DNA of 64,000 nt, taken from the NCBI GenBank assembly GCA_963699755.1, contig CAVOVB010000001.1, positions 1,887,989-1,951,988 of the forward strand, in the 5' to 3' direction. This DNA comes from an uncultured delta proteobacterium. GTDB lineage: Bacteria > Myxococcota_A > Polyangia > Polyangiales > Houyiibacteriaceae. Both the position numbers and the translations under genes were made by a program. Under the pieces are notes generated by a model. That model saw only the letters and a list, made by a program, of their open reading frames with translations, made no database searches and had not been told where the DNA came from. Of this stretch, positions 1 through 64,000 are shown one piece after another (the stretch's first letter is position 1; the number at the start of each line of letters is the position of its first letter).

Positions 1-159
1 GCATCGGAAAGATGACCGCGCCCTGGCTGGAAGGCCAGATCGGACGTAATGAGCTCGCGGTGTTTCGGGCCCTCAAGCGGCACTTCGATCCCCGAAACGT
101 GCTCAACCCAGGCGGCACCCTCGCGCTCGATCTGCCGGATGACCAACGCCGCTGCCTGA
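1..159 (+). CDS. C-terminal end of FAD-linked oxidase (alkyl-DHAP synthase/GlcD-like), partial; stop position uncertain
   Basis: GIGKMTAPWL...ALKRHFDPRNVLNPG matches the C-terminal motif of FAD-oxidase_C proteins. The ORF runs on into the next gene, probably through a frameshift. Confidence 0.7.
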
Positions 160-227
160 GCGCCGCCATTGGAAAATTGTGCCGGCGATCGACAGCACGG
201 GTTACGCAGGACCCTCTAAATCCTCCG

Positions 228-1032
228 ATGAGCTTACGAAGTGTCGTCGGCAGCTCCCTCGGAACAGTGCTGGTCTTCATGACTGGCATGGGCTGCGCGT
301 CCAAGTCTTGTCCCCCATGCGACGCGGCAGCCGTGTCTGCCAAGAAGTCCGAGGGCTCGGGCGGTGAGTCGGCCTCTGGGGTGTACTACGCGCTACCCGG
401 CCTGGAGCATGGACTACTCCAGTCCCCGGTGAACATCCTTTCCGGCGAGGCCGAAGACGGGCGCCACACTATCCATTTCAGTGTTGGAGATGGTGCAGAC
501 CAGGTACAGAATCTCGGACACACCGTGCAGCTCGACTTCCGGAGGGGCATCACGACGGAGTTCGATGGCAACAGGTACGAGTTCATGCAGCTTCATTTTC
601 ACACGCCCTCCGAGCATCTCGTCGACGGAATCACCTATCCCATGGAGATGCACTTGGTGCATTCACGTCCCGGTCTTTCGTCCGATGATCCACCCAACTA
701 CTTAGTCGTGGCACTTCTCTTCCGGATGGGGAAGCCCAATCAATTCATCGAAGAGTTCCTCGATGCAATTCCGACGCAGGAAGGCCGTTCGGCCAAGCTC
801 GACGAGGTGTTTGTCGAGGACGTGCTTGGTTCGGGCTTGGATGTCGAGAGCATTGACTATTTTCACTACCGTGGCTCGCTGACGACACCTCCGTACACCG
901 AATGCGTCGATTGGATGGTAGCCAAACAGATCGTCGACGCGGGGCCAGCTCAAATCCAACGGATTCACCTCGTCGAGGGCGACAACGCGCGACACATTCA
1001 ACGCCTGGGTGGCCGCGACGATCGACGAGTAG
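228..1032 (+). CDS. cah: Alpha-class carbonic anhydrase, probable lipoprotein (1-nt frameshift just before the stop)
   Basis: QSPVNI, QLHFHTPSEH, EMHLVH, YRGSLTTPP and DNAR motifs; N-terminal hydrophobic stretch ending MGC. Removing one base near 1017 gives ...GRTIDE-TAG at 1030-1032. Confidence 0.88.
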
Positions 1033-1079
1033 CAAATGTTTTTCACCGCAGATCGCATCGACTGCGCTACGCTTCGCCG

Positions 1080-1998
1080 GTGACCGACTCCGAACATAGC
1101 GCGCTGCGCGAGCGGGTTTCCGGCCGTGCCGTCGCGATCACCGGCGCTTCGAGCGGGATTGGCGAAGCGCTGGCCAATCGGTTGGGGGACGCCGGGGCAA
1201 AGGTCCTGCTCGTCGCGCGATCCGCCGACAAGCTCGAAGACATGAAGCAAGAGCATCGAGGGGCGCGGCGGAACGGCATTCGCGTATCCTGGCGACTTAT
1301 CGAACGCCGAGGACACCGAGCGTCTGATCGCTGCCATTCTTGCTGACCACGGCCAAGTCGATATCCTCGTCAACAATGCAGGAATCTCGATTCGCCGAAG
1401 TGTCGCCAAGTCGTACGATCGGGTGCACGACTTCGAGCGGACGCTCGCTCTCAATTTCTTGGGCGCGGTGCGTCTCATCATGGGATTTCTTCCGGGTATG
1501 CGCGCACAGAAGAGCGGGCAGATCCTCAACGTGTCGACGATCGGGGTCCAGGTGAACGTTCCGCGCTACGGCGCTTACATCGCGAGCAAGGCGGCGCTCG
1601 ACGCGTTCAGTCGAGTCCTGGCAGTCGAAGCGCTGAAGGACGGGGTCAAGGTCACGACGATCTACATGCCATTGGTCAAGACGCCGATGATGAAATCGAC
1701 GACGATTTACGACTCGTTTCCGATGCGGAGCGCCGTAGAAGCTGCCGACCTAGTGGCGGACGGCATCGTCCATCAGCCGAAACGGGTGGCCACCCCTGTC
1801 GGAAATCTATTCGAATTCGCCTATGGGGTGGCGCCGAACGTCGTCGATCGCATTCTGAACGCCGCATACCAGCTCTACCCTGAGTCGGGTGACAAAAAGG
1901 ACCAGCGCGAGCCAGCAAGCGGCGACGCCGCGATGTTTCAGCGCGTGTTCAAGGCCGTTGCGCGTCGGGCGAGACGTCGAGCGTCTGGACGACGGTAA
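1080..1998 (+). CDS. SDR oxidoreductase, fatty acyl-CoA reductase (Acr1)-like; frameshift near 1250
   Basis: TGASSGIG in one frame; VNNAGISIRRS, DFERT and YIASK (YxxxK) in the other frame. Confidence 0.82.
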
Positions 1999-2009
1999 CG
2001 GGCTGGGCA

Positions 2010-3336
2010 TCACGCTCGGTGACGCGCTCGAGCCGCCGAACGGTCTGTCCTGGAAACAGAGCCCATGATGAGGAGCGTGGCCATCAACATCGTCAGTACG
2101 GCTGCTTCACGTCTGGTCAGGTCACGTTCCCCGATGTGCCTGGAAGATCCGCTGAACAACGTGAAGAACGCTCGCATCACAGCGATCCCGTTGAGCGCCG
2201 TCGCGGCGATCAATGCAAAGGCAAGTAGCGGGAACTCATCGACCGATCCCTGAACCAAGAGGTCTTCGGCTACGAAACCGAGCGTCAGCGGCAGGCCTAC
2301 ACTTGCAAAACCCATGAAGAGAAAAGCGACAGCCATGCGCGGCGTTCGGGTGAAACTCCCGCCCGGGACATTGACCGAAAGATTCCCACGCCGGGCTTCG
2401 AGAGAGGCGAGCGTCATTGCGAAGCCGGCGGTTGCCACGCCTATCACTTGCCATGTGAGCAATGCGCCAATCTGGGCAACGGGAGAGCTCGTATCCAGGC
2501 CGAAGGCCACGAGCCCTGTCTGGCTCATTATCAAGAATGCGAGCGCACGCCGCGCGTCCGTTTGTGCAATGCCGAGAGCTGCGGCGACCACCGCAGTGAT
2601 CGCACCGAGAGACGCCACGCCGTGAGCAAGTTGCGACGGGAGCTCCCCTCGGAGCAACTCGAGATGCGCATAGACGCCCAGTTGCGGTGCAAAGAACGCC
2701 ACAACGAGTCCCATGGGTGCGTATTGCACGAACGGGGGGAACCAACTGTGAAGCGGGATCACGGCTTCGCGAATTCCGATGCCGGCGAGGAGAAACACGA
2801 GCCCAACCGTGGACTCGCCTCGACTGAGCAGCACCGCGCCGATTCCAAGCGCGACGACACTCGGCACATGATAAATGGCGAACAACCTCGCCGTACTTCG
2901 AGTTCGTCGCATCTCTCGCAACTCGAGCCACACGATGAGCGCCGAAGCGCCCCAGAGGACGGCAAGCCCGATCGGATGGCGAATGACCAGGAAGACCAAC
3001 GCGATCGCGATGAGAAGCAAAATCCTCGCGAATGTCTTTGGACGCGTTCCACGAATTGGACTGAGGACGATCGCGGCATAGCCGATCAGGCAGGTAATCA
3101 AGGAGAATGCGGGAGCCCAGGAGTGCGGGTCCTCCATCGCGACCCAGTCGGCGGATCGCTCGAGCATGGGAGCTCCTGAGTACGCGCCAGCTGACGTGGG
3201 TGAGCGCAAGCAAGCCGGTGAGACCCATCGCGTAGCTAGCGCGGTGACGGGCTGTTCGTGACGAGGGCGAGCGCGCGACGAACCAGGCCATGGGGAGGAG
3301 AAGAAGGAGTTGCAGAGCCGCAAATACGAGTGTCAT
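2010..3336 (-). CDS. NuoM/MrpD-like proton-conducting membrane subunit (frameshift near 3180)
   Basis: Multi-TM protein with IREAVIPLHSW and GLPLTLGFVAED motifs. The start at 3336 overlaps the dabB stop (ATGA), and the N-terminus lies in a different frame from the body. Confidence 0.75.
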
Positions 3337-4700
3337 GACGTGACCTCGTCCCGCTGCTGACGTGACTTCTTGGCCGGTGTTGGTTTCGTGAGATAGTCAA
3401 CCCAGGCCCGGTCCAGTCGATCCAGCCACGAGAGCACGGCCAGCGCTCGCCCAATGACGTGGTCCTTGAGAAAAGCGTCGAAGCCCCCGCGCTCTAGAGC
3501 GACGCGATAGAGCCAGGGCTGCAGTGCCGTCGGCACCAGGCGTTCGAGATGTCCGCCGGTTCGGGGGAGCTGCTTTCCCATCGCTTGTTCGAGATGATGG
3601 TAGTCGTGAAGGAGACTCGGCGAACGGAGGATCTGGAGCGTTCGAATGGCGGCATGGCCGACGATATGGGCCACGGCGAGGTGGTAGAAGCCAAGGCCGA
3701 TCTCCACGTAGATCAGCCCAACTTGGGTCATCGACGCGTATGCGAGGGCGCTTTTGATGTCGCTTTGCGTGCGGCCCACGAACGTCGCGTGCAGCGCCGT
3801 GAGCGCTCCCACGGCGACTACCGAGCCCGCTGCGACCCCGGAGAACTCGAGAATCGATGTGGCGCGAAGCAGGAGATAGGGCCCGAGATGAATGGAGAGC
3901 GCCCCATAAAAGACGGCGCTCGAAGGAGTGGGACCTTCCATCGCACGGGGCAGCCATCCGGACAGGGGCACTTGGGCCGCTTTGCCCATCGACGCCCAGA
4001 GAAGGAGCAAGCCGACCACGGTCGCCCCGAGCACGGTGTCCGGAACGACGAAGCTCGCCCATGGACCCGTCGGGGAAGGTACGACATCGGAGGTACCGAC
4101 CATCTGGTGAAGTGCAACGGCGGCGGAGAGCAAACCGATATCACAGAGCCGATAGGTGACGAAGGCACGGAGGCCGTGCTCGACCGGCGCGCGCCTCTCG
4201 TGGAAGAACGCGATTAAGAGAGCGGACGTCAGGCCGACGAGCTCCCATCCGATAAAGGCCAAGTCCAGGCTTCCCGCGAGGACCACGAACTCGACCGCAG
4301 CGCCAAAAATGGTCAGCAGCAGGTAGAACCGTGAGAAACCCGGCTCGCGGTGCAAATACCTCCGCGAGAATGCCGCGACGAGGCCGAGCAAAGCAGCCGA
4401 GAAGATTGCAAACGGGATCGACAGATGATCGGCGACGAGACTCCAATCGAACGAATAGTGTTTGGCAGAGAACCAGCTGCCCAAGTGCACGCGGACTTCC
4501 GCGAAATCGCGCAGCAGAAGCCATCCCGCAGTCAGCGTAGATGAGGCTAGGGAAGCGCTGAACGCCAAACCTACGATCGTGACGGTCGCTCGCTCGCTCC
4601 AGGCTCGATCGAGCCAGGCCCGCAAGCCGAGCACGAAGACGGCGAGCATCGGAAAGCCTACGATGCCAATCACCAAGCCATCGACAAGCGTTTCCATCAT
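3333..4700 (-). CDS. dabB: DAB inorganic carbon pump membrane subunit (NuoL-like)
   Basis: WELVG and KAAQVPLSGWLPRAMEGPTPSSA NuoL-family motifs; ATGA overlap with dabA. Confidence 0.88.
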   Translation of the reverse strand: MMETLVDGLVIGIVGFPMLAVFVLGLRAWLDRAWSERATVTIVGLAFSASLASSTLTAGWLLLRDFAEVRVHLGSWFSAKHYSFDWSLVADHLSIPFAIFSAALLGLVAAFSRRYLHREPGFSRFYLLLTIFGAAVEFVVLAGSLDLAFIGWELVGLTSALLIAFFHERRAPVEHGLRAFVTYRLCDIGLLSAAVALHQMVGTSDVVPSPTGPWASFVVPDTVLGATVVGLLLLWASMGKAAQVPLSGWLPRAMEGPTPSSAVFYGALSIHLGPYLLLRATSILEFSGVAAGSVVAVGALTALHATFVGRTQSDIKSALAYASMTQVGLIYVEIGLGFYHLAVAHIVGHAAIRTLQILRSPSLLHDYHHLEQAMGKQLPRTGGHLERLVPTALQPWLYRVALERGGFDAFLKDHVIGRALAVLSWLDRLDRAWVDYLTKPTPAKKSRQQRDEVTS

Positions 4701-7678
4701 GCCGCACCGTATTCGAGCAACCCGGCCTTGACGTGGGCCGGGCTCAAATGCCCTCGCCGGCCGGAGTAGAAGTCGACGGAACGGCCGACTACGGCGATGG
4801 CGGGATTTTCCGGAACATACGGCTGAAATCGCCGATTCTCGTAGACCGCCACGGCGTCGCTTCTTGGGTCCCAAGCGACCAGTTGGATCCACTCGTTGTT
4901 CACCAAGTTCGCAAGTGCCGAGTCGCGTTCGAGAATGCGCACCAACTCCTCGGTTTCCGCCTCGACGATCGTGAGTAGCCGAACCGGCTCGTGGATCTCC
5001 ACCATTTGCCAAGGGAGACCCGTTCTCAAGTCCGATGCGTGCCCATCCATCACACCGACGAGCCCGACGATGTTGTGGGGAAGCTTGGTCCCGCAACCGT
5101 AGCCCGTGGGATCGACGAAGCTGAAGTAATATTCCAGGTTGATCCCGGCGCCGACCGGTCCAACCGAGCGAAGGAGCTGAGCCAGAATCGCCCCGGTCGA
5201 GTCGCTCTCGGGATCATACGACACGAGAAAGGCCCGCCGATCTAGAAACAACCCACGTGTCCGTGCACGGCGGCCCACGATGCAAACGGCGTTGGTTGCA
5301 TGCCCATACTCGGGCCTTGGCTGCGCGAGATCGTAGGCGTGCGCCTCGGCGTGTGCCAGCGCTGCCTCGGGATCCAGACCCAGGGGCGCTGACTCGAAAC
5401 GGCGACAGCGCTCGTGCGCATCAAGTCGGCAGGCGTCTGCAAACGCGCGCTTCGCGTCCGCCAGCGCCTCCAGCGACTCTGCCGGGACCCGATCTTCTTC
5501 GTAGTACGTCATCGAGTCGTCGCAGGTGTTGTGATATGCGCCGACGAACCAGGTCGAATCAGGGATGACGAGTCCTCTGCTTCGAAGCCGTTCTCGAACC
5601 CGTGGTTCATTGGCCATCTCAGCGAAGGCACGCGCGTTGGGGCCCCCGCGTCCCCCACCCGTCGCACCGCAGTCGTGTGCCGCTTCGTGAGGGTTGTTGA
5701 GACTCGAGGAGCCATGCCCGACGATCAGGACCAGCGACGACAACTGTCCCGCCATCCCCATCGTCGTAAGTGCTCCGGACACGACATCCGCCATTTCATC
5801 GATCGTGTAGCCCAACGCGAGCCCGTCGGGTCGCTCGCCTGGAGCGCGTTCGAGGCACAAGCGCGTCGGAGGCATGGGTGCTGTCCTGTGCGAGATCCTG
5901 TGCGCTAGACGCTCCGTGGCGCGAGGAAACAGGCTCCTCCCAAGAAGTGGGATGATCGCCAAGAATCCGAACAAGGCAGAGAGGACCCCGCCGCGGGTCA
6001 GCATTTTGCTTCCGAGTCCGATCGAGTGAGTCATTTGTCCTCGTCTGCGACGCTTCTCGGCAAACACGGCAGCTTCGCCCTCGTCGAGGGCGCGTTCCCT
6101 GACGTAGTGGCTTGGGAGAACGGCCACAGGGCATAGCGGCCTCGGACGAATGTCCTCGATGCCCTGATACGCCATCGCGATGCCAAAGAAGCCCGCGTAT
6201 CCGAAGGTCTCGACGTCCGGCCGAATCTCTTCGAGGTGCCTGCGAAGCGACTCCTCGCGATCGTCGATACAGAATACGGCTTGAAAGCGAGGTTGTGCCG
6301 CTTGCCTGCGTTTGAATCGGCAGTGACCCACGATTCCGTCGAGCACCCCGATGCGGTGCCTTCTTTCATACGCGAGGTGCAAGAGCCGGCGCCGTTCGTT
6401 CGAATCGAATCCGCCGACCTCTTCGAGCCAGCGCTTCGCTGCTTCCCGTCCTCCAAGCTCCGCCGGCCCGAGTCCGGCGAGCTGGGCCGTGATGAAGCCT
6501 TCGTAGACGAGCTCGAGATCGAGGTCGCTCTCTCGTTTGGCGTCCGTCCGAAGCGATAGCATCTCAGCGAACGCGTCCGGCCCACCAGCCCGTGTTCGAA
6601 TGACGAAGCGAGCGGCGTGCAGGTCGAGGCTGAGCTGCAGCGCGAGGTAGTCGAGGAGTCGGGCGCGGGGAGGGTCGACGGGCGCCGTGTCGGGACGCAG
6701 CTCCAGCTGCCGAATCATGCCCGCCCAACCTGGAAGCGACAACAGGGTCTCTTCGATGTACCCAGCCCATTGCGCGTGGGGGACATCGAGCTCTTCCAGT
6801 GCCCAGCGCACCGTCCGGTCTGCGTCCCATCGCTCGCTTTGCTGGAGTCTCAGCTGCTTTGAAAGCCCTTCCATCCAGCGATCGGAAGGACCCGACCCGA
6901 TTCCGTAGAGAGAGCGGAAGACTTCGAGCAAACCCGCATCTCGTCCCGGCATCTCCCAATACGCGATCCCCTGATCGACGAAAGCGGCGCAGACACGAAT
7001 CAGAAGGGGGTGGACGAAGTGATCGGTATCAATGCCGCAGACTTCGAGGATCTGGTCGCGCCGCCTGATGCCGGTGCGGGCGCGGGGGGAGGTCGGAGCG
7101 ACGGCGAGCAGCTCCCTCCAGATCTGCTCGAGGGCCTGCTCTTCACGCGCCTCTGGCGTGCTGGAGTTCCCGCCGAGGGAGACACGCTCGGCGGACTGAA
7201 GGATCGCAGCCCGGGCCGACTCCGGCACGCGACGGTGGAAGCGAAACAGCGTCCCCGTCTCTTCGAGCATCCAGTTGAGCGCAGGACCCTGTGGGATCTC
7301 GAAGAGATTGCTCAGACGTATGGCCCGCATCTCCCGTCGCGTCGGCCCTCCGGCTATCACAGGGCCTCCTGAGTCCTCGATGGACGCGTTGACTACGTTT
7401 TCAATGTCGGCCGAACGAATTCTCGCCGACTCGATGCACTCGTCGAAGGCTGCTTCGGACTGGTAAGGCTCGGTACCGAAGCGCGCAGCGGCCTCGACGA
7501 CGGCTTCTTCGAAGTGAAGGTGCTCAAAGGCATGCAAGGTGTTGTGATGAACGAACATATGCAGCGGAGACTGCTGAGGAAGCAGGTGCGCTGCGTGGTC
7601 GAGCAGCTCACCAAGCGTCGCGTTCGCAGTCGATTTCGAGCTGGACAGGCTGAGAGACTCGCTTGCAACGGAGGTCAT
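4697..7678 (-). CDS. dabA: DAB inorganic carbon pump soluble subunit (DUF2309/UPF0753)
   Basis: FVHHNTLHAFE, FCIDDREES, GHGS-x-DCG, RPEYGHA, INLEYYFS and HEPVRL motifs. Start placed at the ATGA overlap with the sulP stop. Confidence 0.92.
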   Translation of the reverse strand: MTSVASESLSLSSSKSTANATLGELLDHAAHLLPQQSPLHMFVHHNTLHAFEHLHFEEAVVEAAARFGTEPYQSEAAFDECIESARIRSADIENVVNASIEDSGGPVIAGGPTRREMRAIRLSNLFEIPQGPALNWMLEETGTLFRFHRRVPESARAAILQSAERVSLGGNSSTPEAREEQALEQIWRELLAVAPTSPRARTGIRRRDQILEVCGIDTDHFVHPLLIRVCAAFVDQGIAYWEMPGRDAGLLEVFRSLYGIGSGPSDRWMEGLSKQLRLQQSERWDADRTVRWALEELDVPHAQWAGYIEETLLSLPGWAGMIRQLELRPDTAPVDPPRARLLDYLALQLSLDLHAARFVIRTRAGGPDAFAEMLSLRTDAKRESDLDLELVYEGFITAQLAGLGPAELGGREAAKRWLEEVGGFDSNERRRLLHLAYERRHRIGVLDGIVGHCRFKRRQAAQPRFQAVFCIDDREESLRRHLEEIRPDVETFGYAGFFGIAMAYQGIEDIRPRPLCPVAVLPSHYVRERALDEGEAAVFAEKRRRRGQMTHSIGLGSKMLTRGGVLSALFGFLAIIPLLGRSLFPRATERLAHRISHRTAPMPPTRLCLERAPGERPDGLALGYTIDEMADVVSGALTTMGMAGQLSSLVLIVGHGSSSLNNPHEAAHDCGATGGGRGGPNARAFAEMANEPRVRERLRSRGLVIPDSTWFVGAYHNTCDDSMTYYEEDRVPAESLEALADAKRAFADACRLDAHERCRRFESAPLGLDPEAALAHAEAHAYDLAQPRPEYGHATNAVCIVGRRARTRGLFLDRRAFLVSYDPESDSTGAILAQLLRSVGPVGAGINLEYYFSFVDPTGYGCGTKLPHNIVGLVGVMDGHASDLRTGLPWQMVEIHEPVRLLTIVEAETEELVRILERDSALANLVNNEWIQLVAWDPRSDAVAVYENRRFQPYVPENPAIAVVGRSVDFYSGRRGHLSPAHVKAGLLEYGAA

Positions 7679-9276
7679 GAAGCGGTCCTTCGACGGGTTG
7701 AGTGCGGATGCGGCGAATGCGGCGTCAGTGCCTCGATCCCCACCACCTCCAATTCCACATTCGGCCACTCGTTGGATAGACCCTCGAGGCGACTCAAGAA
7801 CGTATGGTCAACGATCGCGGCGTCGGTCACATCGATCACCACTTTCCGGCAGGAAGGATCGAGATCCGCGAGGGACTTCCTGACCGAGATGAGGCTCGTG
7901 AAAGCCGCTGCACCGTGCAGCGTCAAGCGCAATTCGGAGCCTTGCTGACTCTTCTCGACGCGCGCACGGAAGATCTGGCTGAAAGTCGCCCCGCGGACGC
8001 GGTGCAAAATGACCTTGAGCACGAGGCCGGCTGCGACGCCAATTAGAAGGTCGGTCGCGAGAGTGATGATGAGTGTAGTGACGAAGAGGGCGAGCTGATC
8101 CAGACCGATCTGTTTGACGTGCCACAGCTCACGGGGTGATGCGAGTCGTGCGCCGGTGTAGACCAGCATTGCCGCCAAGGCCGCGAGCGGAATTTCGTGC
8201 AGCAAGCCGGGAGCCAGAGCGACGAATGTCAGCAGAAATGCGCCATGAAAAAAGTTCGCCCATCGGGACTGCGCGCCAGCATCGACGTTCGCTTTGCTTC
8301 GAACGATCTCGGAAATCATCGGAAGCCCGCCGACCAGAGACGAACAGAGGTTCCCCAAAGAAAGAGCCAGGAGATCGCGATTCAGATTCGACGGGCGCTT
8401 CTCCGGGTCCATCGAGTCGACTGCGAGCACGCTCAAGGTCGACTCGATCGTTCCGACCAGGGCGAACATCACTACGTATTTCAGGGACGCGGCACTGAAC
8501 ACCATCGAAAAATCCGGGAATACGAACGCGTCGAGGAGCGAGCCCGGTAGTTGCACCAGGAACTCCGGCCCAACGTGGAACTGGTGCGATAGAAACTGAT
8601 AGGCGTGCGAGTGGTCCAAATTGAGCCACAAGCTCAGTGGCACTGCCACCGCGAGGACCAGCACCGGAGCCGGGATGGCTTTTGCCCATCGCGTCCGAAT
8701 CAGAGGCCATCCAAAAAGGATGAGTAGCGAGAGAGCACCAAGGATCAGTATCTCGGGATTGGCATGCGCGATGCTCTTCGGAATTTCGGCGAGCAACTCC
8801 AATGGTTCCTTGGCCTCCGGCGCTACGCCCAACAGGGTGTGCACTTGCTTCGAGATGATGATCACACCGATGGCGGCCAACATGCCGTGGACCACAGAGG
8901 GAGACATCGCTACGCCGATCGAGGCGGCGCCAAGGAGGGCGAACGCAATTTGCACGCCTGCCGCGACCGTCCCGACCGCTAGGGCTCGACGGTAGCCGAG
9001 CATCGGATCTCCTCCCCCAAGCTCTTGTACCGCCCCCAATGCGATGACGATGAGTCCGGCCGCGGGCCCCTTGATCGTCAGGCGTGCGCTACCGAGAAAC
9101 GTGACGATGACCCCTCCGATGATCGCGGTCAGAACGCCCGCGATCGGGGGGAATCCACTGGCCATCGCGATCCCCAGGGAGAGGGGAAGGGCGATCAGGA
9201 AAACTAAGAAACCTGCCTTCAAATCGGCAACTGGGAACGGGCTGCGTGGCCCTTCCTTCGATACAACATTCGACAT
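7675..9276 (-). CDS. sulP: SulP/SLC26 family anion (probably bicarbonate) transporter with short STAS-like C-terminus
   Basis: AGFLVFLIALPLSLGIAMASG, GPAAGL, GGLPMISEIVRS and IPLAALAA motifs. Confidence 0.92.
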   Translation of the reverse strand: MSNVVSKEGPRSPFPVADLKAGFLVFLIALPLSLGIAMASGFPPIAGVLTAIIGGVIVTFLGSARLTIKGPAAGLIVIALGAVQELGGGDPMLGYRRALAVGTVAAGVQIAFALLGAASIGVAMSPSVVHGMLAAIGVIIISKQVHTLLGVAPEAKEPLELLAEIPKSIAHANPEILILGALSLLILFGWPLIRTRWAKAIPAPVLVLAVAVPLSLWLNLDHSHAYQFLSHQFHVGPEFLVQLPGSLLDAFVFPDFSMVFSAASLKYVVMFALVGTIESTLSVLAVDSMDPEKRPSNLNRDLLALSLGNLCSSLVGGLPMISEIVRSKANVDAGAQSRWANFFHGAFLLTFVALAPGLLHEIPLAALAAMLVYTGARLASPRELWHVKQIGLDQLALFVTTLIITLATDLLIGVAAGLVLKVILHRVRGATFSQIFRARVEKSQQGSELRLTLHGAAAFTSLISVRKSLADLDPSCRKVVIDVTDAAIVDHTFLSRLEGLSNEWPNVELEVVGIEALTPHSPHPHSTRRRTAS

Positions 9277-9281
9277 GACAA

Positions 9282-9381
9282 TCCGCCTTCGTGCTCAGAA
9301 CACAACGTTGCCCCGGAGATCTGGGGCAATCACACACACGGGAGACGAAACCCTCGGGGGCTTCGTCAGCTGGAAGGCGGA
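9282..9381 (-). promoter_or_regulatory. Putative translational attenuator: anti-SD in leader ORF pairs with the sulP SD and encloses two hairpins
   Basis: mRNA UCCGCCUUC (9381-9373) is the perfect complement of GAAGGCGGA (9290-9282), which ends 5 nt before the sulP ATG. Internal hairpins are GACGAAGCCC/GGGUUUCGUC and UUGCCCC/GGGGCAA. Confidence 0.6.
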
Positions 9382-9749
9382 CCGCGAGCCGGATTCGACG
9401 AAACTAGCGATTGGCTGTCGAGCGGGGCTGAGGGGCAGCCATAGCTCGCAGGAGATTCGGGAGCCTCGAAAGATGGCGCGGCTAGGGGCTCGGAGCCAAG
9501 GTGGTCATCCTCGAGCGGGTCGATGAGCTCGTCGACGCTTGCGGCGAAGCGCACCACGGCAGAGCCCGGGTGCGCGTGAGATGGGGCTGCCGAGGGCTTC
9601 GCCTCGGCGCTCCGATCTGCCGTGAGATCGCCCTCCGCACGGGGAGAGAAACCCAGCACAGACACCAGAAGGAGCGCGGATAGCGCAATGCGCCGGCCTG
9701 GCCGACACCTCGCAACGCTCCAATCCAGCACCGGTTCCGTGACCATCAC
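9366..9749 (-). CDS. Secreted leader peptide with C-terminal RGPP motif (candidate ribosome-arrest peptide)
   Basis: Signal-peptide-like RRIALSALLLVSVLGFSPRAEG, a low-complexity Pro/Ser/Ala body, and a C-terminus NPARGPPSS-stop; sits directly upstream of sulP. Confidence 0.6.
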   Translation of the reverse strand: MMVTEPVLDWSVARCRPGRRIALSALLLVSVLGFSPRAEGDLTADRSAEAKPSAAPSHAHPGSAVVRFAASVDELIDPLEDDHLGSEPLAAPSFEAPESPASYGCPSAPLDSQSLVSSNPARGPPSS

Positions 9750-9875
9750 AGCCTCTCAACCCCCTGGACGGTAGAGTATTCCGTCAAAGTTCGGGGCGTG
9801 CAAGAAGGGCGCGGCGGACAGCCTGGTGCACCCCACGCTGGACGCGGGCGGCCAGGTCCGGGTATATGCCGTTCC

Positions 9876-10877
9876 GTGAACCGAGGTTTCGCGTTTGTCG
9901 TACTTCTGGCGGTCGTCCTCGTGGGGTTGCCAGGTAGCGTCCCGAGCAGTCGCGCCGAAGAGGCCGTCACCTTCCGTATTGCCTCCCTCGCGCCTGCCGG
10001 CTCGTCGTGGATGAAGGTCCTCAACGCCTGGAAGAAGACTCTCGAAAGCGAGACGGAAGGTCGGTTGAAGCTGCGTTTCTACCCGGGCGGCGCGCAAGGC
10101 GATGAGCGTGACTTCGTTCGAAAGATGCGCGTGGGGCAGCTCGACGGCGGCGTCGTCACGATGACCGGAATGAGCATGCTTGTGAGGCCAATGGTGATCT
10201 TGGTCCTGCCGAACTTCCTCGATACCTACGAGAAGCTGGACCGAGTGCGAACCAAGATGGCCGCGGACTTCGAGAAGCTCTTCGACGACGAAGGCTTCAT
10301 GATGTTGGCCTGGGGAGACGCGGGAAAGACGCGGCTCTTTTCACAAAAGGCGATCGAAAAGCCCTCGGACATCAAGTCGATGCGACCATGGATGTGGAAA
10401 GACGACCTGGTTTTCATCGAGTTCTACGACGTGATCGGAGCCAATGGCGTTCGACTGGGCGTAAACGAAGTGTACCCCGGGCTTCAGACCAAGATGGTCG
10501 ACGTGGTGACGTCTTCCGCGCTCACGGCGGTTGCACTTCAGTGGTACACGCGCGTCAAGTACATGACGGCTCACAACTCGGCGATCATCGCGGGTGGCAT
10601 GGTGATGCGTAAAGAGAAGGTCAACGCGCTTCCGGCCGACCTCAAGGCAACGTTCTTGCGGACCTGCGAGCGCGTTGAGGTCTTGCTCAGCAAGACGATT
10701 CGCCGCGACGACCAGAAGGCCTACGATGTCGTCCTCACCAAGGGGATCACTGCGACCGATACGAGCCAGTACAAGGCCGAGTGGGACGCAGCGGCCAAAA
10801 AAGTGCGGGACCGAATGACGGGGCGCGTCTTTCCAAAGAGCTTGCTTCAGGCGGTCGAAGCGGCCGCGGCCGAATAG
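9876..10877 (+). CDS. dctP: TRAP transporter substrate-binding protein DctP
   Basis: Signal peptide followed by FRIASLAPAGSSW and FYPGGAQGDERDFVRKMRVGQLDG; GTG start chosen. Confidence 0.85.
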   Translation: MNRGFAFVVLLAVVLVGLPGSVPSSRAEEAVTFRIASLAPAGSSWMKVLNAWKKTLESETEGRLKLRFYPGGAQGDERDFVRKMRVGQLDGGVVTMTGMSMLVRPMVILVLPNFLDTYEKLDRVRTKMAADFEKLFDDEGFMMLAWGDAGKTRLFSQKAIEKPSDIKSMRPWMWKDDLVFIEFYDVIGANGVRLGVNEVYPGLQTKMVDVVTSSALTAVALQWYTRVKYMTAHNSAIIAGGMVMRKEKVNALPADLKATFLRTCERVEVLLSKTIRRDDQKAYDVVLTKGITATDTSQYKAEWDAAAKKVRDRMTGRVFPKSLLQAVEAAAAE

Positions 10878-10887
10878 GTCGGCTGGC

Positions 10888-11634
10888 TCAACCGAGCGCC
10901 TCCAAATGCGCGTCGACCCTGCCTGCAATCGCGTCCCGCACTCGGTCCCGTAGGCTCGCGATGTCCTGCTCGGTGAGACCTTCGGTGGCAATCGGCTCTT
11001 CCACGCAAACGCTGATTTCGTTACCGGCGCGAATGACGAGCGAGCCCTTGTGAAGCACTTCGAAAAGGCCTGTCACCGCGACGGGCACGATGGGCACGCC
11101 GAGCTCGATCGCGATTCGAAACAGGCCGTCGTAAAAGGGGCCCACGTGACCGGTCTTGGTCCGGTGTCCCTCCGGAAAGCCGAGGATCGAATGCCCGGCA
11201 TCGACTTCGGCATGAACCGCCTCGCGGAGCGCGTCGAGTGCGCCTGCTCGATCCTTGGGAACAGGAATGGTTCCGCGCGCCTTCATGAACCAGCCGTAGA
11301 AGGGGTAGTCGAAGTGGCTCTCGAGCTCGATGCCTTGTTTGAAATGCGGTGTAGACGTGTACATCGCGACGTGATCGAGATGGCTGCTGTGATTCTGAAT
11401 GAAAATGTACGCGGTGCCGGGGTCGACGTCGGGATGCACGTCGTGGCGCTGCCGGTTGAACGTGAGTGCGAGTTGGAGCTTGCAGTAGAGGCGTTCGAGG
11501 GGCTGAACGCGGTCCGGCTTCACGAACTGGTAGAGGATCGTCAAAAATGACAGGCTCAGCACCAGGAAGCCGCCGGCGAAAACCCAGATGAACAGGCTGA
11601 CGATTCGATCCCGAGCTGTCGTGGTCTCCGTCAT
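10888..11634 (-). CDS. Lysophospholipid acyltransferase (PlsC family)
   Basis: NHSSHLD and FPEGHRT motifs. Confidence 0.9.
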   Translation of the reverse strand: MTETTTARDRIVSLFIWVFAGGFLVLSLSFLTILYQFVKPDRVQPLERLYCKLQLALTFNRQRHDVHPDVDPGTAYIFIQNHSSHLDHVAMYTSTPHFKQGIELESHFDYPFYGWFMKARGTIPVPKDRAGALDALREAVHAEVDAGHSILGFPEGHRTKTGHVGPFYDGLFRIAIELGVPIVPVAVTGLFEVLHKGSLVIRAGNEISVCVEEPIATEGLTEQDIASLRDRVRDAIAGRVDAHLEALG

Positions 11635-12524
11635 GCGATGAGCTGGATTGCCGAAGGAAGGACATCGATCGCAAGGGGCGTCAGGTGGTAGAGGTCGCCG
11701 TCGATCAGCACGGCTTGAAACGCGGGGTTCACGAATTCCACCCGGTCGACTTGCCGCGTCCAGACCTGATCGAGATCGGTGTGCGTTCCCGAAAAGATGC
11801 GGGCGAACGCGCTCACGAGGGCAGCTCTGCGGAGCGGCCCGGCCCGAACGACGTCGAGCAGGCCGTCGGCGACTCGAGCTTCCGGCGCCATCCGCATCGA
11901 ACCACCCGTGTACTGGCTGTTGGAGAACGAGCTGAGGACCGTGCGCGCCTCATCGGTCGCGCCCGCATAGCGAAGCGTGTTCTCTTCGTACCGGAGCCGC
12001 ACGACGCAAACCAGGACTGCAGCAACATACCCCGCTGCACCGAGAAATTTGAAGCGCTCGTTGGTGAGCTCGCCGGCGCGCGCGACGAAACCGGTCCCCA
12101 TCGTATTGATGAAATGCAGGACGCCGTCTTCGTGCGTCAGGCGGAGCACGTCGATGGGGGTGCTCTTGCCTCGAACGATCGCATCGGTGGCGACTTGAAG
12201 GTCGGCGATACCGAAGTCGCGCAAAAAGGAGTTGCCCGTTCCGAGCGGAAGCATGGCCAGCGCGCATTCGCCAGCAACGCCGGAGGCCATGAGTCCGTTG
12301 ACGACCTCGGCGGCAGTTCCATCACCGCCGACCGAAAGAAAACGCCGACAACCGTTACTGGCTGCGCGCCTTGCGAGCTCAGTCGCGTGCTTCGGCTCCT
12401 CGGTAAACGCGACCTTCAGCGACAGTCCGCGATGCTCCAATGCATCGAGGGCCTCCGGTGCGGCTTTTGCGCACCGTCCGCCAGCCGCCGTTCGGTTGAC
12501 GATTGCGTAGTAGGCGTCGCTCAC
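11631..12524 (-). CDS. Diacylglycerol/sphingosine kinase family lipid kinase (YegS-like)
   Basis: GGDGT, PLGTGNSF, YTGG and IDGD motifs. Confidence 0.9.
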   Translation of the reverse strand: MSDAYYAIVNRTAAGGRCAKAAPEALDALEHRGLSLKVAFTEEPKHATELARRAASNGCRRFLSVGGDGTAAEVVNGLMASGVAGECALAMLPLGTGNSFLRDFGIADLQVATDAIVRGKSTPIDVLRLTHEDGVLHFINTMGTGFVARAGELTNERFKFLGAAGYVAAVLVCVVRLRYEENTLRYAGATDEARTVLSSFSNSQYTGGSMRMAPEARVADGLLDVVRAGPLRRAALVSAFARIFSGTHTDLDQVWTRQVDRVEFVNPAFQAVLIDGDLYHLTPLAIDVLPSAIQLIA

Positions 12525-13667
12525 GGTGCGTCAGAGCTTGCTGCAGGTACCGGTTTCACGCGCAGGACTTTGCCATCACCGCTCCCGCCGTCGTTGGTAA
12601 TGTAGAGTGAGCCGTCCGGGCCCTGCCGGGGTGTGCGGAGGCGGCCTTGGTCATCGATGGCGCGTTCTTCGCCGGTCACCTCGCCCTCGGCGTCGACGAA
12701 GTAGATGTGCAGGTGCTCGGCCTTCAAAGTGGCTACCGCGAGGGCTCCAGCCCAGTTGCCCCAGGCACTGCCTTCGAGGAACGTCGCCCCCGCCAGCGCG
12801 AGGGTGGGCGAGCCGCTCGACCAGACCGCGGGCACCGCAGCTCGGGAACTTCTCCAGATCGGTCATCGGCACCGACTCGTTGTACCCTGGCACCGGATCC
12901 CAGCCGAAGTTGCCAGCGACGAGCCGATTGATTTCGTCGTCAATCGACGGACCGTGCTCAGCCGACATCCCGATTCCGTCGGATCGAAATGCCATCCCTT
13001 GGATGTTGCGATGCCCGTTCGAGTACCATCGAAACCCGCCAGCGTTGTCGGGCGCGGCTGCGCCTTCCCGATCGACGCGGAGCACTTTTCCGCCAAGGGA
13101 GTCGTCATCTTGCGGGTTCGTCCCAATTGCCGCATCGCCAGTGCCGATCCACAGAAAACCATCCGGCCCGAAGCGCGGCCGACATCCACTGTGCCGTCCC
13201 GTGCTGTAGGGCATCCCCGTCACGATGTCCTCGCGCGCAAGCACGGCGCCTCCGTCGGGGGTGCGCAATGTGAGCCGCAGCAATCGAACATCGTTGTCGC
13301 CGCCCGCGTTTGACGTGGTGCAAACGTAGACGTAGCCGTTGTTGGCGAAGTCCGGGTCGACCTCGAGCCCCATCATGCCGCCTTCGCCCCGCGGCACGAC
13401 GTCGTCTGGTGCCACGACGAAGGGCGCGGCGCCGACGCCATCGACGTAGACATGTAGACGGCCGGGCCGCTCGGTCACCAAGACAGTCCCGTTGGGAAGC
13501 CAGGCGATGTCCCAGGGCTTTTCGAGGCCGACGATGAAGTCGTCCACCTCCAAATCGATGTCGGTCGGCCCGCCGGGGCCGCTGCAGCCTCCGGCGCCGC
13601 AGCCATCACCGCCGCAGCTCGTGATCAGGAGGCATAGCGAGAGGAGGAACGACAGCGCAGGTTTCAT
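12521..13667 (-). CDS. PQQ-dependent sugar (glucose/sorbosone) dehydrogenase lipoprotein; frameshift near 12840
   Basis: Lipobox LITSC, PWDIAWLP, GEGGMMG, GHRNIQG and EHGP motifs. The C-terminus (GRLRTPRQGPDGSLYI) is in a second frame. Confidence 0.85.
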
Positions 13668-15594
13668 GGCGCGGTCACCTCGAAGGACGGGCTTTCTGCG
13701 TGGAACGTGCGGAGCTCGTCGCTGCCTTCCTGTTTCTCGCTCCCGTGAAAGATCACACGATGAGTGCCGGGTGTGGCGTCATCCGGAATCTGCCAGTGGA
13801 TGGTGACCGTAAACGCTTCGTTGATCGGCGGAGGAGGCTCCGCGAAAGGATCGAGCGGATCATAGGGCGGGATCGTGCGACTCGACTGGGTCCACGTGCC
13901 CTTCGTCGACCCATCGCTTTCGGTGGCGACCGTCGTCCATTCCGCTGTCTGCAAGCCGCTGGATCTCGAAGTGTCGGGAGCCTTGGCGGAATGCGTTGTC
14001 GGGGTGTCCTGTCCAAAACGAGACCGACATCGTCGCGCCGGCGCGTACGAGGCATCGGGTCGACTGGCAGATCTCCCCGAAGGCCGCGTCGGCGGGAGGT
14101 TCGTCGAAGTCGTTTCCCAAGGCATTGGACGCGACCAAGTTCCGCAGGTCTCCCGCGTCTAGCGAGCTTGCTCCAGGTGAGCCGTCGGCAAGCGCTTGGG
14201 CGAGGCGATCGACCTCTTGTTGAAACGCGGGCAGGGTCCACGGGCCGAACAGGGTGTGGCCGCCCTCGTATTGTTGAATGGCATACTCCTCCGGGGTCGT
14301 GATGTAACCGGCATAGTCGTTCGTGTACCCGGCGATCATGATGTACTTGGCCTCGGCGCCCAGCACGGCTCGGACCGTGTCGCGCAGCCTGCGCCCCGAC
14401 ATGGTGGTCGCCTCGCTCGGTACGAACACGATTGCGAGCTGCCCGAGTTTTGCGATCCCGACCGGGAGGGGATCTTGCTGCTCTTTCGGATACAGAATCG
14501 GTTTCGGCGCATGGCAGGCGCGGAGCTCATCGCCGATGGGAGGAGGCGAAACCACCAGCTCGACAAGAGCGTCAATCGAGGAATCGCGCTCGAGCATCCC
14601 CTCCATGAACAAGGGGTGGCCGCCGCCATCTTCGGTCGAGCCGCCCGCGAAGGCATAGCCGTACGCAGGAAAACAGGTCTTCTGCGGCCCGGCTCCGGTG
14701 AACGCGTCGTCAACTTCCAGCGCTGTGAAATCCACGGTATCAAGTCGATAGTCCAATCCGCCACGAAGCGGCTCCGATGCGGAACCGAGAAGCGCCATCG
14801 CGACGTCCAGCTGTCGCTCTCCGATGATGCGCGCGCTGTCGTAGTCGTCGACACCTGGGCCCGAATTGTCGAGGTTGAGATTGCGTGACATCTCCGCAGT
14901 TGCTCTGTGCGAAAGCCGCAACGAACTGCGGGGTCGTGTCGTTTCGCTCGAGCGCGTCGCTCCATTTCGAAGGACGCAGTCCCTTTGTGATCGGCCGAGA
15001 CCAGCAGGTTGTTGTACGTGAGCGACGTAGGGTGAACGGCGAACCAACTCAGCGCGCCGATGATCCCGTCTTCTCCCTCGAGCTTGAGAAGGGTCATCTC
15101 CTTGTCGGTGTCGTCGAGGTAGCGCGCGCGCTCCGCCTCTGGGTTTTGGGCGTAGGCGTTGGCCGAGCGATTGGCGCCAGCTGCTTCGACCTTCCGTTGA
15201 CCGAGCAGGATTCGCCCAGGTTGCAGGCTTTCGTGCGCCGACTCGATGGCGTCAGTGATTCCCTGCACGACCGCACGAAGTACGCTTGCGGAATGGATCT
15301 CTCGGAACGTATTGTTTGCTGGCGGCTCGACATCCGCGTGCGCATCGGACCCCCAACACCGGGCGCTTCCGTCCAGCAAGAGCCCGCAGCTGTGCTCTCC
15401 CCAAGCCGCCAACTGTGAGAACCGAGGGCCGACGGCTCCGCCCGCGCCTGCCGTCTCCGCCCGAACCGCTGCCACCGGCGCTCCCCCCAGCGCCGCCGCT
15501 GCCAGCTGGGCCATCCTCCGCCGAGCCGCCGCAACCGGTCGCCAACACAAACGTGAGCACCAGCAGCATCGATATTTTCGTGAGCGACGCGCAT
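13664..15594 (-). pseudogene. Neutral/alkaline ceramidase with N-terminal lipoprotein signal, Gly linker and one RCC1-like repeat; several frameshifts and apparent internal deletion
   Basis: Ceramidase motifs NRS, SWFAVHPTS, GYAFAGGSTEDG, EATTMSGRRLR and YEGGHTLFG. The N-terminal HTH-S region is absent and directly replaced by HSCGLLLDGSARCWG (RCC1-type). Confidence 0.75.
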
Positions 15595-15907
15595 AAATCC
15601 TCCCCTTGTGAAACAACGCAAGTCGCGTGCCATCGGTAAACGCTCCGTTTACATGGGAATGGGCCGCGCAGGGCCCGCAATTGCTGCGTCTGGATGCATC
15701 CGCTGACGCAGCGTCGCCCCGGCGTCTTGCCCGGCTCTTCACCTTCACGCTGGACGGTCTTCTTCTCCTCGCGGATGGAATCGGCCGTGCAACCGAGCCA
15801 ATAGATCCAAGGCGGGAGCGGAACATCGACTGCTGCTGAGCGTACGGGACGGGAACGCCCGGTATTCCTGGTCTAAGCCCGGTGAGTACGCTACCCCGCT
15901 ACCAGCC

Positions 15908-17053
15908 ATGACTGCAGCCATTCCCACTCGCATCGTGCCGAGCGTCGGGCCCGCCGATCGGACCCCTCGCCAAGTGGCCCAGGAATTCCACAAGCTTCTC
16001 GATTCAGGCGCGAAGCTACGTCCAGCAGGAGAAGCGAAAGACGACCCGAACGGGCTCCTGTCTTCTGGGTACACGCCCAAGTATGAGATCTCACTTTTCG
16101 ACACTCGGTTCTTTCTGACGAACGTTCGGCAGAATCCCGCACTGCGTTTCTTCGTGGCCTACGTCGTGCAGCGTCACCCGAGGACAGGCCGAGAGGAGAT
16201 CTTTCCCCGCATCTTCTACAAAGACTTGTCTCTGATCTGGCGCGCCGCCTCGCATGTGATCGCGACCGATGGTGATTTCTGGATCGGCAAAGGCGACGTC
16301 AAGGTACTGGCTCGCGGCGGTTATGAAATCACGGAGTGCGTCGAGTCGACCACAGATCTGCCTTTTGAGATGCAAACCGCGCTCGAAACGCTCAACCGCA
16401 GGACGCGACACGCGCTAAACGACGAGGAAGCGCTCTACCTTCTGCTCCGGAGCGCGCCGAGCTCGCGGACAAGGCCGTATCGAGATTTTGCCGAGCCACG
16501 ACGCAAGGCCGCGGCCAATCGCCGGAACCTCATCAACGGCGGCCGCAGCATCGCTCGGTTCACGCGGAAGAACGACCCAACCTCGCTCGAGATCGTCGCT
16601 GGCTTCGAGCCGGACTTCGCAAAAGGCATCTTGGAGATCAGCGAGCTGAGGAGTGCGATGTACGGCGGGAACCTTCAGAGGTTTCGCATCCTCTCGCGCA
16701 ACCGAAAGGTGCAGTACCTGTTTGTGGCAGCCCCCAAGCACGTGTGGATCATTCCCCCTCAGGCCACGACGACCGAGCTCTCGTCGTTCGGGGTTCGCAC
16801 CATCGATGTCGTTGCGGACGAAGACTTGTTCGTGCCGGGCTTCGAGTATCACTACTTCGACGAAGACGCCGATGCCTCGGAGCACTTCAGTCAAATCCCA
16901 GAGGGGTTTGCCGGGGAATTGTGTGAGCATGACAACGATCGCGCGGATGCGTCGGCCTGGCTCGACCCGATTCCCGTGATCCGGGAGTTTCGTCGCAAGG
17001 TGCTGGGATCGAATCGCAAAAGGGGGTTGTCGGTCAACGCCTTCCAAGGGTAG
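15908..17053 (+). CDS. Hypothetical protein
   Basis: 381-aa ORF with normal composition, placed between recognised genes; no family recognised. Confidence 0.7.
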   Translation: MTAAIPTRIVPSVGPADRTPRQVAQEFHKLLDSGAKLRPAGEAKDDPNGLLSSGYTPKYEISLFDTRFFLTNVRQNPALRFFVAYVVQRHPRTGREEIFPRIFYKDLSLIWRAASHVIATDGDFWIGKGDVKVLARGGYEITECVESTTDLPFEMQTALETLNRRTRHALNDEEALYLLLRSAPSSRTRPYRDFAEPRRKAAANRRNLINGGRSIARFTRKNDPTSLEIVAGFEPDFAKGILEISELRSAMYGGNLQRFRILSRNRKVQYLFVAAPKHVWIIPPQATTTELSSFGVRTIDVVADEDLFVPGFEYHYFDEDADASEHFSQIPEGFAGELCEHDNDRADASAWLDPIPVIREFRRKVLGSNRKRGLSVNAFQG

Positions 17054-17080
17054 AAGAGCTTGAGAGCCGCCCCCCTGCCG

Positions 17081-18524
17081 ATGTCGCACACCTTCTACGA
17101 ACGCCTTTCCGCTTTGGATGCCTCCTTCCTCGGTTTCGAGGAGCAGAACACGCGCTGGCACGAAGCAGCGGTCATGGTCTTCGACGCGGGCCCTCTACGA
17201 ACCGAGAACGGTGGGCTCGATTTCGAAAAAATCGTCCACAACTACGAGTGGTGTTTCGACCGGGTTCCCCGCTATCGCCAACGGCTCGTCAAGATTCCGC
17301 TCTTCGACCATCCGATTTGGGTCGACGACGAGAGCTTCAACGTGCGCTATCACGTTCGACAAATCGCGCTCGCCGCGACCCGCCGATGAGCGCGTCCTAA
17401 AACGCGTCTGTGGGTATTTGCTGGAGCTCCCGCTCGATATCGACAAGCCGCCTTGGGAAGTCTGGGTGGTCGACGGCCTCGAGAACGACAGGTTTGCGCT
17501 GGTCACGAAAGTCCATCACTGCATGGCCGACGGCATCTCGGGCGTGAGCATCATCCAGACTCTGCTGGGTCGCCGTCCCTTCGAGCGCGAGGGCCGGCCG
17601 AAGCCATGGAAACCCCGTCCCGCGCCGCAGCGCACGGAGCTCTTCGCAACCGAGCTCGTTCGCCGCATCCAAGCGCCGTTTGAGCTCCTCGCGCCGCTCA
17701 GGCGGCCGAGCGCCGCATTGCAGGAGGCGCGCGATGTCGTCCAAGGTCTCGTGGAGGCCTCGAAGCTGGGCTGGCGGGCTGCGACCAAGACGCCTTTCAA
17801 TCCCGACGGCGTTGGCCCGCATCGCCGTTTCGACTGGACCGAAGTCTCGATGCGCGAGATCAAAGAGGTGAGGTCCGGTCTCGGCGGGACGATCAACGAC
17901 GTGGTGTTGACCACGGCTGCGGGCTCGTTTGGACGGTACCTCCGCGAGCATGCGACCAGCACGGACGACATCGACTTCCGAACGCTGATTCCAGTCAACG
18001 TCCGGAAGGACACGGAGAAGGGCATCGGCAATCGGGTTGCGATGATCATGGCCCGGCTGCCGGTCGGTGAGCGCGATCCGGCGGCCCGCCTGGAGTGTGT
18101 CATTGAGACCACACAGGAGCTCAAGCACAGCAAGCAAGCACTCGGAGTGGCCTGGCTCGAGGGCCTTGCCGATCGAATCGGTGGCCGCTTCTTCGCCCAG
18201 CTCAGTCGCTCGGCCACTCGAAATCGACCGTTCAATGTCGTCGTCACCAACGTCCCTGGCCCGTCCATGCCGCTCTACTTCCTGGGCTCCGAGATGCAGG
18301 CAATCTATCCCATGATGCCGCTCTTTCCCAATCAGGCGCTCGCGCTCGCCGTGCTCAGCTACGCGGGCAAGGTTTTCTGGGGCTTCAACTCGGATTGGGA
18401 CGCGCTGCCAGACGTTCACAACATCGTTGAGGGCGTCGGCGAGCAATTTCGCGAGCTTCACACCGCCGCGCAGCTACGAGCCTGCAGCAGCCAGAAATCG
18501 ACCGCAATCCCCACCCGGAGTTGA
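17081..18524 (+). CDS. Wax ester synthase/diacylglycerol acyltransferase (WS/DGAT); frameshift near 17378
   Basis: ERLSALDASFL N-terminus, HHCMADG catalytic motif, GTINDVVL and FNVVVTNVPGP. Confidence 0.9.
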
Positions 18525-18525
18525 G

Positions 18526-19020
18526 ATGAGTGAATCAGGTACCGGTCTCCCGCTGAGCCTACGCAAGCAAGACATCTTTTTCGTCCTCTGCTTTTCGTTC
18601 TTTGCGTTTTCGTCGTTCTTCTCGGACTCCTGGCATGCGCTCGGACTGCTCGAAGGGGACGGATTCTGGCCTGCCGCAAACCGCTGGTACGGCGAACTCG
18701 CGCAGGACCATTTCTTCGAGGGCGATCACCAATTCGTCCGGGTCAACACCGGCATCTCCGGCATGATCTTCGGGCCGTTCTATCTCGTGCTCGTCTACGC
18801 GTTCATCAAGGGGAAGAACTGGATCCGGCCGATGGCGCTCGTCTACGTTGGCGCGATGTTGCACGGCTGCACCGAGTTCCTGATCTACGAATACTGGATA
18901 GGACCTCCCCCGGGCAAGCCGTTGATCTTTTGGGCGTTCAACGGGCCTTACTGGGTCGTTCCATTCCTGCTGGGCATTCGCATGTGGAAGCCCAATCCGT
19001 TCGGGGCTGCTTCAGCCTGA
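18526..19020 (+). CDS. EXPERA/emopamil-binding-protein-like 4-TM membrane protein
   Basis: Four TM segments with WY...D and C-terminal NGPYWVVP pattern typical of EXPERA domains. Confidence 0.65.
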   Translation: MSESGTGLPLSLRKQDIFFVLCFSFFAFSSFFSDSWHALGLLEGDGFWPAANRWYGELAQDHFFEGDHQFVRVNTGISGMIFGPFYLVLVYAFIKGKNWIRPMALVYVGAMLHGCTEFLIYEYWIGPPPGKPLIFWAFNGPYWVVPFLLGIRMWKPNPFGAASA

Positions 19021-19044
19021 CGGTCGTTCGCTTGGCGTGGGCGC

Positions 19045-20784
19045 TCAGGCGCAACGGGCGCTGCTGCTACTCTGCTGCGGGCGCTTCGCTTTCGCGCTTG
19101 GTTTCACCTTGGCGCGTGGATCCCATCGCCGGAATTGCGCGCGAGGGTTTCGCTTGTCCGGCCGGGCCACCGCTCGCTCGAAACGCTGCGCCTCGCTGGC
19201 CGAGATGTCTACGGTCGAGCTCTTCGGGGAGACCCGAATCGCGCCCACGACTTCGCTCGACACGTCGCCTCGCCGGCAGACCATCGCTAGGAGCTTTCTC
19301 GTGTCAGCGCCCGCCTGTCCGCCCCAGCTGACTTGATAGGTGATGAAATCGCCTTGTGGTCGCTGCCGCGATTGCCCCTTCGGACCCACCTTGCGAGGGC
19401 TGCGCTCGTGGCGTGCGGGCTTGGCATCGTCTCGGACGCGCTTTGGGGTTCCTTGGCTGCGCTCCGTTTCTCGTTTCAGGAGGCAGGCCACGAGCTCCGC
19501 GGGCGAATGCTCGGCGAGCAGGCGTTCGGCTAGATCCTTCGCCCGGCCGTCCGGCTCATTGGACTGATTCGCGAGGTCGCGAAGAAAGCTTTCGCCAGTG
19601 CGCTCGTCGGCGGCCGCGAAAATCTCCTCTGGTGTCGGAATGGGGACCAGACGCGCATCCACGCGCGCGGCCCGCAGCGTGCTCTGGACTCGGCGCTCGG
19701 CGTGCGCGGCCGCAAACAGCACGTTGGTGCCGCGCCGTCCGGCTCGCCCGGTGCGTCCGCTCCGGTGGGTGAATACGTCGGCGTTGTCGGGGAGGTCGAC
19801 TTGAATCACCCGGCCGATGTCTTGCACGTCGAGGCCGCGCGCCGCGACGTCTGTGGCGACGAGGTAACGAACGGCGCCGTTTCGAAACTGAGTGAATGTC
19901 GCGGTTCGCTCGCGCTGGGTCATTTCGCCATTGAGCGCACGCGCCGCGAGGCCGGCCGCGCAAAGCTCATCGGCAAGTCGAACCGTTTCCGTTCGGGTTC
20001 GCACGAAGAGAAGGGTCTTGTCATCCGGGTAGCGGAGCAAGACGTTGATCGCCGCATGGAATCGATCAGCTTGGCGGACGTGCATCACGAGGTGCTCGAT
20101 GTCGGCGTTCGCCTTGCCGAGCGCCGTACCTTGTACCGAGACGGCGTCTTGCTGGAGCCGGTCCGCGAGTCTCACCACTTCGCGTGGAAACGTCGCCGAC
20201 ACCAGGTGGGTGCGACGGGCCTCGGGCGCGAAGCCGAGGATGCCGTCGAGCTCCTCCTCGAAGTTCATATCGAGCATCTCATCGGCTTCGTCGAGCGCGA
20301 TGGTCTTGAGCTGATCGAGCTTCAGGGCGCCGGCCTTCAGATGATCGAGAAGACGACCAGGAGTGCCAATGACGACCTGGGGAAGGGTGGACAGCTGATA
20401 TCGCTCCTGCATCACGCTGGTGCCACCGGTCACCACGAGGACACGGGCCCCGAGCGGTTCGTAGAGCCAGCGAAGCTCACGCCCGAGCTGGCCCGCGAGC
20501 TCGCGAGTCGGGGCGACGAGCAGAGTCACCGGGGCGGCCGCAATGGACTTGCGGGACTTCTTCGGCTTGGCCGTGGCAGCGGCGATCGCGACGGAGGGCG
20601 CCAGGAGCAGCCCCAGGGCCACCGTTTTTCCGGATCCCGTTTGGGAGGAAATTCGCAAATCGCGACCCTCCAACCCGGGGTCCAAAATGGCCTGCTGTAT
20701 GGCGGTGAAGCTCTCAAAACCGGCGTTGCGCAAGGCGGCGCCGAGGCCCGCGGGGGCCTGCTCTAGGGAAAGTAACTCAGACAT
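19045..20784 (-). CDS. DEAD-box RNA helicase with DbpA-type RNA-binding C-terminus
   Basis: QTGSGKT, PTRELA, TPGR, DEAD, SAT, ARGLD and HRSGRTGRAG motifs. Confidence 0.95.
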   Translation of the reverse strand: MSELLSLEQAPAGLGAALRNAGFESFTAIQQAILDPGLEGRDLRISSQTGSGKTVALGLLLAPSVAIAAATAKPKKSRKSIAAAPVTLLVAPTRELAGQLGRELRWLYEPLGARVLVVTGGTSVMQERYQLSTLPQVVIGTPGRLLDHLKAGALKLDQLKTIALDEADEMLDMNFEEELDGILGFAPEARRTHLVSATFPREVVRLADRLQQDAVSVQGTALGKANADIEHLVMHVRQADRFHAAINVLLRYPDDKTLLFVRTRTETVRLADELCAAGLAARALNGEMTQRERTATFTQFRNGAVRYLVATDVAARGLDVQDIGRVIQVDLPDNADVFTHRSGRTGRAGRRGTNVLFAAAHAERRVQSTLRAARVDARLVPIPTPEEIFAAADERTGESFLRDLANQSNEPDGRAKDLAERLLAEHSPAELVACLLKRETERSQGTPKRVRDDAKPARHERSPRKVGPKGQSRQRPQGDFITYQVSWGGQAGADTRKLLAMVCRRGDVSSEVVGAIRVSPKSSTVDISASEAQRFERAVARPDKRNPRAQFRRWDPRAKVKPSAKAKRPQQSSSSARCA

Positions 20785-20885
20785 GAAGCGGCTTTTGTAG
20801 CACAGACTCCCCAAAGCACACGGCGAGGCCGCAGGGGCGCTGCTAGCGCGAGAAGCCACCGAGTTTTTCTTAGCCAATCTGGACG

Positions 20886-22976
20886 ATGAGATACGATGGC
20901 CTGGTGGCTTTGGAACGTTGGTGGGGCGCTGCGTCGATCCTTCTCGCTCTTCTCACGGTTTTGGTTTTCATCCCGGGGCTCAGCGATGAGTTCACCTGGG
21001 ATGACAACGGCCTGATCCGTACGAACGAGAACATTCAGAGTCCCGAGCGCTATCGCGAAGCTCTGACCAGTCACTTCTGGAACGTTTCGAGCGACGCCAC
21101 GCAAGCCAACGAGACCTACAATCACCTCTACAGGCCGATCGTCACGTTCGCGTACATCGCTCAGTTCCGCCTGTTCGGTCTGCACGCCGCCGGGTATCGT
21201 GCGGTCAGTCTGACGCTTCACTTACTTTGCTGCGTCCTCGCGTTTTTCTGGCTGCGGCGACGCATCCCGCCCGGCGAAGAGGCCCATCGCTTGCTTGCCG
21301 TTGGCCTCGGCGCCGCCGTTTTCGCGCTTCATCCAAGCCGCGCCGAGGCGGTTTCGTGGATATCGGGAAGCACCGAGCTCTGGATGTGCGCGCTGGTCCT
21401 CTTGGCCGCCCTCGCGTTTGACTCGCGCCGCAGTTGGCTCGCCGGGATTCTGCTCGCCCTGGCGCTGTTCGCAAAGGAATCGGCGATCGTCGGGGCACCC
21501 TTGCTCTTGGCCGATCGATTCTTGCTGCAGGGACGTCGCGAGCGCTCGGCATCGATCGCACTCATCGCGCCTGTGGTCGTCGCGCTGCTCGCCCGCGTTT
21601 GGATCATCGACGTCGCGCTTCCAAGCGGGCCGACCCGCGGCGCGCTACCGAGGGCTCTGGCGTCGTTTGGTTTGTACGCGCAGCAGATCTTCTCGCCTTG
21701 GAATCCGACTGCCTTCCCTGGAATGCGTCTCTACGAATGCGAGGGCGGCGAGGTCCTGCCGGCCGTGTGGTGGATCGGGGGGACCGTAGTCCTCGCTGTG
21801 GTGATCCTGCTTGGCGTCGTCGCGTACCGCAGGCATGCATGGCGCCCGGTGTTCGCCGACGCACTATGGGTGGTCGTTCCGCTGCTGCCGGTGGCGAACC
21901 TGATCGACCTCGGCAGCCGAAATCTCACGGCGGACCGTTTTCTCTACCTTCCGATGCTCGGGGTCGCGTCGCTTTTCGCTCGCGGGCTCCTGATGATGTT
22001 CCGGAAGCGCGCAACGCTCGGGAAGACGGTCGCTATCGTTGCTTCTGTGGTGGTCTTGGGTTTTGCAGTCGTGACGTCACTTCATTCGCGAGTCTTCGCC
22101 TCGTCGTCTTCGCTTTGGGAATACGAGGTGACGCGGAACCCGGACAACCCGTTCGCCCTGCATGCCGTTGGCACTGCGCGAACCCGCGCCGGCCTCCAAA
22201 AAAGCGGATTCGAGTACCTCGAGCAAGCGCAAGCGCTGGCGGCCCGCAGCTGTGTACGCGACGATCAGCTGCGGGCTACCAAAGATCTCGCCTGGGCCCT
22301 TGCGTTTCGGACGAGCCCGGATGAACAAGGCACCTTGCTCGCACTGCAGAGCGCGTATGCTCAGATGGCCCGCGATGGTGCGTTCGCGTATCGCGGAAGC
22401 CCGCCCTGGCTGATGCAGCTCACACCGCAGGAATCCGGCGACTTTCTAAATGACGACTTTCAATATGCCCTTCCGTGCGCCACTGTAGAAGCGCGCCTCG
22501 GCAACATCGACGCCGCCATGCAGATCCTGCAGGACCAGGCCATTGGCTCCGTTTCGCTGCACCCCCTGTCCGAGAACCTTCGGCTCCGATTGGTCGCGGC
22601 GCAGGGGCGTATCGCGCAGTCGCTGCGCGAGTTGGCTCAGGACCCATCCGTCGCGGACGCCGGCAAGCTAGGCGCCGTGCTCGAAACGCTGCGCGAAACG
22701 CTTTCGCGGACGAGTCTCCCAAGTGACGCCAAAACGCGGCTGGCCCGATATGCCCTCGGGTTTGGTGAAACGCCCAACGACCTTGCCGCACTGCCTCCCG
22801 AGCTCCGAACGGTCTTGGATGCCCTTCGCGCATACGAATCCAACGCCCCCGTCGACCTCGCAACGCTCGAGCAGCAGAGCGCCAACTCCGGAGAACTTCC
22901 ACGCTTCATCGAGCTTGCAAAAGCCAAGGAAGGCGTCCGGAGCTTCGACGACCAGCTTCGCAGCTTCGACCAATAG
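20886..22976 (+). CDS. TMTC-like GT-C membrane glycosyltransferase with C-terminal TPR-like region
   Basis: FTWDD, YRP, FALHPSRAEAVSWISG, KES and ADRFLYLP motifs. Confidence 0.8.
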   Translation: MRYDGLVALERWWGAASILLALLTVLVFIPGLSDEFTWDDNGLIRTNENIQSPERYREALTSHFWNVSSDATQANETYNHLYRPIVTFAYIAQFRLFGLHAAGYRAVSLTLHLLCCVLAFFWLRRRIPPGEEAHRLLAVGLGAAVFALHPSRAEAVSWISGSTELWMCALVLLAALAFDSRRSWLAGILLALALFAKESAIVGAPLLLADRFLLQGRRERSASIALIAPVVVALLARVWIIDVALPSGPTRGALPRALASFGLYAQQIFSPWNPTAFPGMRLYECEGGEVLPAVWWIGGTVVLAVVILLGVVAYRRHAWRPVFADALWVVVPLLPVANLIDLGSRNLTADRFLYLPMLGVASLFARGLLMMFRKRATLGKTVAIVASVVVLGFAVVTSLHSRVFASSSSLWEYEVTRNPDNPFALHAVGTARTRAGLQKSGFEYLEQAQALAARSCVRDDQLRATKDLAWALAFRTSPDEQGTLLALQSAYAQMARDGAFAYRGSPPWLMQLTPQESGDFLNDDFQYALPCATVEARLGNIDAAMQILQDQAIGSVSLHPLSENLRLRLVAAQGRIAQSLRELAQDPSVADAGKLGAVLETLRETLSRTSLPSDAKTRLARYALGFGETPNDLAALPPELRTVLDALRAYESNAPVDLATLEQQSANSGELPRFIELAKAKEGVRSFDDQLRSFDQ

Positions 22977-22989
22977 CGCCGGCAAAACC

Positions 22990-23033
22990 CGAGGGCCGCG
23001 AGATCCGCGTCAGGGAAGGCCCTCGATGTTTTT
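22990..23033. terminator. Possible terminator between convergent genes
   Basis: Inverted repeat CGAGGGCC/GGCCCTCG followed by TGTTTTT. Confidence 0.4.
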
Positions 23034-23043
23034 CTGTCGCCCG

Positions 23044-23931
23044 TCAGGAAGCCGCTGCGAGCCGACTTAGGCCCCCTTCGACGGGGGCATCGAAGTGCAC
23101 ATCGAGCTGTGGGAACGCGATGACGACGCCTTCTCGCTTCAGCGCCAACCAGATCTCCTCGTTGAGCTGGGACAGCCGACGGCGGGCGAGCCAGGGATCG
23201 TCCATCCAGATCGCGACCTCGAAGTCCACCGAGCTGTTGCCGAAGCGCAGCATGAGTACCTGTGGTTCGTATCGGGGGACGCCTGTGCTGTTGCGCTTCG
23301 CAACTCCTTCGAGGGTCTCGCGAACGAGCCGCATATCGGAGCCATAGGTCACCCCAACCTCAGTACGGACTCGATAGGCAGCATCGTCGAGTGTGAAGTT
23401 CCTGACCAGGGATTGCACGAGCATCGAGTTCGGCACGATCACGTCTTCTCCGTCCCGGGATCTGGCGATGGTCGCGCGGATTCCCAGGCGCAGTACCCGG
23501 ACGATCCGACCGTCGACCTCGAGCACATCCCCCGGCGTAATCGCCCGTTCCACTAGAAGAATGATGCCCGAAACGAAGTTCTGCGCGATGTTCTGCATCG
23601 CAAAGCCGATACCGACCGCGAAGATGGCGCCTGCGGCAAACAAGGTGCTCAGGTCGAAGCCAACCAGGCGAAGGGCAATGCCGAACCCGACGAACAGGGC
23701 CACGTAGTGCAGGAGCTTGTTGGTGACGTCGATGACACCCTCGTCGACGACACCTCGCCGGGTCATTCCGCGCCGGACCCCGCGCTGAGCCAGAGAGGAG
23801 ATCCCGAAAGTCAGTCCGATGACCAAGCCCGCGACTAGCAGCGTGCCCAATTTGACATGCCTGCCCCCGATCTCAAAAAGCTCGGTACTCAGTAGCGAGC
23901 TCAGATTTTCGATGATCTGCTTCAAACTCAT
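23044..23931 (-). CDS. mscS: Small-conductance mechanosensitive channel
   Basis: GIGFAMQNIAQNFVSG, IVPNS and IAFPQLDVH motifs. Confidence 0.92.
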   Translation of the reverse strand: MSLKQIIENLSSLLSTELFEIGGRHVKLGTLLVAGLVIGLTFGISSLAQRGVRRGMTRRGVVDEGVIDVTNKLLHYVALFVGFGIALRLVGFDLSTLFAAGAIFAVGIGFAMQNIAQNFVSGIILLVERAITPGDVLEVDGRIVRVLRLGIRATIARSRDGEDVIVPNSMLVQSLVRNFTLDDAAYRVRTEVGVTYGSDMRLVRETLEGVAKRNSTGVPRYEPQVLMLRFGNSSVDFEVAIWMDDPWLARRRLSQLNEEIWLALKREGVVIAFPQLDVHFDAPVEGGLSRLAAAS

Positions 23932-24100
23932 GTGCCCTCCAATTCAAACGAGCGCTTGGAGCGCCCCCGGTTTCTCGTCCGTCACCAAAAACCAATCAGA
24001 CCCTGAACGTCACTGCGCTCAGCAACCTGCTGGGCGAGTCCAAGATGCCTCGCATTCTCCAGCAGGTCACGCTAATCTCTCTTCAGCCGAGGAGGCATCA

Positions 24101-24535
24101 ATGGTTGCAGACGAGACTCTGGCGTACGCCATCGCGAGTTGGGTTCGTTTCAACGAGGAGGTCCCGGATGTTCTGCTGAGTGCCCTTTCCGGAGCGTTTG
24201 CATTGGTGGCTGCTTCGGACGGCGAGCTCGCGAGGTCCGAGGTCGACGGGTTCGTCGAGATGCTCCGGGGTAAGACAGATGTATTTTCCGGTCTGGACTT
24301 CGAGGCGCTCGAAAGCACCTTTCGGGACCTGAGCGACTCCTTGATCGCAAACCCTGACGACGGCCGCCAACGCGCCCTCGATTGCATCGCTCGCGTGGCC
24401 GGCGACGAGGTCAAAAGCGAGCTGGTCCGAGGCGCGGCAGCCATCGCTGTCGCTGCGGACGGTCGGGTACGGGCCGCCGAGGAAACCACCTTGCGAGAGA
24501 TCTCCACGGCCCTGGGTCTAACGGACGCCGACTGA
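24101..24535 (+). CDS. TerB-family (tellurite resistance-like) protein
   Basis: LVAASDGELARSE and VAADGRVRAAE paired motifs; GGAGG RBS. Confidence 0.75.
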   Translation: MVADETLAYAIASWVRFNEEVPDVLLSALSGAFALVAASDGELARSEVDGFVEMLRGKTDVFSGLDFEALESTFRDLSDSLIANPDDGRQRALDCIARVAGDEVKSELVRGAAAIAVAADGRVRAAEETTLREISTALGLTDAD

Positions 24536-24561
24536 CGTTTGCCGCCATTGCCCATCACGCG

Positions 24562-25782
24562 CTACCCCCCGCCAGCCGCGGGGGGATCTTGTTCCGGCTC
24601 AGCCCCATGGTTGGCTTCATGACCGTCGTCACCAAGCCAGCCCTTGGAACGAAAAAACAACACGAGCCCGATCGCGGTGAGCCCCATCGCGCCGAGGGCG
24701 AAGAGATAGCCGTAGCGCCATCGGAGCTCCGGCATGTTCCAGCGTGAAAGGTCACCGTCGAAGTTCATTCCATAGAGCCCCGCGATGAAGCCAAGCGGCA
24801 TGAAGATCGTCGCGATGATGGTCAAGACCTTCATGACCTCGTTCATTCGCATGCTCACGTTGGACAGATGCATGTCCATGAGGCTCGAGGCGAGCTCTCG
24901 GTTCGTGTCGAGAGCCTCCATCAGCTGGACGGTGTGATCGTGACAGTCTCGGAGGAAGATGTGCGTATCGCCTTGGGGATCGCTGGCGTCTGCCCGGGCC
25001 ATGGAGGCCAGGACCTCTCGGGTTGGGGCGACCGCGCGACGCAGGGCACGCAAATCATGACGAACGGCGTGAATCTCGGCGACGACATTCTCGGTCTGGT
25101 TTGCCAGCACTCGGCTTTCAATTTCTTCCAGCCGGTCGGAATAGCTCTCTACGACCGGGTAGAAGGTCTCGACGATCGCATCGAGCACAGCATAGGCGAG
25201 GTAGGCTCCCCCGCGTTGGCGGATTCTCCCCTTCCCATTCCTGATTCGGTCGCGGAGGGCGTCGAAGCAATCACCCGGCCGCTCTTGAATGGTGATCACG
25301 AAGCGATCGCTAACGAACATGCTCACTTGCTCGAGATCGAGGTGTGGGCCCAGCGACGGCATGCGAAGCACGATGAAATCGATGTCGCCGTAGTCCTCGA
25401 ACTTGGGCCTTTGATGGAGGTTCACCACGTCTTCCAACGCGAGCGCATGAAGGCCAAACATCTCGCCGAGCTGAGACAAGGTGTCAGGGTCGCCGAGGCC
25501 ATCGATGTTGATCCAACTGACGCTTGTGCGCCTGTCGTGAAGCGATTTCAGATCGGAAACGTGCTCAATCGGGCGCTCCTCGACCCGATCTGCGTCGTAG
25601 GAGATGGCGCGAATGACGGCAGGCGGCGCGCCCGGGACGGCGGTGATGCTCCCCGGCGCCAAGCCGAGCGTCTGGGGTCGCCGCCTGCGCAAAGCGGTGC
25701 GCTTTCGCTTTCGATGTACCTTCTTGGCGATGGGGGTCTCCTTGCGTTCCGCGGGGTCATCTGACGTCGCCATCTTTGCCAT
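24562..25782 (-). CDS. corA: Magnesium/cobalt transporter CorA
   Basis: LEDVVNLHQRPK, MNEVMKVLT, YGMNF and MPEL motifs. Confidence 0.95.
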   Translation of the reverse strand: MAKMATSDDPAERKETPIAKKVHRKRKRTALRRRRPQTLGLAPGSITAVPGAPPAVIRAISYDADRVEERPIEHVSDLKSLHDRRTSVSWINIDGLGDPDTLSQLGEMFGLHALALEDVVNLHQRPKFEDYGDIDFIVLRMPSLGPHLDLEQVSMFVSDRFVITIQERPGDCFDALRDRIRNGKGRIRQRGGAYLAYAVLDAIVETFYPVVESYSDRLEEIESRVLANQTENVVAEIHAVRHDLRALRRAVAPTREVLASMARADASDPQGDTHIFLRDCHDHTVQLMEALDTNRELASSLMDMHLSNVSMRMNEVMKVLTIIATIFMPLGFIAGLYGMNFDGDLSRWNMPELRWRYGYLFALGAMGLTAIGLVLFFRSKGWLGDDGHEANHGAEPEQDPPAAGGG

Positions 25783-25874
25783 GTCAAGCTCGTCTCATTG
25801 CTTTCGCCCCTCGCTCTGGAAGGAATCATCTGCTACTCCCCGCTCGGGGTCTGTCTATACTTGCGCCGAATCGG

Positions 25875-28800
25875 ATGCCGATGACCAATTCCAGCGATCG
25901 TCTGTGGCTCATGCTGACGCTGGTCGGTTGCTGCTGGGCCTCCTCTGCCGACGCCCAAGCACCTGCTGCAAAGGGGGTGGGCGGGGATGCTGGGGTCCCG
26001 ACTGTTTCGCTCGAAGTCCAGGACGCCAAGGCTCCAAGTATCCGGGAGCTACGGGACCAGACGAAGCAGATCCGACAACTCATGGTTGGGCGCTTGGATA
26101 TCGCGGTCGACCCGCAGACGCTCTTCATGGTCGACCTCGGCGCTCCGAAGGCCAATCCAGATCTCGAGCTGCTTCTACGAGAGCTCGAGCAAGACGCCAA
26201 GCAAGGTGGGCGTCCATCCGGCCGCAAGCGCCTTCGCCAAACGCCGGGCTCAGAGGACGCGTTGGAAAAGGCGCATCGTGAGCTGGTACAAGCACAGGCG
26301 TCGTTTCTCGCTCTGCCGCCTTTGAAGCGTGACGCGATTCTTTCCAGGCACGAAGCCCGACGCCGGGAGGCTTTTGCCCGGGCCATCTCGGCCCAGGCAA
26401 AGGCCGAGATGCTCGCGCAGCTCGAGGAGCAAATCGCGCAGTTGGACGCGTTTCTCGCTGGAGACTTGGACCCTTCGATCGATCCACGACCACTTCTGGA
26501 AATCGACCCGGCCGAGCTAGCCGACCTGGCGGCAGACTCCGAACGGCGCCGCCGGTTTCTAGACCAGAGCTCGAGGGGGCCCATACCCGCCGCCGCCAAA
26601 GACGACCTGGACGGGCAATTGAACGCTGCGAAGCAGCGGCGCGATATGCTCTGGCTTCGATTTCTCGAGCTCGACGACGCCGAGCGTGGGCGCCTGCTGT
26701 CAAAGTATGCGCAAAGCAGCGTTGAACCGTCCGAAGCGCTGGCCGAGCAGATCAGTGGTGCCGAGCAAGCCGCCAAGGACGCTGCTTCGGAACGTGCGGT
26801 CGCGCTCGTCGACTCACAGGAGGCCAAGACCGAGTCGCGCCGACTGATCGCAGATCGGCGCGCTCAGCTCTTGAGCGTCAAGGAGGCTCAAGCCCGCTTC
26901 AAAGCGGAGCTTGCGAACAGCCGGGTCAAGGTCGAGGCCACGACCGAATCCGCGCTCGCATGGAACCGGCGAGTTCGAGAGTTGCAAAGCACGATGCCGG
27001 CCGGGGAGGCCAGGGCGAGCGAAGCCGACAACCTCTACCGGGGGCTCACCAAAGATCTCAGCGGCGCGCGCGACGATTTGAGTAGCGCGCTCGATGCCGT
27101 GAGATCCGAACCGAGTGGAGTCGCTCTGCCTCCCAATGCGGATTCCGATCAGCTTCCTGCCGACATCGACGACACTGCTACACGCCAGCTCCGAACCGAG
27201 CTGGGCAAGTCTGCTGTCGAGCTCCAAGCCGAGGAAGCCGAGCTCAGATGGGATCGCGCGAAAGCGCTTCGCGATGCGATCGTGATCATGAATCAAGCTC
27301 GCCTTCGCCTCTTTGAGATGCTCAGCGAGACTCGGCGGGACAGTCTCGAGGGCTTCGGGCCCGACGGCGTCGCCCAGGTCAAGCGCGAGCTCGACCAGAT
27401 CATCCTCGAGGTCCGCTTCCACTTGCTCGCTGTGCCGCGGGAGGCAGCCCGTCAGTATCGGCAGCTTCGATCCGCGCCCGGGCCGGTGGTCTTCAGCCTG
27501 TTCCAGCTGTTGTTCCTGGTGCTTGTCTTTCGCTGGTGGCGAAGGCGTGCCGACGACACGCTCGAGCAATCGCGGCGGGCTTGGCTTCAGAAGCGGCCCC
27601 AGACTCATTTCACCCGTGGGATTTCCACCTTCGTTTGGTACGTGCGTCGAATCCGAAAGTCACTGGAGTGGCTGGCGTTTTTCGCGGTCTTGTCGATCTT
27701 GATCGCGAAAGCGGGCCGACTGCCCGAGACGAAGTATGTCCAGATCGTCATTCTGTGGCTGTTGGCCGGCAGGTTCGTCGTCGAGCTGATCGACGCGACA
27801 GCCAGTCGTCAGGGTTTCTCGAGCGAGTCGTCCGCCAAGCTGCGCTTTCGCTCGCTGCGCCTGGTCGGCGTGAGCGTCGTTGCAGTGGGGTTGATACTTT
27901 CGCTAACCGTCGCCACCGTCGGCAAGGGCGCCATCTATGCTTGGGTCATCAGTTCGTTTGGCTTTCTCGCCATTCCAGTCTTCCTGGTGCTGATCGTCTG
28001 GTGGAAGGACACCATCTTCGAGCGCGCGAAAGGCCGTGAGACGTCTCGCCTGTTGCAGTGGGTCGCGCGGCACGACCATGGGCTGCTCACCTTTCCAGCT
28101 GCAGCGATTGGTGGCGTGTATCTTCTCATCGAAGGAGTCGCCGGGTTTGTCGTTCGCCGAGTGAGCGACCTCGCGCCACTCCGTCGGGTCTTCGCCTACT
28201 TGTTTCGACGTGGCGTCGAGAAAAACAAGACGGCTACGCCAGCGGAGTACGGCACCGAGCCGATTCCCGCTGAGGTCTACGAGGCCTTGGCACCCCGTCC
28301 TCAGACTCCACCCGAGCTTCTCACTTCGTACATGTCCGAGAGCGTTCATGCGATGCGCGCGCTCGTTCGGTCGGACCGCCACGCCATCGTCGCGGTGGTC
28401 GGGGAACGCGGGCTCGGGAAAACCACGTTCCTCAACCGCGTCACGAACGACCTCGAACCAGGTGGCCTCTGTGCGGTGCAATGCCAACCCGGTGGCTTCG
28501 CCGCGCTCTTGGTCGAGTTTGCGCGTGCCCTCGGCCTGTCGGAGACGGCGACCGAGGAAGACGTCATCGCGTCCTTAGGTGAGCGGGCTCCCAGTGTGAT
28601 TCGCGTCGATGACGCGCAGAGGCTCGTTCGGCCGCTCATCGGTGGCTTGGAAGCGATCGACCAGCTCATCCAGCTCACGCGCCGCGTGAGCCCGCAGACC
28701 TCATGGCTGATCGCCATTGGAATGCCGGCCTGGCAGTACCTTCGGCGAGCGCGCGGAGACCGTGCGGCGTTCGACCAAGTCATCGAGCTCCAACGTTGGG

Positions 28801-29309
28801 AAGAGAATCAAGTCGCGTCGCTCATCGAGCAGCGCAGCGCGGCCGCAGGGGTCGTGGCAAGCTTCGAGCGCTTGGTGGTGCCACGCCAGGTCAGAACCTC
28901 CCCCGTTTCTGACGAAGAGCGCACCAAGCGGGACTTCTACCGCATTCTCTGGGACTACTCAGACGGCAATCCAGAGGTGGCTCTGCACTTTTGGAGAGAG
29001 TCGCTCTATCGGCGCCCCGACGATGAGACGGTGTACGTTCGGCTCTTCTCGGGGCCGTCGGCGAGTCAACTGGACGATTTGCCCGTGACCTTCTACTTCG
29101 TGTTGCGCACAGTCGTTCAGTTGGAGCTGGCCGTCGAAGAAGATGTGGTGACCTGTACAGACCTGAGCTCGGCGGAAGTTGCAGACGCCCTCCGTGCCGC
29201 CCGCGTCCACGGCTACATCAAGGGGAATGGACATCTTTTCGAGATCGACCTTCAATGGTATCGCGCGATCATCAGTATCCTTCGCAGAAAGCATCTGTTG
29301 CTGCTCTGA
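25875..29309 (+). CDS. Large membrane protein: signal peptide, coiled-coil periplasmic region, TM bundle and C-terminal P-loop ATPase
   Basis: Walker A GERGLGKT, Walker B-like VIRVDD, SDGNP; lies 10 bp upstream of an mscS gene. Confidence 0.8.
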   Translation: MPMTNSSDRLWLMLTLVGCCWASSADAQAPAAKGVGGDAGVPTVSLEVQDAKAPSIRELRDQTKQIRQLMVGRLDIAVDPQTLFMVDLGAPKANPDLELLLRELEQDAKQGGRPSGRKRLRQTPGSEDALEKAHRELVQAQASFLALPPLKRDAILSRHEARRREAFARAISAQAKAEMLAQLEEQIAQLDAFLAGDLDPSIDPRPLLEIDPAELADLAADSERRRRFLDQSSRGPIPAAAKDDLDGQLNAAKQRRDMLWLRFLELDDAERGRLLSKYAQSSVEPSEALAEQISGAEQAAKDAASERAVALVDSQEAKTESRRLIADRRAQLLSVKEAQARFKAELANSRVKVEATTESALAWNRRVRELQSTMPAGEARASEADNLYRGLTKDLSGARDDLSSALDAVRSEPSGVALPPNADSDQLPADIDDTATRQLRTELGKSAVELQAEEAELRWDRAKALRDAIVIMNQARLRLFEMLSETRRDSLEGFGPDGVAQVKRELDQIILEVRFHLLAVPREAARQYRQLRSAPGPVVFSLFQLLFLVLVFRWWRRRADDTLEQSRRAWLQKRPQTHFTRGISTFVWYVRRIRKSLEWLAFFAVLSILIAKAGRLPETKYVQIVILWLLAGRFVVELIDATASRQGFSSESSAKLRFRSLRLVGVSVVAVGLILSLTVATVGKGAIYAWVISSFGFLAIPVFLVLIVWWKDTIFERAKGRETSRLLQWVARHDHGLLTFPAAAIGGVYLLIEGVAGFVVRRVSDLAPLRRVFAYLFRRGVEKNKTATPAEYGTEPIPAEVYEALAPRPQTPPELLTSYMSESVHAMRALVRSDRHAIVAVVGERGLGKTTFLNRVTNDLEPGGLCAVQCQPGGFAALLVEFARALGLSETATEEDVIASLGERAPSVIRVDDAQRLVRPLIGGLEAIDQLIQLTRRVSPQTSWLIAIGMPAWQYLRRARGDRAAFDQVIELQRWEENQVASLIEQRSAAAGVVASFERLVVPRQVRTSPVSDEERTKRDFYRILWDYSDGNPEVALHFWRESLYRRPDDETVYVRLFSGPSASQLDDLPVTFYFVLRTVVQLELAVEEDVVTCTDLSSAEVADALRAARVHGYIKGNGHLFEIDLQWYRAIISILRRKHLLLL

Positions 29310-29319
29310 GGTATTCGGC

Positions 29320-30246
29320 ATGAAAATACGCAAACCAATCATCGTCTCTGCCGCGATCCTCGCCCAGTGGTTCGCCCCGGCGTTGGCTCTCGCGCAGGAG
29401 CCGAGCGACGAGGAAGTGATTTCGCACATCAGCCAAGCCATTCGCTGGGGCGGAGTCGTCACATCTATCTTCATCATCATCGGAGTTTGGGTTGGACTTC
29501 GTTTTTTCAACAACTTCGTCGAAAATCTAGGAGACCAGTTCACAGCTCGCCGAATGCTCTTTCAGAAGGTCGGCACGATCGTCCAGTTCTTCGTCTACAT
29601 CGGAACCATCGGCACGGTCATCGCGCTGAGTGTTCACTTCGATGCCAAGGTCCTCACCTTGCTGGGTGGCACCGCGGCCGTCGCCGTGGGCTTCGCCGTT
29701 CGGGATCTCGTCGCTTCGTTCATCGCAGGCATCATGATCATGATCGACCAACCGTTCCAGGTCGGCGACCGGGTCGCGTTTGGTGGCGAGTACGGAGACA
29801 TCACCGCGATCGGCCTTCGATCGGTGCGGCTCCAGACATTGAATGACAACACCGTGACCATCCCCAACAACAAGTTCCTGACCGACATGACCTCATGTGG
29901 GAACTACGGCGCCCTCGACATGCAGGTCGTCATGGACTTCTTCATTGGGCTCGACCAAGACGTGACCAAGGCGCGCGAGATCGTGACCGAGGCCGGGCTC
30001 ACCAGCCGCTATGTCCATCTTCCCAAGCCCGTCGTCGTGCTCGTCAACCAGGTCATCCAAGACAACTACGTCGCGGTGCGGCTCCAGCTCAAGGCTTATG
30101 TGCTCGATACGCAATACGAAAAGGCGTTCGAGACCGACGTGAACCTCAGGGTCATGCGTGCGTTCGAGCAGCACCGCATCGCCCCGCCTGCGATCCTCCA
30201 CCGAACGATCTCCGCAGGCCCCGGCATGGCGCCGGTGCCGGCCTGA
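29320..30246 (+). CDS. mscS: MscS-family mechanosensitive channel
   Basis: VGFAVRDLVASFIAG, PFQVGDRV, IGLRS and TIPNN motifs. Confidence 0.9.
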   Translation: MKIRKPIIVSAAILAQWFAPALALAQEPSDEEVISHISQAIRWGGVVTSIFIIIGVWVGLRFFNNFVENLGDQFTARRMLFQKVGTIVQFFVYIGTIGTVIALSVHFDAKVLTLLGGTAAVAVGFAVRDLVASFIAGIMIMIDQPFQVGDRVAFGGEYGDITAIGLRSVRLQTLNDNTVTIPNNKFLTDMTSCGNYGALDMQVVMDFFIGLDQDVTKAREIVTEAGLTSRYVHLPKPVVVLVNQVIQDNYVAVRLQLKAYVLDTQYEKAFETDVNLRVMRAFEQHRIAPPAILHRTISAGPGMAPVPA

Positions 30247-30263
30247 AGGTCGATTCACCCCCC

Positions 30264-31325
30264 TCAAAAGGCGTGGGTTTCGCCGATGCGGAGCAACCAT
30301 GCGGCATCGTCTCCGAGAGCTCCCTCGGATGCCGCTTTCTTGAAGCGCGTGGGCGGTTCGTCCAGAGGCTCGTCGGAGAGCTTGAACGTGCCGTAGTGCA
30401 TCGCGACGGCGGCGCGGGCACGAAGATCGATGGCCGCTTGCACCGCTTCTTCGGGATTCATGTGTGAAGCCTTCATCATCTCACTGGGCTCGTAGGCGCC
30501 GATCGGCACAGCGGCCAGGTCGAACGGCCCAAGCGCCTCGGCAATCCGGGCAAATCCGTCGAAGTAGCCGGTGTCCCCCGCGAAGAAGAACTTTCGCTCC
30601 GCGCCGACCACGGCCCAAGACGACCAGAGTGCTTCGCGGTCGTCGCCGATGCCCCGCTTGCTCCAGTGCTGCGCGGGCAGGCAGTAGACGCGCACCCCTT
30701 CGTGCTCGACGTGCTGGCCCCAGTCGAGCTCTTCGACGTTTTCGATTCCGTTCTCGCGAAGGAGCTCACCGTTCTCGAGTGGAACGAAGAAGCGCGTGTT
30801 GGGATCCCGCTCCGACAGCAAGACCAAGCTTGCAAGGTCGAGGTGATCGTAGTGATTGTGCGAGACCATCACGAAGTCGATTGGCGGAAGATCATCGATC
30901 GCGACACCTGGCTCCACGAGTCGTTGCGGCCCCGCGAAGGAGACCGGACTTGCCCGGTCCGACCAGATCGGATCGGTGAGAAACGTCAGGTGACCCATTT
31001 GAACGAGTAGCGTCGCGTGACCAATCCAGGTCACCGTGGGCTCGCTGTGCTTGGCATTCTCGCGCAGCCAGGCGCCATCGTTGGCGACCCGATCGAGCGC
31101 ACTCGGAATCTCCGTGAAAGAGCTCGTGATGCGCCGGAGGAAGAAGGGCAGCGTCACCGCAGCGCTTACCTCGGGCATCGGACCGGCAAAGTTCGTGAAC
31201 CGACCGTCATCCTCGCGAGGGGCCGGGCCGAGGGCATCCTCGAAGGGGGAGGCAGCGGCGGGAGAGACCAGCGCCATCGCAAGGATTGCGAGTACGCGGC
31301 CAAGCTGGTTTCGGGACGACGCCAT
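30264..31325 (-). CDS. MBL-fold hydrolase, NAPE-PLD/RomA-like
   Basis: WIGHAT, SHNHYDHLD, FFAGDTGY, PIGAYEP and MHYGTF motifs. Confidence 0.9.
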   Translation of the reverse strand: MASSRNQLGRVLAILAMALVSPAAASPFEDALGPAPREDDGRFTNFAGPMPEVSAAVTLPFFLRRITSSFTEIPSALDRVANDGAWLRENAKHSEPTVTWIGHATLLVQMGHLTFLTDPIWSDRASPVSFAGPQRLVEPGVAIDDLPPIDFVMVSHNHYDHLDLASLVLLSERDPNTRFFVPLENGELLRENGIENVEELDWGQHVEHEGVRVYCLPAQHWSKRGIGDDREALWSSWAVVGAERKFFFAGDTGYFDGFARIAEALGPFDLAAVPIGAYEPSEMMKASHMNPEEAVQAAIDLRARAAVAMHYGTFKLSDEPLDEPPTRFKKAASEGALGDDAAWLLRIGETHAF

Positions 31326-31489
31326 GGCTGGGAGTGGATCTGGGGCTGGGATGGTCGAAACGTAAGGTCTTCAGAAGAAAAGTCAGCACTCGCGCTGTAA
31401 ACGCCGTGTCCGAAGTCACCCAACCCGCCCTCAACGAGCGCTCCCGTCTTCCGTTTTTGCATCCAAGCGAAACTCGACCTATGAGCTGA

Positions 31490-31975
31490 ATGGAGATGAT
31501 GAGCTCGGAGCCGTCGCCATCGATACGTTTCTCCGGCCCCTGGAATCAGGCCCGCGTTCAGGAGTTCCTCGCTGAGACGCGCATCCCCATGCGGCTCGCC
31601 GCGAACACCGACTCGGGTTTCCCCATCGTCCTTTCTGTTTGGTTCCTACCCGAAGAGGACGAGCTCCTCGCGGTGGTCCACCAGGACGCGCGGATCGCGA
31701 AGCGCTTAAAGGCGGACGCCCGCTGCGCCTTCGAGATCGCTCCGGATCAGCCACCGTACCGCGGCGTGCGGGGACAAGCCACGGCCAGCCTCGACTCGGA
31801 CGGAGCCGCTGCACTCCTTGAACGGCTCCTCGATCGGTACCTCAGCTCGACCAACTCCAGCCTCGGCCGCTTTCTGCTCGCGCGCGCCGAAGAGGAGCTC
31901 ATCGTTCGTCTCCGGCCGAACTGGATGGCTTCCTGGGACTACAGTCGGCGCATGGAGGACGCGCTGCAAAGCTGA
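31490..31975 (+). CDS. Pyridoxamine 5'-phosphate oxidase-like FMN-binding protein
   Basis: PYRGVRGQA and ASWDYS patterns; size fits the split-barrel family. Confidence 0.75.
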   Translation: MEMMSSEPSPSIRFSGPWNQARVQEFLAETRIPMRLAANTDSGFPIVLSVWFLPEEDELLAVVHQDARIAKRLKADARCAFEIAPDQPPYRGVRGQATASLDSDGAAALLERLLDRYLSSTNSSLGRFLLARAEEELIVRLRPNWMASWDYSRRMEDALQS

Positions 31976-32071
31976 AGCAGGCTTCGCCTGGGCCGACCCG
32001 TCGGATTCGATGGGAGGCGTGGGGGGATCCCGCCATGGTCGCCATCGGGGTTCCGCCTGCATGGAGGTCGC

Positions 32072-33664
32072 TCAGGAAGCGGTGGCCGCCAGGTCTTCCT
32101 CTTCCTCGTGACCCTCGTCGAGTTGAAGCAGCCGGTCATCGAGCTGCTGCTCGAGACGGTAGAAAACCTTTCGGTCGACGAGCCCGTCGGCGTGGGCGCT
32201 GCGGATCGCATCTTTCTCGACGGCCAACAAATGTCGTCGCAGTGCTCGCTGCTCTTGCGCGAGGAACGCGGCCTGATCGGCGTGCATCGCCCGGAGGCCG
32301 GATTCGAGGGCCGCGATGCGCGCGAGGTAGCCGGCATGCACGTGCTCGAGCACCGTCGCCGCCACGACCCGCTTCGCCTGCATGGCTTTCAGCTCATCGA
32401 CCGCAGCCTGCGCGCCCATGAGCTCTGCGGCATGCTCCTCGTATTCGGGTTTGGCCCTCGAATCGACGATCAGGCCGAGCCGCCGCAAGAGGGAAGGCAT
32501 CGTCAGCCCCTGGACCAGCAGGGACAGCAACACAACCCCAAAGGTGAGGTTCAGGATCAGCTCCCGATGCACGAACTCCCTTGGAAGTGCGAGCGCCAGG
32601 ACCATGGAGAGCCCACCTCGCAGTCCGCCCCAGGTCAAGACCATCGCCCACGAAAACGGCAGCCTCTCGCTTTTGCCCAGAAGCCTGAGTACGGCGTGCT
32701 TCGCAAAAATCACGAGTCCTCGACTCGAGGTCACCGCCACCCAGGCGATTAGAATGGGCGCCCAGTGGTGGAGCAAAGAGGTGATGTGGATCTCGAAGCC
32801 GACCAAAAGGAAGACAAACGAGTTGAGGACAAACGAAGTGTATGACCAAAAGGAATCGACCGCGACTCGGGTCGAAGCCGACATTCCAATGCGAGAGCTC
32901 CAATTCCCGGTCAACATGCCGGCCACGACGCAGGCAATGACACCCGAGAAATGAAAGGACTCGGCAATGATGAAGGCACCGTAGGCCACGAGCACCGTCA
33001 GGGTGATTTCGACTGTCGGCTCCGTGATCGTGCGCGTGATGAGTCCGCCGAGGATGCCAACACCGGCGCCGATCAAGGTCGCGAAGCCAACCACTTTCAC
33101 GAACTCCAATGCAGCGCCGGGCAGGGTCATGCTTCCACCCATGGCGACTGCGACGAGCATCGTGAACACCACGACCGCGGTCCCGTCATTGAAGAGCGAT
33201 TCGCCTTCGACCAGGACGTAGAGTCGCTTCGGGACGCCGAGCGTGCGGAACAGCGAGAGCACGCTGATCGGATCGGTCGCCGCAATGAGGGAGGCAAAGA
33301 CAAAGGCCTCCGTCAAGCTGAGGTCTGCGAGCCCTGTGTGGTTCACGCCGAGCCAGACCAACGCCCCTGTCGCTAGAATGGCGACGATGAGCCCGGGAAT
33401 CGCAAGCGTGAAGATCGAGGCCGCGGCTTCCCCGAACTCGTCAAACTCCATGTGGTACGCCGCTTCGAAGAGCAACCCGGGAAGCACGATGAGAAAGAGC
33501 AGCTCCTTCGAGAGATGCGGTGCCTCGACCAGCTGCAAGCTCCCGAGGATAACCCCGACCACCACCAATGCGATCGTGTACGGTAGACGAAATCGCTGAG
33601 ACGCGATTGCGACGACCGCGGCGACCGCAAACAAGGTGAGTAGGGTAACCTCCAAGTGTTCCAT
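32072..33664 (-). CDS. Na+/H+ antiporter, CPA1 (NhaP/NhaG) family
   Basis: ATDPISV, GESLFNDG and WGGLRG motifs. Confidence 0.93.
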   Translation of the reverse strand: MEHLEVTLLTLFAVAAVVAIASQRFRLPYTIALVVVGVILGSLQLVEAPHLSKELLFLIVLPGLLFEAAYHMEFDEFGEAAASIFTLAIPGLIVAILATGALVWLGVNHTGLADLSLTEAFVFASLIAATDPISVLSLFRTLGVPKRLYVLVEGESLFNDGTAVVVFTMLVAVAMGGSMTLPGAALEFVKVVGFATLIGAGVGILGGLITRTITEPTVEITLTVLVAYGAFIIAESFHFSGVIACVVAGMLTGNWSSRIGMSASTRVAVDSFWSYTSFVLNSFVFLLVGFEIHITSLLHHWAPILIAWVAVTSSRGLVIFAKHAVLRLLGKSERLPFSWAMVLTWGGLRGGLSMVLALALPREFVHRELILNLTFGVVLLSLLVQGLTMPSLLRRLGLIVDSRAKPEYEEHAAELMGAQAAVDELKAMQAKRVVAATVLEHVHAGYLARIAALESGLRAMHADQAAFLAQEQRALRRHLLAVEKDAIRSAHADGLVDRKVFYRLEQQLDDRLLQLDEGHEEEEDLAATAS

Positions 33665-33777
33665 CGCCGCGCATAGTAGCGATCCTCATCGCCGTCGCCC
33701 AGTCCGGTGAGAACGAAGATGCCTGGTCGAGACTCGAGTCAGAGGGTATCGTCGGCCCATTCCCTCATCCCGACGTC

Positions 33778-34716
33778 ATGAGTGAGGCGCGAACGATGGA
33801 AAAGACGATCCAAAACATACTGAAATGGCTAGATGACCCGGTGCTCTCGAAGCTGGTGACCGCATTGGTCGCGGTGGTCGTCGTCGTCGCCATCGTTCAG
33901 GTCATCAAGCGAGTGGCCACTCGGTACATCGACGACAAGGGTGTTCGCTACCGGGCGCGCAAGGCGATCGGGTTCATCGGATACTTGGTCGGAGCGCTGG
34001 TCGTGCTCGCCATGTTCAGCGACCGGCTGGGCCGCCTGAGCGTGGTTTTTGGTGTCGCCGGGGCGGGAATCGCATTCGCTCTTCAGGAGGTGATCGTCAG
34101 CGTCGCGGGTTGGGCCGCGGTTTCGTTCGGCAGCTTCTATACGGTCGGTGACCGCATTCAACTCGGCGGCATCAAAGGGGACGTCATCGATATCGGGGTT
34201 CTGCGCACGACGCTGGCGGAGGTCGGCCAATGGGTCGACGGCGACCTCTACAACGGCCGAATGGTGCGCGTCGCGAACAGCTTCGTCTTCAAAGAGCCCG
34301 TCGTGAACTACTCGGGGGACTTTCCCTTCTTGTGGGATGAGATCACCGTGCCCATTCGGTTCGGGAGTGACCTCGACATGGCTCGAGCCGTTCTTAGTAA
34401 AGCGGCGAACGAGATCTGCGCGGGATACGCCGAGAAGGCCGCAACCATCTGGGCCCGCATGCAGAGGCGCTATCCACTCGAAGACGCCAGCACCGCTCCG
34501 ATGGTTACGTACGTCTTCGATGAAAACTGGGTCAAGTTCACCATTCGATACACCGTCCAATTCGACCGGCGACGCATCACCAAGTATCTGCTCAGCGCAC
34601 GGGTGCTGAAAGCAATCGACGAAAGCGGCGGCGCCGTATCCGTCGCCGCGGCGGCCATCGAGCTCTTTCCGAAAACACCTCTCGACATCCGAAAGCTCAC
34701 CGTCAAAGAGGGATGA
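33778..34716 (+). CDS. mscS: MscS-family mechanosensitive channel
   Basis: GIAFALQEVI, GDRIQLGGIKGDVIDIG and PFLWDEI motifs. Confidence 0.9.
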   Translation: MSEARTMEKTIQNILKWLDDPVLSKLVTALVAVVVVVAIVQVIKRVATRYIDDKGVRYRARKAIGFIGYLVGALVVLAMFSDRLGRLSVVFGVAGAGIAFALQEVIVSVAGWAAVSFGSFYTVGDRIQLGGIKGDVIDIGVLRTTLAEVGQWVDGDLYNGRMVRVANSFVFKEPVVNYSGDFPFLWDEITVPIRFGSDLDMARAVLSKAANEICAGYAEKAATIWARMQRRYPLEDASTAPMVTYVFDENWVKFTIRYTVQFDRRRITKYLLSARVLKAIDESGGAVSVAAAAIELFPKTPLDIRKLTVKEG

Positions 34717-34766
34717 CACGACCCCGGTGCACTGTGCAATTCGGCGCGGGGCCCTAGGATCGCGAC

Positions 34767-35450
34767 ATGGAAAAACCAGTTTGTGCCATCATTGGAATAG
34801 GACCGAAGAATGGGCGCGCGTTTGCCCAGCGATTTGCGCAGGAAGGCTATGCAGTTGCACTGCTTTCGCGCTCAACCGACTATTCGAGCGGCCTTGCGAC
34901 CGAGCTTGCTGGCAAAGCCTACGCCTGTGACATGACCGATCCGGAAGCCATCAAGCAGGCGTTCGCCCAAGTCCGTGAAGACCTCGGTGATGTCGATGTG
35001 CTGCTCTACAATGCAGGCTCCGGGAAATTTGGCACGTTCGATGACGTGCCCGACGATGAGTTTGAAAAGGGCTGGCAGATCAACGTCCGCGGGCTCTTGC
35101 AGAGCACTCGTGAGGTCGTTGGCCCCATGCGCCAGAGGGGGAAGGGCGCGATCATCGTGACCGGCGCGACGGCATCCCTGCGTGGAAAGCCGTTCACGGC
35201 GGCATTTGCCTCCGCCAAGGCCGCCCAACGAAGCCTTGCCCAGTCGTTCGCGCGACAGTTGGGCCCCGAGGGCATCCACGTTGCCTTGGTCATCGTCGAC
35301 GGCGGCATCGGGACAGACGATCAAAGCGGCGAGGAAGGCACGCACCTTCGACCCAGCGACATCGCTCAGACGGTCTACCACCTAGCCACCCAACCAAAAT
35401 CGGCTTGGTCCTTCGAAGTCGACGTCCGGCCATTCAAGGAAAACTGGTAG
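34767..35450 (+). CDS. SDR family oxidoreductase
   Basis: GIGPKNG, YNAG, TGATASLRG and FASAK motifs. Confidence 0.9.
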   Translation: MEKPVCAIIGIGPKNGRAFAQRFAQEGYAVALLSRSTDYSSGLATELAGKAYACDMTDPEAIKQAFAQVREDLGDVDVLLYNAGSGKFGTFDDVPDDEFEKGWQINVRGLLQSTREVVGPMRQRGKGAIIVTGATASLRGKPFTAAFASAKAAQRSLAQSFARQLGPEGIHVALVIVDGGIGTDDQSGEEGTHLRPSDIAQTVYHLATQPKSAWSFEVDVRPFKENW

Positions 35451-35664
35451 GGACACACTCCCCCCTCGTAAGCCCTAGAATGCGTGCCGGTCCCAAGCAC
35501 GAGTTCCAATTTCGTTGCTCTCGTTGATCTGTCCATTTTCCCGGTTTCCGTGCGGATGCAGATGACAACCCCAGCCTCAATGAAGCGTGTGTGACGTTGT
35601 GAGGTAGCGAACAAGCCACGCGGGGCGATTGACGAAAGAGGTAACCTTCCGCTAGAGAGCCGGC

Positions 35665-36660
35665 ATGTCGACCATCTCGACCGAGGCCGCTCCGCCTGCC
35701 GAGCGCCCCCGAGCCAACGTACTGGACTATGTCAGGATCGCTCGGCCGGACCATTGGATCAAGCATTGCTTCATCGTCCCTGGCATCGCCCTGGCGGTGT
35801 TGTTGCGCCCGATCGCATTCGTGGACCGATTGGGGGCAATTCTGGTCGGCTTTCTGGCTGCCGCGGCTATCGCTTCGGCTAACTACGTGTTGAACGAATG
35901 GCTGGATGCCAAGTTCGACGCCCATCATCCCACCAAAGCCAATCGACCGGCCGTACGCACGCGGATGTCGCGTAGCATTTTGCTCCTTGAGTATCTCGGA
36001 CTCATTGGCCTGGGACTGATGGCTGCCGCCTCAGTCTCCAAGATCTTTCTTGGAGCCAGCGTGGCCTTCGTCTTGAGTGGCTGGGCCTACAATATCCCGC
36101 CCATCCGCACCAAAGATCGGGTCTATCTGGATGTCCTAAGCGAAGCGTTGAACAGTCCCATCAGGCTGACCTTGGGATGGGCTATGATCGATGGGTCGAC
36201 CCTCCCTCCCGGTAGCTTGCTGCTGGCGTTTTGGATGGGAGGAGCCTACCTGATGGGTATCAAACGCTTTAGCGAACAGCGCACCGCCCACCACGAAAAG
36301 ACCGATCAAGCCCTGGGGCTCTACCGCGCTTCGTTTCGGCATTATACGAGCGAATCCCTGTTGTTGTCTTCCTTCCTATATGCGCAGCTCGCTGCGTTCT
36401 TCCTCGCGGTGTTCTTGATCAAGTATCGGATCGAGTATCTGCTCGTGTTTCCCTTCTTGGCGGCGCTCTTTACGGTCTATCTCTGGCTGGGATTGCGAAG
36501 AGCCTCGCCGACGCAAACACCGGAAAAGCTCTTCAAGAGCTCGGCCCTGCTCGCCACGGTTGGGTTGGTTACCATTTCGCTGATCGTACTTACGTTTGTG
36601 GACATTCCCATCTTGGAAAAGCTAACCCGACCTCATTTCATTCATTTGCCCGGACCCTGA
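35665..36660 (+). CDS. UbiA-family prenyltransferase (decaprenyl-phosphate phosphoribosyltransferase-like)
   Basis: RPDHWIK, NYVLNEWLDAKFDAHHPTKANRP and KRFSE motifs. Confidence 0.85.
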   Translation: MSTISTEAAPPAERPRANVLDYVRIARPDHWIKHCFIVPGIALAVLLRPIAFVDRLGAILVGFLAAAAIASANYVLNEWLDAKFDAHHPTKANRPAVRTRMSRSILLLEYLGLIGLGLMAAASVSKIFLGASVAFVLSGWAYNIPPIRTKDRVYLDVLSEALNSPIRLTLGWAMIDGSTLPPGSLLLAFWMGGAYLMGIKRFSEQRTAHHEKTDQALGLYRASFRHYTSESLLLSSFLYAQLAAFFLAVFLIKYRIEYLLVFPFLAALFTVYLWLGLRRASPTQTPEKLFKSSALLATVGLVTISLIVLTFVDIPILEKLTRPHFIHLPGP

Positions 36661-38120
36661 TGCGGCGCGATCGGTCTTACTTAGCCTTCACCTTGATTGG
36701 CATTGCTAGCTTGTACGTTCTGACGATCCGTACTGGGCATGTCTGGGGAGACGATTTTGTCCAGTACCTTCAACATGCGGCAAATCTTGCCGCGAACGAC
36801 CCCTATGGCAAACGGCTCTACATCATAAACCCCACGTTGAGCATCGGGCCTCCCGCTTATCCCCCGGTGTTTCCGATGATGCTGGTGCCCATGCTCAAAA
36901 TCTTCGGCCTGAACTTTGTGGCCATGAAGATTCTCATGAGTCTGCTCTTTGGTGTCGCGTTTCTGAGTATCGCTCTAGCGTTTCGGGAAGCGCTTCCAGC
37001 AGGACAACTCGTATTCTTTCTCTTGCTTCTGGCTTTGTCTCCCACATTTTGGACTTTCAAGGAGGCGATCTTTTCGGACGTCCCCTTTCTCATTTATAGC
37101 TTTGCGTCGTTGGCATTGATGCAGAAGATGGTTTCCACTTCGGCTGGAAGAAATCTCTATCTTGTTTCGCTGTTGACCGCTGTACTGATCTACCTCGCTT
37201 GCGGAACGCGAAGCCAAGGCCTGCCACTCCTCCCCGCATTGCTTATCGCCGATGTCTGGACGGCGAAACGAATTCGTTTGGCCCCGCTGCTTACGTGCGG
37301 CTTGGTCGTGCTGTCTCTGTTCATTCAGAATCGTGTTTTCCACACCGAGGCGGAACGACTCCAGTACTTGAGCCTGGATCCAGATCTAATCTGGTCGAAC
37401 GTCTCGCACTATGCAGGCAGCCTGAGCACGTACTGGAACAATGGATACAGCCGCACCGTGCGATACGTTTGTTTCGTCGTGGCTCTGGTCCTGGCGGTCA
37501 TTGGATACGCGCGGAGGCTACGACAGGGCTTGGGCCCTTTGGAGGTCTACCTTCCCCTGTTTCTCTTGCCGCTTCTATTTTGGGTATTTCAACAAGGTAT
37601 CCGCTATCTCCTTCCCATCATACCTATCTATCTCTTCTACATTTGGGAGGGCGTTCAGTTCATTGGCTCGAGAGCAATGCCTCGAACACGTAAGATCAAT
37701 TCATGGCTGTTGGCGGTCGTCGCATTTGCCAGTTTCCTCTCCATGTACACGACGATTGATCTACGGAATATCGAGGGACCTTTGGATCCCCAAGCTCAGG
37801 AAATGTTTGCGTACGCACGGACCCACAGCGACCCGGGCGACGTCTTCTTGTTTGAAAAGCCACGTCTGATGGGATTGTTTTCAAATCGGAAAGCGGCAAT
37901 CCCCACTCCCGTTGAAGATCCCAAAGAAGATTCAAATGCTTTGGAATTCTATCGTTCAATTCAAGCCAAGTACCTGATCACGACGAATTCCTTGGCAAAA
38001 GACAAAGAATACCTGAAGCCTTTCCTCGCCCGGCACAACGACTGGGCGCGTGAAGTCTGGTCGAATGGTGGGTTTCAGATGTGGAAGATCCAGGACGACC
38101 GGTTGCGCTCGTTTGAGTGA
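36660..38120 (+). CDS. GT-C (ArnT/GT39-like) membrane glycosyltransferase; visibly lower GC than flanks
   Basis: WGDDFVQY, YPPVFP, SDVPF and RYLLPIIP motifs; many TM segments; overlaps the ubiA-like stop. Confidence 0.75.
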   Translation: MRRDRSYLAFTLIGIASLYVLTIRTGHVWGDDFVQYLQHAANLAANDPYGKRLYIINPTLSIGPPAYPPVFPMMLVPMLKIFGLNFVAMKILMSLLFGVAFLSIALAFREALPAGQLVFFLLLLALSPTFWTFKEAIFSDVPFLIYSFASLALMQKMVSTSAGRNLYLVSLLTAVLIYLACGTRSQGLPLLPALLIADVWTAKRIRLAPLLTCGLVVLSLFIQNRVFHTEAERLQYLSLDPDLIWSNVSHYAGSLSTYWNNGYSRTVRYVCFVVALVLAVIGYARRLRQGLGPLEVYLPLFLLPLLFWVFQQGIRYLLPIIPIYLFYIWEGVQFIGSRAMPRTRKINSWLLAVVAFASFLSMYTTIDLRNIEGPLDPQAQEMFAYARTHSDPGDVFLFEKPRLMGLFSNRKAAIPTPVEDPKEDSNALEFYRSIQAKYLITTNSLAKDKEYLKPFLARHNDWAREVWSNGGFQMWKIQDDRLRSFE

Positions 38121-38399
38121 CCGCCACTGCCCGCAAGCGCTCGACGCTCGTATCCGTCGTCGAGTACTGAGACGGCGTCAGTGCTCGAAATGGGTGCCGG
38201 AGCAGATTCCGCCGTGACTGGGCCTTTGTCCTGGCTACTACCCCGTTTCGTCTCATCTATCAGCACGCACCCAATGCGTCTATGTTCCGAGAACGCATAA
38301 TCTGCACGTTGTACCGCAGGTTTCACTGCAAGATCAGGCCTCCAACCTGGCACGCCCAATGCATCTACCTAACCGCACTCAGGACCCACTGCGCCACAA

Positions 38400-38728
38400 C
38401 CAGGAGCGCGTCCGCGCAACTCACCGCGGAAGGCGCCACGCCCGAACCGAATCTACAGGAGCCCGCGCCGTCCGATGATTCATCGGGTGATGAAGGTGGT
38501 TTGAGTCCGCGGCTTCGCAAGCGAACGCAAAGGAACTGGGATCCGAGCGCCTACGATGCCCAGGGCGACCTGAGACCCAGAATTCAATACACCTCGGCAC
38601 CCCCAAAACCCACTCGTCCGAAGCTCGCACCGGGCATCGGGCTCGGCGTTTCCATCGCCTCTCTCGTGGGCGACGACGTTTCGAGCGCAAGTACCAGCAG
38701 CAGCGACACCTCCTGGCGGTGGGCGTAG
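38400..38728 (+). pseudogene. Remnant of a secreted Pro/Glu-rich protein
   Basis: Protein-like segment SASAQLTAEGATPEPNLQEPAPS...GIGLGVSIASLVG without a clean start, running into the convergent remnant. Confidence 0.35.
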
Positions 38729-38745
38729 CTTCGGTGCCACTGGCC

Positions 38746-38949
38746 TCACCCTTGGGCGCGCTCGCCGCTCGCAGCCTTGGCGACGATCGTCGCGATCCTC
38801 CGTGCCCGAGTGTCGTCTCTTGCTGCACTGATGACCCACCACAACATCACCTTGCGTGCACTTGGAGGGAACCCGTCCCAGGCGATACGCGCGGCGGCGT
38901 TCGCGTCCAGCGCGCTTGCGAGGTTGTCGGGCTCGACAAGGTCTTCCAC
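38746..38949 (-). pseudogene. C-terminal fragment of YdeI/OmpD-associated family protein
   Basis: PDNLASALDANAAARIAWDGFPPSARK...WVISAARDDTRARRI is the OmdA-type C-terminal pattern; the N-terminal part is absent. Confidence 0.7.
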
Positions 38950-39180
38950 CGGATTGTAGATCGGATAGTCGAACTTCGCAGGTCGCAGGGTGGCGCGCTG
39001 ATGAGGAACGGGGATCTGGAGGTCATCGCAGCCGAGTCCAGCTACTTCGATGCGCGGCGTGAGGAGCTGCGTCTTCGCGAAGCCAGGACGTTCGGCGAGC
39101 GATCCAGAATGGCCGCCGATGGCATGCGGCGACGCGCCCGTTGGGATCTGTCAAGGACCGACCAAGGCGACGCGCTTCCG

Positions 39181-41166
39181 CTACTCGACGATGACCTCGC
39201 AACTTTCGCTGCAACCAGAGCCGGGTACGCCGTTCTCTTCGCCGGCGTCGCAGGACTCGCCTAGCTCGGGCTGACGGATGCCGTCACCACAGAACGGGCC
39301 GCTGCTACAGTCTGGGTTGCAGCCGTTCATGCCACCGAGGTTCTCTCCGTTGTCGCAGTCTTCGAACGCTTCCTGGACGATGGCATCGCCGCAGTGCGGG
39401 CCGAGCGCCGTGCATGAGTCGTTGCAGTGCCCGTACTCGCCGGTGTTCTGTTCGGCGCCGTCGTCGCAAAACTCGAAGCGCGTGCGAATTCCGTCGCCGC
39501 AGATGTCACTGCATTCCGAACTCTCGGTCACGAATCCGTCTAGGGTGAGCCTGAAGTTCGACTGCGTTACGTGGCGCTCCGCGTGAAAGATCGAGACCTC
39601 GTAGACCTTTCCCAATTGAAGTCCGAGGCTCGCGATGCAGGCGTCGACGATCGCTTGGCGCGCACTGTTTCCGTCGACCACCCCGGGGTCGAAGCTCATC
39701 ACCCCGCTGACGGCAGGGTGAATTCCACCGATATCCATGCAGAGCCGGCCGTCGACGAAGACCCAGAGGTCGTCGTCTCCCTCGAAGCGAAGGACCTCGT
39801 CGCCTCGATACACGAAGAAGTAGTGCACCTCGGTGGTAAAGCCGAAGTTGTGCCCGTCGGTCAGCGGCAGCTCTTGAAGCGGCGGCGACTCCAGTTCCCA
39901 GCCGTCGTCGTCGAGGGGGAAGAACGAGGAACTAGCGAACTCGTAGCGGTTTGGAATGCCTGGGTCCGGTCGCGTGAGCATGAGCTCGCCGACGACCTCG
40001 ATGTTCCCGTCCGCGACCAGGCTGGGGCTTGTTCGATACCATGCCGCAAACGAAGCACTGTCTTCGGGCCAGCCGTTGGTGCCGACTCCGGCCCCACCGG
40101 TGTTGAACACGGGCTTGCCTTCTACATCGAGTTGGTCGGTGGGAATCCCGAGGTGGCTTCCCGTCCCGGGGGGATTGAAATCGGGGTGGAACGTGGGATC
40201 GACACCAGCGCCCGACTGCCGGCTCCGGAAATCGCGGTAGATGACCGGGACCACGAACTCCTCCGGAAGCTCTGATTCCACTGTGGTGCAGGTGAAGCCG
40301 TTTTCGATTTCACAGCTCTCCGAGCATCCGTCGCCGCCCACGGTGTTTCCGTCGTCGCAGGCTTCGTCAGTGCCGGGGAGGATCACGCCGTCGCCGCAGA
40401 CGGATTGGCAAGCTCCGCCGGAGCAGTTGGGCTCGTTGTTGCAGTTTGGATCACAACCATCGAAAGGCGTCGTGTTCCCATCGTCGCACTGCTCGGTGCC
40501 TTCGCGTTGGTCGTCGCCGCAAGTCGTGCTTTCGCAGGGCGCGTCTGGCGTTTCGCACTTGAACCCGTCTTCGATCTGGCAGCTTACCGAACATCCGTCG
40601 GTGTCGGACGTGTTCCCGTCGTCGCATTGCTCGAATCCGGCGACGAGCCCGTCCCCGCATTCCGCTGCGCTGCACGCAACACCGGGCTGCAAGCAGACCC
40701 AGCCGGCCTCGAGCTCGCAACTCGCGCTGCAACCGTCCGAACCGTCGGCATTGTTGTCATCGCACTGCTCTGGTGGGTCGATGCGCGAGTCACCGCAGAC
40801 CAGCGGCGCACAGGCCGCGCCTGGGACCGGGCAACGAAAGCCCTCTTCGATCATCATGCAGTCCGCCGCGCATCCGTCTCCACCGCTCCGATTTCCGTCG
40901 TCGCAGGCTTCGATCGCTTGGCGCTCGCTGTCTCCACACTCGTCGGTCGGATCGATTCCACCCGATCCCCCGTCACCAGCGGTGCCCGCGTTGCCCCCGG
41001 CACCGCCCGTGCCTCCGAGTCCGCCCGTGCCCCCAATCCCCGCCGTGCCGCCGGATCCACCGTCGCCGCCCATCGGCTCCGCACCTCCGTCTCCCGAGCA
41101 GGCCGCTAAAGCGCTCAGGGTCAGAACGAGGCCCAGCCAAGGCAATGAGTTTTGATTGCAACGCAT
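39181..41166 (-). CDS. Lipoprotein with myxobacterial Cys-rich (DUF4215-like) repeats and fibro-slime/PA14 domain
   Basis: Lipobox LAAC, Gly linker, repeated CGD...EqCDDGN...DGCS units, IYRDF, HNFGFTTE, GDDDLWVF and FHAERH. Confidence 0.9.
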   Translation of the reverse strand: MRCNQNSLPWLGLVLTLSALAACSGDGGAEPMGGDGGSGGTAGIGGTGGLGGTGGAGGNAGTAGDGGSGGIDPTDECGDSERQAIEACDDGNRSGGDGCAADCMMIEEGFRCPVPGAACAPLVCGDSRIDPPEQCDDNNADGSDGCSASCELEAGWVCLQPGVACSAAECGDGLVAGFEQCDDGNTSDTDGCSVSCQIEDGFKCETPDAPCESTTCGDDQREGTEQCDDGNTTPFDGCDPNCNNEPNCSGGACQSVCGDGVILPGTDEACDDGNTVGGDGCSESCEIENGFTCTTVESELPEEFVVPVIYRDFRSRQSGAGVDPTFHPDFNPPGTGSHLGIPTDQLDVEGKPVFNTGGAGVGTNGWPEDSASFAAWYRTSPSLVADGNIEVVGELMLTRPDPGIPNRYEFASSSFFPLDDDGWELESPPLQELPLTDGHNFGFTTEVHYFFVYRGDEVLRFEGDDDLWVFVDGRLCMDIGGIHPAVSGVMSFDPGVVDGNSARQAIVDACIASLGLQLGKVYEVSIFHAERHVTQSNFRLTLDGFVTESSECSDICGDGIRTRFEFCDDGAEQNTGEYGHCNDSCTALGPHCGDAIVQEAFEDCDNGENLGGMNGCNPDCSSGPFCGDGIRQPELGESCDAGEENGVPGSGCSESCEVIVE

Positions 41167-41308
41167 AATTGCAGTATAAACGAAAATCGGCAATCAGGTG
41201 CCAGCCGGCGTTTCGGCTGCCGCCCTCGATCGCGTGGCCGGACCGGCTTACCCTGCGGTTCTGGCGGCGTTGGAGACCCAGCTCGGTGTCTGTCCGGTCC
41301 TCACGGGC

Positions 41309-41373
41309 TCGCTTAGCCCATCGGGCTCATCTTGAGGGCTCAATTGGGCGGTACCAGGCGTGTATGTCGACTT
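41309..41373 (+). repeat. 65-bp dif-like repeat, copy C (inverted relative to copies A and B)
   Basis: 46/65 ungapped identity to the reverse complement of 49624-49688 by manual alignment. Confidence 0.75.
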
Positions 41374-41465
41374 CTTCGGAGACCAAAGAGGGCTCGTAAG
41401 CTAGCCGTCCCGACGTAGTGCCCCGTCGCCTCGCGAGCCCCTATCTAGATTTCATGAACTTCGCT

Positions 41466-41529
41466 CTCGCTCCTGTTGCTGCTGAGAGCAACACACCCCT
41501 CAGAGGAAGGCGTGCTTCCTCGGAGCGAG
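41466..41529. other. Predicted three-way-junction stem-loop
   Basis: Outer stem CTCGCTCC/GGAGCGAG enclosing hairpins TGTTGCT/AGCAACA and GAGGAAG/CTTCCTC. Confidence 0.45.
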
Positions 41530-41709
41530 TCGGCAGACTTCATTTACGCCGTCAACGGGGCTTGGTGCGGTTGCGCCCCACTTCCAACAGACGAAAGAAG
41601 GGCACGGACTCGGGGTGGACGGTTGAGACCTTTCAGTCAGAGGACTTCGCTTCGCCCACCTCGAGCCGCGCGATTCAGGGGCTGAGGTGCTTTGCTCGTG
41701 CTCAGTGCA

Positions 41710-42691
<982 letters not shown>

Positions 42692-42847
42692 GCTTTTTCC
42701 TCCTGCGAGGCCAGCGCGCCGATCGCACCGAGCCCCGCTCCACTGCCTAGTTGCTCGCGCTGCTGAAACCGGCTCAGATCCTTACAACTCAATACAAATG
42801 AGCCGAAGTGACGCCTCTCGGTCACTAGTCCTATAATCAACGGATTC

Positions 42848-43507
42848 ATGTCCGTTTCCGACTCGATGAGCTGGCTCGACAGAGATTCCGAAGGGCCGCT
42901 CGACCAAGAGGAACCCGTCCTAGACAATGCTGCACTCGTCGAATCACTCGTATCCGGAGATCTTGATGCGCGGGCGGCCTTCTACGACGCCTACAGCGGC
43001 TACGTGGAGCGGCTCTTGGCGCGCGTCCTCGGCCCGGATCCGGAGATCGAAGACCTGCTCCACGATGTGTTCGTCGAAGCGCTGGCCAACGTCGGACAGC
43101 TCCGCGACCCCGCTCGCCTCAAGGGTTGGCTCACTCGAATGACGGTGTTCGTCGCTCGCGGCACGATACGGCGCCGTCGGCGTCATCGATGGCTGGTTTT
43201 CCTCCCCTCCGAGGAGTTGCCGGTCCAAACGTCCTCCTCGCCGCCGCCGGAAGCACTGGATTTGCTGGAGCGCGTCTATGGCATCCTGAGAGCGCTTCGC
43301 CCCAATCACCGGATCGCGTTCTCGCTACGGTACATCGAAGGGATGACGCTTTCGGAGGCCGCGGAAGCAAGCGGGGTTTCTCTGGCGACGTTCAAGCGCT
43401 GGCTGAGCGGGTCGGACGAGGCGTTCCTGAAGCGTGCGGAGCGGTCCGACTACGCGCTCTACGAAACGCTCCTCGAGACACCGCGTTGGGGGCCTCGTCA
43501 TGACTGA
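42848..43507 (+). CDS. ECF RNA polymerase sigma-70 factor
   Basis: EDLLHDVFVEA, WLTRMT and region-4 EGMTLSEAAEASGVSLATFKR. Confidence 0.92.
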   Translation: MSVSDSMSWLDRDSEGPLDQEEPVLDNAALVESLVSGDLDARAAFYDAYSGYVERLLARVLGPDPEIEDLLHDVFVEALANVGQLRDPARLKGWLTRMTVFVARGTIRRRRRHRWLVFLPSEELPVQTSSSPPPEALDLLERVYGILRALRPNHRIAFSLRYIEGMTLSEAAEASGVSLATFKRWLSGSDEAFLKRAERSDYALYETLLETPRWGPRHD

Positions 43508-44864
43508 CCGCCTCGAGAATCTCGGCGCCGAGGTGGCGCGCGTTCAAGACGAAACGCTGGCCGATGACCGCCGCCGCGCATCGGTGCGCAGACGGTTGCT
43601 GACCGGGTCAGCCTCGGCGCGTCCACGGGCTCCTTGGAAGTCCTGGCGGCCTGCCCTTGGATTCGCCGCCGCGTGTGCAGCGGCCGTAGCCATTCTAATC
43701 AGCTGGCCCAGCGCCCCCGGGCCTGTCGGATATCGAGTGGACGACGGAGCCGAGTTGGACGCAACCGACGAGCCCATCGTCGCGTCCAACGACGAGGCGC
43801 TGCGCGTGACGTTTAGCGACGATTCGTGGATTCGACTGACCCCCGGCTCTCGCGCCCACGTCAGTGAGCTCACGTCCGTGGGTGCATCGGTGACGCTCGA
43901 GAATGGCGAGGCGACCGTTTACGTCCGGCACCGCAAGGAGACGCGTTGGTCCGTACAAGCGGGTCCATTCCTGGTTCGCGTCACCGGAACGCGTTTTCGG
44001 GTCGGTTGGAGTGCCTCGAGCCAGACCTTCGAGCTGGAAGTATTCGAGGGCAAGGTGGAGGCCCGTGGACCCAAGATGGAAGGGCGCATCGTTCGCGACG
44101 GTGGAACAATGCGCGTCACGCTTCAGCCGGAAACGGCGCCCGAGCCGACTAATCTAAACGCCGAGCCCTTGCCTTCACCGCCATTGCGACCCGTCCATCG
44201 CAGCCCTGACCCCGCCACCCACGCAGATGCCCCATCCTATCGTCCGCCGGGCCCTGCCCCCGCTGTCGCTCCGGCGGCGAAGCAATTAGAGCCATCGCGC
44301 GAAGAAACGTCGACGCCCGAACCGCCGGAACCCCAAGTGACAGAGGAGTCTCTGACCGATCCCGAGCCTGAGCCGACCTCCCCAGCCCTTGCGCCTGCGC
44401 CTGCGGCGGGACCCACATGGGAAGAGCTGTTCAGCGAAGGCGAACATGAGAAGGCGCTCGCTATCCTCGGCCCAGAGAAGGTCGAAGAGGCCATCTGGCG
44501 CGGCGATTCGAAGGACCTCATCGATCTCGGGGCTGCCGCACGGCGTACCGGGGACGTCCGCGCAGGCTACATCTATAGCGCCGTTCGCTCCCGATTCCCC
44601 GGCACCGTCGCGGCCGCAAACGCGGCGTTCCTTTTGGCGCGCATGGAGTTCCATACCGGAAGGCTCCGAGAAGCTGCGACTTGGATGGAAACCTACCTGC
44701 GGGAGCGCCCGGACGGCCGGTTCGCTCGAGAAGCGGCAGGCCGTCTGGTCGAGGCGTACCAACAGGTCGGAGACGAGAGCCTTGCCAGAATCGCTGCCGA
44801 GCGTTACCTGGCCCGCTATCCCAAAGGCCCCCACGCGGAGCTCGCTCGATCGGTGCTGCAATGA
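43500..44864 (+). CDS. FecR-domain anti-sigma factor with Pro-rich linker and C-terminal TPR-like domain
   Basis: Single TM, VRVTGTRFRV and VFEGKVE FecR motifs, YLARYPKGPH C-terminus; overlaps the sigma gene. Confidence 0.88.
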   Translation: MTDRLENLGAEVARVQDETLADDRRRASVRRRLLTGSASARPRAPWKSWRPALGFAAACAAAVAILISWPSAPGPVGYRVDDGAELDATDEPIVASNDEALRVTFSDDSWIRLTPGSRAHVSELTSVGASVTLENGEATVYVRHRKETRWSVQAGPFLVRVTGTRFRVGWSASSQTFELEVFEGKVEARGPKMEGRIVRDGGTMRVTLQPETAPEPTNLNAEPLPSPPLRPVHRSPDPATHADAPSYRPPGPAPAVAPAAKQLEPSREETSTPEPPEPQVTEESLTDPEPEPTSPALAPAPAAGPTWEELFSEGEHEKALAILGPEKVEEAIWRGDSKDLIDLGAAARRTGDVRAGYIYSAVRSRFPGTVAAANAAFLLARMEFHTGRLREAATWMETYLRERPDGRFAREAAGRLVEAYQQVGDESLARIAAERYLARYPKGPHAELARSVLQ

Positions 44865-45790
44865 GAGACTCGCCCACGATCCTAGTCGCCGTACTTTTCT
44901 CGGTTAGCCAGACAGCTCGGGCCGAGACGGTGGTCGTTTCCGACGCCGGCTCCGAGAATTTGTGTGAAGGGGCGGGCGACGAGCTAGAGCAGGTCGGCAT
45001 CGAGGCGTCGGCGACCCAGACGGGGGCTGCTGCAAGACGTGCACGCCGTCGTGCTTTCGCAAGCGACACCGTCCATGCGTTGGTCGTATGCCGAACGAAA
45101 CCAGTCCGCATCGACGTCTTCTATCCGGATGGTTCTCGTCTCGGCGCGCTTGCGTTTTCGGTTCCTGCAGTTGATGACCCTTCGAGCGCGGCGGTGTATG
45201 CGAGCGAGCGCATTCGCTCCGAGCGGTTCATCGCGGACGTTCCCCTCCCGAGCCCGTTTTCGCCTGCGGTGTGGTGGGTCGGCCTCGGCGCTGACGCCCT
45301 CTTTTCGCCAGGCGGCAGCGCGCCGCTCGCGTTCATCACCCTCGACGTGGGTTACCGTTTCCATCGGAACTGGTCGCTCGGTGGATTCGTCTCGGCTCAG
45401 CCCTACATGCGCCAGCTCGATGCGGGTCCACTCCAAACGCGGTTGCGGCTCGATCAGTTCGGAGTCGCGATTTCTTATCATCCGTTGGTCATGAAGCGCG
45501 TTGACCTCGCACTTGGGGCGCGCGTCTCGGCCTCGCGCTTTGGGGCGAACGGCACGCGCGCCTCGACAGGCGGCCAGCTGTTGCCCCAGAAAGATGCGGT
45601 GTGGTTGGTTTTTCCGGCTGGTCGGATGGCCCTTCGGGTCGGGCTGACGAAGCTCGTCTGGCTCCGCATCCAAGGGGAGCTCGGGGCGCTGCTGCCTCGC
45701 GCAGTCGTCTCGGCTGGGCTGATGGAGCTCGGCTCGCTGGGCGAGCTTGCGGGGCAGGCCGGACTCGGCTTGGAGGTACACCTCCGATGA
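44861..45790 (+). CDS. Secreted protein with probable C-terminal outer-membrane beta-barrel
   Basis: Signal peptide, alternating beta-strand pattern, ends GLGLEVHLR; ATGA-coupled to fecR. Confidence 0.7.
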   Translation: MRDSPTILVAVLFSVSQTARAETVVVSDAGSENLCEGAGDELEQVGIEASATQTGAAARRARRRAFASDTVHALVVCRTKPVRIDVFYPDGSRLGALAFSVPAVDDPSSAAVYASERIRSERFIADVPLPSPFSPAVWWVGLGADALFSPGGSAPLAFITLDVGYRFHRNWSLGGFVSAQPYMRQLDAGPLQTRLRLDQFGVAISYHPLVMKRVDLALGARVSASRFGANGTRASTGGQLLPQKDAVWLVFPAGRMALRVGLTKLVWLRIQGELGALLPRAVVSAGLMELGSLGELAGQAGLGLEVHLR

Positions 45791-46043
45791 TCGTGCGGTG
45801 GCTGTGGATCTCGGTGGCGACGGTCTTGCTGTTCGGATGTGGCGAGGTGAGTCTGAATCCGTTCGTTGAGACCGCCGATGCGGGAACAGACGTCGGCAAC
45901 GATGATGGCGGAGTCGATAGGACGATGATGGCGGAGTCGATGACGATGATGGCGGAGTCGATGACGACGATGGCGGAGTCGATGACGACGATGGCGGAGT
46001 CGATGACGATGATGGCGGCGCCGGCGGCGAGCTTGGGTCCTAG
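45787..46043 (+). CDS. Small Asp-rich lipoprotein (DDDDGGV repeats); frameshift near 45920
   Basis: Lipobox LFGC. The repeat begins as NDDGGVD and continues as DDDDGGV in the shifted frame to TAG at 46041-46043. Confidence 0.6.
45901..46016 (+). repeat. 21-nt tandem repeat GATGACGAYGATGGCGGAGTC
   Basis: About five tandem units visible. Confidence 0.9.
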
Positions 46044-46494
46044 GACGGCGGCATTCGCAAGCCCATCGACAATAATCACGCCCCGCATCATCGCCCTTAG
46101 ATAGGGATCGTTGCTCAAACGCGGTGTCGACTGGCAGAACGAAGATCAGGTCGCCAGCGAAGTCGAGCTTCTCGCGGTGCACGAAGCGGTACCGTCCATA
46201 GAGCGGCATGTTTCCAAAGCCCGCCGAGGGCGAAAGGATGACGGGGATCAGCCCCTCATACCTCTGTTGAAGCGACGTCGCCCTCTAGAGGCGCTTCGGC
46301 TGTTCCTGATGAGAAGCCACGGGTCGCGGCAAGAGCAGCCGACCACGACCGGCCTGCCTTCTCCAGCGCGCGCGAACGCCTCTGTGGAGAGGCCGTCGAC
46401 CAGAAAGAAGAGAGGCCGGTACCAGGCGCTGTCCATCCGAGGTCTGTCCGCGGTAGGGTACCGGACACGTGGCTTCGGCCGGGGGGAGGCAGCG

Positions 46495-47103
46495 ATGCGT
46501 AGGCGACGAATGATTGGGATGATGACCATGGCCCTTGCGATGGGATTGCTGTTTGCCCCGAAGGGCGTGCAGGCGCAGACCGCTTCAAAGGGTGAAGCGC
46601 CGAAGCTCTTCGCAGATATCTCCTCCAGTACGCGCGTGTATCCAAACGCTGACGCCGCGCTCACCGGGTTCGCGTTGGGGTCGCTCTACAAGCCATCCGA
46701 CAAATGCGTTCACTTGGCCGGTGAATTCTTCGCCCGCTTTGGGCGCAAGGATGGAACCCCCGAGGATCTCAAAATGCGGACCGCTGGAGGAGCTCTCGGT
46801 GCCCTCTGGGGGACTGGCGACTGGGACCGCTGGTTTGGGGCGGGCGCGATGTTCGACCTCGGCTGGGGTCGCGTAGGCCCGCAAAACAAGTTCGTCTCGA
46901 GCGCATACCTGCGAGCGCTCTTGTACTGGCGACTCCGTGGGGAGTTCTGGTTGGGCCTCGATGTGCGCGCAGGGTACGTCATTGCGCCCGTCACAGTCGG
47001 CGGCGTCGGGATCAAGGGCCCGCTGCTCGGTCTTGGGATCGGCGTGTCTTGGGGTAAAGACGAAGACGAGTACGCGCCAGAACCCGAGGCAGCGCTTTCG
47101 TAG
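46495..47103 (+). CDS. Probable small outer-membrane beta-barrel protein
   Basis: GGAGG RBS, signal peptide ending VQA, amphipathic strands ending GIGVSW. Confidence 0.65.
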   Translation: MRRRRMIGMMTMALAMGLLFAPKGVQAQTASKGEAPKLFADISSSTRVYPNADAALTGFALGSLYKPSDKCVHLAGEFFARFGRKDGTPEDLKMRTAGGALGALWGTGDWDRWFGAGAMFDLGWGRVGPQNKFVSSAYLRALLYWRLRGEFWLGLDVRAGYVIAPVTVGGVGIKGPLLGLGIGVSWGKDEDEYAPEPEAALS

Positions 47104-47121
47104 TGCAGCGCGACCGGCGAC

Positions 47122-47235
47122 GTCGCGACCGAGCTCACCGAACGCTCCGGCAACCTCGTCGGCGTCGGTTACCTCCTCGGCCGCAAGCACGTCACCACCA
47201 CCAACCACTACGTGCACGCACGCCGTCGAGCCGCC
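47122..47235 (+). pseudogene. C-terminal remnant of a tyrosine recombinase/integrase
   Basis: Translates as VATELTERSGNLVGVGYLLGRKHVTTTNHYVHARRRAA, a box II LLG(H>R)...T..Y pattern; not in the ORF track. Confidence 0.75.
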
Positions 47236-47329
47236 AAATCGGTCCTTTCGGGACACCGATCGGGACACCAGGGGGTAGGGCGACCCAACGAAGAGTCTCG
47301 TGGTGGAGCGCAACTACCCGGTATCAAAC

Positions 47330-47349
47330 GGTGCGGAAGAGAGGACTCG
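47330..47349 (-). repeat. 20-bp copy of tRNA-Leu 3' end (older att core)
   Basis: GGTGCGGAAGAGAGGACTCG is identical to 47490-47509. Confidence 0.85.
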
Positions 47350-47488
47350 TGTGGTCCTGGAAGGGTGCGAGCGTAGCGGACGAAGTCCGAGGAGCCGCGG
47401 CATTCCACGGCCAGTACGGAGGCCCGCAGGGCCGAGTACACCGTAGGTCGAGTCCTCGTAGATATGAACTCCCCGTTATCGATGAGCC

Positions 47489-47540
47489 TGGTGCGGAAGA
47501 GAGGACTCGAACCTCCACGAGTTTTACCTCACTAGATCCT
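47489..47540 (-). pseudogene. 3' half of tRNA-Leu (xAG), att site of integrated element
   Basis: Minus strand reads AGGA-TCTAG-long variable arm TGAGGTAAAACTCGT-GGAGG TTCGAGT CCTCT-CTTCCGC-A-CCA. Similarity stops inside the anticodon loop and the 5' half is absent. Confidence 0.88.
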
Positions 47541-47974
47541 TGGCCGACACCGAGCCCTCGCAATCGTTGAATTTGTTGGAGAAAGAAGCGTCAGCAGGCG
47601 TCGGAAAAGGCCCCCAAACGACCCTTTCGGGACACGGTGTCCCGGCTGACCACTCGCAAATCGTGGGAATGGGGGAGCTTCGGAAGGCGGCGAGGGCGGT
47701 CATGTTGCGGGTCGCGGACGGCGGCGAGCTGCCCATCGAGGCGTTGCGCGACTTCGCAGCGCTGACGCTACGTTGCGAGCTCGTGCACTTGGCGCAGCGT
47801 CTTCAGGACGCGTCACCCGAGTTCGCCGTTCGTCGTGCGATGGCACTTGCAAGTCTGGTTCTGACGCTGGGGGCGAAGCCTGGACCTGCAGAGGACTCGT
47901 CCCACGCGGATGTAGCTTCTGACGGCAGCGTAGGCAGTGCCGACTCTCCAGCGGGGGAGGGCCCGACCAAATGA
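47540..47974 (+). CDS. Hypothetical protein at element end (true start probably later)
   Basis: ORF with helical protein-like C-terminal half, ATGA-coupled to mobC. Confidence 0.45.
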   Translation: MADTEPSQSLNLLEKEASAGVGKGPQTTLSGHGVPADHSQIVGMGELRKAARAVMLRVADGGELPIEALRDFAALTLRCELVHLAQRLQDASPEFAVRRAMALASLVLTLGAKPGPAEDSSHADVASDGSVGSADSPAGEGPTK

Positions 47975-48318
47975 ACTCGGGTCGCGCACGGAATCCGAAG
48001 TCCCGCATGGTCTCGTTCCGTATCGATGAGGACGATTTCAGTCGGCTCGACACCTTCGCTCAACAGACAAGCTGCTCGCGCGCAGAGGTCCTCCGACGCT
48101 TGCTCCGGACCGCTCGCCTTGAAAGTACAGTCGACGCCCAAGCCCTGACCGAGGTTGCACGGGTGCACGCCGACCTCAACCGCATCGGCGGCCTCCTCAA
48201 GCTCGCCATGCGTGAGGGCGTCAGCGAACGGTCCATCCACAGCAGACTGAATCTCGAGCTTCTTGACTCCATCATCCAAGTCCGTCGGGCGGTGGAGCGT
48301 CTAGCGGGCCGTCGGTGA
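47971..48318 (+). CDS. mobC: MobC-type relaxosome accessory protein (ribbon-helix-helix)
   Basis: MVSFRIDEDD...SRAEVLRR and LNRIGGLLK pattern; overlaps the relaxase start. Confidence 0.82.
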   Translation: MNSGRARNPKSRMVSFRIDEDDFSRLDTFAQQTSCSRAEVLRRLLRTARLESTVDAQALTEVARVHADLNRIGGLLKLAMREGVSERSIHSRLNLELLDSIIQVRRAVERLAGRR

Positions 48319-49561
48319 TTGTCCGGCATCAGCGTGCATCGGCAAGCAACAAGGGCTTTCGTCAGCTCGCCCGTTACATTCGGGGTCGAAGCGACAAGCC
48401 GAGGGCGACCTGGTTCCTGGCCGCCAATCTTCCTGGCGTGACCGGGCCCCGTGACCTCGAACTCGCGTGCCGACTCGTCGAGGTCGTGCATGCGCAGAAC
48501 ACCCGCGCGGGCAACAACCGTACGTATCACATGGTCATCTCCCTTCACCCGGAAGACCGAAGCCTCGACGGGAACGAGCTCAGGCGTGTCGTGGAAAGCC
48601 TAGTGGAGACGTTGGGGTTCTCCAGGCACCAGTACATCGCCGCGCGTCACAACGACAAAGACCACGAGCACGTTCATGTAGCCATCCACAAGATCCACCC
48701 GGAGACCTTCCGGATTCACTTGCCCGCGTGGGATCACCAGAAGCTCTTCACTGCGGGCCGTGTCCTCGAACTAGAGCTCGGACTCACGCCGCTTCAGTCG
48801 AGAGTGCGCGCTCGTGAGAAAGTCCCGCAGAGGGCGGCGGACCATGAAGCTCACCACGGAATCGACGGCTTTGCTCGCTGGGCCCGGAAGGAGCTTGGTC
48901 CCGCAGTTCGAGCCGTGCAGGTCCGGAGCTGGGACGATGTTCACGACGTGTGCGCCAGTCTAGGCGTCGTGCCTCGGCCGCATGGCAACGGCCTCGTCTT
49001 CGAGATGTCGAGCGGGGCGTGCGCGTGAAGGCCTCATTCGTCGGCCGCGAGCTCAGCAAGCCGCGCCTCTGCCAACGGTTCGGAGAGTTCCAGCCAGCGC
49101 CCGCGCATCAGCTGGAAGCTGCACGACCTGCGACCCGGCGGTACTCCCCCGTGCCGGCCATCGCACCGCAGGGCTTGTGGAACGAATACGAGCAGTCTCT
49201 CGACCAGGCCCGTTTACAGCGTCAACACGCCTGGAGCCGCTACCGCGACACCGCCTCTCGCGAGCGTCGACCGTTCAAAGAGAAGTATCGAAACCAGCGA
49301 GGCCTCCTCGCCGACCTACCCGTATCCGGTCGCGACCGAAAACGGCTTTCACAACAACTAGCGCTCCGCCAAGCCATGGAATCCCGGGCCCTCAAGCGGA
49401 AGCTCGCAGTCCAACGGAGAGCGATTCAGAAGACTCCGCACCCCGGCACATGGCGTCATTTCGTCGCCAATTGCGCCGCACATCGCGACGCCCGAGCGAT
49501 TCGAGTTCTAGAGCGACGAGAGCGGGAACGCGGCCGCATCAACGAAGGAAGGGGGTTGTGA
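48315..49561 (+). CDS. MOBP-type (TraI/MobA-like) relaxase; frameshift near 49003
   Basis: LARYI (catalytic Tyr), YHMVISL and HNDKDHEHVHVAIHKIHP (HUH). Continues in another frame as DVERGVRVKAS...RFGEF. Confidence 0.88.
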
Positions 49562-49623
49562 GTTGCAGCGAGATAGCGTCGGGATCTAGTTCGGCGATCC
49601 GAACGCGGTCCAGCGTGCGCCGC

Positions 49624-49688
49624 AAGTCGACATCATGAGGTAGTTCTGCGAAATTCGGCTCTCAGCATGAGCCCCATGGGCTAAGAGA
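49624..49688 (-). repeat. 65-bp dif-like repeat, copy A
   Basis: 49641-49688 matches 61268-61315 at 40/48 positions. Minus-strand core is ATTTCGCAGAA-8 nt-TGATGTCGACT. Confidence 0.82.
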
Positions 49689-49983
49689 GCTCGTCGGCGG
49701 TATCATCCTGATCATCGGCAACTTCCTCGGCACCTTGGCCTACGAGAAGCTGACAAAGCATGGGAGCCCCGGACCCGCCAACATCGCCCGAATCGCGATC
49801 CTCGGCTTGGTGCTCGCGATGGGCCGGAAGGCCATGGGGCTAGCCGACAACATCGTGAGCATGGCGTTTGGTTTCACCCTGGGAAGCGTTGCCGTTGCGG
49901 CCGCGCTCGCGTTTGGGCTCGGCGGTCGTGATGCTGCCAAGTCCATCGCCGACGACTGGGCGCGGAAAATCAAGGAGCGATAG
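49689..49983 (+). pseudogene. 5'-truncated TM-helix-repeat (CmpX/MscS-associated) membrane protein fragment
   Basis: LVGGIILIIGNFLG...MGLADNIVSMAFGFTLGSVAVAAALAFGLGGRDAA begins immediately after repeat A with no proper start. Confidence 0.72.
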
Positions 49984-50070
49984 CTTTGGTAGACATCACT
50001 GGGGTTGGGACCGATTGCCTCCCGCCCGGGTGATGTTGCGCCCCTTCCTTCGGCCTTAGACAGAGGTCGA

Positions 50071-51090
50071 GTGTCATCGAACGAAAAATCACCGCGAATC
50101 GCAGTCATTGGGGCCGGCATCAGCGGGCTGACCTGTGCGACCGAGCTCGCGGAGCGCCGTTATTCAGCGACGGTCCTCGACAAGGCGCGCGGTCCCGGGG
50201 CCCGCATGTCGACTCGGCGTGTGCCTGTTCTCGGAGCCGGCGCCGACTTCGATCACGGTTCACAGTACTTTACGGTTCGTTCGCCGGAGCTCTCGTCGCG
50301 CGTGCGCCAGTGGGGTATCGACGGCGTGGTCGCTCCGTCGCACGGCCGAATCGTCTCCATCGGCACCGACGGCATCGATGAGTCCAGCCGCCAGACCCGA
50401 AGGGTCGTCGGCACGCCTGAAATGAACGCAATCTGCCGAAGTCTGGCCGCGCGCTTGGACACGCGATTCGGCGTTCAGGTATCGGCGATCGAACGAGATG
50501 AGGACGGGTGGGCTCTTCTCGATCAAGCCCGACAGACCGTTGGCACGTACCAGGTCGTCCTGTGCATGGCACCCGCGCCACAGACGACGAAGCTGCTCAG
50601 GGGGATCGCACCCGCAATCGCGGAGCGCGCGGCCGCCGTCCGGATGCAGCCCTGCTGGGCACTCCTCCCGGCCTTCGCCGATCCGGTGCCCGTCGAATTC
50701 GATGGAGCCTTCGTCAATGGCGGCTCGCTCAGCTGGGTTGCGCGCACATCGGCCAAGCCAGCGCGGGAGGCTTTGCCCGACCGCTGGGTGCTGCACGCGG
50801 CGCCGAGTTGGTCGCAGACCCACCTCGAGGACGACGCAGAACGGGTCATCGAGGCGCTGATCCCTGCATTCTTCGATGCGATCGGCGTGCCTCGATCGAA
50901 GCCCGCGTGGTCGAAAGCACACCGATGGCGGTTCGCCCTTGCCGAAAACCCGCTGGAAGACGGCTGCCTCTACGACCAGAGCCTCGGGATCGGAGCCTGC
51001 GGGGATTGGGCCAACGGCAACCGGGTCGAGGGGGCATTTCTCTCCGGGCTTCGGCTGGCGAAAGAGGTCGAACGGGCGCTCGGTCGCTAG
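50071..51090 (+). CDS. Renalase-like FAD/NAD(P)-dependent oxidoreductase
   Basis: IGAGISG, DKARGPGARMSTRR, FDHGSQYFT, HRWRFA and CGDW...RVEGAFLSG motifs. Confidence 0.9.
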   Translation: MSSNEKSPRIAVIGAGISGLTCATELAERRYSATVLDKARGPGARMSTRRVPVLGAGADFDHGSQYFTVRSPELSSRVRQWGIDGVVAPSHGRIVSIGTDGIDESSRQTRRVVGTPEMNAICRSLAARLDTRFGVQVSAIERDEDGWALLDQARQTVGTYQVVLCMAPAPQTTKLLRGIAPAIAERAAAVRMQPCWALLPAFADPVPVEFDGAFVNGGSLSWVARTSAKPAREALPDRWVLHAAPSWSQTHLEDDAERVIEALIPAFFDAIGVPRSKPAWSKAHRWRFALAENPLEDGCLYDQSLGIGACGDWANGNRVEGAFLSGLRLAKEVERALGR

Positions 51091-51142
51091 ATCGGCCTCG
51101 CCCGCCGCGGGGTGTCTCATTCCTACCCCAATGAGGGAGCCC

Positions 51143-51256
51143 TGTTCTCGGGTGTCTAATGTTTGTCCCGATAAATCTCTTGACTAGCCGGATATCTGCT
51201 CTTTACACAGGTTATGTCTAGGTTCTGTCTAATAAAAGACAGGCCTGTACCAGGAG
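51143..51256 (+). promoter_or_regulatory. Rhodopsin promoter with TGTCTA repeats (candidate CarH/LitR-type operator)
   Basis: TTGACT at 51180. TGTCTA/TGTCCC at 51153/51164 and TGTCTA at 51215/51226, each pair 11 bp apart; palindrome CTGTCT-N6-AGACAG; AGGAG RBS. Confidence 0.5.
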
Positions 51257-51265
51257 TTTGTATCA

Positions 51266-52072
51266 ATGGAAATCCTCAGCTCTAACCAGTACGACCTGGT
51301 CACGAATCTGATGTCTCTCACAGTCGCGGCCATGGGCGCGGCCGCCCTGTTCTTTTTCCTCTCTCGCAGCCAAGTGGCACCCAAGCTTCGCCCCGCGCTG
51401 ACCATTTCAGGTCTCGTGGTCGCAATCGCTTGCTACCACTACTTCCGCATCTACGAGAGCTTCACCGCGGCGTATCTATTCGCCGACGGCGCCTACCAGC
51501 CCAGCGGCAAACCGTTTAACGATGCATATCGCTACGCGGATTGGCTTCTGACCGTACCGCTTCTCGTCATCGAGCTCGTCGCCGTCCTTGCCCTCGCGAA
51601 GCCGATGGCCCGTTCGCTCACCGTGCGACTCGCCGCGGCCGCCCTGCTCATGATCGCCCTCGGTTACCCGGGCGAGGTGTCGAGTGACACGACCATCCGC
51701 TGGGCCTTCTGGGGCGCGGCCATGGTTCCGTGGGTCTACATCATGTACATCCTCTACGGTCAGTTCGGCGAGGCGATTCAACGTCAACCGGCGAGCGTAC
51801 AGCCGCTCGTGAGCAAAGCCCGTCTTCTCGTCTTGGTGACTTGGGCATTCTACCCAGTCGCCTACCTCGGCCCGGAGCTAGGACTAGCGGGCGCGCAGGC
51901 GGAGACTTTTGTCCAAGTCGGCTACACCATTGCAGACATCACGGCCAAGGTTGGCCTCGGCGTCTACATCTACTTCATCGCCCGGGAGAAGACCGAGGCC
52001 GAGGGCTTCGATCTGTTGTCCGGGAGCGAAGGTGGCACGGGAAGCAATGAGAAGCTTCGCGCCGCTGCCTAA
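51266..52072 (+). CDS. Microbial rhodopsin, xanthorhodopsin-like DTE proton pump
   Basis: Seven TM segments, YHYFRI, FNDAYRYADWLLTVPLLVIE (D-T-E), LGYPGE, and DITAK Schiff-base lysine. Confidence 0.96.
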   Translation: MEILSSNQYDLVTNLMSLTVAAMGAAALFFFLSRSQVAPKLRPALTISGLVVAIACYHYFRIYESFTAAYLFADGAYQPSGKPFNDAYRYADWLLTVPLLVIELVAVLALAKPMARSLTVRLAAAALLMIALGYPGEVSSDTTIRWAFWGAAMVPWVYIMYILYGQFGEAIQRQPASVQPLVSKARLLVLVTWAFYPVAYLGPELGLAGAQAETFVQVGYTIADITAKVGLGVYIYFIAREKTEAEGFDLLSGSEGGTGSNEKLRAAA

Positions 52073-52139
52073 CGTCCAACCAGCGCTTCAGCCCGGCTCT
52101 CACCTGAGATCCGGGCTTCGCTCTGGCAGCGCATCGTGG

Positions 52140-53114
52140 GTGGTCGATGTTGAGCTCAATCACTCCATTTTCGCCACTCTTCTCACGTTCGCTGTCGCTC
52201 TCGCCCATCTCTTCGGTGCGCTCCCTCCTACCGTCGAGCTAGTTGTCCTGGTCATGGCAATTTCAGTCTTTGGCCTACCTCACGGCGCCCTCGACTACTT
52301 GTCCGGCCGTAGTCTGCTGCAAGGCACCTTTGGCGATTGGTGGTTCGTGCCCTTCGGGGTTGGATACATGGGGCTTGCAGGGCTCGTGGTCGCCACTTGG
52401 CTGGTTGCGCCACTGGCTTCGCTGCTCACCTTTTTACTCGTGTCCGCGGCGCACTTCGGCGCCGGCGACGTCAACCCCCAACTTGCGCTTGGTGCCGGCG
52501 GTCGCTTTTCAGCGCACGGCGCAGTGTTTGAGGCCGCGGGCCGAGGCAGTCTGAGTCTGATCCCGCTTCTTCACTTCCATCCGGAAGCCGCGAGTACCCT
52601 CTTCGCCCATCTCGTTCCGCTGAGCCCGAGCGAGCTATACGCGGCGATCACGGCGGCGAGCCCACACCTCTTCGTGCTGAGCGGGGCCGTGCTCGCCGTG
52701 GTCATGGCGCATCATCTCGGCGGCTGGGCGGAGGGCACAACTGGGCATGCGCAAGTGGCGCTTGAAATTGGAGCCCTTGCCGCATTGTTCGCACTCGCAC
52801 CGCCTCTGGTCGCATTCATCGTCTATTTCTGTTTTTGGCACTCGTTCCGCCACTCGCTTCGGCAGGCTGCGAAGCTTGATCCATCTAGCCCCAGCGCCGC
52901 GTTCCAGGCATTCGTTCGTCGCGCATGGCCAACGACGGGAGCCGCATTCCTCATGGCTGCGGTGGGATATGCGCTCATCGGCGCCCAATCGTCGGACGCC
53001 AAGATCGTTCAGGTCGTGTTCGTGGGCCTGAGCGCCCTCACCGCACCGCACATCGTCCTTTCATGGCTCGCATCGCGCACAGCTTCGGTGAGCGCGAGCA
53101 CCAATCGCCAATAG
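52140..53114 (+). CDS. blh: Brp/Blh beta-carotene 15,15'-dioxygenase (start approximate)
   Basis: GLPHGALD, HFG, FWHS and LTAPH iron-ligand His motifs; directly downstream of the rhodopsin gene. Confidence 0.92.
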   Translation: MVDVELNHSIFATLLTFAVALAHLFGALPPTVELVVLVMAISVFGLPHGALDYLSGRSLLQGTFGDWWFVPFGVGYMGLAGLVVATWLVAPLASLLTFLLVSAAHFGAGDVNPQLALGAGGRFSAHGAVFEAAGRGSLSLIPLLHFHPEAASTLFAHLVPLSPSELYAAITAASPHLFVLSGAVLAVVMAHHLGGWAEGTTGHAQVALEIGALAALFALAPPLVAFIVYFCFWHSFRHSLRQAAKLDPSSPSAAFQAFVRRAWPTTGAAFLMAAVGYALIGAQSSDAKIVQVVFVGLSALTAPHIVLSWLASRTASVSASTNRQ

Positions 53115-53122
53115 AAACAAAC

Positions 53123-53923
53123 ATGTCTGCACACCAAAAAACCCTCGACACACCCTTCAGCTCGACCGACGCCCGTGCCAAGATCGACTGGAAGTCGTTC
53201 GTCGATGTCATCCCCGCGGGCCTCGAGCTCATGTCCCCGGCAAGCATCATGCGTCAGGCGTTTGAGCTGGTCTCCAACGCGACAGATGCTCGCCGGTACC
53301 TGTCGGCGCTCAGCGGTGCGCAGGCCACTCTTCGCGACGCATGCGTTCCGCTGCTGGTCCTGGAGCGACGCAACGAGCTCCCGCTGCTTGCGACGAGCTC
53401 CCTGACCCGGCCCCAGCGCCGCGGGCTAGGGCAGCTTGCGCTTCAGCTCTATTTCGCCCAGCTTTTCCGAAGCGAAACCGCCCTCATCGACCTGTGGTCA
53501 TCTCGCTTTGGCATCGATCAAGCAGGAGACGTGGTCTGGGTGCCCCGCCCGATCTACGTTCAATGGGATCCGGTTTTCTCAGGTGCGGTCGGAGACGTGT
53601 ATGCCGGGTTCTTCTCCGACGACAACGAGCTGTTTCGGTCAGGGCTCGACCGCCTTGGGCTTGGCGCGGCAGGCGCCGTCTTGCTGCGTCATCTCGGCGA
53701 AGGCAATCAACGAAGCGTGCGATTTGGCGAAGCTGGCTTGCAGTCCACCCTTCGTGATATTGTCGCACTGCGCGGGGTGAGGCAGCCCGGGTTACACCGC
53801 AATTTCGTCGCCTTCGGCCTCTACCTCGCATCGCTCCACGAGCTTCTCGCCTCGCTCGATCTGGCGTTTGACGTGAGAGCTGCCTACCTCCGGGCTCAAC
53901 CAGAGCTTGCGGACGGGATTTAG
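53123..53923 (+). CDS. Hypothetical protein, possibly a degenerate ABC1/UbiB kinase-like fold
   Basis: Co-oriented 8 bp after blh. LQLYFAQLF...IDL..SRFG resembles the ABC1 C-lobe but lacks DPHxGN/DFG. Confidence 0.6.
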   Translation: MSAHQKTLDTPFSSTDARAKIDWKSFVDVIPAGLELMSPASIMRQAFELVSNATDARRYLSALSGAQATLRDACVPLLVLERRNELPLLATSSLTRPQRRGLGQLALQLYFAQLFRSETALIDLWSSRFGIDQAGDVVWVPRPIYVQWDPVFSGAVGDVYAGFFSDDNELFRSGLDRLGLGAAGAVLLRHLGEGNQRSVRFGEAGLQSTLRDIVALRGVRQPGLHRNFVAFGLYLASLHELLASLDLAFDVRAAYLRAQPELADGI

Positions 53924-54282
53924 GCGAGCGCGATCAGTGCGCAGAGCGAAAGCACGACGAACGCCGGCAGTGACTTGAGCGGCGCATCGCCCGCCTTGAA
54001 GTGCATCGCGATGGCGCCGATCATGAGCAGGGCCATGCCCGTCGCCGCTGATTTGGTGAGCGCAGGCACCCAGAGGCCGACGATGAGAAGCGCTGAAAGC
54101 GAGATCTTCAGGAAACCGATCGTGAACATGAACCAGTCCGGCAGACCATAGACGGTGAACTCCTCTCTCATGTTCGTTGCCTCACCGCCTCTCCAACTCG
54201 TGGCTTTTCCGAATCGAAGGATCCACACGTTGAGAATGGCGAGCGCGACCACGACTTGCGCAACGGAAACGATGGTATTCAA
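53920..54282 (-). CDS. DoxX-like membrane protein
   Basis: NMREEFTVYGLP and MIGAIAMHFK patterns; TTG start with AAGGAG RBS. Confidence 0.75.
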   Translation of the reverse strand: MNTIVSVAQVVVALAILNVWILRFGKATSWRGGEATNMREEFTVYGLPDWFMFTIGFLKISLSALLIVGLWVPALTKSAATGMALLMIGAIAMHFKAGDAPLKSLPAFVVLSLCALIALA

Positions 54283-54719
54283 GGGAGGCTCCTTTCGGGT
54301 GAGGGTAGTCGCCGGCTCGCTTTGGGCTTCTGACGCTTTAGCGCCCAAAGCGGCGCAGGCAAAGCGTCGAGGGGCAAAGGCAGTCATCTAAAGGTCCCTG
54401 ATCTGAGTGCCGATGCCTGCCGTGACGAAGCGAGCGGTCGCGTGCTCTTGCACATCGGCCCTGTGCCAAACTCCGGCATCGTTGATCGCGTATTCACGGG
54501 CTCGAAGCCGTATGACGTCGTTCTCGGCCTCTTGGCGATCGCATTCGGCACGCTCGTCCTGCTCACCTACCGATACTACCTGCAATACAGCATCAACTCG
54601 CCGGAAGCACAAGATTCTCAGAGCTCCGGCTGACGACGCACACGTCGAATGAGGTTGCCTGGCCATCCTCGAGTTCCTGCCCGAAGGCACCGCGGGGACT
54701 CCCGCGTGCTCCTACTCCG

Positions 54720-55541
54720 TCAAACCCCTTGGCAGGTCGGGCAGAGGTAGAGGCGTCGAGAGGCGACGCTGAGTTTCTCGACCTCGGTCCCACATCGATA
54801 GCAGGGCTTGCCCGCGCGACCGAACACGGCGTGGCGGTAGTCCCTTCGCTTGAAGCCTTTCTGCTTGAGCTGAGCGACGCGATGCGGCGTGTTGGTGATG
54901 CCGCCAAGCTCGTACGCACGCGCACCCACGGCGAGGGTCTCGGCGGCGAGCTTTCGCTGCTCGGCAGCCTCGAGGTCGCTTGGCCGTTGCTTGGGATGTA
55001 CCCGGGCAAAGTAGAGAATCTCGGAGCGCAGATAGTTTCCGATGCCGGCAACGAAGCGCTGATCGAGATACAGGCTGCCTAGGGCGCGGTTGCGAAACTG
55101 CCGTCCCCTTAGCCGCGCGACCAACGCCTGTGGCGAGAGGTCACGGCTCAGCAAGTCCGGGCCGATGCGGCTCAAGAACGGATGCTCCCCGAGCCCACGC
55201 TCGTCCAGCACGGCGATCTCCGAGGCGCTGTACAAGAGCGCGCTGGCCTTGGCGGTGTGAAGGGCGACACGCAGCGAGCGATTGGTCTTGGGGTAACTCT
55301 CGCGCGAGCGCACGAACCAGCGTCCGTAGAGCTGGTTGTGCGAATAGAGCGACAGCCCGTGCTCGAAGTGAATCAACAGCGCTTTGCCTCGCGTTTCGAG
55401 TTCGACCACTCGGCGCCCACTGAGCTGTGGCGCGAACTGCTCGAGCCTCGGGAGCCCGAACCAAACCGTCTCGACCACCTGGCCCGTCAGCTCGGCGGCG
55501 ATCTTGTCAGCGGCGCGTCGAATCTCGGGACCTTCAGGCAC
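54720..55541 (-). CDS. nei: Endonuclease VIII (Fpg/Nei glycosylase)
   Basis: N-terminal PEGPE, RGKAL, SHNQLYG, AGIGNYLRSE, and C-terminal CxxC...CPTCQ zinc finger. Confidence 0.95.
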   Translation of the reverse strand: MPEGPEIRRAADKIAAELTGQVVETVWFGLPRLEQFAPQLSGRRVVELETRGKALLIHFEHGLSLYSHNQLYGRWFVRSRESYPKTNRSLRVALHTAKASALLYSASEIAVLDERGLGEHPFLSRIGPDLLSRDLSPQALVARLRGRQFRNRALGSLYLDQRFVAGIGNYLRSEILYFARVHPKQRPSDLEAAEQRKLAAETLAVGARAYELGGITNTPHRVAQLKQKGFKRRDYRHAVFGRAGKPCYRCGTEVEKLSVASRRLYLCPTCQGV

Positions 55542-55547
55542 GGGTGC

Positions 55548-56444
55548 TCATACTTTCCGCTCGTCGCGTGGATGCGATCGGCTCGCCATGAGCTCGATGG
55601 CGCGTGGCAGGATGTCGGCGCAATCGCCGGAGAGCTTGTGCGTGGCGAAGTCATCGGCCCGCGTCGTCCCGCGATTGACGATGACGAGTGGCTTACGGGC
55701 ACCGTGCGCGGCGACGGCGAAACGGTAGCCGGAGTAGATCATGAGCGAAGAGCCGATCACGAGGAGCGCGTCGGATTCCTGGACGTGCCGGTGCACCGCG
55801 TCGACCCTGTCCTTGGGAACCGACTCGCCGAAGAAGACCACGTCGGGCTTGAGCACGCCGCCGCAGCGCGCGCAGTCCGGGACGACGAACGATTCGAAGT
55901 CCTGCCGTGAGAGCTTTGTGTCCCCGTCGGGCGCGTGCCCGCGCACTTCCGCCCGCCAGCCCCGGTTCGCATCCTGAAGCTGCTGCTGAAATGCCTCGCG
56001 GGGCATGATCTGTCCGCAGCCGAGGCAGCGAACACGGTGAAGGACACCGTGAAGGTCGATGACCTGACGGCTACCCGCCCGTTGATGAAGCCCGTCCACG
56101 TTCTGTGTGACGAGGCACGAGATATGGCCCCGATTCTCCAATGCGCTGAGCGCGCGGTGGGCCGCGTTCGGCTTCGCGCGGGAGATCCGCTCCCACCCGC
56201 TGAAGCTTTGGGCCCAGTAGCGCTGACGGTTGCCGAGCTCGCGCACGAATTGCGCGTACCGCATCGGCTCTCTGTGCTTCCATTTCCCGTCGTCGTCCCG
56301 GTAGTCGGGAATCCCGGAGGCGGTGCTGCAGCCGGCTCCGGTGAGAATCGTGGTTCTGGGGTGCTGCGCGATGAAATCCGCGAGCCTTTGGGCGGACTCG
56401 CGGGCACGAAAGGAAACGGAGTGATTTTCTACCGCGCGCGTCAT
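55548..56444 (-). CDS. cobB: Sir2-family NAD-dependent deacylase (class II/SIRT4-like)
   Basis: GAGCSTASGIPDYR, RQRYWA, TQNVDGLH, LHG and KPDVVFFGE motifs. Confidence 0.92.
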   Translation of the reverse strand: MTRAVENHSVSFRARESAQRLADFIAQHPRTTILTGAGCSTASGIPDYRDDDGKWKHREPMRYAQFVRELGNRQRYWAQSFSGWERISRAKPNAAHRALSALENRGHISCLVTQNVDGLHQRAGSRQVIDLHGVLHRVRCLGCGQIMPREAFQQQLQDANRGWRAEVRGHAPDGDTKLSRQDFESFVVPDCARCGGVLKPDVVFFGESVPKDRVDAVHRHVQESDALLVIGSSLMIYSGYRFAVAAHGARKPLVIVNRGTTRADDFATHKLSGDCADILPRAIELMASRSHPRDERKV

Positions 56445-56451
56445 GTCGTTT

Positions 56452-57405
56452 CTAATGATCCGCAGTGGGCAGATGACGCCGGATCGCGTCTCGAATGGCT
56501 TCGAAATCGGCGTTGGCGCGGGCGTCGGCGGGGTCCTCGCTCGGGAAGAAGACGGGCCCTGGGTGCACATGAACGAACCTGCCCTCCGCGTCGATGACGA
56601 AGCTCGCGGAGGTCGCTCGCCGACGGCTGCCGTCGAGCCACCACGATCGGAGCGTTGCCCAGTCGTGATCGTATGCAAAGGGAAAGGTCACGCCGAGCTT
56701 AGCGGCATGCGCGACGACGCCCTTCCAGGAGCGCTCGCTGCCGAGAGGCTTTGACTGGTAGAGACCCACGAAGGTCACCGGCGCGTCCTTCATCTCTTCG
56801 GCTAGCTTCTGCATGGCCGGAAGGCTTGCGTCGCAGTAGGGGCAGGTGTCGGTCCAGAAGCGCACGACCAGCACGCGACCCCGAAGGTCATCGAGCCGCA
56901 GCGGCCTCGAGTTCGCCCACTCTGGGCCGGCGAGCCACTCCTTTGCCTGGGTCCCGAGAAGGTCTCCTCCCGCAGCCTGGTTCTCCTCGGCTTCACGCTG
57001 CCGCATCGGCATCCGGTCGATGAGCTGAAACACGACCGCGGGCAGATCCGCCGTCTCCGAAGTCCACTGGCCTTTCACCCTGCCATCCTTCCCGATCAGG
57101 GTGACTCGACCTCGGGCCTGCCTTTCGATCTCCGGCGCGAGCCGGAGGCTGACCCGCGTCGGGGGCTTTGGGAACTGCTGGAGATAGCCGTGGCTTCCCT
57201 TCCGGAAGAGCACGAGATTTCTCTCTGACAAGGCGGTCGAGTGCTTGGCCCAATCCGCCCGATCCGAGGGTGTCTCCTTTGTGTCGAGTAGAATCACGCG
57301 ATGCTTCCACTGCAGCGCTTCGAGCGCCACCAGGGTATCGGCCTTTGCCGAAACCACGAGCCAGTAAGCCACGAACAGCGAGGCCGCACCGAGGATGGGT
57401 CGCAC
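56452..57405 (-). CDS. Secreted DUF4174-like domain fused to TlpA-like thioredoxin domain
   Basis: Signal peptide; WKHRVILL...LIGKDGRVK...IDRMPMRQRE followed by FWTDTCPYC. Confidence 0.8.
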   Translation of the reverse strand: MRPILGAASLFVAYWLVVSAKADTLVALEALQWKHRVILLDTKETPSDRADWAKHSTALSERNLVLFRKGSHGYLQQFPKPPTRVSLRLAPEIERQARGRVTLIGKDGRVKGQWTSETADLPAVVFQLIDRMPMRQREAEENQAAGGDLLGTQAKEWLAGPEWANSRPLRLDDLRGRVLVVRFWTDTCPYCDASLPAMQKLAEEMKDAPVTFVGLYQSKPLGSERSWKGVVAHAAKLGVTFPFAYDHDWATLRSWWLDGSRRRATSASFVIDAEGRFVHVHPGPVFFPSEDPADARANADFEAIRDAIRRHLPTADH

Positions 57406-57506
57406 CCGACCATCGTCGAGCCGGGCGGTCCCAAGCGCAAGCCGGGCTGCAGCGTCGACCGTTTCTCGTTATCTCTGCTATACGAACCACCGGATTGGAG
57501 GTCGGC

Positions 57507-57854
57507 ATGACGCGACACGTGGTCTGCAAGGAGTCAGACCTTTCGGTGGGCCAGAAAAAGGCGTTCAAGGCCGGCGACACGAGCGTGCTCGTCTATCGTC
57601 TGGAGGACGGTGTCTACGCCACGCAGAACAGCTGCACGCATGTGTTCGCGCCGCTGACGAGGGGCAAGGTCGTCGATGGAGAGCGGATTCGCTGCCCCCT
57701 TCACCGCGCGGAGTTCGACATTCGGACCGGGGAGGTGTGCAAATGGGCGAACTTCCCGCCGGGAATTCAGCTTCTGAACGCGCTCCGCGGCGAGAAGGCG
57801 CTAAAGACCTATCCTGTCCTGGTGGAAGAGGGAAACGTCGTCGTCGAGGTCTGA
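57507..57854 (+). CDS. Rieske [2Fe-2S] ferredoxin
   Basis: CTH...CPLH ligands, FDIRTG; GGAGG RBS. Confidence 0.92.
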   Translation: MTRHVVCKESDLSVGQKKAFKAGDTSVLVYRLEDGVYATQNSCTHVFAPLTRGKVVDGERIRCPLHRAEFDIRTGEVCKWANFPPGIQLLNALRGEKALKTYPVLVEEGNVVVEV

Positions 57855-57980
57855 GCGCAAGGCGGTTTTGGTCTTGTCGAGGACAGTGTCGCGAACCTCA
57901 CCGGCCGCACTTCGCACAGGTCTTGGTGGCCGTTGACCCCATCGAGCGCGACTCTACGTTTGTACCGCGAATCGTCGAGC

Positions 57981-59489
57981 ATGCACGTAGTCTGGTTCAA
58001 ACGCGACCTCCGCATTCACGACCACCGCCCTCTGCTCGACGCCGCGGCGCAGGGGAAAGTGCTGTGCCTGTACGTCTACGAGCCCGAGCTTTTCGCCACG
58101 CCCGAGCTCGGCGCGCTCCACCTTCGCTTCATCAACGAGTCCCTCGCAGCGCTGCGCGTCCGCCTCCGCGAGCGCGGGGCCGATCTCATCCTTCGGGTCG
58201 GGCGCATGCCCGACGTGCTCGACGCCATCCGCCGCCAACATGGGATCACCGCGCTCTACAGCCATCGCGAGACCGGCAACCGCGTCAGCTACGAGCGCGA
58301 TCTTCGCGTTGCCGGCTGGGCGCGCCAGCACAGCGTGCCCTGGCACGAGCGCAATCAGTTTGGCGTGATTCGAAAACTCGGCACGCGGGACGGTTGGTCG
58401 GCTCGCTGGTCGAAATTCATGTCGCGCCCGATTGTCGACGTCCCCGGCGGGCTCCACGCCGAAGCGGGAATCGAGCCCGAAGGCTTGCGGACCGCCCAGG
58501 ACCTCGGTTTGTCCCCGCCTTCGCAGCGCGACGTCCAACACGGAGGCGAGCAGCTGGGCCTCGATACCCTCGACTCGTTTCTCGCCGAACGCGGCGCGGG
58601 ATACCGATACGAGATGTCGAGCCCGCTGCATGCGTCGGAGTCCTGCAGCCGACTCAGCCCCTACCTCGCATGGGGCAACGTCTCGATGCGAACCGTCTTC
58701 CAACGAGCGCGCGCACGCTCTGCCGAGGTGAAAGAGCTTCGCAAACAGAAGGTTGACCTCGACCCGAGATGGCTTCAGTCGCTGAGCTCGTTTCAATCGA
58801 GGCTCCGGTGGCACTGCCACTTCATACAAAAGCTCGAGGACGAGCCCGACCTCGAGTTCAGGGCGCTCAACCGGCACCTGGATGGGCTTCGCGATGGAAA
58901 GCTTCGCGACGACTACTTCCAGGCCTGGGCAAACGGGCACACGGGCTACCCGATGGTCGACGCCTGCATGCGGGCGCTGCATCAAACCGGTTGGATCAAC
59001 TTCCGGATGCGGGCGATGCTCATGTCGTTCGCGAGCTACCAGCTATGGCTTCCATGGAGGCCGACGGCTCTGCATCTCGGCAGCCAGTTCCTCGACTTCG
59101 AGCCAGGCATTCACTTCAGTCAAGCGCAGATGCAGTCGGGGGTCACCGGAATCAACGCCGTCCGGATCTACTCACCGGTCAAGCAGGTCAAGGATCAAGA
59201 TCCGGAGGGACAGTTCATCAAGCGTTTCGTCCCGGAGCTGGAAGCAGTGCCGCCCGAGCACATCGCCGAGCCCCACCGGATGCCACGCGACCTCCAACAA
59301 AAGCTTGGCTGCATCATCGGTAAAGACTATCCGGCGCCCATCGTGGAGCACGGCCCAGCCTACGCGACCGCGCGCCAACGCATCTCCGCCGCACGGCGGC
59401 GACCCGAAGTCCAGGAGGAGTCCGAGCGGGTGTACGAAAAGCACGGAAGCCGCAAACGCCCGGCCCGACGCGCCTCCGGGTCGGCCTAG
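57981..59489 (+). CDS. Cryptochrome/DNA photolyase family protein
   Basis: VVWFKRDLRIHDH, SRLSPYLAWG, TGYPMVDACMR, GWINFRMRAM and RIYSPVKQ motifs. Confidence 0.95.
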   Translation: MHVVWFKRDLRIHDHRPLLDAAAQGKVLCLYVYEPELFATPELGALHLRFINESLAALRVRLRERGADLILRVGRMPDVLDAIRRQHGITALYSHRETGNRVSYERDLRVAGWARQHSVPWHERNQFGVIRKLGTRDGWSARWSKFMSRPIVDVPGGLHAEAGIEPEGLRTAQDLGLSPPSQRDVQHGGEQLGLDTLDSFLAERGAGYRYEMSSPLHASESCSRLSPYLAWGNVSMRTVFQRARARSAEVKELRKQKVDLDPRWLQSLSSFQSRLRWHCHFIQKLEDEPDLEFRALNRHLDGLRDGKLRDDYFQAWANGHTGYPMVDACMRALHQTGWINFRMRAMLMSFASYQLWLPWRPTALHLGSQFLDFEPGIHFSQAQMQSGVTGINAVRIYSPVKQVKDQDPEGQFIKRFVPELEAVPPEHIAEPHRMPRDLQQKLGCIIGKDYPAPIVEHGPAYATARQRISAARRRPEVQEESERVYEKHGSRKRPARRASGSA

Positions 59490-59574
59490 CTGCTGCATTC
59501 GCTGCCGGCCGTCGCCATGCGGTCGCTTTGCGCATTCATCGCGTTCGCCTAAGACCACCAAAGGATGAGCTAGA

Positions 59575-60930
59575 ATGAGCGAAGCTTCCGAGAACATCGA
59601 GCCCCATATCATCGTCGTCGGCGGCGGTTTTGGGGGAATGAGCGTCGTCACCTCTCTCGAACATACGCCGGTACAGCTTACGCTCGTCGACCGGCGTAAC
59701 CACCACCTGTTTCAGCCCTTGCTCTACGAGGTGGCGACCGCGGCGCTCTCGCCCGGCCAGATCGCGGTCCCGCTCCGCCACGTTTTTCGGCGACAAAAGA
59801 ACGCGACGGTCGTCCTCGGAGACGTCACTTCGGTGGACCTCGAGCGCAGAGTCGTCGAAATCGACGGCGAACCATTATCCTACGACTACCTGGTCTTGGC
59901 AACGGGCTCCACGCATCACTACTTCGGGCACGACGCCTGGGCGGCCCACGCTCCCGGGCTGAAGTCCGTCGACGATGCGCTCGAGATTCGCCGCAGGTTT
60001 CTTCTGACGTTCGAGCAGGCGGATCGCAGCGACAGCCCTGACGAGCGCCGGCGTCTGATGACGACCGTGATCGTCGGAGGTGGGCCGACGGGCATCGAGC
60101 TTGCCGGAACGATGTCGGAGGTGGCCAAACGCGTATTGCAAGGAGAGTTCCGGAATCTCGACCCGTCCTCGCTCGAAATCGTGCTCGCCGAGGGCGCCGA
60201 CCGGTTGCTCCCTGCGCTCGCCCCCGAGCTTTCCGCGCTGGCGAAGCGCGACCTCGAAAAGCTCGGAGTCAAGGTGCGCCTAAAGACCTACGTGACCGAG
60301 ATCGATGAGCGAGGCGTCGTCCTCCAGGGCGGCGAATGCATTTCTGCCTCCAACGTGATCTGGGCCGCTGGAGTGTGCGGAGCGCCCATCGAACGAGGGC
60401 TTCAGGCGTTCATGCGAGACGACCGGAGGCTGAACGTCGAGCCCGATCTCTCGCTTGCCGGCCATCGAGAGGTATTCGCCATCGGCGACCTCGCCTATGT
60501 CGAAACCGACGGGGAGCAGGTCCCTGGGCTCGCTCCCGCGGCGCTCCAGATGGGGAAGTACGTCGGCAAGCTGCTGGCGAACCAGGTGGGGCGGGGTGGT
60601 TACGCAGGCGAACCAAAGCCGTTTGAATACTGGGACAAAGGAACGCTCGCGACGATCGGGCGGGGCAAAGCCGTTGCCGACATCGGCCGCTTCAAGTTCG
60701 GCGGCCTGCTGGCTTGGCTGCTCTGGGTCTTCATCCACATCTTTTTTCTCGTCGGCTTCCGAAACCGGGTCATGGTTCTCATCGAGTGGGCCTACGCCTA
60801 CGTCACGTTCCACCGCGGGGCGCGCCTCATTACCGGTCAGGGCACCCGGCCGAAGGCGCTCGCCGCAAACGCGAGTTCCACGCCATCGCACCCATCGGCC
60901 GACTCAGAGAGCGTCTCCGCCGCCTCCTGA
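59575..60930 (+). CDS. ndh: Type II NADH:quinone oxidoreductase
   Basis: GGGFGG, HLFQPLLYEVAT, GGGPTGIELAG, WAAG and KGTLATIGR motifs. Confidence 0.92.
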   Translation: MSEASENIEPHIIVVGGGFGGMSVVTSLEHTPVQLTLVDRRNHHLFQPLLYEVATAALSPGQIAVPLRHVFRRQKNATVVLGDVTSVDLERRVVEIDGEPLSYDYLVLATGSTHHYFGHDAWAAHAPGLKSVDDALEIRRRFLLTFEQADRSDSPDERRRLMTTVIVGGGPTGIELAGTMSEVAKRVLQGEFRNLDPSSLEIVLAEGADRLLPALAPELSALAKRDLEKLGVKVRLKTYVTEIDERGVVLQGGECISASNVIWAAGVCGAPIERGLQAFMRDDRRLNVEPDLSLAGHREVFAIGDLAYVETDGEQVPGLAPAALQMGKYVGKLLANQVGRGGYAGEPKPFEYWDKGTLATIGRGKAVADIGRFKFGGLLAWLLWVFIHIFFLVGFRNRVMVLIEWAYAYVTFHRGARLITGQGTRPKALAANASSTPSHPSADSESVSAAS

Positions 60931-61005
60931 GTCGCTTTTGCGTCGATACTTCATCGAAAAGCGAATCGGCGACGGCGCATGCGCCACGGGTTTGAGATCA
61001 TCGTT

Positions 61006-61213
61006 TCACAGGGCGGGCTCTTCGATCGGGTGTGACAAGACTTCTTTGACGAGCGGATTGGGGAACCGACGACTCTGGGTGATCGCGTAGAATCGCTCGG
61101 TGATCTCGGGGATCTTGAAGTGCTCGACGAGCACGCCATCCATGAGCTCGTCCAAGACGACGACCGGCGGCACCAGTGCGAGGCACTGACTCTCGCGTGC
61201 GAAGAGCCGGAGG
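61006..61213 (-). pseudogene. C-terminal remnant of NhaR-like LysR regulator, cut at the ISCR-like oriIS
   Basis: LRLFARESQCLALVPPVVVLDEL...ERFYAITQSRRFPNPLV; similarity ends at the oriIS-like motif. Confidence 0.72.
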
Positions 61214-61251
61214 CTGATAGGAAAAACAAACGCCCTCTGCCTGCGGCGCCC

Positions 61252-61315
61252 CACGCGACATAACGATTAGTACCGCGAAATTCGGCGCTCATCGTTATCC
61301 CGATGGGCTAAGAGA
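61252..61315 (-). repeat. dif-like repeat, copy B (direct repeat of copy A)
   Basis: Minus-strand core ATTTCGCGGTA-7 nt-TTATGTCGCGT; shares TCTCTTAGCCCAT with copy A. Confidence 0.82.
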
Positions 61316-61431
61316 CCGGCAAACAAACGCGGTCCCAGTACCATGTTTGCATCCCGAAGGGCTGGCAACGGCGTGAACAACAGCGAGCGGATGCAGCTAT
61401 CCGATGGCTCGAGCCTCGAAGGCGAGCGCGG

Positions 61432-62796
61432 TCAGCAAGCCCAGACGTTGTCGAGCTCAGGGGATGCCCGGGCAGGCGCGAGCTGGACTGGGTCTGAGGG
61501 AAGATCGAGATGGCGGAGGATTCGGCGGATGGCGCTTGAGAGCAGGATCGCAGCCACGAACCGGAGGCGCTCACCACGATCGGGGCATTCGAGCACGTCG
61601 ATGTCGAGCCCACGTCGCATGAGCTCAGCCCGGGTGCGATTGCGCGAATCGACGACCTTCTTCGGAGTGCTTGCGGATGATGCCTTCTCAACTTGCGCAC
61701 GGCCGAAGTCCACGACCTCCCCTCGCCACTTGGGGTTTGGCGCGGGCACGCCGCGATAGCCGATGAGGTTCACGTACGGGCGGGGAGTCAGGGCAGCGAG
61801 CTTTTCGAGGAGCTCGAACGGCTGAAGGGCCATGTGGCTCGTCCCATCACGCCATGGCGTCTTGAGCCGCACGAGCACGTTTCCATCCGGCCTAAAGGAC
61901 AAGCGGTCCTCGGCGACGGGCGGACGGAGCAGATACCGGCAACGGCGCTCGGGCTTGGGGCGGTTCTTGGCGCGGACGGAGGTGTTCGCGTGAAGGTCGA
62001 AACCACCGTGGCGGGCTTGTCACGGACCTTTCGGGGAAGCGGGTTGCGCCGTCGACGCGTCTCCGAGGCGGAGCACGGTTGCACCTGCGCGTCGTCCCAT
62101 GGCGACTCGTTGACGGACGGCCGCAGCGTAGAGCGCGTGCAATGGCGGCTGCGAAGGAGAGCAAGCCGTCCGGTTCTCGAACGAAGACCCCGTCGAGCGC
62201 GAGCGTATGAAAGTGCACGTTCAGGTTCAGCGTGCCACCAAAGCGCTGAATGACCGTCACCGTGCCGGTGAGGCCGCCTCGGTGGCCCGATGCCTTGGCT
62301 CGCTTTCGGTAGAAGCCCTGCAGTGCGCGCGCGTAGACCGCGAGCACCGCGCAGCAGAGATGGTGATCCGAGGCAAGCCGATAGCGAAGCTCGAAGGGAA
62401 GGCTCAGAGCCCACTGCCGCACCGGGGCCCGCGGAAGCACGTGGTCAATGAGATGCGCAGCGCGCTCGGTCATCCGACGGCCGCCGCAGCTTGGGCAAAA
62501 GCCCCGACCTTTGCAGGAGAACGCAACCAACCGATCGGTACCTCAGCCCGTACACCGAAGGCGGCCAAAGTCATGCGTGAGCATGCCGCAGCGAGCGAAT
62601 CGCTGAAACTCGCGCTTCACGAACAAGGGGGCGCCACGCGCGTGCTCACGTCGATCGAGCTCCCAGAGGAAGGTCTGAGGGTGCTCGCGGACAATGCGGT
62701 GGAGCACCCCCATGCTCCGGAGCGCGACGCACGTACGATCGGGTACTCGGCCCGCTCGTAGCTGCGGCGTGAAGCTCCACGACGACGGTGCGCCAT
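61432..62796 (-). pseudogene. IS91/ISCR-type Y2 transposase with Zn-binding domain; in-frame stop and frameshifts
   Basis: VAFSCKGRGFCPSCGGRRM, RQWALSLP, IQRFG...NVHFH, LKTPWRDGT and LEKLAALTPRP; TGA at 62543-62545. Confidence 0.88.
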
Positions 62797-63087
62797 CAAG
62801 ACTCGTGCCGTTGTCCGGCCCACCTTTTTCAACGCGTTTCATTTAGACCGCTCCGAAGCCAAGTGGCGAACGGCGTCAGACTAGTGGCGGCTGCCATCCT
62901 CGGCACGTGTGTCGCTTTGCTCTCCCTGATGCCCCCGCTGCGAATAAGCCGAAGGCGTTGAGCTCGGCATGCGGGGATTGGGATATCTTCGATGTCTTAC
63001 AATCCCACATCTTGCCCCAACCAAGTCGGGTCCCTTTTGACGCACAATGAATCTATTTGGAGTTCTTTGCGCCACTCTGAATCGCAA

Positions 63088-63134
63088 TGACTCCGATTGC
63101 TTTGAAATGACACAAACAGAGTCAATCGGAGTCA
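63088..63134. repeat. 12-bp perfect inverted repeat in AT-richer intergenic region
   Basis: TGACTCCGATTG-N23-CAATCGGAGTCA. Confidence 0.6.
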
Positions 63135-63336
63135 GATCGAACCAGTTCTGAGCAAAATTGCGCAACACGATTCAGAAAAGAGCAAAACGAGTCATTCCGC
63201 GTCATCACGATCCACGAATATAGTTCGGTCCCCCGGACAACTTTTTGGGGGGCAAAACCGATAATAGGGGTGTGACCGAAAGCCTGTATTCAGATCAGTT
63301 TTCCGCTGAACCTCCTCCGGGCGAAGCTCGGGGACA

Positions 63337-63675
63337 TTGACGGGCGACTCATCGCGTCAGAAAACCGCAGCTCCCGAATCGCCCCTGCTGACAAGGGACG
63401 AAGCAGCGGGGTATTGTCGAGTAGGGCTGCGCACGTTTGATCGGCGCGTCGCACCTCAGGTGCGTGGGCTTTGCATCGGAGCTCGCCGCTTCTTTGACCG
63501 AAGGGATATCGATAGATGGCTCGAAACGCAGAAGGATGGACACTCCACCGGGATCCGCGAACGAAGACCTTCACGGTCCGGTTCAGGGCTGCCGGGAAGC
63601 GTTGTCATCGATCCACTGGCGAAACAGATCGCGCGGCGGCTCAAGAAGAAGCTGCTCGAATCGTCCGAGAGGTGA
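63337..63675 (+). CDS. Excisionase-like helix-turn-helix protein
   Basis: LLTRDEAAGYCRVGLRTFDR...RRFFDRRDIDRWL; GTGA overlap with the integrase. Confidence 0.8.
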   Translation: MTGDSSRQKTAAPESPLLTRDEAAGYCRVGLRTFDRRVAPQVRGLCIGARRFFDRRDIDRWLETQKDGHSTGIRERRPSRSGSGLPGSVVIDPLAKQIARRLKKKLLESSER

Positions 63676-64000
63676 CGCTCGAGCCCGCTGTCGTCGGGGC
63701 TGCGCCGGGGCTGGACGTGAGTCTGCCGGAGCTTTTCGGACGCTGGTTGGCGGCGATGAGCGCCGAGGTGTCGGCCGACACGGTTCGGTGTTGGGAGACC
63801 TATGCGGCCGCGCATCTCATCCCGTTCTTCGAAACGGCGCAGGACCTTTGCTCGGATGCTCGCTTAGGAGACTACATGCGGTATCGCCTCACGAAGGTGA
63901 AACGAACGACGCTCAAGAAGGAGCTGAGCGCCCTGAACCGCCTCTTCGACTGGATGGTCGAGCAGAAGCTTCTCGGGACCAAGCCAACGATTCCGCGGAT
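63672..64000 (+). CDS. int: Tyrosine integrase, N-terminal core-binding domain (truncated by window end)
   Basis: My translation gives ...YAAAHLIPFF...YMRYRLTKVKRTTLKKELSALNRLFDWMVEQ, a SAM-like integrase domain pattern following xis. Confidence 0.75.
   Translation, partial: MTLEPAVVGAAPGLDVSLPELFGRWLAAMSAEVSADTVRCWETYAAAHLIPFFETAQDLCSDARLGDYMRYRLTKVKRTTLKKELSALNRLFDWMVEQKLLGTKPTIPR

Follow-up and report, generated by a model that had tools for sequence, protein, structure and literature searches.

A candidate RGPP arrest-peptide leader with an acidic patch upstream of operons for DAB carbon pumps

The regulation of DAB carbon pumps in heterotrophs is little described, and a dab operon from an uncultured delta proteobacterium raises the question of whether a short, secreted-type reading frame at its head could serve as its switch. 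The window analyzed here (64,000 nucleotides of contig CAVOVB010000001.1, assembly GCA_963699755.1) contains such a frame, ending in RGPP close to its stop codon, directly upstream of a sulP-dabA-dabB-nuoM-like gene cluster. A related question is left by the survey of Fujiwara et al. 2025 (PMC12992588), which reports that RAPP/RGPP ORFs precede genes of many kinds, namely, what pulls on the nascent chains in cases where the gene behind the ORF does not belong to Sec. Our analysis points to a real and conserved leader that is most likely an arrest-peptide attenuator, because the motif, the length, the hydrophobic N-terminus, and an SD-masking helix under the ribosome footprint are conserved. 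Specifically, we propose, with a probability of roughly three in four, that the leader is an arrest peptide of the RAPP/RGPP class that would gate translation of the operon. Given an acidic patch at the point where the chain would traverse the membrane, this candidate stalling peptide may allow the carbon pump to be switched on by membrane voltage or external pH.

The operon and the leader at its head

All features described below lie on the minus strand of the window unless stated otherwise. The operon comprises sulP, encoding a SulP-family anion transporter of 533 aa (7675..9276; PF00916 (Sulfate_transp), E 1.6e-53), dabA, the ATG of which overlaps the sulP stop (4697..7678; PF10070 (DabA), E 1.3e-243), the NuoL-like dabB (3333..4700; PF00361 and PF00662 (Proton_antipo_M/N)), and a nuoM-like third subunit (1949..3336; PF00361 (Proton_antipo_M)). 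All three junctions are ATGA overlaps, and these, together with the Pfam identities, agree with the preliminary description of this DNA, which had proposed a translationally coupled sulP-dabA-dabB-nuoM-like operon. The adjacency of a PF10070 (DabA) gene to a PF00361 (DabB) gene, our test for a DAB operon, is found here. Bicarbonate is a candidate substrate of SulP, as read from the operon context only. In the assembly, the nuoM-like gene is frameshifted by an extra base near 3177 and apparently by a second frame change near 2060; because the gene is intact at 455-478 aa in 7/7 relatives, one of them nearly identical, these breaks are probably an assembly error.

Several observations concern the surroundings of the operon. 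Approximately 1 kb past its end, at ~200-1050 on the plus strand, lies an alpha-carbonic anhydrase domain (PF00194). The frame containing it also includes fragments of an FAD-oxidase and a short-chain dehydrogenase, which points to additional frameshifts, and two of the compared loci (L031 and L035) have a similar gene near the dab operon. Within the same assembly, contig G000:C7 (~94,000-106,700) carries a syntenic copy of window positions 1,014-13,696 at ~80% identity, leader and operon included, which is probably a related organism's contig and not a paralogue, as the assembly is 9% contaminated. A second, shorter dabA with dabB upstream is located at G000:C1:384756-387110, where the leader is absent, and several genomes of the phylum contain DabA of two types. 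The Rubisco large subunit was not found in the window's own genome (100% complete, 9% contaminated). In one RNA run (0.07 word share), contigs from relatives cover all four genes and extend up to 9263-9383, with none on 9384-9667; such contigs cannot show strand, level, or absence and were not used as evidence.

The leader frame (9749..9366) reads ...NPARGPPSS followed by a stop, the last base of which is at 9366, leaving a gap of 89 nt to the sulP ATG at 9276. The preliminary description had placed a 127-aa ORF ending in ARGPPSS-stop 89 nt before sulP; the ending and the distance agree with the coordinates, and the length does not, as the likelier start is the ATG at 9746, giving a predicted leader of 126 aa (9366..9746). 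This start is preferred because an SD-like GAGAGG lies 5 nt upstream (9752..9757), within a purine-rich block aligned in relatives, and because genus leaders keep their length with few indels, 8/13 being exactly 126 aa (ORF limits set by script). Further upstream, the alignment reveals a probable sigma-70-type promoter (9775..9803) consisting of TTGCAC (9803-9798), a 17-nt spacer, and AATACT (9780-9775), with TTGC-n19-AATACT kept in 12/13 aligned genus upstream regions; a consensus promoter scan found 0 promoters, the leader's promoter-like site falling under its threshold. A divergent frame on the plus strand (9798-10877), for a DctP-family (TRAP) binding protein, begins at this promoter region, and several DctP paralogues are present elsewhere in the same genome.

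The N-terminus of the leader (9630..9746) consists of a basic RCRPGRR, a hydrophobic IALSALLLVSVLGF, and then SPRAEG, with a maximal Kyte-Doolittle 11-mer of 2.74 (at least 2.0 in 40/40 dab leaders). Judged by hydropathy and alignment alone, this basic-hydrophobic-small pattern is signal-like, in keeping with the Sec-type signal peptide originally claimed for it. At the other end, the RGPP codons occupy 9375..9386, with the motif 2 residues from the stop. In the toeprint of CruR, the P and A sites hold the two Pro codons (PMC12992588); by analogy, the P site of a stalled ribosome is expected to hold Pro 9380-9378 and its A site Pro 9377-9375. A Pfam scan of the leader gave no family match, DUF2946 included. 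The ESM Atlas rates the leader as protein-like (2482), and its nearest named clusters there, DUF2946/DUF6769 (0.91) and SecM (0.90), are leads only.

Conservation and range of the leader

Across the six frames of this genome, RGPP occurs 34 times at 0-2 residues from a stop, which is no commoner than control tetrapeptides; the motif by itself is therefore weak and was left out of the evidence. The preliminary description had suggested looking in related genomes for RGPP/RAPP leader ORFs and for SD/anti-SD covariation upstream of sulP-dabAB, and the former are indeed found. At the genus level, A-R-[GA]-P-P-x-x-stop stands at the same distance in 11/11 orthologous sulP loci (10 genomes and the second copy in the window's own assembly; L013 lies outside the count), and 0/15 paralogous sulP loci end in the motif. 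Among five genus copies, the pN/pS of the leader is 0.61 over the whole ORF, with 0.32 in the final 10 codons and 0.42 across the acidic region, versus ~0.65 elsewhere. In an alignment of 34 leaders, the Arg and both Pro are invariant, at a mean column identity of 18%.

For the wider range, we assembled 73 dabA loci from GTDB genomes, taken from the best 80 of at least 614 stretches, of which 64 were evaluable and 9 were cut by contig ends. A leader was defined as an ORF with a hydrophobic N-terminus, ending in R[AG]PP plus 0-8 residues and located before the first operon gene. By this rule, it is present in 40/64 evaluable loci (29/39 sulP-first and 11/25 dabA-first), in records labeled Myxococcota, Actinomycetota, Planctomycetota, Gamma- and Alphaproteobacteria, Spirochaetaceae, and Thermodesulfobacteriota, and 0/2118 random anchors meet the same motif and hydrophobic-segment rule. 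In five loci with sulP behind dabB, the leader stands before dabA, indicating that it tracks the operon head and not sulP. Under the strict rule, the leader is absent from 24/64 evaluable loci, and two Streptosporangium loci with the motif followed by a long tail are missed by it. A draw of 301 genomes from the phylum gave the leader in 10/40 dabA-first loci (4 identical to earlier ones; 3 not evaluable), and none of 21 dabB-first operons, the window genome's own second dab operon included, carries it within 2.5-3.7 kb. The distribution of the leader across dab operons is patchy.

These comparisons bear on the alternative that the leader plays no part in regulation and is either a random reading frame or an ordinary small secreted protein. 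RGPP near a stop does arise by chance in this GC-rich genome, and a pN/pS of ~0.65 over most of the ORF would fit such a frame. We nevertheless consider this very improbable, as position, length, motif, and patch are kept across phyla against a background of 0/2118, and the leader stays at the operon head after gene rearrangement.

Individual loci depart from the common form. Motif variants occur in L182 (2260), L047, L055, and L086; they comprise ARSPPSA-stop in another family and, in actinomycetes, RGPP or RAPP with long tails almost reaching the sulP start. The gene order is leader-sulP-nuoM-like-dabA in L160 and L161; in L160, the acidic residues of the leader are at a more upstream position, and the L161 copy seems to be frameshifted. 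In the leaderless loci L039 and L098-L101, the front genes look to us like a LuxR-type regulator, an MpsC/DUF2294-like gene, or two-component genes. The window's own genome has a second leader (G000:C1:329032, minus strand), which is His-rich, ends in RAPPT, has 0 D/E in the slot defined below, and precedes a large gene resembling, by eye, a TonB-linked receptor. A further candidate, L154 (RTPP), was removed from the held-out set described below as a probable chance ORF. A profile built from the 34 leaders missed known leaders in genome searches and gave mostly N-terminal partial hits, making it uninformative on range; against 1.84 billion representatives, it gave 24 hits, all without gene context and 13 of them identical to training tails, and acid counts among the hits are circular.

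Pairing between the leader codons and the sulP SD

The RNA between the leader and sulP contains an anti-SD region (9368..9381) with TCCGCCTTC (9381-9373), an exact complement of the sulP SD region GAAGGCGGA (9282..9290). The perfect helix formed by 9381-9373 and 9290-9282 is present in both the MFE and the centroid fold and encloses two hairpins (fold z = -2.87), bearing out the original observation that 9 nt of the G-P-P-S codons are complementary to the sulP ribosome-binding site. Hairpin P2 (9344..9367; 10 bp) begins in the leader stop codon, and in the alignment of 10 genus sequences, 100% of its cells are paired, with a two-sided change at 1 pair. Hairpin P3 (9308..9329; 7 bp), flagged in a terminator scan as weakly terminator-like, has two-sided changes at 5/7 pairs. 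Covariation of the anti-SD helix itself did not materialize: two-sided changes are found at 0/7 pairs, 2 pairs are changed on one side, and 2 are broken in some rows. Only the window's lineage has the perfect 9-nt register on G-P-P-S. The genus consensus pairs UCCGCCU on the Ser-Ala-stop codons (position of 9374-9368), stacked on hairpin P2; the window lost this register and gained one 6 nt upstream, both lying within the stall footprint.

We modeled the effect of stalling with a ribosome footprint assumed to extend from -12 to +16 of the P-site codon. With the footprint RNA left free, 19.3 kcal/mol is needed to open the window SD, whereas 6.5 kcal/mol suffices once this RNA is removed, the latter being the structure left at the SD after modeled stalling. 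Synonymous recoding gives a null of 7.9±2.6 kcal/mol, and 0/200 recodings reach 19.3. The opening cost drops on stalling in 12/12 genus loci, and in 2/12, SD masking by the real codons is no better than after recoding (L004, 21/40; L010, 28/40). Across phyla, with the footprint used as the boundary and 6/41 loci skipped as too long, the drop is at least 2 kcal/mol in 19/35 loci, and 26/35 lie above their own null mean; in a noisier version with 60 nt upstream, a 2 kcal/mol drop is found in 11/40 loci versus 6 with a mock footprint. In favor of gating, the second Pro codon is CCT in 17/40 leaders versus 9.4% in dabA; against it, Pro-Pro codons by nature resemble an anti-SD. The overlap of the stall footprint with a control element, by which arrest uORFs are recognized, is thus found in silico for the window and is mixed across phyla. 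Of the attenuator reading as originally put forward, conservation and, in the model, the unmasking of the SD held up, and covariation of the anti-SD helix did not.

The base composition of the leader makes a second kind of control possible. In its last 150 nt, C is at 0.40-0.45 versus 0.23-0.29 for G, and the region surrounding the motif has more C than G in 95% of the 40 leaders versus 48% of dabA windows, so that Rho could act here as it does in CruR, the precedent in which control is by Rho and the signal peptide is dispensable (PMC9426467). The stalled ribosome would then hide a C-rich Rho site, and after its release, transcription would be terminated by Rho at the hairpins ahead of sulP, with SD masking being secondary or local to some lineages. 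The strong hairpin right at the leader stop is consistent with this alternative, as are the weak SD masking in many distant loci and the gaps of up to ~400 nt in planctomycetes. However, Pro/Ser-rich linkers are C-rich anyway, and the window codons hide the SD far more effectively than recoded ones do. We regard transcriptional control of this kind as possible but not probable and retain translational gating by an arrest peptide as the preferred reading.

An acidic patch before the arrest motif and its likeness to known systems

The leader carries an acidic patch, VDELIDPLEDDHLGS (9492..9536), spanning positions -50 to -36 relative to the RGPP Arg, which is a candidate sensor segment. When 40 leaders are stacked gapless on this Arg, the D/E fraction is 0.34-0.43 at -50..-36 versus 0.07-0.09 at -35..-1. 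The 15-residue slot holds 5.65 D/E versus 2.37±0.20 in shuffled sequences (2000 shuffles), and the most acidic 9-mer is centered within -52..-36 in 38/40 leaders (median center -43.5). Since the slot -50..-36 was picked by eye on this discovery set, it was tested on held-out and control leaders, leaving out six loci from genomes marked unpublished. At least 4 D/E fall in the slot in 35/40 discovery and 7/8 held-out dab leaders (42/48 together; the held-out L160 leader has 1), versus 0/54 secDF/copper control leaders (mean 0.52), related leaders not being independent, so that a p-value overstates the difference. The controls comprised 22 secDF leaders, 29 DUF2946 leaders, 2 from PCuAC loci, and 1 from DUF305 loci; the secF loci were too short to reach the leaders, and 20 upstream regions were used instead, and the DUF2946 search, which gave 1/121 in one class, was repeated in another. 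The patch has the consensus DxxExxxDD and is conserved in net charge and position, not as a fixed ligand pattern. An Asp/Glu patch at a fixed distance from the arrest motif is a new feature of dab leaders. The preliminary description had named impaired export (low PMF, or a periplasmic pH or ligand cue) as the signal; this was unspecific, and the patch that narrows it had gone unnoticed.

The feature may extend beyond dab. By hand count, at least 5 D/E fall in the slot in several, not all, of the published SulP, CBS-domain, and K+/H+ antiporter leaders, and the subtype is therefore probably wider than DAB. Looking by eye along the rows available from PMC12992588, we observe that a D/E run 30-50 residues before the motif is frequent in the RAPP leaders of Alteromonadales CBS-domain genes, K+/H+ antiporters, and NhaD, and that those of ubiquinol oxidase II have a hydrophobic segment in that region.

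As a plausible mechanism, the signal segment would direct the nascent leader chain to SecYEG, and the ribosome would stall at RG-P/P and cover the anti-SD, opening the sulP SD and allowing the coupled genes to be translated. Pull on the chain would end the stall, after which the ribosome would terminate, the helix re-form, and the operon be turned off. We consider these three steps, taken jointly and as read from sequence, quite likely. A fourth step is put forward tentatively: the patch, 38-52 residues from the peptidyl-transferase center, would sit in or at the translocon, so that the pull would depend on patch charge and on the outside-positive membrane potential or the periplasmic pH, low potential or an acid periplasm giving a long stall and switching the CO2 pump on. 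The nascent chain meets SecYEG 40-50 residues from the peptidyl-transferase center (PMC7886326), and acidic stretches are pulled by the membrane potential, releasing the SecM arrest, with basic and neutral stretches giving some release too (review PMC6028853, on Ismail 2015). DAB is PMF-driven and common in acid habitats (PMC13144422, bioRxiv 2026.05.01.722082). Induction at low potential would be costly for a PMF-spending DAB unless a pH gradient compensates. When the outside pH is low, CO2 is the dominant form, and the pump can be driven by the pH gradient. Because the pump consumes PMF and high CO2 in itself lowers the pH of the medium, the sign of the response is uncertain. Still more speculative is the general form of this reading, in which dab leaders of at least five phyla, and by eye those of some K+/H+ and Na+/H+ antiporters, would be natural nascent-chain sensors of membrane voltage or periplasmic pH, the speed of pull on a SecYEG-held patch setting translation of the CO2 pump with no receptor or transcription factor.

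The patch could instead bind a periplasmic cation (Ca2+, Mg2+, or Na+) and fold, prolonging or ending the stall, with a sign that may oppose that of our preferred model. The patch abuts the CxxC position of DUF2946 leaders, CutF senses periplasmic Cu through stalling (bioRxiv 2025.02.05.636593), and acidic-looking leaders precede K+/H+ and NhaD antiporters, by eye, in the published list; the lack of a fixed ligand pattern, with net charge and position alone kept (DxxExxxDD at 18% mean identity), makes cation binding unlikely in our view. More unlikely still is a general export monitor like SecM or ApdA, which would report the capacity of Sec/SecDF and thereby keep the synthesis of four large membrane proteins in step with it, the patch only tuning the pull. 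The architecture is the same as that of SecM/ApdA, and SecM is among the nearest named Atlas clusters (0.90), but the 22 secDF leaders lack the acidic slot (mean 0.68 D/E, none reaching 4), there are no Sec components among the downstream genes, and raising membrane-protein output under poor export is hard to rationalize.

With the arrest-peptide attenuator as the preferred reading, dab leaders form a cross-phylum subtype with a measurable, position-fixed feature that is absent from secDF and copper leaders, and the model predicts that patch charge and spacing set the response to potential or pH. If true, this would be a natural case of electrophoretic pull, so far shown with engineered constructs, and would offer a compact genetic voltage/pH reporter; among the leader carriers are cultured actinomycetes, with loci from Actinokineospora, Saccharothrix, Actinosynnema, and Pilimelia (L042, L043, L069, and L085).

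The leader shares with the RAPP/RGPP uORF class a length below 300 aa with R[AG]PP near the C-terminus (126 aa, 2 residues from the stop), an N-terminal localization signal (in the leader by hydropathy only), a motif kept while the rest diverges, and a co-oriented downstream gene. In that survey, 7/7 tested S. lividans RAPP/RGPP ORFs arrested, and the source list of its Fig. 4B holds at least 15 RAPP rows with SulP downstream, one being the Pilimelia terevasa leader also found here (L085), SulP being outside the top 30 RAPP classes (PMC12992588). SulP, DabA, and bicarbonate are absent from its main text, DabA/DUF2309 is not among the supplement rows listed, although dab-linked rows may exist in its RGPP list, and an acidic patch at a fixed distance is not mentioned in the portion covered. 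The preliminary description had known of no arrest-peptide control of a DAB carbon pump. Our literature search, subscription papers and bioRxiv supplements aside, likewise turned up no report of DAB/SulP control by an arrest peptide, nor of an acidic sensor patch, but RAPP ORFs before SulP do stand in those source data.

SecM, ApdA, ApdP, and the RQH-family monitors have in common RAGP/RAPP/RGPP arrest, an SD-hiding stem-loop, and release by pulling (PMC10987492). SecM, ApdA, and ApdP regulate sec/yidC, whereas the leader precedes sulP, dabA, dabB, and the nuoM-like gene, with no Sec or YidC gene in that set, and secDF leaders, unlike dab leaders, are without the acidic patch. The engineered acidic-stretch/SecM force reporters (Ismail et al. 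2015, via PMC6028853) likewise place an acidic stretch before an arrest peptide and show potential-dependent release; they are laboratory constructs, whereas for dab leaders, a natural regulatory use is proposed. A further likeness is to CruR (Bordetella), CutF (Rhodobacter), and DUF2946 leaders, which, like the leader, combine a signal with a sensor segment ~45 residues before the arrest motif. The CxxC of CruR lies 45 residues before RAPP at a conserved spacing (PMC9426467), and in 22/29 DUF2946 control leaders, CxxC ends 44-51 residues before the Arg. In contrast, the leader has no DUF2946 match and no CxxC, carrying the Asp/Glu patch instead, and only one CxxC, at gap 53, is found among 40 dab leaders. 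CruR and CutF control a transporter or enzyme operon, as the leader would, and CutF unmasks an SD (bioRxiv 2025.02.05.636593), the target being copper for these two and inorganic-carbon uptake for the leader. Thus, while not a member of DUF2946, the dab leader would work like CruR and CutF, through a composition-defined segment at a fixed spacing from the arrest motif.

Follow-up and report, generated by a model that had tools for sequence, protein, structure and literature searches.

A relaxase island, likely in a leucine tRNA gene, carries a rhodopsin cassette bounded by ISCR oriIS copies

At the right-hand end of the window, by which we mean the whole 64,000-nucleotide stretch of myxobacterial DNA analysed here, a rhodopsin gene lies within an 11.5-kb cassette that has cut genes at both ends, is bounded by ~100-bp copies of an ISCR oriIS, and forms the cargo of an island whose insertion site is likely a leucine tRNA gene. 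The best joint explanation, to which we give a probability of roughly two in three, is a tRNA-Leu relaxase island with a swappable cassette that was captured by an ISCR element and slotted in by the host Xer system. Judging by how the cassette ends, genes of this kind may be captured by a rolling-circle transposon, and it is likely that the host's own chromosome-separating recombinase slots the resulting cassettes in. An earlier, sequence-only reading had proposed an integrative mobilizable element (IME) that delivers rhodopsin phototrophy together with a repair kit; its observations are partly confirmed and its interpretation is partly supported, as it recognized the element family and the cargo but missed the machinery that loads the cargo. 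The loading machinery, the dif mimic, the split integrase and the AAG anticodon are additions to that reading.

The island backbone

The att half (47491-47543, minus strand) consists of the 3' 53 bp of the gene for a tRNA-Leu(AAG), beginning with its 7-nt anticodon loop, and is followed by the same trailer that lies behind the unoccupied tRNAs of four other loci (L040, L046, L049 and L055). It is identical at 52 of 53 positions to the tRNA of the nearest relative, genome G023; the one mismatch, T to C at 47542, falls in the anticodon loop at a site where the T is kept in 8 other aligned att or tRNA copies. Outside the element, and common to G023, is the 3' remnant of an older integrase (47121-47349, plus strand; 79% by tblastn to residues 292-382 of the G020 integrase), which ends in a 20-bp att stub (47330-47349). 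At the other end of the island, conserved backbone (62933-63336; 91% to G020 and G022 from 62933 on) precedes an excisionase-like HTH protein (63337-63675, plus strand; phrog_66, E 2e-6) and a tyrosine integrase (63516-64000, plus strand; 87% to the complete 394-aa PF00589 integrase of G020), which gives the site-specific integrase and directionality factor of an IME, the integrase being represented inside the contig by its N-terminal 161 aa only. The contig, C1, ends inside this gene at 64000, leaving the tRNA end of the element copy unassembled; a contig from run X6 extends the integrase by 436 nt, to its 3' end and att. Both the tRNA-Leu att half and the excisionase-integrase pair had been named in the sequence-only reading, which also predicted a complete integrase and then an intact tRNA-Leu beyond the contig. 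This prediction held in relatives: sister elements in G020, G014 and G061 have the order tRNA-int ... mob-att, with both att sites present and other cargo, and the intact tRNA-Leu lies ~640 bp further on, past the complete integrase. That the island encloses its cargo is thus seen in the window on the mob and att side, but rests on sister elements on the closing side. A tRNA-Leu at the end of contig C5 was considered as the element's partner and rejected, as C5 is 78-84% identical to G023 and the window segment 96-100%.

A 160-codon open frame (47492-47974, plus strand) runs out of att in the same frame as the integrase, placing attP inside the int reading frame. Judged from these frames, att splits the integrase gene in the manner of phage Mx8, and the 160-codon frame is predicted to extend the integrase at its C terminus when the element is excised. 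Of 13 att halves at element ends, 11 have this frame open for 136-160 codons, as against 18 codons on the tRNA side, and it is 40% identical to the equivalent frame of another integrase family. The target tRNA has the anticodon AAG, which substitutes for GAG across whole families, in a genome of 62.5% GC whose commonest leucine codon is CTC (44.6%).

Beside the att half are a mobC/NikA-like relaxosome protein (47971-48318, plus strand; PF21983, E 1.6e-7; TraJ NF010451) and a MOBP TraI-like relaxase (48315-49561, plus strand; PF03432 and NF041893 on both pieces), and so the mobC-relaxase pair described earlier is present, with the relaxase split by a one-base frameshift (a missing base) near 49003. 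The relaxase is intact, at 415 aa, in G020, G011 and G014, which preserves the pairing of relaxase and accessory protein in sister elements, and contigs of three of the four runs have an extra G at the frameshift. Because rpoC of the same contig segment has two frameshifts, one-base errors do occur in this assembly, and the relaxase frameshift is perhaps another. The earlier observation that no T4SS genes are visible was borne out, with the VirB4 and VirD4 families finding no match in G000 and the coupling-protein family TraG-D_C giving a marginal match (E 1e-4) in one of 55 genus genomes. A MOBP-type nic motif had no match in the att-mobC interval of the window, where no oriT was found. The proposal of a mobilizable element therefore stands in part: a tRNA-Leu-targeted integrase and relaxase island without T4SS genes is supported, but a helper and an oriT were not found, and transfer and excision of this copy may be impaired.

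The cassette and its distribution

Every cargo gene named in the sequence-only reading is present. The cassette opens with the 3' fragment of a mechanosensitive-channel (mscS-like) gene (49689-49983, plus strand), cut at the inner end of repeat 1 and intact at 392 aa in G005, G042, G023 and L203. Block 1 follows, with a renalase-like FAD oxidoreductase (50071-51090, plus strand; PF13450, PF01593), a xanthorhodopsin-clade rhodopsin (51266-52072, plus strand; PF01036; PDB 9WFA, 3DDL and 6NWD, E<1e-69), a blh beta-carotene 15,15'-dioxygenase (52140-53114, plus strand; TIGR03753 above cut-off), a 266-aa protein of an unnamed family (53123-53923, plus strand) and a DoxX-like membrane protein (53920-54282, minus strand; PF13564). 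The 266-aa family, which is commonest in Myxococcota (ESM clusters, 0.97) and has no match in Pfam, NCBIfam or PHROG, has paralogs of 54-60% beside crt genes in carotenoid clusters. Block 2, for repair and redox functions, contains endonuclease VIII (Nei; 54720-55541, minus strand; NF007763 above cut-off), a sirtuin deacetylase (55548-56444, minus strand; NF003738 above cut-off), a DUF4174-redoxin (thioredoxin) fusion (56452-57405, minus strand; PF13778, PF08534), a Rieske ferredoxin (57495-57854, plus strand; PF00355), a photolyase/cryptochrome family protein (57981-59489, plus strand; PF00875, PF03441; best PDB match E 7e-44) that scores under all NCBIfam class cut-offs, and a type II NADH dehydrogenase (59575-60930, plus strand; PF07992, PF22366). 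It ends in the 3' fragment of a LysR gene (61006-61214, minus strand), cut at the outer end of repeat 2 and intact at 297 aa in G005. The blocks meet at a 6-bp microhomology (54504-54509), where the matches of G005 end and begin on two contigs; the same fusion occurs in metagenome contig L201. Because the two blocks occur separately in relatives, and one variant has lost its photolyase, the cargo is not a fixed unit; the genes of the proposed kit are together here, but as two fused blocks.

The rhodopsin has the DTE motif (D92-T96-E103), the His-Asp pair with H58, the second counter-ion D224 and the retinal lysine K228, and on these residues it is predicted to be a light-driven proton pump. 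At XR position 156, where antenna binding involves a glycine, an 82-sequence alignment places Trp149, in a column that holds W35/F27/G20; pairwise HMMER put G150 there instead, by way of a gap inside a helix. Ka/Ks is ~0.05. The genes crtE/B/I and a lycopene cyclase were found in G023, and host crt genes are absent from this assembly. For proton pumping the protein would use retinal that Blh cleaves from beta-carotene, itself the product of a crt cluster of the host. Two other readings, a host devoid of carotenoid genes and contig C7 as a strain haplotype or contaminant, were rejected, as C7 continues the main organism and the window segment is the foreign part. Two RNA-run contig sets were also rejected as evidence of transcription, as they cover cargo and backbone alike. 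As a guide to habitat, the best-matching sequencing runs, which contain no more than 37% of the words, were set aside.

The rhodopsin is not core, occurring in 5 of 55 genus genomes, whose five copies form one clade in a quick tree. G023 (98% complete; rpoB 99%, Ks 0.038) has the same flank and att, 96% identical to the window over 42052-47548, with another element and no rhodopsin. Window positions 4700-9200 match only 16 of the 55 genomes, and rpoB was used as the core control instead; the rpoB values of G060 and G042 were dropped as alignment artefacts, likewise the G042 branch. Relative to G005, Ks is 0.05-0.12 for block 2 and 0.16-0.23 for block 1 (doxX 0.04), compared with 0.30 for rpoB and 0.32-0.69 for most flank genes; between G004 and G005 it is 0.05-0.15 for block 1 and 0.41 for rpoB. 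Two metagenome contigs, L200 and L201, have the repeat, the identical mscS cut and the rhodopsin block in other contexts, in L201 behind a relaxase that is 37-43% alike over most of its length. Low Ks and the recurrence of the same cassette behind a different relaxase support the lateral movement of cargo claimed earlier. Values for G042 (0.57-1.06) and G062 (1.0-2.1) fit descent, not recent transfer, and because Ks to G005 is low (0.11, 0.04) for the flank genes at 24562-29309 too, ordinary homologous exchange occurs here as well. The rhodopsin does lie inside a mobile backbone, as had been proposed, but this island is not its only vehicle, because the rhodopsin block is also present in G005, G042 and G062, where the 12-21 kb examined around each gave no match to int, relaxase or ISCR. 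The same queries matched none of 81 related rhodopsin loci, and a search of viral contigs for the cassette junction returned no match.

The oriIS repeats and alternative explanations

Repeat 1 (49574-49688, plus strand), on the relaxase side, is an oriIS-type repeat whose inner 57 nt are identical to L200; repeat 2 (61215-61315, plus strand) is an ISCR oriIS end whose outer end matches that of ISVsa3/ISCR2 and whose outer half is 98% identical to that of L200; each has one half in common with the L200 repeat. The sequence of the oriIS copies indicates that every one includes a stretch mimicking the dif site of the host. The core of repeat 1 (49625-49654) has a C-side arm matching at 11/11 positions, an 8-nt spacer and a D-side arm at 8/11, and that of repeat 2 (61253-61281) has 9/11, 7 nt and 7/11; we name the arms on the assumption that they are analogous to those of known dif sites. 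A strict dif pattern found no match, and with a looser one 42 of 55 genomes proved to have just one dif-like site, of 28 bp, against which 45 of 60 repeat copies score at least 14/22, as do 16 of 2000 random pieces. As in integrative mobile elements exploiting Xer (IMEX), the XerC side is conserved and the XerD side degenerate, with spacers of 7-8 nt vs 6 in dif. XerD is above its cut-off in 5/5 genomes, and a XerC-like gene, just under the family cut-off, is present in 4/5. The dif on C3 is single and has no repeat nearby; the repeats lie in chromosomal islands.

Beside repeat 2 is a broken ISCR/IS91-family transposase (61432-62842, minus strand; NF052416, PF04986, PF14319), which, compared by tblastn with the intact 468-aa copy of G014, has broken frames and is missing residues 191-231. 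This HUH transposase, with Zn-binding and Y2_Tnp domains, is intact in G014 and on C2/C7. Its oriIS lies downstream, with a terminal motif common to ISVsa3 and, in the available part of PMC13023784, the ISCR1 22-mer; on the terIS side the shared ISCR sequence stops near 62932, and in a contig of run X18 position 49680 is joined to 62933 and the cargo is absent. G000 contains 58 repeat copies, of which 41 lie no more than 10 kb from a match to int, relaxase or ISCR, although such zones make up 6% of the genome. Among 43 neighbouring pairs, 33 have the same orientation and 10 are inverted. Cargo junctions start with GC or AGC in 31 of 42 cases (background 0.13), and in the element of G014 four copies match the intact ISCR's end without a difference. 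The cassettes are multi-gene with cut ends, and three DNA-folded copies have no long hairpin in common; the repeat as an attC or structured RNA was rejected on this lack of a shared fold and of an Rfam match. A simple MITE was also considered and finds no empty site among 22 two-ended copies, a comparison of low power.

Thirteen of 16 close repeat pairs are mosaic, and 12 of these switch at the C-arm/spacer edge, although the pairs are not independent, four coming from one G014 element. The same cassette could have entered the same element by RecA recombination or ISCR transposase alone, the dif likeness being protective or a leftover. Rescue of circles by recombination is the published model for ISCR1 complex integrons (PMC13023784, in its available part), identical repeats in G014 offer 98 bp of perfect homology, the core is the best-conserved part of the repeat and so attractive for any crossover, and in one mosaic pair the switch comes past the D-side arm. 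We nevertheless consider this route unlikely, as the outer halves of mosaic partners are only 37-39% shared, with differences beginning at spacer base 1-3, which is not enough for RecA; a single edge accounts for 12 of 13 switches, and the C-side arm matches the genus's own dif at up to 11/11. The island's own tyrosine integrase, not XerC/D, might move cassettes at internal sites: an arm-spacer-arm core is suitable for any tyrosine recombinase, and movement by the integrase has, according to the available text on GIsul2 (PMC9376610), been demonstrated experimentally in that IME, also with an ISCR; the internal site of GIsul2 is attL/attR-like, whereas the repeat here matches the host dif, not the tRNA att core, and recurs in regions with other integrases or none, which makes this reading very improbable.

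Rather unlikely, too, is a dead relic in which the rhodopsin, a patchy ancestral locus of a subclade, reached this site once and now spreads among close species by homologous exchange, without conjugative mobilization. The genus offers no helper (the coupling-protein family is marginal, in 1/55 genomes) and the att-mobC interval no oriT; the relaxase frameshift, the att mismatch, the dead transposase, the divergence of G042 and G062, the single clade of genus rhodopsins and the low-Ks flank genes outside the island all fit such a relic. Set against these, two unrelated relaxases have the cassette behind them and a third context holds it as well, sister elements often have intact relaxases and integrases, and the rpoC frameshifts point to assembly errors of one base.

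Under the preferred reading, of a relaxase island loaded by ISCR and Xer, Int and Xis would excise the element at the anticodon loop; circularization would lengthen Int by ~142 residues, by analogy with phage Mx8 a likely activity switch, and the relaxase would pass the circle to a helper T4SS, of which none was found. An ISCR end would insert at a GC-ending tetranucleotide in a donor gene, and a second transposase-made joint at the inner end of the repeat would close a circle of repeat plus cargo, with the own transposase of this copy dead. A strand exchange by XerC at the spacer's C-side edge, with the circle and the repeat lying behind the relaxase as partners, would then yield a directly oriented repeat-cargo-repeat. 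Generalized, this becomes an integron-like system by which myxobacterial tRNA islands collect genes, which we put at slightly under an even chance, in which ISCR cuts oriIS-tagged cassettes, XerC/D inserts them at dif mimics, and a relaxase island with a Mx8-type integrase switch ships the array from species to species, the rhodopsin being one cassette, in three contexts.

Comparison with known systems

Most of what is said about the spread of rhodopsin phototrophy is deduced from trees; in the present case one can see the vehicle and its target as well as the ends of the cassette and the loads that can replace it. In glacial Tardiphaga (PMC7701988), as far as the available text goes, a xanthorhodopsin likewise adjoins a tRNA gene and tyrosine integrase and is read as recent horizontal transfer, with a full XR operon among IS elements where here blh alone accompanies the opsin; that text describes no relaxase, exact att half or oriIS cassette. 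GIsul2 resembles the island in the accessible portion of PMC9376610, having a tyrosine integrase and excisionase, plasmid-type transfer proteins that need a helper, and an ISCR element with cargo on the oriIS side and a truncated gene between. It differs in its target, guaA and not a tRNA gene, in its resistance cargo, and in its one cargo unit (CR2-sul2), which the integrase moves at att-like sites; that portion does not report an oriIS copy array, dif mimic or split integrase. Temperate Myxococcus phages Mx8 and Mx9 (PMC6070905, in part) also have attP within the integrase gene, integration giving Int a new 3' end; here the same arrangement occurs in a relaxase-bearing island.

Variable genes on the oriIS side are also known from ISCR1 and ISCR2/ISVsa3 (available parts of PMC6218425, PMC13023784 and PMC13181058). 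The HUH transposase is 42-43% identical to that of ISVsa3, and the terminal oriIS motif lies at a similar distance from the stop codon (217 vs 234 bp). Unlike in those ISCRs, the last ~100 bp of oriIS recur here in transposase-free direct repeats that have a dif-like core and, in addition, a second sharp end; no dif-like arm is present in the final 130 nt of ISVsa3. The dif-like sites, in which the XerC side is conserved and the XerD side degenerate, are shared with IMEX (VGJphi, CTXphi, GGI and EludIMEX-1), and XerC-only exchange is published for CTXphi and VGJphi (PMC5357621, as available), but IMEX insert at the chromosomal dif and the present sites lie inside tRNA islands. Acinetobacter pdif modules (PMC9771954, in part) also hold cargo between dif-like sites, which are plasmid-borne and inversely oriented, whereas those here are mostly direct; the available sections of these two papers do not describe a dif-like site inside an ISCR end. 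ISCR transposition itself has not been demonstrated, according to parts of PMC9376610 and PMC6218425, nor, according to the former, has the mechanism by which genes are collected on the oriIS side; a dif mimic in oriIS with crossovers at one edge offers a concrete, testable answer to how ISCRs collect genes. The target tRNA has its counterpart in Lactobacillales tRNA-Leu(AAG/IAG) (PMC13249217; 10.64898/2026.05.15.725136), where AAG also replaces GAG family by family. Those hosts are AT-rich, whereas the present genome is GC-rich and CTC-preferring, and a family-wide AAG tRNA in such bacteria provides a test of TadA editing of tRNA-Leu outside Bacilli.

Element at tRNA-Leu and its integrase

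The island begins with a 53-bp 3' piece of a tRNA-Leu gene (47491-47543) that starts at the anticodon loop, and continues with mobC and then a MOBP relaxase gene. This att half equals the tRNA of G023, our stand-in for the window's host, at 52/53 bases; the mismatch, at 47542 in the anticodon loop, is not seen in 8 other aligned copies. The island is not set off by GC content along the window. The window covers the final 64 kb of contig C1 (genome G000), which terminates within the integrase; of the xis-int pair named in the sequence-only reading, the excisionase and the N-terminal 161 aa of the integrase are real. That reading also predicted a complete integrase followed by an intact tRNA-Leu, an arrangement that would lie beyond the contig end and was found in relatives: G020, G014 and G061 carry whole elements that run from an intact tRNA-Leu and an integrase through variable cargo to the mob end and att. 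The G020 backbone, 85-91% identical to that of the window, places the tRNA ~640 bp past the contig end, and a contig of sequencing run X6 spans the same distance. G023 has flank and att in common with the window at 96%, yet a different element is located there, and at four loci the tRNA is directly followed by the trailer seen behind the window's att half. An integrase match occurs no more than 1.5 kb away in 15 of 30 tRNA loci. A complete sister element of the same layout, with a split integrase, occupies tRNA-Leu(TAG) (G000:C1:1560241-1567536), and its mob end has a near-identical copy in G011; one G023 element at the tRNA-Leu att carries a large serine recombinase.

On the tRNA side, the integrase frame crosses att and meets a stop after 18 codons. 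Followed through the att half at the opposite end of the element, it stays open for 136-160 codons in 11 of the 13 cases, which suggests that excision would yield a longer Int. The open frame beyond att recurs in the two integrase families and at two different tRNAs; the second, distant family shares the target tRNA, and its frame likewise continues across att (L037, L039, L041, L044, L051, L053, L056 and L059-L061).

The target tRNA-Leu has the anticodon AAG (L013:12927-13011; G000:C5:295746-295830). When 171 genomes of the order were searched by pattern, AAG matched in 70 (a count that takes in G154, an unpublished genome) and GAG in 73, divided by family: AAG in f1 (39/44) and f21 (21/22), GAG in f17 (43/44), f16 (20/20) and f10 (7/7), and neither pattern in f3, f7, f8 and f14. 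Both match in G146, G181 and G215, the second match being atypical. A TadA-like deaminase match is present in 5/5 genomes. Two 2026 papers place tRNA-Leu(AAG) in AT-rich Bacilli, in passages without the string 'Myxococc'.

Cargo cassette and its relatives

The cargo cassette (49689 to 61214) starts in a cut mscS-like gene and ends in a cut lysR, both intact in G005, and consists of a rhodopsin block and a repair/redox block joined at six shared bases. Every cargo gene named from the sequence was borne out by Pfam and NCBIfam; the photolyase/cryptochrome family protein scored under each of the NCBIfam class cut-offs. The opsin, a predicted DTE pump, belongs to the xanthorhodopsin clade, contains the DTE motif, is under purifying selection and has Trp at the antenna position, for which the text of PMC3646047 gives a Gly/Trp rule. 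Of the carotenoid/retinal genes only blh accompanies it; G023 encodes crtE, crtB, crtI and a lycopene cyclase, and a phytoene/squalene synthase family match occurs in 43/55 genomes, which points to a cassette that likely plugs into host beta-carotene. The ~10-kb carotenoid cluster of G023 and G005 is absent at G000:C10:106206-106771; the crt cluster of the main organism of G000 instead lies on C7, close to the tRNA-Leu array of that organism.

The alternative that rhodopsin is syntenic core is opposed by its presence in only 5/55 genus genomes; in G022, a short contig carries a blh-doxX piece. Ks values to G005 are 0.05-0.12 for the repair/redox block and 0.16-0.23 for 4/5 rhodopsin-block genes, as compared to 0.30 for rpoB and 0.32-0.69 for 10/13 flank genes; however, three flank genes have Ks values of 0.04-0.21, and G042 and G062 fit descent, both of which count against recent cargo transfer. 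Among the 80 metagenome loci kept, of which the closest 7 were annotated, L201 has the same cut start and fusion, at 95% identity over 8.3 kb, but with different upstream genes, a different relaxase and no photolyase; L200 has the same cassette start in a third context, L199 a right flank as in G005, and L203 an intact mscS-like gene. The photolyase-less variant (window 57899-59425 missing) also occurs on a contig of run X17. A third point against cargo transfer is that queries with relaxase, integrase and ISCR matched none of 81 related rhodopsin loci. In G010 and G011, repair/redox genes are found in the absence of rhodopsin. In G005, the repair/redox block lies 6 kb from the C9 end and the rhodopsin block 946 bp from the C14 start in matching orientation, so the two are possibly neighbours; C14 additionally carries peroxiredoxin, AhpF-like and LysR genes.

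ISCR ends and dif-like cores

A broken IS91-family transposase separates cargo and xis. Intact 468-aa copies in G014, C2 and C7 are 42-43% identical to that of ISVsa3, and a ~100-bp repeat located 217 bp past the transposase stop ends in the motif of ISVsa3, a motif also found in the ISCR1 oriIS printed in PMC13023784. Copies bound the cargo (49574-49688 and 61215-61315, repeats 1 and 2), and, judged by their sequence, these repeats are ISCR ends. G000 holds 58 copies, mostly direct and clustering near mobile genes, and four in G014 are identical to the end of its resident intact ISCR. The inner end is sharp, with GC or AGC next in 31/42 cargo junctions, and contigs of three other runs also stop matching there, with varied flanks.

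A 28-bp site on C3, of the form 11-6-11, occurs once in 40/55 genomes and twice in 2/55; we read it as dif and name its arms by analogy with known dif sites. C-side matches to this site are 11/11 in the core of repeat 1 and 9/11 in that of repeat 2, with spacers of 8 and 7 nt, respectively; scores of at least 14/22 were obtained for 45/60 repeat copies versus 16/2000 random pieces. The 48 distinct cores include 16 pairs, not independent of one another, with one half at least 93% shared; 13 are mosaic, 12 of them switching at the edge of C-arm and spacer. The spacer goes with the outer half, and its first three bases are the same in 27/48 cores. The L200 repeat joins the outer half of repeat 2 to the inner half of repeat 1; closing the cassette into a circle would produce such a junction. 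Genes for XerD and for a XerC-like protein were identified, and passages of PMC5357621 describe, for CTXphi and VGJphi, an exchange by XerC alone where the XerD side of the site is poor. We lean towards Xer having loaded the cassettes.

Host assembly, transfer and known systems

Identity values indicate that G000 is a mixed bin: the C1 rpoB is 99% and window 15900-35400 97% identical to G023, whereas C1 at 1.0 and 1.5 Mb, C3, C5 and C10 reach just 73-84%. The window thus derives from a G023-like organism, only ~360 kb of which is present. C1 looks chimeric, this right part being joined to the main organism at about 1,583,000-1,589,000; the join is a 5.5-kb mob element with 99.8% identity to the C7 end. 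Within the G023-like segment, rpoC (L284:193-4386 = G000:C1:1670192-1674385) is split twice into three frames, which argues for one-base assembly errors. Since rpoC is so affected, the base missing from the relaxase near 49003 may be such an error, although 11.5 kb of flank aligns to G023 with one gap.

In the left flank, a third, inverted oriIS repeat (41299-41420) is common to G023, which suggests that this flank is older island debris. The window also contains a likely DabAB inorganic-carbon transporter pair (3333-7558; 31% to a G005 PF10070 protein, patchy in the genus), a region with GC down to 0.53 encoding a UbiA prenyltransferase and a 486-aa protein without Pfam match (36001-39000), and a cysteine-rich repeat/fibro-slime protein followed by an ECF sigma factor and a FecR-TPR protein (39181-44864).

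Mobilisation is the weakest step of the proposal. VirB4/VirD4 had no match in G000, a coupling protein gave one marginal match among 55 genomes, and no oriT was found when the window's att-mobC interval was searched for a MOBP-type nic motif. Because binned genomes often miss plasmids, a helper element may exist. Present-day transfer of the window copy is doubtful.

We consider element and cassette to be real and of a known kind, an IME with ISCR (probability about 0.85). A literature search covering passages of largely open-access papers found no relaxase-bearing rhodopsin island, dif mimic within oriIS or Myxococcota tRNA-Leu(AAG). In the consulted parts of the respective papers, phages Mx8 and Mx9 have att inside the integrase gene, the same arrangement as in the window (PMC6070905), rhodopsin beside a tRNA and integrase is already described (PMC7701988), and so is an IME carrying ISCR (PMC9376610). 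What sets this element apart from the known IME with ISCR are the cassettes between dif-mimic oriIS copies, the split integrase and the phototrophy load.
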